In this document: positions 1 to 28,670 of the stretch, one piece after another
Layout of the letters: each line of letters opens with the position of its first letter
Position numbering within the stretch: position 1 is the stretch's first letter
From: Octopus sinensis
Taxonomy: Eukaryota
DNA: 28,670 nucleotides
Assembly: GCF_006345805.1 (NCBI RefSeq)
Contig: NW_021833499.1
Span: forward strand, 1-28,670
Direction of reading: 5' to 3'
Position numbers and translations under genes: made by a program
Notes under the pieces: generated by a model
Databases searched by the model: none
What the model was told of the DNA's origin: nothing
What the model saw: the letters and a program-made list of their open reading frames with translations, nothing else

Positions 1-288
1 CACCATCTTCAACTCACGAGCAAAAACACTCTACTGTACCAGTATTCAACTGTTTACCCAAAGAGATTAGAAATATAAAAGGGACCTCTACTGAAACTTT
101 CAAAAAACGCATTGGATGAACTCCTAACGACGATACTGGACCAAACAACCATTCAAGGATACACTCAGGGTAGATCAGCAACCACAGTCACGATCATCGA
201 CCAACTTTCTATCACAAAGCAACAACAAAACTAAAAAAAAATTAAGGAGGTGCTCCAGTGACTGAAACCATTAAAAGAATGAAGGAAT
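1..288 (+). mobile_element. 3' end of a CR1/L2-type non-LTR retrotransposon (ORF2 C-terminus plus short 3' UTR), truncated by the window edge
   Basis: Frame 3 gives VFNCLPKEIRNIKGTSTETFK; after a one-base frameshift at about 105 it reads NALDELLTTILDQTTIQGYTQGRSATTVTIIDQL...N* (TAA 232-234). This matches the FNxLPxxIR...FKxxLD..L...DQP..GY...R.A....IDQ C-terminal pattern of CR1-like ORF2. It is followed by a tail shared with SINE B. Confidence 0.7.
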
Positions 289-343
289 ATATATATATAT
301 AATTCTTTCATTCTTATATATATAAACCATTAAAAATAAAAGA

Positions 344-345
<2 letters not shown>

Positions 346-377
<32 letters not shown>

Positions 378-427
378 ACACCCACACACAACACACACAC
401 ACCAACACACAACATATATATATAATC

Positions 428-470
<43 letters not shown>
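346..470. repeat. Compound microsatellite (CA)n-(TA)n-(GA)n
   Basis: Directly visible dinucleotide arrays. Confidence 0.95.
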
Positions 471-473
<3 letters not shown>

Positions 474-801
474 TATCAAATATAAATTAAAAACAGAACA
501 CCAAGGATATCGCGGTACACGTGTTTCACAAGCTTTATAAACAATCCGTTATTACATCAATGTATTATTGATATAAAACATGGTTTAAAGCTCTCTTCAG
601 CCGCATCTTTAAACCATCTTTTATATCATTTATACACTGATGTAATAACGGATTGCTTATAAAGCTTGAAACACGTGTACCGCGATATCCTTTGTGTTCT
701 GTTTTTAACTTATATTTGATATATTCTCTCACTCTGCCCACAATCTGTCATATACAGATGCTTACACTTACCAAGTATTCACTCTAATTTACAGTACCTA
801 C
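466..801. mobile_element. Fold-back (palindromic) element 1, probably a Penelope-like pseudo-LTR fragment
   Basis: Arms about 466-590 and 607-730 are near-perfect reverse complements around a 16-nt loop. The right arm continues about 70 bp to a (TA)n tract. It contains a hammerhead-like core. Confidence 0.65.
512..604 (-). ncRNA. Hammerhead ribozyme-like motif H1 (type I, long loop II)
   Basis: Minus strand: GCGG-CUGAAGA-GAGCUUUA...UAAAGCUU-(GU insertion)-GAAA-C-ACGU-G-UA-CCGC. Stem I is 4 bp, stem II is 8 bp, stem III is palindromic (ACACGUGU), and the cleavage triplet is GUA. Confidence 0.6.

Positions 802-859
<58 letters not shown>
802..859. repeat. (TA)n microsatellite
   Basis: Directly visible. 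Confidence 0.95.
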
Positions 860-861
<2 letters not shown>

Positions 862-967
862 TTTAGCTTAACGAGATCAATATACTATTGTTATATGAGT
901 ATAGCGGGGTAACAGAAAACAAAGAGATAACATCGGAAAAACCAAATACTATGTAATGAACTCCATC

Positions 968-1036
968 AGCCTACAGCTGTTTCTGGTATACTCTTAGTTG
1001 AGTACCAGGATAACATCCTACAGCTTCATCAGAGCC
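968..1036 (-). ncRNA. Degenerate hammerhead-like motif H2
   Basis: Minus strand: GGCU-CUGAUGA-A-GCUGUAGG...CA-GAAA-C-AGCU-G-UA-GGCU. The 3' strand of stem II is largely lost. Confidence 0.4.
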
Positions 1037-1150
1037 TTGAATATGAAGTGCAAGAAAGAAGTCTGTAAAGCCATCAACATACTTTCTCACACATATCGCC
1101 TGTATGTTCTGAAAATGTAACTTTCCAAGTATAGTGAATTTCATATTTAA

Positions 1151-1258
1151 GGTTCTGATGAATCTATAGCGTTTTTCACACTACTACTCAGCTACTCAAC
1201 TTATCCTGCTACTCAACTAAGAGCCCACCACATCTTATAGCAGAAACAACTGTAAGCC
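1151..1258 (+). ncRNA. Hammerhead-like motif H3
   Basis: GGUU-CUGAUGA-A-UCUAUAG...UUAUAGC-A-GAAA-C-AACU-G-UA-AGCC. Stem I GGUU/AGCC; stem II is imperfect with an A.A opposition at its base. Confidence 0.45.
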
Positions 1259-1309
1259 AATGAAGTTCATTACATAACATTTGGTTTTTCCAGTGTAATC
1301 TCTTAGTTT

Positions 1310-1352
1310 ATATATAAATATATGTGTGTGTGTGTGTGTGTGTGTGTTGTGT

Positions 1353-1390
<38 letters not shown>

Positions 1391-1427
1391 TGTGTGCGTG
1401 CGTGCGTGTGTGTGTGTATGTGTGTGT
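1310..1427. repeat. (TA)n/(TG)n microsatellite
   Basis: Directly visible. Confidence 0.95.
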
Positions 1428-1476
1428 ATTATGGTGAAGGAAACAGAATATTGTGATTACTCCTAGCTTCTGCACA

Positions 1477-2180
1477 ATGTTCTCAATATATTCTTTTCTA
1501 CTCTTGGAATACGGCCCGAAATTTTTGGGGAGGAGACCAGTCAATTAGATCAACTGCAGAACGTAACTCGTACTTAATTTATCGACCCCGAAAGGATGAA
1601 ATGCAAAGTCGACCTCGGCGGAATTTGAACTCAGGACGCACAAGGGGCTAAACACACAGGGGACAAACAAGGACAGACAAACGGATTAAGTCGATTACAT
1701 CGACTCCAGTGCGTAACTGGTACTTAATTTATCGACCCCGAAAGGATGAAATGCAAAGTCGACCTCGGCGGAATTTGAACTCAGAACGCACAAGGGGCTA
1801 AACACAGAGGGGACAAACAAGGACAGACAAAGGGATTAAGTCGATTACATCGACCCCAGTGCGTAATTGGTACTTATTTAATCGACCCCGAAAGGTTGAA
1901 AGACAAAGTCGACCTCGGCAGAATTTGAACTCAGAACATAACGGCAGACAAAATACGGTGCGCATTTCGCCCGGCGTGCTAACGTTTCTGCCAGCTAGCC
2001 GCCCTAATGTTCTCAACATATTCATTTCTACTCTAGGCACAAGGCCCGAAATTTGGTGGGGCGGGGGCCAGTCGATTAGATCAACTCCAGTACGCAACTG
2101 GTACTTAATTTAGCGACCTCGAAAGTATGAAAGGCAAAGTCGACCTCGGCGGAATTTGAACTCAGAACGAATGTTCTCAA
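1477..2180 (-). mobile_element. Composite of SINE A pieces: A2 3' part (1488-1639), A1 unit (1640-1788), A1 with head (1789-2005), A2 3' part (2018-2168)
   Basis: Repeated gtcgacctcggcggaatttgaactcagaacg core; two junctions ctcagRacg|cacaagggg 149 bp apart; aatgttctcaa occurs at about 1477, 2007 and 2170. Confidence 0.85.
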
Positions 2181-2600
2181 TGTATTAATGTTTCTATGAT
2201 GTTCTAATTGCAGGTTATTGATGTATCTGCTTTCCTGACACACAATTTACTTCACTCGATTCTCGTTACATGTCTTCTACTGAGGCACTGTAGTATCTCT
2301 TATTAATCTACCGTTGTATTTTCTACCAATATAATGTACCGATGTCGTACCTCTTATGAAAGCTATATCAACTGTATTGTTCAAAGTATCATGTCTGTAT
2401 TCCTAGCTGTCTCCGATATAGTATTTCCTATATAGCACTGTAGTAACATAACATTATTGATTTGTAGATGTAGTGTTGTATCAGATAATGTGACTATCTA
2501 TAATCTGGTTATATTTTTCATATAAACAAACAATGTAGCGAAGTCAAGATTTTTGTTTGTGGCTATACGTCTAGTAATATGAAGCAAGGGAAAATAGTAC

Positions 2601-3735
2601 CTATTTCTTTACTACCCACAAAGGGCTAAACACAGAGAGGACAAACAAGGACAGACAAACGGATTAAGTCGATTACATCGACCCCAGAGCGTAACTGGTA
2701 CTTAATTTATCGATTCCGAAAGGATGAAAGGCAAAGTCGACCTCGACGGAATTTGAACTCAGAAAGTAACGTCAGACGAAATACCTATTTCTTTACTACC
2801 CACAAAGGGCTAAACACAGAGAGGACAAACAAGGACAGGCAAATGGATTAAGTCGATTACATCGACCCCAGAGCGTAACTGGTACTTAATTTATCGATTT
2901 CGAAAGGATGAGAGGCAAAGTCAACCTCGGCGGAATTTGAACTCAGAAACTAGCGGCAGACGAAATACCTATTTCTTTACTACCCACAAGGGGCTAAACA
3001 CAGAGAATACAAACAAGGACAGACAAACGGATTAAGTCGATTATATCGACCCCGGTGCGTAACTGGTACTTATTTAATCGACCCCGAAAGGATGAAAAGC
3101 AAAGTCGACCTCGGCGGAATTTGAAATCAGAACGTAGTGGCAGACGAAATACCTATTTCTTTACTACCCACAAGGGGCTAAACACAGAGAGGACAAACAA
3201 GTACAGACAAACGGATTAAGTCGATTACATCGACCCCAGTGCGTAACTGGTACTTAACTTATCGACCCCGAAAGGATGAAAGGCAAAGTCGACCTCGGCG
3301 GAATTTGAACTCAGAACGTAACGGCAGACGAAATACCTATTTCTTTATTACCCACAAGGGGCTAAACACAGAGAGGACAAACAAGGACAGACAAACGGAT
3401 TAAGTCGATTATATCGACCCAGGTGCATAACTAGTACTTAATTTATCGATTCCGAAAGGAGGAAAGGCAAAGTCGACCTCGGTGGAATTAGAACTCAGAA
3501 CGTAGTGGCAGATAAAATACCTATTTCTTTACTGCCCACAAGGACAAACAAGGAGAGACAAACGGATTAAATCGATTATATCGACCCCAGTGCGTAACTG
3601 GTACTTATTTAATTGTCCTCGAATGGATGAAAGGCAAAGTCGAGCTCGGCGGAATTTGAACTCAGAACGTAACGGCAGACGAAATACGGCTACGCATTTC
3701 GCCCGGCGTGCTAACGTTTCTGCCAGCTCGCCACC
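2601..3735 (-). repeat. Head-to-tail hexamer of SINE A1 (184-bp period)
   Basis: ctatttcttta recurs at 2601, 2785, 2969, 3153, 3337 and 3521. Only the last unit (first in sense orientation) carries the head ggYggcgagctggcag. Flanked by aagggaaa(a/c)tagtacct at 2586-2602 and 3738-3754. Confidence 0.95.
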
Positions 3736-3793
3736 TTAAGGGAAACTAGTACCTGTCATTATTCCAAATAGGTTCAACCTGGTACTATAGAAA

Positions 3794-4206
3794 TATTGCT
3801 TTCTACTACAGGCGCAAGGTCTGAAATTTTGGTGGAGGGGCTAGCCGATTAAGAGTGGTGCTGAAAAGATCCTAGCTTTAGCTAATGGAAAATACAGGAG
3901 GCTGGTTTGACTGATTTGATGTAGATGCACTCACTTGATGCAGCAGTCCTGTTTTTTCTAAGCTCTGTAGAAGTACTCGGAACGTTTTGCTTCCAACCAG
4001 GCTTTTGGGGATACCCTTCAAGTTAGAAACTTTTCAGCACCCCATCGTACATCGACCCCTGTGCTTAAAAGGTAGTTATTTTGTCAATCCCGTAAGAATG
4101 AAAAGAAGAGCTGACCTGGGTAGAATTTGAATTCAGGACGTAAGTGCGGACGAAATGTCGGTAAGCATTTTGTCCGTTTTTCAGATAGTTCTGCCAGCTC
4201 GCCAAC
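3794..4206 (-). mobile_element. Older SINE A2 copy interrupted by a MITE
   Basis: A2 tail (ttctactacaggcgcaagg..aaattttgg), then gatTA[MITE]TAcatcgacc, then a decayed body and head ending ctgccagctcgcc. Confidence 0.8.
3852..4047. mobile_element. Tc1/mariner-type MITE (196 bp)
   Basis: Terminal inverted repeats agagtggtgctgaaaagatcct / agaaacttttcagcaccccatcg, with a TA duplication (3850-3851, 4048-4049) that restores the host SINE sequence gattacatcgacc. Confidence 0.8.
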
Positions 4207-4236
4207 TTAAAATACTATACAAATACTGGTATCAAG

Positions 4237-4401
4237 TTTTGGCACAAGGCCAGCAATTTTGGGGGGAGAGAGTTAAGTCGATTACACTGAACCCAGTGCT
4301 CAAACAATACTTATTTTATCAACCCCATAAGGATGAAAGGCAAAGTCACCCTCGACGAAATTTAAACACAGATCTTAAAGACAAACGAAATGCCGCTTAG
4401 C
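4237..4401 (-). mobile_element. Older SINE A2 copy, head partly lost
   Basis: ggcacaaggccagcaattttggggg..aagtcgattac...ggatgaaaggcaaagtc...gaaatgccgcttagc. Confidence 0.75.
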
Positions 4402-4730
4402 GGTTGTCAAATGATGGTGGGGGAGACCAGCACAGACACATAAATACACTCACACACACACACACATACATACATACATACATACATACATACATACATT
4501 CATACATATATATATATATATATAAATACGACGGGCTTCTTTCAGTTTCCGTCTACCAAATCCTCTCGCAAGGCATTGGTCCGACCGAGGCTATACCATA
4601 TATGTAAAACAAAGAGATAATACCAGAAAAAAAAATGTTATGTAATGAACTTCAAGGTGCCCCGCAATAGATTGAACCTCGAACCATGTGGTTGGGAAGC
4701 AAGCTTCTTTGTACACAGCAACTCCTGTGC
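4396..4730 (-). mobile_element. SINE B copy lacking its 3' part, with an inserted fragment of element 2 (4596-4652)
   Basis: Matches the reverse complement of 5748-6030 (cgacgggcttctttcagtttccgtctaccaaatc; gaaccatgtggttgggaagcaagc). Confidence 0.85.
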
Positions 4731-4939
4731 TTATCATCTGCTTTATTACACTATTAATGCCTGCAACCACGAGTCATGTCACCCTATGCAGTCTTACTCA
4801 GTGGACTCATTATGTACCAGTTATGTCTGTTAGCACACCCTTTACTAATTATTTTTAAAGCCGCGGGTAGTCCTGAGAAATACTTATATTATATTTTTAT
4901 AAAATGTTACGTTACTCACTGATTACTCTTTGACTCTGT

Positions 4940-5322
4940 GGAGGCGCAATGGGCCAGTGGCAAGGGCAGCGGACTCGCGGTTGTAGATCGCGGTCCCGGT
5001 TCCTAGACCGAGCATTGTGAGTGTCTCTTGAGCGAAGACACCTAAAGCTCCACTAGACCCCGACAGGGTGTGGTGGTGAACCCTGCTGTACTCTTTTACC
5101 ACAACTTTCTCTCACTCTTTCTTCCCGTTTCTGTTGTACCTGTATTTCAAAAAGGGTCCATCCTTGTCAAACTCTGTGTCACGCTGAATCTCCCCGAGAA
5201 CTGCGATAAGGGTACATGTGTCTGTGGAGTGCTCAGCGACTTGCACGTTAATTGTACGAGCAGGCTGTTCCGTTGATCGGATCACCTGGAACACTCGTCG
5301 TCGTAACCGACGGAGTGCCACG
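4940..5322 (+). mobile_element. SINE C, full length
   Basis: tRNA-like head ggaggcgcaatgggccagtgg...ggttcctagacc; 3' end gtcgtcgtaaccgacggagtgc; TSD actctttgac(t/g)ct at 4925-4937 and 5323-5335. Confidence 0.9.
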
Positions 5323-5336
5323 ACTCTTTGACGCTA

Positions 5337-5385
5337 TTACTCGTTTCAGCCATGCGGCTGCGGTCATGCTGCAGCACCACCGTTT
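5337..5385 (-). mobile_element. Isolated SINE B / LINE 3' tail remnant
   Basis: tcgtttcagccat..ctgcggtcatgctgcagcaccacc resembles the reverse complement of the B tail ggtggtgctccagcatggccgcag..tgactgaaac. Confidence 0.6.
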
Positions 5386-5444
5386 ATTCGCTAAAATGCA
5401 ATATCTCTCCCAACCCAGCTTCACTGTAGTATTATCTGTTGGAT

Positions 5445-5511
5445 CAACACTTCTTAAAATATGGGTCGCAACCCCAAATGGGATTGCGAAGCGAAATGCT
5501 GGGGTCGCGAA
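5445..5511 (+). mobile_element. hAT (Charlie-like) terminal fragment
   Basis: caacacttcttaaaatatgggtcgcaaccccaaatggg resembles CAGTG.TTCTCAAA..GGGTCGCGACCCC..GGGG hAT ends (recognition from memory). Confidence 0.4.
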
Positions 5512-5747
5512 AATTAAATTCAAACATTTGAGTTTCAGTTTAACGTGGTGTTCCATGCATGCGCTGCAGTAATATAACCCGTGTGCAGCGCCGTTGCGAC
5601 TAGTGCAGTGACAACGTACCTATCAGGTTGTTTCACACGAAATGTCGCATTTCTAATTACTTGTGATTTCAGTCATTCGAAAACTCATTTATGTATACCT
5701 TGCATTTTTCTTTCCAAACAATATCGGTATACAAATTTCGTACCCCT

Positions 5748-6170
5748 AGGCGCAGAAATGGCTGTGTGGTAAGTAGCTTGCTTACCAACCACATGGTTCC
5801 GGGTTCAGTCCCACTGCGTGGCATCTTGGGCAAGTATCTTCTGCTATAGCCCCGGCCCGACCACTGCCTTGTGAGTGGATTTGGTAGACGGAAACTGAAA
5901 GAAGCCTGTCGTATATATGTATATATATATATATATATGTATGTGTGTATATGTTTCTGTGTCTCTGTTTGTCCCCCCACCATCGCTTGACAACTGATGC
6001 TGGTGCGTTTATGTCCCCGTCACTTAGCGGTTCGGCAAAAAGAGACCGATAGAATAAGTACTGGGCTTACAAATAATAAGTCCCGGGGTCGATTTGCTCG
6101 ACTAAAGGTGGTGCTCCAGCATGGCCGCAGTCAAATGACTGAAACAAGAAAAAGAGTAAAAAGAGTAAAG
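5748..6170 (+). mobile_element. SINE B, full length (tRNA head, CORE-like domain, internal TA/TG microsatellite, LINE-like tail)
   Basis: Head ggcgcagaaatggctgtgtggtaag...ccgggttcagtccc; CORE-like tggcatcttgggcaagtatcttct; tail aaaggtggtgctccagcatggccgcagtcaaatgactgaaacaa(aaagagta)n. Resembles octopus OR-type CORE-SINEs (from memory). Confidence 0.9.
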
Positions 6171-6182
6171 ATTACACACCTT

Positions 6183-6773
6183 ATGAAAATGTTAACAACC
6201 AAACTATGTTCAGTGATTTTCTTGTATATGTACAAAGTGGATCACTCTGCCGCAGAAGCTCAACGGGATATCAAGCGGGCCTTTAGTAATGGTTTTGTTG
6301 ACATCAAAACTATTCAGAGATGGTTCCAAAGCTCTCGTTCAGGAGATGCTAGCCTTGAAAATAAGCCAAAGGGTAAGCAAAAATAAGTTATTCGGCATTA
6401 TGGATTAAATGCTTTTGTTGAACAAAATCCGAGAACAAAGATTCGAAAACTTTCATCAGAACACCAATCATCTCACACAACTCTTTTTGGACATCTGTAA
6501 AAAATTGGAGAAGTCAAGAAAACGGAGCGGTTTGTTCCACATCAAGTGAACGAGATTTAAAAAAAAAACAGACGCCTCGAAGTGTATCTCTTATTGCTTT
6601 CTCGACTACAGAAAGACTATTTTTGCATCAAATCATAACTTGTGATAAGAAATGGATACTCTTTGACAACAGCAGAAGAACAGGACAGTGATTAGATGCA
6701 GGAGAGTCCCTTAAACACTACCGAAACCCACCATTGCACCCTAACAAGTTAGTGGTCACTGTATGGTGGTCAT
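6183..6773 (+). pseudogene. Mariner transposase pseudogene fragment (HTH region to just past the first catalytic Asp)
   Basis: IFLYMYKVDHSAAEAQRDIKRAFSNGFVDIKTIQRWFQSSRSGDASLENKPKG...KKTERFVPHQV (WVPHEL motif)...FLHQIITCDKKWILFDN...PLHPNKLVVTVWWS*. Several stops and a frameshift; the rest of the DD34D domain is absent. Confidence 0.9.
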
Positions 6774-6870
6774 GAATGAAAAATGTTTAAGAAGTGCTCT
6801 GTTAGACTATACTTCACTGATGAGTTGTAACAAGACCGAAACATGCTCTGAGTTCCACACTGCATTTTTA

Positions 6871-7120
6871 TCGTTTATCTTTAATCCTTTACTTGTTTCT
6901 GTCATTGGACTGTGGCCATGCTGGTGCACCGCCTTACAGAATTTAGTCAAAGAAATCGATTTCAGTACTTTTTAAAGCTTCACACTTAGTCTACCTGTCA
7001 ATTTTACCGAACCACTAAGTTACAGGGACGTAAAAAAACCAATATTGGCTGTCAAACACAAACACAATGGCACACACATACATACACGCAACTATCAATC
7101 AATCTATCTATCTATGTGTG
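6871..7120 (-). mobile_element. Older SINE B-type 3' half
   Basis: cttgtttctgtcattggactgtggccatgctggtgcaccgcc ... accgaaccactaagttacagggacgtaaa is the reverse complement of the B tail region. Confidence 0.75.
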
Positions 7121-7429
7121 TATGTGTGTGTGAGTATGCTGGTTTATGCTCCTGCTAGGTCCTTTAGGACTTACTCTATCTCCCCCTGCCCTACTCCACT
7201 TAGTTCGTTTGATTGCTGCAAAGCTCTTACTCTTGCATTTGTAGTATTTGTATGATTATTATTTCTTTCCTCTGTTGTACATATCCGTAAGACTTCGCGT
7301 TGTTATACCTGCATAATTCTTCATCTGTTGTACTTATATAATTTTTTGTTTCTTTCTTTCTTTGTATACATTCGCGAGCTTTTCCCCAATAGCTTAATAA
7401 CAGCACTGGCACCGCCAAGATTGAGTGGT

Positions 7430-7598
7430 CTCAATGATAATGGTGCGAAACTACGATGACTGACGAGGAAAACTCAACTACGAATATTCCGTGTATCGTG
7501 TCTTTGTCTATATTCCCTGTCCGTTAAGTTTTCGTCTTCTTTTCTGTTTGCTCTGCTTTCGTCTAAATTTTTCTCTTTGTTGTATTCTGTCTGTTCAA

Positions 7599-7601
<3 letters not shown>
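7430..7601 (+). mobile_element. Unclassified microsatellite-associated repeat fragment (possibly Penelope-like)
   Basis: Contains gaaactacgatgactgacgagg, shared with 7940-7985 on the minus strand; ends in a T-rich run abutting (TA)n. Confidence 0.35.
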
Positions 7602-7661
<60 letters not shown>

Positions 7662-7696
7662 TATATATATATGTATGTATGTATGTATATACATAT

Positions 7697-7750
<54 letters not shown>

Positions 7751-7790
7751 TAATAATAAAACATATGCATATATACATACATATATGTAC
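7602..7790. repeat. (TA)n / (TATG)n microsatellite
   Basis: Directly visible. Confidence 0.95.
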
Positions 7791-7998
7791 GTATCTGCCT
7801 CTACATGTATAATACATGCATATGGGTACAAGACACCAAAAAAAAAAAAGACGTCGAACACAATGAGAATCGAAAACATAAACACAACCAAGGAACTGGA
7901 CATTTTTCTTAGACAACGAAAAATAGAATACAGGACAAATAACACGAGGAAATTCCCCTTCTTCAGTCGCCATGGTTTCATCTACTCTGCGTTTCGAA
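7791..7998 (-). mobile_element. Unclassified microsatellite-associated repeat fragment (possibly Penelope-like)
   Basis: Minus strand cttcgaaacgcagagtagatgaaaccatggcgactgaagaaggggaatttcctc; bounded on both sides by (TA)n. Confidence 0.35.
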
Positions 7999-8079
7999 GA
8001 TATATATATAATATATACATATACATAATATATATATATATATATTATATATATATATATATTATATATATATAATAAC

Positions 8080-8157
<78 letters not shown>
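7999..8157. repeat. Imperfect (TA)n microsatellite
   Basis: Directly visible. Confidence 0.95.
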
Positions 8158-8161
<4 letters not shown>

Positions 8162-8292
8162 GTGTCCATCTACCAAATCTACTCACGAGTAGAAGGTGTA
8201 GTAGAAGTCACTTCCCCAAGATATCGTACAGAGGAATTTAACCCAACACCACGTGGTTTAGAAGCAATAATCTTACCATACAGCTATGCCTA
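8158..8292 (-). mobile_element. SINE B 5' part, decayed
   Basis: ttcagtgtccatctaccaaatctactcac...tagaagtcacttccccaag...cacgtggtttagaagcaa..cttaccatacagctatgcct. Confidence 0.75.
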
Positions 8293-8717
8293 TCCCTCTC
8301 TTAACAATATTTTAATGACTGTTAATCATAAACTAATCTAATAGCTGTATCTCCTCACTACAAGTATAATTATAATTAATTAAATTTTGTTGGACTAGCA
8401 CATTAAGTAGATGAATTAATTACCTTCGACCATTTTGTGTTCGCAATGAATATTACAAGAAAACCAGGTAGAGAATATACCACTTATCCTGCTCAGGTTG
8501 TCTGGTTCTTCCTCTCAGCCAAGATTTTTTATCTATTAATTCTCGAATAGTTTTAAAACTTTAGAAAACAGGAGAAGTGCATACAGAGTTGTGACATTCA
8601 TGCCCTATTTATAGAGTTATCAACGTCAGAATCGTAGCTACCAATTTTAATTCTAACTCTCCAAAGTGGGGAGATAGAATTTCAAGTTTAAAATGTTTAC
8701 AATTTATTCCTTTCAAA

Positions 8718-8933
8718 TTTTGCACAAGGCCCTTCGTTTCGGTGGTGGTGATGGGGGGGGGGATAAGTCGATTACATCGATCCCAAGTACTCAACTGGTA
8801 CTTATTTTATTGGCCCGGAAAAGGAGGAAAGGCAAGATCGACTTCGGCGGAATTTGAACTCAGAACGTAACGGCAGACGAAATACCGCTAAGCATTTCGC
8901 CCGGCATGCTAACGATTCTGCCAGCTGACCGCC
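8718..8933 (-). mobile_element. SINE A2, near full length
   Basis: A2 tail (gcacaaggccc...ggggggataagtcgattac), A body and head ending ctgccagctgaccgcc. Confidence 0.85.
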
Positions 8934-9718
8934 TTAAGGGTTAAATTGTGGGTCAACCCCCTTTAATTTGACCAAATTATGTTTATAGCATTTTCCCAGA
9001 TCGGGGCTGTGACGAATAAAAGGCCGTATGACCTCAATGCGATTTGAACTCATGTATGCACATTTGAAACATAGCAGGAATCTCTGAGGCATGCATGAAT
9101 TCTTCGACTCTAAACAGATTGCAATTTATACCTATTTCTTTACTACCCACAAGGGGCTAAACACAGAGGGGGCAAACAAGGACAGACAAATGCGTAACTG
9201 GTACTTAACTTATCGACCTCGAAAGAATGAAACGCAAAGTCGACCTCGGCGGAATTTGAACTCAGAACGTAGCGGCAGACGAAATACCTATTTCTTTACG
9301 ACCCACAGGGGGCTAAACACAGAGAGGACAAACAAGGACAGACAAATGGATTAAGTCGATTACATCGACCCCAGTGCGTAACTGGTCCTTAATTTAGCGA
9401 CCCCGAAAGGATGAAATGCAAAGTCGACCTCGGCGGAATTTGAACTCAGAACGTAACGGCAGACGAAATGCCGCTACGCATTTCGCCCGGCGTGCTAGCG
9501 ATTCTGCCAGCTGACCGCCTTAAGGGTTAAATTGTGGATCAAACACCTTTAGTTTGACCAACTTATGTTTATAGCATTTTCCCAGATCGGGGCTGTGACG
9601 AGTAAAAGGCCCTATGATCTCAATGGGAATTGAACTCATGCATGCACATTTGAAACATAGCAGGAATCTCTGAGGTATGCATGAATTCTTCGACTCTAAA
9701 CAGATTGCAATTTATACC
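8934..9718. repeat. About 200-bp direct duplication (8934-9132 and 9520-9718) flanking an A1 dimer
   Basis: Offset 586 bp; I count 12 substitutions in about 199 bp. Confidence 0.95.
9132..9519 (-). mobile_element. SINE A1 dimer (distal unit has a ~27-bp internal deletion)
   Basis: Junction gaaatac|ctatttc at 9287/9288; head ends ctgccagctgaccgcc. Confidence 0.9.
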
Positions 9719-10343
9719 GTTGTGGATTTGGTGTGCAGCGCTACACTATAGTGCCATTATGTCATCATTGGTAACTGCATAAAAGAAGTGTATTTCCAAA
9801 CTAGACTTAGAAATTAAGAAATTGCCGACCAGTGATTTATTGTAAGTGAAGGGTATTGAGAAAGAGACACCTATTATGTGGGAACTTCCCAATTCAATTA
9901 CATGCCAATTTTTATAGATCTCTCAAAGGTAGAGAGTTTATGAAAGGAAAAAAATCGATCGTTATTACTAATTGCTTTCTTGTCACATAAATATGATTTT
10001 CCTTTTCCTTTGGGACTTGTCGCAAGACATATTCATTATAAATTCTCACTGATCAGACAATCAAATTTTTAGTTTTTCACAAATTTCTATTTACGAAACA
10101 ATGCGAAGTTATATTATCTTCATATTTCTCATTATGAAACACGGCTTTAAAATGAAAAAAAAAAAAAAAAAAAAGGAGCGGTGGAGGCTTGGGTTAGAGA
10201 CTAATTCCGACATATTTTAGTTATTGTTGCTGTTGTTGATGTCGTTGCCGCTGTGTAACCCCAAGTCAACCTTTATCCAGTAAACCCATGGCACCTAGAT
10301 AGCTGGACAAACGAATAAATGACATCTTTTGCTTCTAAGCTCG

Positions 10344-10395
10344 TAATAATAATAACAATAATAATAATAATAATAATAGTAGTAGTAGTAGTAGT

Positions 10396-10441
<46 letters not shown>

Positions 10442-10466
10442 CAGTAGTAGTAGTAGTAATAATAAT
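10344..10466. repeat. Compound trinucleotide microsatellite (AAT)n-(AGT)n-(AAT)n
   Basis: Directly visible. Confidence 0.95.
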
Positions 10467-11190
10467 CTACATATGTTGATTACAAGATTATCTAAAGTAT
10501 TTTCTTTATTTTATTTTATATGCTGTAAAGCTTTAAACATCACATACATCCCAGTAAAATGTTTTCAATATCTAATGTCTAATTATATGTTAAAGAAAAA
10601 AGTCATGAACGCCTCACAAATGTTTATCGACCAATTGGCATGGGCGAACATATAACAATTAAGGCGTTAAACCTTAAAGAAATGTCATGCAATATTCCGA
10701 CCAAATTGTTATCCAAATATCCTTGAAGTTTTGCCTGAGATTATCAAAAGCTGAAGTTTTAAAACCTCGAAGAAGATCCCATTAGACTACATGGAACCCC
10801 GTTACTTTGCTCCACAAAGTGAACGTACACTTCTACTTGTTCTTGTATAACATATATTGTATACTTGTTTGACGAAAGATACTATAAATTCAATAATACA
10901 ACTTAAACAAAATAATCCACAAACATGACACACACTCTTTATAGCAAATATCCAATGAAATAAACTACCACCAGCAAGCCACATACCCAACGCATTACAC
11001 GCACAGCACACAATACAATCATTAGTACAACAAAAGACTGCACCACACTTCAAACAGAAAAGACATTGACGCAATACAATATCAGGAAGTGTTTGCCCCC
11101 CCCCCCAAAAAAAAGACACATTGCTGCACACACCCCAGGAACACGGAGGTGTAGCAGGTGATGCAGTAGAAATTTGCCAAAGCAATATCT

Positions 11191-11229
11191 GTGTATCACG
11201 ATTTCCGGGTTATTTCCCTTCATCAGCAC
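11191..11229 (-). ncRNA. Minimal hammerhead-like motif H4
   Basis: GUG-CUGAUGA-A-GGG-AAAUAA-CCC-G-GAAA-UCGUGA-UA-CAC. Core intact, stem I only 3 bp, A.G at the base of stem II. Confidence 0.6.
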
Positions 11230-11247
11230 CTTTAACCGAACAATTAT

Positions 11248-11292
11248 TCTGTGCTGACGAAGGGAAATAACCCGGGAGTCGCGATACACAGA
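11248..11292 (+). ncRNA. Minimal hammerhead-like motif H5 (core mutated)
   Basis: UCUGUG-CUGACGA-A-GGG-AAAUAA-CCC-G-GGAG-UCGCGA-UA-CACAGA. Stem I 6 bp, palindromic stem III, GAAA changed to GGAG. Confidence 0.5.
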
Positions 11293-12069
11293 TATTGCTT
11301 AGAGCTGAGTAGGGGTGCTAGATTCCCTTGTTCGAAAATATAAGGACACAGATCGTGTCGGATAGCCAGCTGGATACGATGTCTCCTGGGGCTAAATTTC
11401 CAGCAACATTTGTCCTAAACCAGGACTGCCATGTTATTTTGGCAAACAATCTTTACTCCAAAGTACTGTTACTGAATATCTCTTGTTGTGAGATTTAAAA
11501 ATAGTAATTTTCTAATTTTACTCTTGTTTGTCTTTAGACACCTCTTTGCTTTCAGTTAATGAATTTTACCATAACACCATAAATAGATATATAATATTTT
11601 TAATGGCACATCATTATATCGGAGAAGTGCGTATTATTTCACTTTTTAAATTTAGTTTTATTTTATATAATCCAGCTTGTTACTAGAGAATCAGATTGCA
11701 CTAGGTTAATGGCTATGCAGTCAGTGATTTGCGTCCTGAAAATACACACAACACACACACACGAATGTATATACGCATACACATACACACGCATCGCATT
11801 GTAAGTAGCAGCCAAGGAATTTAATATAAGTAAAATCATAGAGTCGAATAATAAAGTAGAGTGAACAATGTAAGAGAGTTAAGACTGCATAAATAGTGAG
11901 CCAGACAGCAATGTTGTCGCTGGAATATAATGATTTAGCGCAGTAAACAATGTAATACAAGGAACAATGGTGGGGAAAATGAAATAATGTCAACAACACA
12001 ATACAGAGAATGAATGATGGAACACAATTGACCAGCAGCTAGTTAACTGGCAGAGTCAGTACAGGATTG

Positions 12070-12170
12070 GATAAAATAACCTCTTAGTACTCGTTTCGAT
12101 CCCTTCCGCTTTCAGTTCAAATCTCACTGTGAATAACTTTGCCTTTCATCCTTTCGGAATCAATGCAACG
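12070..12170 (+). mobile_element. Highly decayed SINE A remnant
   Basis: ttcagttcaaatctc...aactttgcctttcatcctttcggaatcaat. Confidence 0.6.
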
Positions 12171-12759
12171 CTTTCCAATCCAGAATTATGGATTGGCGAA
12201 ACTGTAAGAAAGTCGAATCGATGTCTAACTGTATTTCTTCTGTGATCTTGTGTTCTGAGATCAAACCTTGTCATGACCTACAAGAGAAGGCTTAATCCGG
12301 TACCCAGTTTAATATCACTAGGTGGCGCCTTGGTCACTTTTAGCGGAGTCTACTCTGTTGTGTTGCAAGTATTAGGGCCTAGCATGTAAGAGGTTTTAGT
12401 GTAAGAGGTTTGAAACCTCGTATTAATTTTTAGAAAAAGAAAATATGTTTTCGAGAAAAATCCAATCGGCGGGTGTTGGGTTTCGTCTCTCATTTACTCA
12501 TTTTATTTCATTTTCATTCATTAATGTGTTTGTCCAACCCGCAAAGCTACCCAATCTTTGTACTACCTTTATGATAAAATAAAGTATTAGGGCTTAGCGC
12601 CTAGTTTGAGGGTACTTTCCAGTCCTCTTCTTCCAGTCAGTCTCAGAGGCCTTGTAAAGGGTTGTGAGTGCTGTCTTCCTACCTGACTAAAAGTTGAACC
12701 CCAAACAAATAAAAGATTTTTTAAAAATACAAATTTCAAAACAGCGAACTATTTCCTTA

Positions 12760-13071
12760 GCACTCCATCTGTTACAACGACGAGAGTTTCAGTTGATCCG
12801 ACCAACGGAACGGCCTGCTCGAGAAATCAACGTGCAAGTGGCTGAGCACTCCACAGACACGTGTACCCTTAATGTAGTCTCTGGGAGATTCAGCTTGACA
12901 CAGAATGTGACAAGGCTGACAATTTTGAATTACTGGTACAACTTATTTTTGCAAGCCGAGTGGGCTGGAGCAATGTTAAGTAAAGTGTCTTTCTCAAGGA
13001 CACAACGTGCCACCGGTAATCGAACGCACGACTTTATGATCGTGAGCCGAATGCCCTAACCACTAAGCCAC
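12760..13071 (-). mobile_element. SINE D: different tRNA head plus CORE-like domain, with the 3' half shared with SINE C
   Basis: Sense: gtggcttagtggttagggcattcggctcacg...ggcacgttgtgtccttgagaaagacactttac...ttaagggtacacgtgtctgtggagtgctcagccacttgcacg...ggagtgc. Confidence 0.85.
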
Positions 13072-13081
13072 ACTAGACATA

Positions 13082-13443
13082 TCTCTCTCTAATAAAACGG
13101 CAGTTGTCTGTGCGGGTTTCTGTGTGTCGTTGCCTTGTACCTCACCCTGCCACGGCTTTCAACCGATTCTGATGAAACTTGACACCACCCCATAGCCCAA
13201 TGTCATAATTCAAAACTAACGAGCGAAAATTTTGAAAAGTCCCCCAGTTCTGAAAAATTGATAAATTCGACATGGGGTTCGAGAATCACAAACACCAAAC
13301 CGCAAACTGTCTAGGGGGACGCACTCCACCTTTTTTAACTAAAAAAAAATACCAATTTTTTTGCTATTTTTGGCTATAACTCTCTAAAATGCTTTATAGT
13401 TATTTCCCTTACAAACCTGAGCAACGCCGGGCGATACTGCTAG
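13082..13443 (+). mobile_element. Non-autonomous Helitron-like element
   Basis: A|TC 5' end (tctctctctaataaaacgg); 3' gagcaacgccgggcgatactgCTAG|T with a small subterminal hairpin; no TSD; internal ccgattctgatgaaactt motif typical of Helitron-like MITEs. Confidence 0.7.
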
Positions 13444-13522
13444 TTCCTAATAAAAGAACGAAATACAGTGAACAAGCAAAGGGACGGATCAGTCGAGTGA
13501 CGATTCATGTTGTTTAATATAA

Positions 13523-13944
13523 GGCGGCGAGCTGGCAGAATCGTTTGCACGCCGGGCGAAATGCGTAGCCGTATTTCGTCTGTCGTTACGTTGTGGGTTC
13601 AAATTCCGCCGAGGTCGACTTTGCCTTTCATCCTTTCGGGGTCGATAAATTAAGTACCAGTTACGCACTGGGGTCGATGTAATCGACTTAATACCTATGT
13701 CTGTACTTGTTTGTCCCCTCTGTGTTTAGCCCCTTGTGGGTAATAAAGAAATAGAAATAGGTATTTCGTCTGCCGTTACGTTCTGAGTTCAAGTTCCGCC
13801 GAGGTCGACTTTGCCTTTCATCCTTTCGGGGTCGATTAAATAAGTACCAGTTACGCACTGGCGTCGATATAATCGACTTAATCCGTTTGTCTTTCCTTGT
13901 TTGTCCCCTCTTTGTTTAGCCCTTTGTGGGTAGTAAAGAAATAG
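13523..13944 (+). mobile_element. SINE A1 dimer with a perfect 17-bp TSD
   Basis: Head ggcggcgagctggcagaatcg (A-box-like) and gggttcaaattcc (B-box-like); junction gaaatag|gtatttcg at 13760/13761; TSD gattcatgttgtttaat at 13502-13518 and 13944-13960. The central gtcgactttgcctttcatcctttcggggtcgataaattaagtacc resembles the Meta/MESC SINE domain (from memory). Confidence 0.95.
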
Positions 13945-14261
13945 ATTCATGTTGTTTAATGACAGTGCATTGTTGCTGGCAGTTGTTTGGGTTTTTCATT
14001 GTAACTCAATCTTTGGATTCCTATTAATATGAAAATTACTATGAAGTGAAAAATACAAACTATATTATCTAGCTATGACCATCCTGTAGATTTTAGGTAA
14101 ATATCCAGTGTGTCCTTCATCTTAAGAGCTGTACGATACAATTTGAAAAAAATGTTCACATTGTCTACGAGCCTTACGATTAATAAGTCCGGTTTCTCAG
14201 CTTCCATAAGTGACCGAGATCACAACACCCGCCCCTGAACGCAACACCAGTCCATTGCGGT

Positions 14262-14700
14262 GTCCGAAGCTAGCAATTTTGAGGGGAGGGTGACAAATTG
14301 ATTACATCGACCCCAGTACATGACTGGTACATTTTTTTAAGTAGCGGTGAGCTGGCAGAAACGTGAGCCGGGCGAAATGCTAAGCGGTATTTCACCTGCC
14401 GTGACGTTCTGAGTTCAAATGCCGCCGAGGTCGACTTTGCCTTTCATCCTTTCGGGGTCGATTAAATAAGTACCAGTTACGCACTGGGGTCGATATAATC
14501 GACTTAATCAGTTTGTCTGTCCTTGTTTTTCCTCTCTGTGTTTAGCCCCTTGTGAGTAGTAAAGAAATAGGTACTTCTTTTTTATCGGTTCCAAAGGTTT
14601 CAAAGGCAAAGGTGATCTCGGATTGATTTGAACTCAGAACGCAGAATCGGAAGAACTGTTAAGCATTTTGTCTGACGTGCCAATGATTCTACCAGCTCGC
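14262..14700 (-). mobile_element. Older SINE A2 interrupted by an opposite-strand A1
   Basis: gattacatcgaccccagtacatgactggtac[A1]...aaaggcaaagg...atttgaactcagaacg...ctaccagctcgc. Confidence 0.75.
14343..14570 (+). mobile_element. SINE A1 monomer
   Basis: Full head to aaagaaatag; imperfect TSD ggtacatttttttaa / ggtacttcttttttat. Confidence 0.95.
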
Positions 14701-14890
14701 GCTCTTATTTGAAAAATTCTTGGCTGTTCTTTCTTGCACGTCGAGTGATTGTGTAGAGACCCTCTCGTCTTAATTTGAAATACTATTTATCATTGTTTTA
14801 TTTGAAATACTATTTATCATTTTTAATGTATGAGACCCCTATAACAGTCATAATATGTTTAAACCTATGGTAATACACACACACACACAT

Positions 14891-15272
14891 ATGGAAGCAC
14901 TCCGTCGGTTACGACGACGAGGGTTCCGGTTGATCCGATCAACGGAACAGCCTGCTTGTGAATTTAACGTGTAAGTGGCTGAGCACTCCACAGACACGTA
15001 TACCCTTAACGCAGTTCTCGGGGTTATTCAGCGTGACACAGAGGGTGACAAGGCCGGCCCTTTGAAATACAGGTACAACAGAAACAGGAAGTAAGAGTGA
15101 GAGAAAGTTGTGGTGAAAGAGTACAGCAGGGATCACCACCATCCCTGCCGGAGCCTCGTGGAGCTTTAGGTGTTTTCGCTCAATAAACACTCACAACGCC
15201 CGGTCTGGGAATCGAAACCGCGATCCTACGACCGCGAGTCCGCTGCCCTAACCACTGGGCCATTGCGCCTCC
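14891..15272 (-). mobile_element. SINE C, full length, low divergence
   Basis: Reverse complement of 17201-17588 with few differences. Confidence 0.95.
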
Positions 15273-15829
15273 ATTTGTCATGATCTACAAACGCCTGTAC
15301 ACGCATAATAGTCATTGACTGTTTTGTACGTGTCATAGATTTTTACTTAAGCAAAATTCCTGACAACAGCAACAACAAAACACTTTGCAGCAACAGCGCC
15401 TTCGCTCGCGTTAACTAAAATGGAAAGATTTAATGTTATTTAACTGGTGCACAGTAAACCTTTCTGGCAAAAGCACAACGAAGCTGGTTTCCACGCCATT
15501 TTATCGATTAATTCAAAATACATCTCTGAGACGAACAAACGTTCTGATAATCTGAAATTCAACAAAGTTTAAAGTGTCAGTTAATTAATTCTTAAATTCC
15601 TCTGTGACACCCATTTATTTTGCTTCAATTTCTTAAAACCTTGTCTTCTTCCAAAAGAACTTGTAGTAGGGTGTCAACAAGAAAACAAAAGAAAATTTAA
15701 TCGGTTTTTCGCTTCTCCGCCCAGTTCTGCTTTCTCAATAAATGTTCTCTTTAGTATAATTATTGGTAAAGGTGGAGCCGTGGGAGATGGACTGCAGAAT
15801 CGGTTAAACGTTCAAGAGAGGAAAAGCAA

Positions 15830-16172
15830 AAGGATATGCCTTCCGGTAGTCTGTTGCGTCTTTTTTACGTTCAATGTTCAAATCCCTCTGGGGTCAACAT
15901 TACCTTTTATCCTTCCGGGATCGATAATAGAAAATACCAGCCATGTTGGAGAATCGATTATACTCTCCCTTTCCAAATGTGTTGCTTTGTGACTATGTTA
16001 ACCATTCCTATCATCAAGGCACTGAATTGGATGAATATTTAGTGTGTCAAACAAACTATTTAGCTGCGTTTCTTCCGGTTCTTTACGTTCTGCGTTCAAA
16101 TTCCGCTGAGGTCAATTTTATCTTTTTCTTTTTTCTTTTCGGGTTGAATAAAATAATTACCGGTTGATGTAA
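15830..16172 (+). mobile_element. Two decayed SINE A remnants (about 15830-15980 and 16050-16172)
   Basis: ttacgttc..gttcaaat(cc/tc)c..gRggtcaa...ccttccgggatcgataa-like cores. Confidence 0.6.
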
Positions 16173-16176
16173 TATG

Positions 16177-16590
16177 TTTCTTTACTACCCACAAGGGGCT
16201 AAACCTAGAGGGAACAAACAAGGATAGACAAACGGATTAAGTCGATTAAATCGACTCCAGTGCCAAACTGGTACTTATTTAATCGACCCCGAAAGGATGA
16301 AAGGCAAAGTCGACCTCGGCGGAATTTGAACACAGAACGTAATGACAGACGAAATACCTATTTCTTTACTACCCACAAGGGGCTAAACACAGAGGTGACA
16401 ACCAAGGACAGTCAAAGGGATTAAGTCGATTACATCGACCCCAGTGCGTAAATGGTACTTTATTTATCGACCCCGAAAGGATGAAAGGCAAAGTCGACCT
16501 CGGCGGAATTTCAACTCAGAAGGTAGCAACGGACGAAATACCACAAAGCATTTCGCCCGGCGTGCTAGCGATTCTGCCAGTTCGCCGCCT
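16177..16590 (-). mobile_element. SINE A1 dimer
   Basis: Junction gaaatac|ctatttc at 16357/16358; TSD ttaccg(g/a)ttgatgtaa at 16157-16172 and 16593-16608. Confidence 0.95.
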
Positions 16591-16680
16591 TGTTACCGAT
16601 TGATGTAACAGACTAGCCCTACACAAAAAAAACATTTCAGAAGTTGTTTCTTTTGTAGAAATAATTATTATAATTATCTA

Positions 16681-17068
16681 GGCGGGGAGCTGGCAGAACC
16701 GTTAGCATGTCGATTAAAATACTAAGTGGTTGGCTTTGCCTTTTATCCTTTCGGGGTCGATAAATTAAGTACCAGTTACGCACTGGGGTCGATATAATCG
16801 ACTTAATCCCTTTGTCTGTCTTTATTTGTCCCATCTATGTTTAGCCCCTTGTCGGCAATAAAGAAATAAAAACCGTTAGCATGTCGAATAAAATGCTAAG
16901 TGGCTTCGTCTGTCTTTACATTCTGAGTTCAAATTCCGCCGAGTACGAGTTTACCTTTCATCCTTTCGGGGATCAATAAATTAAGTACCATTTGCGTACG
17001 GGGGTCGATCGAATCGACTGGCCCCCTCCCCCAAAATTTCGGGCCTTGTGCTTTGAGTAGAAAAGAAT
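16681..17068 (+). mobile_element. SINE A2 with a 5'-truncated A1 (16730-16870) inserted into its head
   Basis: aaccgttagcatgtcgaWtaaaatRctaagtgg duplicated at 16697-16729 and 16871-16903; A2 tail ggccccctcccccaaaatttcgggccttgtg...gtagaaaagaat. Confidence 0.9.
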
Positions 17069-17079
17069 AAAATGCATAG

Positions 17080-17188
17080 TAGCTTTTCTTCCGGTTGTTT
17101 ACATCCTGCGATCAAATCGCTCCGGGACCAGCTCTGTTTTTCGTCCTTTTGGGGTCGATCAAAATAAAGTTCCAGTCAAGTGCAACTT
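17080..17188 (+). mobile_element. Decayed SINE A remnant
   Basis: cgtccttttggggtcgatcaaaataaagttccagtcaag. Confidence 0.55.
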
Positions 17189-17200
17189 ATACTAAATTCA

Positions 17201-17588
17201 GGAGGCGCAATGGCCCAGTGGTTAGGGCAGCGGACTCGTGGTTATAGGATCACGGTTCCGAATTTCCAGACGAGATGTTGGGAGTGTTTATTGAGCGAAA
17301 ACACCTAAAAGCTCCACGAGGCTCCGGCAGGGGATGGTGGTGATCCCTGCTGTACTCTTTCACCACAACTTTCTCTCACTCTTACTTCCTGTTTCTGTTG
17401 TACCTGTATTTCAAAGGGCCGACCTTGTCACTCTCTGTGTCACGCTGAATATCCCCGAGAACTACGTTAAGGGTACACGTGTCTGTGGAGTGCTTAGCCA
17501 CTTACACGTTAATTTCACGAGCAGGCTGTTCCGTTGATTCGGATCAACCGGAACCCTCGTCGTCGTAACCGACGGAGTGCTTCCATCC
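17201..17588 (+). mobile_element. SINE C, full length
   Basis: ggaggcgcaatggcccagtggttagggcagcggactcg...gacggagtgcttccat; TSD atactaaattca at 17189-17200 and 17589-17600. Confidence 0.95.
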
Positions 17589-17619
17589 ATACTAAATTCA
17601 AAAATGATTATTAAAGGTT

Positions 17620-17910
17620 TATTCATTCCGGCCCTTTACGTTCTGAGTTCAAATCCTGCTGAAGACAAATTTGCTTTGTATCTTTTCCGGTCTATAAAAT
17701 AAAGCATTTGTCAAGTACCGAGGTCGAGGGCATTGACTAATTCCTTATCCTCAGAATAGCTCACCTTATACTTAGAATTTTTTTTTTTACTATTAGAGCG
17801 TTGCATTCTGAGTCTTAACGTTCCAGTACCAAATCCTGCTGAAGTCAGCTTCCTCTGTCATCATTTCGAGTTCCATAAAACAATGTACCAGTTAAATACT
17901 CGGTTGATAA
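17620..17910 (+). mobile_element. Two decayed SINE A remnants
   Basis: tttacgttctgagttcaaatcctgctgaag...; aaatcctgctgaagtcagcttc...tgtaccagttaaatact. Confidence 0.55.
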
Positions 17911-18224
17911 GGGAAATCGGAAAGGTTTGAAATGATTTCATGCGCATTTACTTGTACCATTTTTCGATAGACAACACGTTGATCTCATAAGTGTCACGTA
18001 GTGGAATTAAACATAATTACCAAACTTTCAATTCACTATTTCGTTTTTTTTTTGGGGGGGGGTTTGCATTTTAATTTGTACATCAGTACTCCCGATAGCA
18101 TACAAGTGCATATGTAAAACGACGTCCTTTATTTTTTAATCATTATCTGCTGATATCAAAATAAGTTGTATATTGCAAACATAAAAATATTTTCTATGGG
18201 GAGGGAACATTTGTGACTCCAAGG

Positions 18225-18267
18225 ATCAAAAGGGGGTCCTTTGGTCAAAATGTGTTGAGAACCTTTG
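18225..18267 (+). mobile_element. hAT (Charlie-like) 3' terminal fragment
   Basis: gggggtcctttggtcaaaatgtgttgagaacctttg resembles GGGGTCC....AAAAAGGTTGAGAACCACTG ends. Confidence 0.4.
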
Positions 18268-18561
18268 CTTCAGCTCATGTAGTCGTGTGTCTCTGGTGCT
18301 TGTATCCGATACTATAGCACATATCATTTTAGCCAAGTTGGAAGAGATATTCATTCTAGCTAAATGCTTCCACCACAGATGACACCATTTTAGGGATCTT
18401 GGAATAATACCCACGGAAATATTAAAAACGATAGTTATATTTAGAACAATCGATACCCATACATTTATTTAGAACAGACCCTGCTTCGAGTGCTACTACA
18501 GGTTATCGTGAGGCCAGTTCACAGTTAAAGCAGATTCCACAAACAGCCTTTACAGTTTTAC

Positions 18562-18624
18562 CTTCTTCTTCTTCTTCTTCTTCTTCTTCTTCTTCTTCTT
18601 CTTCTTTTTCTTCTTCTTCTTCTT
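18562..18624. repeat. (CTT)n microsatellite
   Basis: Directly visible. Confidence 0.95.
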
Positions 18625-18894
18625 TGCTTTCCCTCTCTTTCGGCTGCTGCTGCTTAAACCATCAGACTTCAGAACAAAATATATCTTTTCACCCATAAAC
18701 CCAATTTTTCAGATCTGTTACTACACACCTTGCGAACCTTCACAAATGAAAAAAAAAGAGAGACACCGAAAAAATGAAAATGTCATGCCTATTTGAAGAC
18801 CAAGGAAATATTTACAAAAGACTTCACTTAACTTTTTCTTCAATTTAATTGTGATTCTTCTTAATCAATATCTAGTCACGAAATAGTGAGGATT

Positions 18895-19074
18895 TACAAA
18901 AAAAAGCAAAAGGCGAAGACTAGTGTATAAACAACAAACAAATGTATTAGTTTAACGCTTGGGAAGTGAGAAAGTCTTTTACGTTTCGATCCTACGCTCT
19001 TCGACAGAAAGGAACACAGAAATAAGCAGAGAGAGAAAATAGAAAAGGTTTCAGTGGCTAGCGATCTATCATGG
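18895..19074 (-). mobile_element. Penelope-like / hammerhead-bearing repeat fragment
   Basis: Contains motif H6; boundaries approximate. Confidence 0.45.
18976..19011 (-). ncRNA. Minimal hammerhead-like motif H6
   Basis: CUUU-CUGUCGA-A-GAGC-GUAG-GAUC-GAAA-CG-UA-AAAG. Stem I 4 bp, A6 replaced by U, one mismatch in stem II, ACGU palindromic stem III. Confidence 0.45.
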
Positions 19075-19120
19075 TGGGGCTCCAGCATGGCTGCAATCAA
19101 ATGAATAAAATAAATAAAAA
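19072..19120 (+). mobile_element. SINE B / LINE 3' tail remnant
   Basis: ggtggggctccagcatggctgcaatcaaatgaataaaataaataaaa. Confidence 0.65.
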
Positions 19121-19834
19121 TCGAAAAGGCAGAAACCGGTACTAACCATTACAAAATATATTTCATGATAAATTTATTTTAGCATTTTCTACTTTGTCTT
19201 ATTTTCCTTATACATATCAACTCGCGTGTCACTTTTCAACATTCTACACACAAACGCACACATTTAATTTACAATATAGGGATTCAAGTAATCCGCTGGT
19301 ACTCATAAAAACCTCCTTAATGTATCATTCTACAAAATATACAGAATATATAATAATATACAATAAAAAAGTTAAGGAGCCACAAATGACTGAGAAATAA
19401 TTTGATGAAATTTTATTTGACAGTAAAATATATACAAGTAAAAGAGTAAAAGAGTAAAAGAGTAAGAGAATTCTAATTTCATGACAAATTGTTTCGTAAC
19501 TTAAAGACATGTAATTAATTTATATTATTGGATCTGATAATAAATAAATTACTAACATGCCAGGATTAAAGCAAAATGCAAAGTAATCCTTCAAAATAAG
19601 GCGGCTACGTTCTCAAGTGAAAGAAAGTCTTACTGTTCCTATAGGAACGCAAAGTTAAAATTTTAGAATATTATGGAAGACAATAATAATAGAATTGAAA
19701 TAAATTAATGAGAAGATATTTTAATGGAAGGGAATTTTAGTAATATAATTAAAAAGTAACTATTAGATATTATTAGTACAATAAAAGAATAAATATATTT
19801 ATCAATAAAAATGTAGAAGATAAATAATCCTAAA

Positions 19835-20375
19835 GCCTTGTGAGTGGATTTGGTAGACGGAAACTGAAAGAAGCCCGCGGTATATATATACATATAAAGG
19901 CGGCTAGCTGGCAGAAACGTTAGCACGCCAGGCGAAATGCATAGCCGTATTTCGTCTGCCGCTACGTTTTGAGTTCAAATTCCGCCGTGGTCGACTTCGC
20001 CTTTCATCCTTTCGGGGTCGATAAATTAAGTACCAGTTACGCACTGGGTCGATGTAATCGACTTAATCCCTTTGTCTGTCCTTGTTTGTCCCCTCTGTGT
20101 TTAGGTCCTTGTGGGTAGTAAAGAAATAGGTATATGTATACATATATATTTACATGTATGTATGTATGTATGTATGTATGTATGTATGTATGTATGTATG
20201 TGTGTATGTGTGTATGTATGTGTGTGTGTTTATGTGTCTGTGTTTTCCTTACCCCCATATCACTTGACAACTGTTGCTGGTGTGTTTACGTACCCCATAA
20301 CTTAGCGGTTCAGCAAAAGAGACCGATAGAATAAGTACTAGGTTTACAAAGAGTAAGTCCTGGGGTCGATTTGCT
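19835..20375 (+). mobile_element. SINE B internal part, interrupted by A1 in its microsatellite
   Basis: gccttgtgagtggatttggtagacggaaactgaaagaagcc...[A1]...cacttgacaactgttgctggtgtg...aagtcctggggtcgatttgct. Confidence 0.85.
19899..20129 (+). mobile_element. SINE A1 monomer
   Basis: Full length; TSD ggtatat(a/g)tatacatata at 19879-19896 and 20129-20146. Confidence 0.95.
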
Positions 20376-20667
20376 AGGTTGGGTGCCTGCGAAACTTAAA
20401 ATAGTACGGAACTGAATGAAACTGTTCTAAATGATAAATGTAACCCCTACTAAATATGTTGAATGCCCTTTTATTTCGTTCGTCCACTCACTCGTGTGTG
20501 TGTGTGTGTGTGCGCGTAAGCATTTGACCTCTATTGGTTAGTGACAAGTTATCTGCCCCTAGAACCTTATCCTGGACACATTAAAACGCGGAAGAATATT
20601 CTTAGCCAATTAGCATTAAAATGTTATACGCACACACGTACGCGTGCGTATAAAGATATGATACATA

Positions 20668-20716
20668 AAACACACACACACACACACACACACATACACA
20701 TACACACATATATATA

Positions 20717-20769
<53 letters not shown>

Positions 20770-20795
20770 TATATAGTGTGTGTGTATATATATAT
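20668..20795. repeat. (CA)n/(TA)n/(TG)n compound microsatellite
   Basis: Directly visible. Confidence 0.95.
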
Positions 20796-21499
20796 CCACG
20801 ACGCCTAAGAGGTCATTTTAAACTAATTCATTAAATTTCAACACGATATAACACTGCCGTTAATCCAGCGGATAATCCAGTTTCACTTATTTAAACCAGC
20901 AACGATTTATGAATAGTATAATCGGTGGTACTCCTGATTATTTGGGATAAGTATTGCTTTCAATAAATTAAAATCAATTAGCATTAATTACGTATCTTAA
21001 TTATAAAATTAATTCTGCTTTTTTCTTTGGAAACAGCTGTTGAAGGTAATTTAATTATCTGTAAAATTTAAGCTTTTCTGTATTTTATTCTCGCTCTCTA
21101 GCCTTCTCTCTGTGTCTCACACTCTTTCTCTCTCTCATACCTTCTCTCACTCTTTCTCTTTTTACATATGTGTGTGTGTGTGTGTGTATGTGTATTCAAT
21201 AATATACAGAAAAGCATAAATTAGATCATAATTTAATTATTTTCAACTGCTGTTTCATTAGGAATAAGCATAGTTAATTTCATTATTAATGAAGTTATAT
21301 ATATATATGTGGGCGTACATCATCTACACGATTTACTCATTGAATTATCCTAAAATGGCTGAGTATCCTGCAGACACCAGAAACCCGTGCACCCATGATG
21401 TGATGCATTATGGCAAGGCTGAACATTCTAAATTAAAAGTTTTCTAGGCAGAGTCCATCTTCTTAAATTCATTTACAAACCTTGGCATCGAATAAGGAT

Positions 21500-21585
21500 C
21501 TTGTTCAAAATGCCACGCATTAGGATCGAACCCTGAACCTCATACTTACGAAGCAAATTTCTTAACCTTTCAGCTGTGGCTACAT
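21500..21585 (-). mobile_element. Decayed tRNA-derived SINE head
   Basis: atgccacgcattaggatcgaaccc...acgaagcaaatttcttaacc...cagctgtggc. Confidence 0.45.
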
Positions 21586-21597
21586 CCACAATACGTA

Positions 21598-21774
21598 CGT
21601 GTGTGTGTGTACGCGCCCTTGTGCATATATGCACAAATACACACATATAAACACGTGTACATACATCACATACACACACATGCATATGTATATATATATC
21701 CCTTTATACACAATCATACGAACCCCTTTATATATATATATATTATATATATATATATATTATATATATATATC

Positions 21775-21805
<31 letters not shown>

Positions 21806-21821
21806 ATATATATATATATAT
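21598..21821. repeat. Mixed TG/CA/TA low-complexity tract ending in (TA)n
   Basis: Directly visible. Confidence 0.9.
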
Positions 21822-22378
21822 GCCCACAACGAAAACACGTCCACAGTTATTGCTAGAATCAATTAGATGTTTGCAATGAGGATATCAGACAAATTAAATT
21901 GTTGGTTTGCATTCGTGTTCGTTTCGGATTTAAATTAAATGAAAATTGAAAATAAATTAACAATTTTCTGTGGAAATTATTTCATGAATTATATATAAAT
22001 TATATAAAGTGACAGGATTTTGTTATTTAAGCTGTTTAAGGTGGAATTTAATACAAACGGTCCGGATCGAATTTAGATTGTGATCACATTATCCGATTCA
22101 ACAGACGGACAGTAGCATATTTCATTAATGTTCTATTCATATTTCCATTCTCATATCAATAATTTAAATTTATCTTGGGAAGAGGATAGCAGCATCGTTC
22201 AGCCGCTGGATGAAAACACTTTGAAGTATATAGTTACTCTCCTATGCATTCAGAGTTCAAATCTAGTCCAGATCGATTTTAATTCTCCTTTGGTGTCTCT
22301 AAAATATGGTGTCTGTTCAATTGTCTATACTTCGCATCAAAGCCAGCAAATTGGTAGCAATTTTGGTGGCTATAATAC

Positions 22379-22709
22379 CTATTTCTTTACTACCCACGAG
22401 GGGCTAAACACACAGAGGACAAACAAGGACACACATAGGTATTAAGTCGATTACATCGACCCCAGAGTGTAACTGGTACTTCTTTAATCGACCCCGAAAG
22501 GTCGAAAGGCAAAGTTGACCTCGGCGGAATTTGAACTCAGAACGTAACAGCAGATGAAACACCGCTAAGCATTTCGTCCGGCGTGCTAACGATTCTGCCA
22601 GCTCGCCGCCCTTATTTTTCTTTTCTACTCTAGGTACAAAGCCACATTTTGGGGAAGGAGGCCAGTCGATTAGATGGACCCCAGTAAGCAAATGTTACTT
22701 AATTTTTTC
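22379..22709 (-). mobile_element. SINE A1 monomer (22379-22610) fused to an A2 3' fragment (22611-22709)
   Basis: Both pieces lie between gtggctataatac at 22366-22378 and 22710-22722. Confidence 0.9.
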
Positions 22710-23061
22710 GTGGCTATAATACTATAATTACATACGAATTGTTTGGTTTCTGCAGAAAATCTGTAGAGATACCCTTAAATGGTTTAATAGCACTGCTAAC
22801 ACAGGAGAACAGAGTATAGACTTATAAAGCGTTTAATATACGATGTTGTATATGATGGTTGCATAACAAAACAGAGTTTCCCTACAAGTCTTTTATATTT
22901 ACATAGCAGGTTCCAGGAATGTATTTATATGTAGAATTGATACACACTAATGTCAACCCGTTATTTAGTGGTTATTTAAACAGAGTCCGTGGATGGTTAA
23001 TGGGTTGGATGTGGCACTTATGAAGGAGCCCATTTCCGATTTTCTTCTTCGATTTCATTGT

Positions 23062-23446
23062 TCTTTTATTTGTTTCGGTCATTTAACTGCGGCCACGCTG
23101 AAGCACCGCCTTTAGTCGAACAAATCGACCCCCAGGACTTATTCTTTGTAAGCCTAATACTTATTCTATCGGTCTCTTTTATCGAATCACTAATTGACGG
23201 GGAGGTAAACACACCAGCATCGGGTGTCAAGTGATGGTGGTAGGATCAAACACACACACACACACATGCACACACACATATACGACGGGCTTCTTTCAGT
23301 TACCGTCTATGAAATTCACACAATAGGCTTTGGTCGGCCTGAGGCTATAGTAGAAGTCACTTGCCCAAGGTGCCACGCAGTGGGACGGAACTCGGAACCA
23401 TGTGTTTGGGAAGCAAGCTATTTACCACGCAGCCACTCGTGCGCCT
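23062..23446 (-). mobile_element. SINE B, full length
   Basis: Reverse complement of 5748-6170 with moderate divergence. Confidence 0.9.
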
Positions 23447-23554
23447 ATAAGTTGTTTATTTTAGGAGTACTGGGATACGAAATGATGCAACAAATCAGAT
23501 CGCTGGTTATAATCTCTATGCGAAATCTGTAGAGATAGCCTTAACAAGTGAATG

Positions 23555-23665
23555 TATTTCGTTATTTACTCCGATTATCTGTGTTTTGAGTTCAAATTCT
23601 GCCCAGGTCAGCTTTACGTTTTATAATTTTTTGGCTGATAAAATAAACGATCCAGTATTGAGATA
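23555..23665 (+). mobile_element. Decayed SINE A remnant
   Basis: gttttgagttcaaattctgcccaggtcagcttt...gataaaataaa. Confidence 0.55.
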
Positions 23666-23667
23666 GA

Positions 23668-23668
23668 T

Positions 23669-23729
<61 letters not shown>

Positions 23730-23755
23730 CTCTCCCTCTCACTCACTTTCTTCTC
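23668..23755. repeat. (CT)n/(CTTT)n microsatellite
   Basis: Directly visible. Confidence 0.95.
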
Positions 23756-23934
23756 CGTGGAATAAATTGGATGGAGACAGATCCAGAAAAGGATGGGTCC
23801 GTTATGTTTAGATAACCAAAACATGCTGTGGAAGACGACGGCCTCTTCTACAATTCGATTCAGATTTGTGGAGGAAAAAACAAGTGGCCTTCTCTTGTAT
23901 AAACAAGCGTTTCATAGAGATAATGGATTTAGAT

Positions 23935-24030
23935 TTTGGTACAAGGACAGGAATTTCGAGGGCGGGTGTTTAATCGATTCCATCAATCCCAGTGATCAAC
24001 TGGCACATATTTTGTTGAACCCGAACTATA
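23935..24030 (-). mobile_element. Decayed SINE A2 3' remnant
   Basis: ttttggtacaaggacaggaatttcgagggcgg...aatcgattccatcaatcccagtgatcaactggcac. Confidence 0.6.
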
Positions 24031-24407
24031 TGTGAGTATTTAATCAAATCCGTTCATCATTTGGAAAAAAAAATTTTTTTTCAAATCGTCCACACAACAA
24101 ATGGTCCAGGAATCTGTGATTCATGTTTGTAAAACGATTGGGAAACATTTTGAAATGCTGACAATAAATCACAAGAATATTTTGAGAAAAGTGGCGACAG
24201 GAATGCTTTCATTGCGATTCCTTACTGAATACTAAAATGACATCATTGATTGAATTGAAAATCTGATCGAGTTTCTTTCTTTTTCTTTGAATTTTAAATT
24301 TCCTGCTTCTTATAAATTGTTCGTGCATTTGGCAAGAAAAGTGCATTTTTGTTTTCCTATTACTTAAAATGTAGCGCCGCTGTGCCACATATTAAAATAT
24401 TTTTTTT

Positions 24408-24524
24408 GGAAGCACTCCGTCGGTTACGACGATGAGGGTTCCGGTTGATCCGAATCAACGGAACAGCCTGCTCGTGAAATTAATGTGTAAGTGGCTGAGC
24501 ACTCCACAGACACGTGTACCCTTA
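24408..24524 (-). mobile_element. SINE C/D 3' fragment (5'-truncated)
   Basis: ggaagcactccgtcggttacgacgatgagggttccggttgatccg...cacagacacgtgtaccctt. Confidence 0.9.
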
Positions 24525-24542
24525 TAATAGCCGATATGAATT

Positions 24543-24570
24543 TTGGTTGGTTGGTTGGTTGGTTGGTTGC
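24543..24570. repeat. (TTGG)n microsatellite
   Basis: Directly visible. Confidence 0.9.
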
Positions 24571-24789
24571 ATTGTCCTGCACACTTTACATCATATATGG
24601 GGAAGAGGAGAGGGAAAGAGAGAGGGGCATAGTAAAAGAATGATAGATAATATATAGGATGCAGGAGAAGTACTCATACTACGCTTGGTGGAAGACAATG
24701 ATTAAATGAACGCTATGCACACAGGTACATACACACACACACTGAGAGGGAAAGAATCACAGTGACAGAGGTGGAGGAAGAGAGGATGT

Positions 24790-24817
24790 ATGTGTACGTA
24801 TATACGTACAAATAATT

Positions 24818-24867
<50 letters not shown>

Positions 24868-25002
24868 CATATATATATACATATACATATATACAGAGAG
24901 AGAAAAAAAGAGAGAAGAGGGAGAGAGATATGGTGTGCGTGTGTACGCGTGCGTGTGTGTGTGTGTCTGTGCGTGTGCGTACGTGTGCTTGCGTGTGTGC
25001 GT
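24790..25002. repeat. Compound TA/CA/GA/TG microsatellite cluster
   Basis: Directly visible. Confidence 0.9.
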
Positions 25003-25210
25003 GGAGACTAATTTATTTCATCCATTTAAAAATATTTATTCTTTCAATATTGTTTTATTTAATTTTATTCTAAAGTAATAAATATCTTTCTTTGGAAAAT
25101 TAGAATTCATTTCGTCATTCTGAAAAATTAGATATAAATGAAATTATAATCGTTGCATGTACGCCATATTTACTGATGTCACATTTGCTGACAGAAATAT
25201 ACTTCTAAAG

Positions 25211-25523
25211 TATAGATTCGCAAAATGGGCGCTACCGCCCCTTAGTGGGCATGGAGATGGTCCAGTTGAGCGCTGGTGCCCTGGGAGTGAGGGCAGTAGA
25301 GAAAAAGGAGGCGTTGGGAGGATGGTAGTGGATTAGGGGACGCTATGCATTTATTATAGTATTGTATACACATTATGTAATATATTAAATATCAAATGAT
25401 TCATAGTATATATAAATTAGTAAAATATGAAATATTTATTTATACATAAAAATATGGGTGGGGCGCTGATGGTATTATGTGGCTATGAGGGTCCCAGTGG
25501 CCCAAAAAGTTTGAGAACCTCTG
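25211..25523 (+). mobile_element. Decayed hAT (Charlie-like) MITE
   Basis: 5' gattcgcaaaatgggcgctaccgcccc and 3' ggtggggcgctg...gggtcccagtggcccaaaaagtttgagaacctctg resemble CAGTGRTTCYCAAA hAT termini; no TSD verified. Confidence 0.5.
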
Positions 25524-25629
25524 ATCTAAAGTTACCCGCCATATGACGGGATAACACACTCTATATAATTTTCTTTGAACAGAATAACCTATAACCTATA
25601 ACCCATAAATTTATATAACCCATATTTTT

Positions 25630-25790
25630 TAAAAATTAGTTACATTTGACGTGTATTTGTCCTCACCTTGCTTGTTGTTAGCATAATGTTTCGACTGATG
25701 TAATCTCCAGCCTTTATCAGGTGTCCTGGGAGAATTTCGAACCTGGGTCTTCATTTTTAAAGTATTTTTCCAATATTATAATAATAATAA
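25630..25790 (-). mobile_element. Hammerhead-bearing repeat fragment (Penelope-like type)
   Basis: Contains motif H7; boundaries approximate. Confidence 0.5.
25681..25724 (-). ncRNA. Decayed minimal hammerhead-like motif H7
   Basis: ACAC-CUGAUAA-A-GGCUG-GAGAUUACAU-CAGUC-GAAA-CA-UU-AUGC. Stem II 5 bp intact; G8, stem III and stem I mutated. Confidence 0.45.
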
Positions 25791-26064
25791 TGTTTAGCTC
25801 CATGTCAGCACAGATCGTACGGGCCTATGATGAAAAGTATTCCAGCCATAGCCATCAATACAATTTTATCTATATTTTTATTTTTGTAAGTCTTTTCTAT
25901 GATATTCAGCTGTTCCTTCTTGATTTCTGGTGTGATTTCAGGTACTTTGGCTGCTATTTCGATCAATTATACGGAGGTTACTAACTAATTTTAATAAACA
26001 CATACATATATTTACACGGCTGCTTTGTACAATTATATTTACTACACTAATTAGTTAGAAACCA

Positions 26065-26165
26065 TAATCATCGACACATGAAATATGAAAGGTTAAGTCC
26101 ATCTTGGTAAGATTTGAACACTATGCAAGAAGGGGAGTAACTAAATACCACAAAGCACTGTATTG
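26065..26165 (-). mobile_element. Highly decayed SINE A remnant
   Basis: atgaaaggttaagtcc.tcttggtaagatttgaacact...aaataccacaaagca. Confidence 0.5.
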
Positions 26166-26203
26166 ATTTGGCCATCTACCCCCATCCCCCTTCCATACCC
26201 TAC

Positions 26204-26435
26204 CTATTTCTTTACTACCCACAAGGGGCTAAACACAGAGGGGACAAACAAAGACAGACAAAGGGATTAAGTCGATTATATCGACCCCAGTGCGTAACTG
26301 GTACTTAATTTATCGACCCCGAAAGGATGAAAGGCACAGTCGACCTCGGCAGAATTTGAACTCAGAACGTAACGGCAGACGAAATACGGCTACGCATTTC
26401 GCCCGGCGTGCTAACGTTTCTGCCGGCTCGCCGCC
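26204..26435 (-). mobile_element. SINE A1 monomer, close to consensus
   Basis: Full head and tail; flanked by a ~71-bp direct repeat (26134-26204 and 26438-26509). Confidence 0.95.
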
Positions 26436-27569
26436 TTGGACGTAACTAAATGCCACAAAGCAGAGTATTGATTTGGCCATCTCCTCTCATCTCCCTTCCA
26501 TCCCCGACCCACACATTTCATAATGAATAAATTCGATGCTTGAGGTTTTGCTGCAGAAGTTTAAGTAATAATCAATCGATGACATTCGACTTTTATGAAT
26601 TCCATAGCAATATTTTGTCGGAAATTGAATAGTATATAAAGTAGATGGCTAAACCTTTTGGAGTTTGGAACTGTTTTATTGACAGTACGAAAAGTCTTTT
26701 GAAGAAATTTCTTTTCTCAATTCTCTTTCGTTACTTTGTTATATCACCTTAACATGAACATACCATAAACTGTAGGAAATGTAAAAGGAATGGCGACTTC
26801 AAAGAATAAGGTTTGACACTCAATTTTGACTGATGAACAACGTAAAGAAAATTATATAATGTTTCGCTGTAGGCAATTAATAGATCAATTCAAATTGTAA
26901 AAATGTAAGTTAGAGAGCATGGACAACTTTCATTATGTTATATTATATTATAGAAGTTGAGTAAGGCTTTTCACGCAATTCATGATATATGGATAGGAGA
27001 AATGGTGAAAGAATAGCGATTATTATGTTGCATTATGAGTTCAAATTGAATAGAGAGAATTTGTTGCTTTTCTCGAAACCTAAGCGGATTGATCAGGGGT
27101 GAAACGTTAACTAAATAAACCTAGCACGCTCTACTTCAGACAAAAGATGCCGGATCATCTTTTGTCTGTGTCAGACAAATGAATAAGATGAAAAAGAAAA
27201 AAAATGAATGAACGAGTGAGAGAATAAAAAAAATAGGAAAGAAAAATTAAATAGAGCAAAAATAAAGTTAGCTCTGAAAAGGTTTATGTTCATTATTCAG
27301 AAAGAAGGTGACTACAATTGCTAATAAGCGAAAAATTGTAAAAAGAAAAGAAAAGAAATAGAGAGAGATGCAGAAATCGGGATAATATAAAACCTGGAAT
27401 ATAGCGGCTTCTTTCCTTCTGGGTAGAAATATAGCGAGATCTCGGTGGAAAGCTGGGGAATCTCGTTGATGATAGTGCATTTGAAAGACGAGATGTAAAA
27501 ATGAACGGAATAGAGAGAGAAGAAACAAGAATAAAAAAGGTGATCGCGTAAGTTAAGATGGAGCCAGAG

Positions 27570-27725
27570 ACAAAGAGAGAAATAGAGAGAGAGAGAGAGA
27601 ATTAGGGAGGGAGGGATTGAGAGAGTGAAGGCGGGAGAGAGAAGGGAAAGAAGGAGAGAGAGAGAGAGAGATAGAAGGAGAGAAAGAGATGAAATAAGAG
27701 GAAATAGAAATTATATCGAAAAAGA
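27570..27725. repeat. GA-rich purine tract
   Basis: Directly visible. Confidence 0.85.
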
Positions 27726-28079
27726 AGGGGAAATTTTTTTTCTTCCTCATTTTTCAACGTCTCGTTCAAGCTTTTCCATTTTTTTTCTCTCTCTAAAGGA
27801 TAAAAGCAGTGATTTGAAAAAAGAGAGTTTTCGATAAATAAATTGACTGGCGGAAAAAGAGTATCATTCGTAAAGAAAAGTAAACAGATGAAAATAACTG
27901 GAGTTATTAGATTTCAAGATCTGTGTGTAATATTGAATTGCTGCAAGAAACGAAGCGGTGAGGGGGGAGGTTCGCGAGAGACATCGTGCAGTACGCTTGG
28001 GTGTTTACGGTTAAATGGAATCTTACACGTGTAGTTGGCCATTTTAGAAATTGATGGCGTCTAAAATCAATACCATTGC

Positions 28080-28117
28080 GTCTCTCTCTTTCTCCCTAAC
28101 ACACTTTCTCCTTCTAT

Positions 28118-28155
<38 letters not shown>

Positions 28156-28220
28156 CTTTCATTCTGTTTTTACTTCTTCCGCTTTTTCTCTGCATCTCTC
28201 TCTCTCTCTCTATTTCTTCT
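28080..28220. repeat. CT-rich pyrimidine tract
   Basis: Directly visible. Confidence 0.85.
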
Positions 28221-28569
28221 ACATTTAAAGATTAATTATAGGTGAGTTATTTCTCTTTAATGTAATGGCAACGAACAACGTGCAGTTTTGTAATAGTTAT
28301 CGTATTTGTTGATCGAATATTCCTTTGTTGTTGAAATTAACAAAAGCTTTTCGTCAGTAGAAATAATATGTTATATTATTGAAATGTCTATGATCAGAGA
28401 GTACTGGATTGTAGTAGAGAATTCATGATCTCTCCCTCTTTTATTTAACTCAGAGCTCATGTTCTTTATCTCTCTTTCTCATCTGCTTCATCACCATCAC
28501 CTCATTTCATTTCCAACAGATCCTCCTTTCTAGCGTGTTTCTTTTCTATCGATCACCTCATCCTAAAAT

Positions 28570-28670
28570 TTTCTTCTCTTCTCTCTTCTTCTTTTGTCTT
28601 CTTCTTCTTCTTCTTCTTCTTCTTCTTCTTCTCTTCTTCTTCTTCTTCTTCTTCTTCTTCTTCTTCTTCA
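28570..28670. repeat. (CTT)n microsatellite running to the window end
   Basis: Directly visible. Confidence 0.95.

What the first reader, a model, noticed from the sequence alone, without database searches (positions are those of the whole stretch)
2601..26435. Identical multimer junction at four loci and a GTA bias at 3' ends: a self-targeting SINE?
Seen: the junction GAAATAG|GTATTTCG occurs eight times at four loci (five in 2601-3735; 9287; 13760; 16357). Six of nine outer A1 3' ends are also followed by GTA belonging to the target (2601, 9132, 14570, 20129, 22379, 26204). The SINE's own head contains a GTATTTCG site. About seven of ten A1 insertions lie in or beside older A-family copies. 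Inference: the mobilising machinery favours G|GTA. Insertion at the element's own GTA site, with 5' joining by homology to the resident head, would give head-body-body inside the original TSD, as seen at 13523 and 16177. The alternative is a dimeric master gene or circular RNA template. Caveat: A copies are dense here, so proximity can occur by chance.
Basis: partly seen in the sequence, partly recalled or inferred. Interest (0 to 1): 0.7.

Follow-up and report, generated by a model that had tools for sequence, protein, structure and literature searches.

The report
Octopus SINE that builds tandem arrays
A short mobile element (SINE) of Octopus repeatedly ends up as head-body-body... arrays with one letter-perfect joint, made during retrotransposition rather than by ordinary DNA duplication; this gives a concrete but unresolved route from dispersed repeats to tandem repeats.

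Summary
The joint GAAATAG|GTATTTCG occurs 7 times exactly and once degenerate, at four loci. GTA follows 6 of 9 outer A1 3' ends (P about 2e-9) and lies inside the target-site duplications (TSDs).

The element is a 234-nt tRNA-derived Octopus SINE: a 50-nt head plus a 184-nt body. In 150 kb of Octopus sinensis DNA the same joint links an A1 head+body to bodies of two other SINE families. There, outer flanks begin ATAT, not GTA.

Each array sits in one TSD. Units in a dimer differ in subfamily but not detectably in age. The joint lies at the top of a conserved 13-bp hairpin, between the Pol III A and B boxes.

GTA or RTAY preference alone cannot explain 10 of 24 A1 3' ends landing on 0.2% of such sites. 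In-situ duplication and circular templates are disfavoured.

Reverse transcription of an A1 RNA appears to start from a DNA end at nt 51 of another SINE copy. One locus shows such homology joining; another shows an end-to-end RNA template jump. This is a new variant of SINE-derived tandem repeats.

The parts
2601..3737 (-). A1 hexamer. Head 3688-3737. Six bodies: 3521-3687 (17-bp deletion), 3337-3520, 3153-3336, 2969-3152, 2785-2968, 2601-2784. Body types in order: II, I, I, II, I, I.
2586..2600 (-). 3' TSD copy of the hexamer (GTACTATTTTCCCTT). The 5' copy GTACTAGTTTCCCTT is at 3738-3752.
9132..9521 (-). A1 dimer. Head 9472-9521, body 9288-9471, body 9132-9287 (28-bp deletion). The head carries the private variant GGTCAGC of the neighbouring resident SINE.
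9522..9718 (-). Upstream copy of a 197-bp direct duplication (94% identical to 8936-9132). It starts exactly at G|GTATAAATTG and runs into the SINE head. This is a very long TSD whose far end was set by homology with the resident head.
8764..8935 (-). Resident related SINE ('D-tail' family; its tail continues to about 8700). Same head and hairpin, different 3' tail. It is the homology partner of the 9132-9521 insertion.
13521..13944 (+). A1 dimer. Head 13521-13570, body type I 13571-13760 ending in the stutter GAAATAGAAATAG, body type II 13761-13944. TSD ATTCATGTTGTTTAAT at 13503-13518 and 13945-13960.
14340..14570 (+). A1 monomer inserted at G|GTAC inside an older antisense SINE copy. TSD at 14327-14339 and 14571-14584.
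16173..16591 (-). A1 dimer. Head 16542-16591 (variant GCTTTGTG), body type I 16358-16541, body type II 16173-16357. TSD TTACATCAA[T/C]CGGTAA at 16593-16608 and 16157-16172. It lies inside an older antisense SINE copy.
16728..16870 (+). 5'-truncated A1 (from nt 93) inserted into the head of a B-type SINE. 31-bp TSD at 16697-16727 and 16871-16901.
19897..20129 (+). A1 monomer. TSD GTATAT[A/G]TATACATATA at 19880-19896 and 20130-20146.
22379..22709 (-). Chimeric insertion in one 13-bp TSD (GTATTATAGCCAC at 22710-22722 and 22366-22378). A 5'-truncated B-family SINE (22613-22709) ends at its own 3' terminus and is joined directly to the 5' end of a full A1 (22379-22612).
26204..26437 (-). A1 monomer flanked by flush 70-71-bp direct repeats (26438-26508 and 26134-26203).
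1487..2005 (-). Composite SINE in one 11-bp TSD: A-type head + nt 51-221 + nt 69-221 + nt 69-168 fused to a B-family tail. It has a different internal joint (221->69, twice; 150-bp period).
2017..2169 (-). Separate 5'-truncated B-tail SINE. Together with the composite it makes a target-site triplication (TTGAGAACATT at 1476-1486, 2006-2016, 2170-2180).
26376..26405 (-). Example of the conserved hairpin (element nt 33-45 pairing with nt 50-62). The multimer joint falls at its apex (nt 50|51).

Best explanation
The element (shown). A1 is a 234-nt tRNA-derived SINE of Octopus. The head (nt 1-50) carries an A-box-like motif. The body (nt 51-234) starts with the 3' arm of a 13-bp hairpin, carries a B-box-like motif, and ends GAAATAG with no poly(A). 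It inserts with TSDs of 13-17 bp (sometimes 31 to about 200 bp), preferentially where the target begins RTAY.

How the joint forms (inferred). The joint is always the exact retrotranspositional 3' terminus of an A1 RNA fused to nt 51 of a SINE. So reverse transcription of an A1 RNA was primed from a DNA 3' end reading ...CGAAATAC-3', the same kind of end as at ordinary A1 targets.

My preferred version: concatenation precedes integration. While a SINE RNA (A1, B-tail or D-tail) is being copied at a nicked target, the nascent cDNA is released at the hairpin apex. An A1 RNA is then copied from its 3' end, by template jump or primer capture; prior RNA ligation would look the same. This can repeat, roughly 0.4-0.5 per unit. 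The last RNA is copied through its head. The product is head-(body)n inside one TSD.

Multimers keep the A box, the first B box and no T4 run. They could therefore also be transcribed and copied as multimers.

Which DNA end primes, nascent cDNA or a nick in a resident copy, is not settled.
For: - One TSD encloses whole arrays: 15-16 bp at 2601-3737, 13521-13944 and 16173-16591. The same holds for the two O. sinensis heterodimers, L022 744-1094 and L025 48021-about 48430.
- The joint uses the same 3' terminus variants as free ends...ATAG...ATAT, and a stutter GAAATAGAAATAG. It therefore arises at an RT initiation step, not by DNA recombination.
- Units of a dimer differ at inherited subfamily positions. 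In 13521-13944 there are 16 differences, only 6 of them private, beside a perfect 16/16 TSD. The two units came from different templates.
- Private substitutions are equal between first and last units (15 vs 15 over three dimers). The 3'-most unit of the hexamer is not the most diverged.
- Direct evidence for end-to-end joining of two SINE RNAs in one event: the B fragment + full A1 inside the single TSD GTATTATAGCCAC, with no TSD copy between them.
- The joint lies at the apex of a hairpin of -20.7 kcal/mol. It is kept in 92.9% of cells in 12 copies, with a GC<->UG double change at pair 45-50.
- Both heterodimer heads carry GCAGAAACG at nt 21, as 6 of 7 A1 monomers do. Most B/D-type heads carry GCAGAATCG.
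- There is no T run longer than 3 in the unit.
Against: - No known reverse transcriptase is reported to leave its template at a fixed internal site with roughly 40% probability. A stall is expected at the base of a hairpin, not at its apex.
- All 10 acceptors are A1 RNAs, although B RNA can be an acceptor (22613-22709). This needs an A1-specific capture step.
- The GTAT start of the internal site matches the ordinary target bias. Re-insertion explains that more simply.
- In L022 the D-tail unit has lost more CpGs than the A1 unit (about 6/9 kept vs 12/12, P about 0.06). Divergence among hexamer units is mildly heterogeneous. Both hint at different ages.
- The sample is small: 16 loci and 178.6 kb.
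Confidence: 0.45

Rival explanations
1. Re-insertion. The endonuclease of A1's LINE partner nicks the bottom strand of a resident SINE at nt 50|51 (G|GTATTTCG). An A1 RNA is copied from that nick. The cDNA is joined to the resident head by homology (flap trimming and ligation). A body is thereby added seamlessly inside the resident's original TSD. Each new joint recreates the site, so arrays grow stepwise.
For: - Ordinary A1 targets begin GTAT, GTAC or ATAT in 8 of 14 cases. These resemble the first 4-5 nt of the internal site.
- Only A1 tails are ever found at nt 51: 10 of 10, never B or D tails. That is expected if A1's own machinery makes the nick.
- 9132-9521 shows 5' resolution by homology with a resident head, with a 197-bp+ duplication starting at G|GTATAAATTG.
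- Recipients include other families with the same hairpin.
- The D-tail unit in L022 looks older than the A1 unit.
- The 8-mer GTATTTCG is mostly SINE-borne (18 of 25 occurrences). A long recognition site could therefore give the observed specificity.
Against: - A roughly 900-fold per-site preference over other RTAY sites is needed. None of the 126 non-SINE GTATTT[CT] sites is used, nor is the element's own GTAC at nt 134.
- First and last units show no age difference in the four homomultimers.
- The first 15 nt of units 1 and 2 are not TSD-like in the heterodimers: at least 5 of 15 differ.
- All 10 joints would have to be resolved seamlessly.
Confidence: 0.35
2. Multimeric master genes only. 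One or a few head-body-body source genes arose once and were copied as units. The shared joint is inherited, not re-made.
For: - Arrays lie in single TSDs.
- The unit has no Pol III terminator.
- Two window dimers are both type I then type II, and all three window dimers carry GCAGAATCG heads.
Against: - Six multimers have at least five different compositions: I-II twice, I-I, A1-B, A1-D and a hexamer II,I,I,II,I,I.
- The head of 9132-9521 comes from its neighbour.
- The joint itself varies: ATAG, ATAT and the stutter.
- This model therefore needs many independent masters, which amounts to recurrent formation.
Confidence: 0.1
3. DNA-level tandem duplication at each locus: unequal crossing-over, replication slippage, or microhomology between the GTA of the 3' flank and the GTA at nt 51.
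For: - Some array-private shared variants exist in the hexamer. Units 5 and 6 differ by only 4.9%.
- A different internal joint (221->69) is repeated twice at 1487-2005.
- Unequal recombination is the usual explanation offered in the literature (PMC11481361, PMC10702118).
Against: - The same exact joint occurs at six independent loci.
- Two dimers (13521, 16173) have no GTA at the outer flank to provide microhomology.
- Units of a dimer differ by inherited subfamily sites, and heterodimers join different families.
- Hexamer units are as far from each other (9.1%) as from copies elsewhere (9.7%).
Confidence: 0.05
4. Rolling-circle reverse transcription of a circular 184-nt body RNA, or repeated copying of one RNA molecule.
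For: The repeat is exactly the body, and the joint sequence GAAATA-GG-TATTTC is palindrome-like.
Against: - Units would be identical at birth. Instead they differ in subfamily within dimers and within the hexamer.
- Heterodimers have units of different families.
- A further switch would be needed to add the head.
Confidence: 0.03

Closest known systems
SINE-derived satellites (sSats) of squamate reptiles (Vassetzky et al. 2023, PMC10702118)
   Same: Tandem repeats of a portion of a SINE, with a longer terminal unit that reaches the SINE terminus. Many independent loci share the same unit. The unit is 150-180 bp long.
   Different: Here arrays are short (2-6 units), and each sits inside one TSD. 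The joint is exactly the SINE's 3' terminus fused to nt 51. Units of different subfamilies and families are joined. The squamate paper reports neither TSDs nor a retrotranspositional origin; it proposes unequal recombination or repeated insertion.
Chimeric retro-insertions such as U6/LINE-1 and Alu/LINE-1 (reviewed in bioRxiv 10.1101/2025.02.02.635956)
   Same: Two RNA-derived segments in the same orientation inside one TSD, explained by RT template switching or by RNA ligation before reverse transcription. The chimera at 22379-22709 has exactly this anatomy.
   Different: In L1 chimeras the donor breakpoint varies and the events are rare. Here the donor position is fixed (nt 51), the acceptor is always A1, and the event is frequent (10 of 24 ends). 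The partner LINE is not L1-like, because there is no poly(A).
SINE multimers formed by insertion into the A-tail of a resident SINE (e.g. Dip/B1 multimers in jerboa, cited in PMC10702118) and tandem-like SINEs of bivalves and potato (PMC11481361)
   Same: SINEs of one family lie head-to-tail far more often than chance. Endonuclease preference for a site carried by the SINE itself is the accepted cause for poly(A) SINEs.
   Different: Those multimers consist of full-length units, each with its own head. Here the site is internal and only the body is repeated, which needs either a precise homology-guided 5' join or concatenation at the cDNA level.
Dimeric SINE families propagated from a dimeric master (e.g. 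Alu)
   Same: More than one related unit is transcribed from one Pol III promoter and inserted within one TSD.
   Different: Composition is not fixed. Unit number and unit type vary from locus to locus.

Membership tests
tRNA-derived SINE mobilised by a LINE (non-LTR retrotransposition) | Short, non-coding and dispersed in many copies | tested here: met
   The 234-nt unit occurs at 9 A1 loci in the 28.7-kb window and 7 in 150 kb of O. sinensis, at 83-97% identity.
tRNA-derived SINE mobilised by a LINE (non-LTR retrotransposition) | Internal Pol III promoter (A and B boxes) in a tRNA-related 5' region | tested here: inconclusive
   Motif-level matches only: TGGCAGAAACG at nt 12-22 and GAGTTCAAATTCC at nt 75-87. 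ARAGORN and Rfam call nothing. Box assignment is by eye against consensus sequences recalled from memory.
tRNA-derived SINE mobilised by a LINE (non-LTR retrotransposition) | Target-site duplications of variable length flanking each copy | tested here: met
   TSDs of 13-17 bp at most loci, and 31, 70 and about 200 bp at three.
tRNA-derived SINE mobilised by a LINE (non-LTR retrotransposition) | 3' tail shared with a partner LINE | not testable with these tools
   No LINE with the tail ...GGGTAGTAAAGAAATAG is present in the 178.6 kb available. The Octopus genome could not be searched as DNA.
SINE-derived satellite (sSat) | Tandem units derived from part of a SINE, with a terminal unit extended to the SINE end | tested here: met
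   Head + n bodies, with period 184 bp.
SINE-derived satellite (sSat) | Satellite behaviour: long arrays, homogenisation within arrays, heterochromatic or subtelomeric location | tested here: not met
   The maximum is 6 units. Hexamer units are as diverged from each other (9.1%) as from other loci (9.7%). Chromosomal location was not tested.
Chimeric insertion by template switch or RNA ligation (U6/L1-type) | Two RNA-derived parts, same orientation, enclosed by one TSD with no TSD copy between them | tested here: met
   22379-22709 (B fragment + A1) and both O. sinensis heterodimers.
Chimeric insertion by template switch or RNA ligation (U6/L1-type) | Both parts of the same age (contemporaneous arrival) | tested here: inconclusive
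   Homodimers: 15 vs 15 private substitutions. L025: similar. L022: the D-tail unit may be older (CpG P about 0.06).
Dimeric SINE with a dimeric master gene | Fixed pair of units with unit-specific diagnostic sites in all copies | tested here: not met
   The second unit is A1-I, A1-II, B-tail or D-tail, and one locus has 6 units.
Site-specific non-LTR retrotransposition (target-specific endonuclease) | Most insertions at one defined sequence, cut by the element's endonuclease | tested here: inconclusive
   Ten of 24 A1 3' ends abut nt 51 of a SINE. The other 14 are at diverse sites, 8 of them RTAY. Endonuclease specificity cannot be tested here.

The most novel reading that the evidence does not exclude
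A SINE whose retrotransposition machinery re-initiates on a fresh A1 RNA from the nascent cDNA at a conserved hairpin, with roughly 40-50% probability per unit. Tandem arrays with geometric length distribution would then be born in a single integration event, giving a direct, programmed route from an interspersed repeat to a proto-satellite. The equally unusual alternative is that the machinery homes to one site between the A and B boxes of resident Pol III SINEs and is completed by self-homology.
Probability: 0.3. Interest if true: 0.7.

Novelty: new variant of a known kind. Interest (0 to 1): 0.5.

Why it matters
SINE-derived tandem repeats have recently been catalogued in squamates and bivalves, but their origin is attributed loosely to unequal recombination.

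Here the anatomy points to retrotransposition itself as the step that makes the first repeats:
- one TSD around each array;
- an exact joint between the 3' terminus and nt 51;
- units of different subfamilies and families joined together;
- a hairpin at the joint.

If confirmed genome-wide, this would make the SINE-to-satellite transition mechanistically testable. It would reveal either an unusually site-specific template jump or a self-homing SINE/LINE pair. It might also help explain why automated pipelines report very many SINE 'families' in Octopus (900 SINE families among the recently active elements of O. vulgaris, PMC13282606); that link is my inference and was not tested.

Tried and rejected
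Searches that gave nothing useful.
- Exact-pattern scans of viral, metagenome and prokaryote-genome collections with the A1 3' end or core returned only chance hits; none carried the SINE where checked (the hits were not checked).
- A protein search with a SINE-derived ORF spanning the joint gave one 543-bp ENA contig. It carries an 87% A1-like monomer.
- tRNA and Rfam scans found nothing.

What worked. The mariner pseudogene in the window led to Octopus sinensis proteins, and through them to 150 kb of O. sinensis DNA. Two further ENA contigs (L026, L027) had no A1.

Ideas rejected.
- I first read TTGAGAACATT as the B-family 3' end. Other B copies lack it, and it is better read as a triplicated target site.
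- An analogous 'tail pairs with unit start' register for the B-family joint is 2 nt out of register. I dropped it.
- A three-unit higher-order repeat in the hexamer is not supported by distances.
- Association between head type and body type is too loose to assign heads to first or last units.
- A haplotype shared by 16173-16591 and the L025 heterodimer spans the 50|51 boundary. It looked decisive for a single source. It is also compatible with re-insertion if the homology join lies upstream of nt 45.
- CpG retention and private-substitution counts for the D-tail unit are confounded by indels and by deep D subfamilies.

Full report
**What the window is**

The window has many microsatellites and no tRNA or Rfam hits. 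About 20% of it matches one group of related SINEs. A decayed mariner transposase at about 5997-6900 (HTH_48) matched 'SETMAR-like' proteins of Octopus sinensis. The O. sinensis chromosomal DNA around those genes (L022-L025, 150 kb) contains the same SINE at 92-96% identity. The window is therefore Octopus DNA, from O. sinensis or a close relative.

**The element**

In sense orientation, A1 is a 50-nt head (AAGGCGGCGAGCTGGCAGAAACG...GCGTAGCC) followed by a 184-nt body (GTATTTCG...GGGTAGTAAAGAAATAG).
- The head holds an A-box-like motif. The B-box-like GAGTTCAAATTCC lies in the body.
- There is no poly(A) and no T run longer than 3.
- Other families ('B-tail', 'D-tail') share the head and the nt 51-168 core but have different 3' tails.
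- The core resembles the Nin-DC/Deu type of conserved SINE domain. That is my recollection, not a test.

**Checking the observation**

*The joint.* GAAATAGGTATTTCG is found 7 times exactly, with 0 expected. An eighth, degenerate copy is at 3509-3527.

| Locus | Strand | Structure |
|---|---|---|
| 2601-3737 | - | head + 6 bodies |
| 9132-9521 | - | head + 2 bodies |
| 13521-13944 | + | head + 2 bodies |
| 16173-16591 | - | head + 2 bodies |
| 14340-14570, 19897-20129, 22379-22612, 26204-26437 | mixed | monomers |
| 16728-16870 | + | 5'-truncated copy |

*The GTA bias.* Six of nine outer 3' ends are followed by GTA (P = 1.6e-9). GTA is the start of the TSD.

*TSDs.* Examples are GTACTA[G/T]TTTCCCTT, GTATAT[A/G]TATACATATA and GTATTATAGCCAC. 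The arrays at 2601, 13521 and 16173 each lie in one 15-16-bp TSD.

*Proximity.* The proximity claim is weaker than stated. Three of 9 copies lie inside older SINE DNA, which covers 7.3% of the non-A1 sequence (P about 0.02).

**Independent sample**

In 150 kb of O. sinensis there are seven A1 loci. Two carry the same joint, as heterodimers.
- L022 744-1094 is A1 head+body, then AAATAG|GTATTTC, then a D-tail body and tail. TSD: ATCAATAT[G/A]TAC.
- L025 48021-about 48430 is A1 head+body, then GAAATAT|GTATTTTG, then a B-tail body and tail. TSD: AATCAGC[G/A]TTTGAG.

In both cases the TSD starts after the other family's tail.

None of the five outer A1 ends there is followed by GTA. Three are followed by ATAT. 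Overall 8 of 14 outer targets begin RTAY, by my count of the flanks, against a 4.3% background.

In all 178.6 kb, the 31 recognisable 'nt-51' sites are preceded either by a head (21) or by an A1 tail (10). None is preceded by a B or D tail.

**What the joint tells**

The upstream partner is always the exact A1 3' terminus, with the same small variants as free ends: ...ATAG, ...ATAT, and a stutter GAAATAGAAATAG at 13748-13768. The joint is therefore made at the step that defines SINE 3' ends, namely initiation of reverse transcription on an A1 RNA. The primer is a DNA 3' end at nt 51 (...CGAAATAC-3'), which looks like the primer ends left at ordinary targets (...GTAC-3', ...ATAC-3', ...ATAT-3').

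Nt 51 is at the apex of a 13-bp hairpin (nt 33-45 pairing with nt 50-62). Its free energy is -20.7 kcal/mol. It is kept in 92.9% of cells across 12 copies, including two old ones, and pair 45-50 alternates G-C and U-G. The A1 tail GAAAUA is, like the head arm CGAAAUGC, complementary to UAUUUC at nt 52-57.

**Units**

Bodies fall into type I (GATAAATTAAG) and type II (GATTAAATAAG), with linked differences.
- The dimers at 13521 and 16173 are I then II.
- The dimer at 9132 is I then I.
- The hexamer is II, I, I, II, I, I.

In 13521-13944 the units differ at 16 positions, of which only 6 are private, while the TSD is 16/16 identical. So the units were different at birth. This argues against in-situ duplication, re-copying of one RNA, or a circular template.

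Hexamer units are as far from each other (9.1%) as from copies elsewhere (9.7%). Only units 5 and 6 are closer, at 4.9%.

Private substitutions in first versus last units of the three dimers are 5+2+8 versus 2+4+9. No age difference is visible.

**Two informative loci**

*22379-22709.* The TSD GTATTATAGCCAC encloses a 5'-truncated B-family SINE. That SINE ends at its own 3' terminus (compare the B copy at 16871-17066) and is joined directly to the first base of a full A1. There is no TSD copy between them. A second independent insertion at the same nick would have triplicated the TSD. That is exactly what is seen at 1476/2006/2170 (TTGAGAACATT three times). So this is one event: after copying A1 to its 5' end, the enzyme continued on a B RNA from its 3' end, or the two RNAs were ligated beforehand. 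It has the anatomy of U6/L1-type chimeras (bioRxiv 10.1101/2025.02.02.635956).

*9132-9521.* The dimer is flanked by a 197-bp direct duplication, 94% identical. The duplication begins exactly at G|GTATAAATTG and runs into the head of the downstream resident D-tail SINE. The dimer's head carries that resident's private variant GGTCAGC. Reverse transcription began at an ordinary G|GTA nick 197 bp upstream of a resident SINE, and the 5' end was resolved by homology in the resident head.

**Why GTA preference alone is insufficient**

- Head-boundary sites are 34 of 15,320 RTAY sites (0.22%) in 178.6 kb. They account for 6 of 16 A1 loci and 10 of 24 A1 3' ends (P about 1e-12 and 1e-20).
- None of the 126 non-SINE GTATTT[CT] sites is used.
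- The element's own GTAC at nt 134 and G|GTAG at nt 220 are never used in the sense orientation.
- Re-insertion needs either a recognition site of 8 nt or more, or a large completion advantage from self-homology. GTATTTCG is mostly SINE-borne (18 of 25 occurrences).

**Weighing the two live models**

*Concatenation before integration.* Nascent cDNA is released at nt 51 and an A1 RNA is then copied; or RNAs are ligated beforehand; or an already multimeric source is copied.
- It fits the single TSDs, equal unit ages, mixed unit types, seamless structure, and the demonstrated end-to-end joining.
- It needs a fixed, frequent release point and an A1-specific acceptor.

*Re-insertion into a resident copy, with a homology join.*
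- It fits the match to the target motif, the exclusive use of A1 tails, the demonstrated homology join, and possibly the older-looking D unit in L022 (CpG about 6/9 vs 12/12, P about 0.06).
- It does not fit the equal ages. It also needs very strong site selectivity.

*A test that failed to discriminate.* A haplotype exclusive to 16173-16591 and the L025 heterodimer (45T, 47T, 49T, 50G, 61C, 64T, 66C) spans the boundary. So head and first-unit start share a source. This also fits re-insertion if the join lies upstream of nt 45.

*My estimates.*

| Model | Probability |
|---|---|
| Pre-integration concatenation | 0.45 |
| Re-insertion | 0.35 |
| Multimeric masters only | 0.10 |
| DNA-level origin | 0.05 |
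| Circular or same-template copying | 0.03 |

Unequal exchange probably modifies arrays afterwards. A different internal joint (221->69, twice) in the composite at 1487-2005, itself inside one 11-bp TSD, shows that other internal duplications also travel as units.

**Comparison with known systems and novelty**

The closest descriptions are:
- SINE-derived satellites of squamates (PMC10702118);
- tandem-like SINEs of bivalves (PMC11481361);
- A-tail-mediated SINE multimers;
- U6/L1-type chimeras.

This case differs in having an exact joint between the 3' terminus and an internal site at a hairpin. It recurs at independent loci and across families, and each array sits inside one TSD. I rate it a new variant of a known kind. 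The sample is small, and the decisive comparison of orthologous loci across Octopus genomes could not be run here.

Noticed in passing
window 5997-6900 (+): Decayed mariner/Mos1-like transposase (HTH_48, E = 2.5e-8) with stop codons and a frameshift. It is 57% identical to an Octopus sinensis 'SETMAR-like' protein. It served to identify the organism.
   Followed up: yes
window 26134-26203 and 26438-26508: The A1 monomer at 26204-26437 is flanked by flush 70-71-bp direct repeats that look like a very long TSD. They are only about 83% identical, although the SINE is 96.6% identical to consensus. The age mismatch is unexplained.
   Followed up: partly
window 1476-1486, 2006-2016, 2170-2180: TTGAGAACATT occurs three times, bracketing two independent B-tail insertions. 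This is a target-site triplication: the same nick site was used twice.
   Followed up: partly
window 16697-16901: A 5'-truncated A1 sits inside the head of a B-type SINE with an unusually long 31-bp TSD. Here homology with the resident core downstream was not used for 5' joining.
   Followed up: partly
window 16542-16591 plus 16520-16541; L025 48021-48090: The dimer at 16173-16591 and an O. sinensis heterodimer share an exclusive haplotype spanning the head/body boundary (GCTTTGTG|GTATTTCGTCCG[C/T]TGCT). They differ downstream (type I vs type II), which indicates mosaic A1 subfamilies.
   Followed up: partly
L023 20287-20520; L025 51409-51642: Young O. sinensis A1 monomers end ...GAAATAT and are followed by ATAT. 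Window copies end ...GAAATAG and are followed by GTA. The last SINE base and the first target bases may co-vary, which hints at microhomology with read-through RNA.
   Followed up: no
L025 69863-69994 (-): A 5'-truncated A1 (nt 155-233) abuts a SINE head fragment starting at nt 17. This is another nested insertion into a SINE head, at a non-RTAY site.
   Followed up: no
window 3521-3540 region and 9132-9287: The first unit of the hexamer has a 17-bp deletion. The second unit of the 9132 dimer has a 28-bp deletion.
   Followed up: no
L019 172-400 (ENA metagenome contig, 543 bp): An 87% A1-like monomer, nested beside another SINE, on a metagenome contig. It is presumably cephalopod DNA in an environmental or host-associated sample.
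   Followed up: partly
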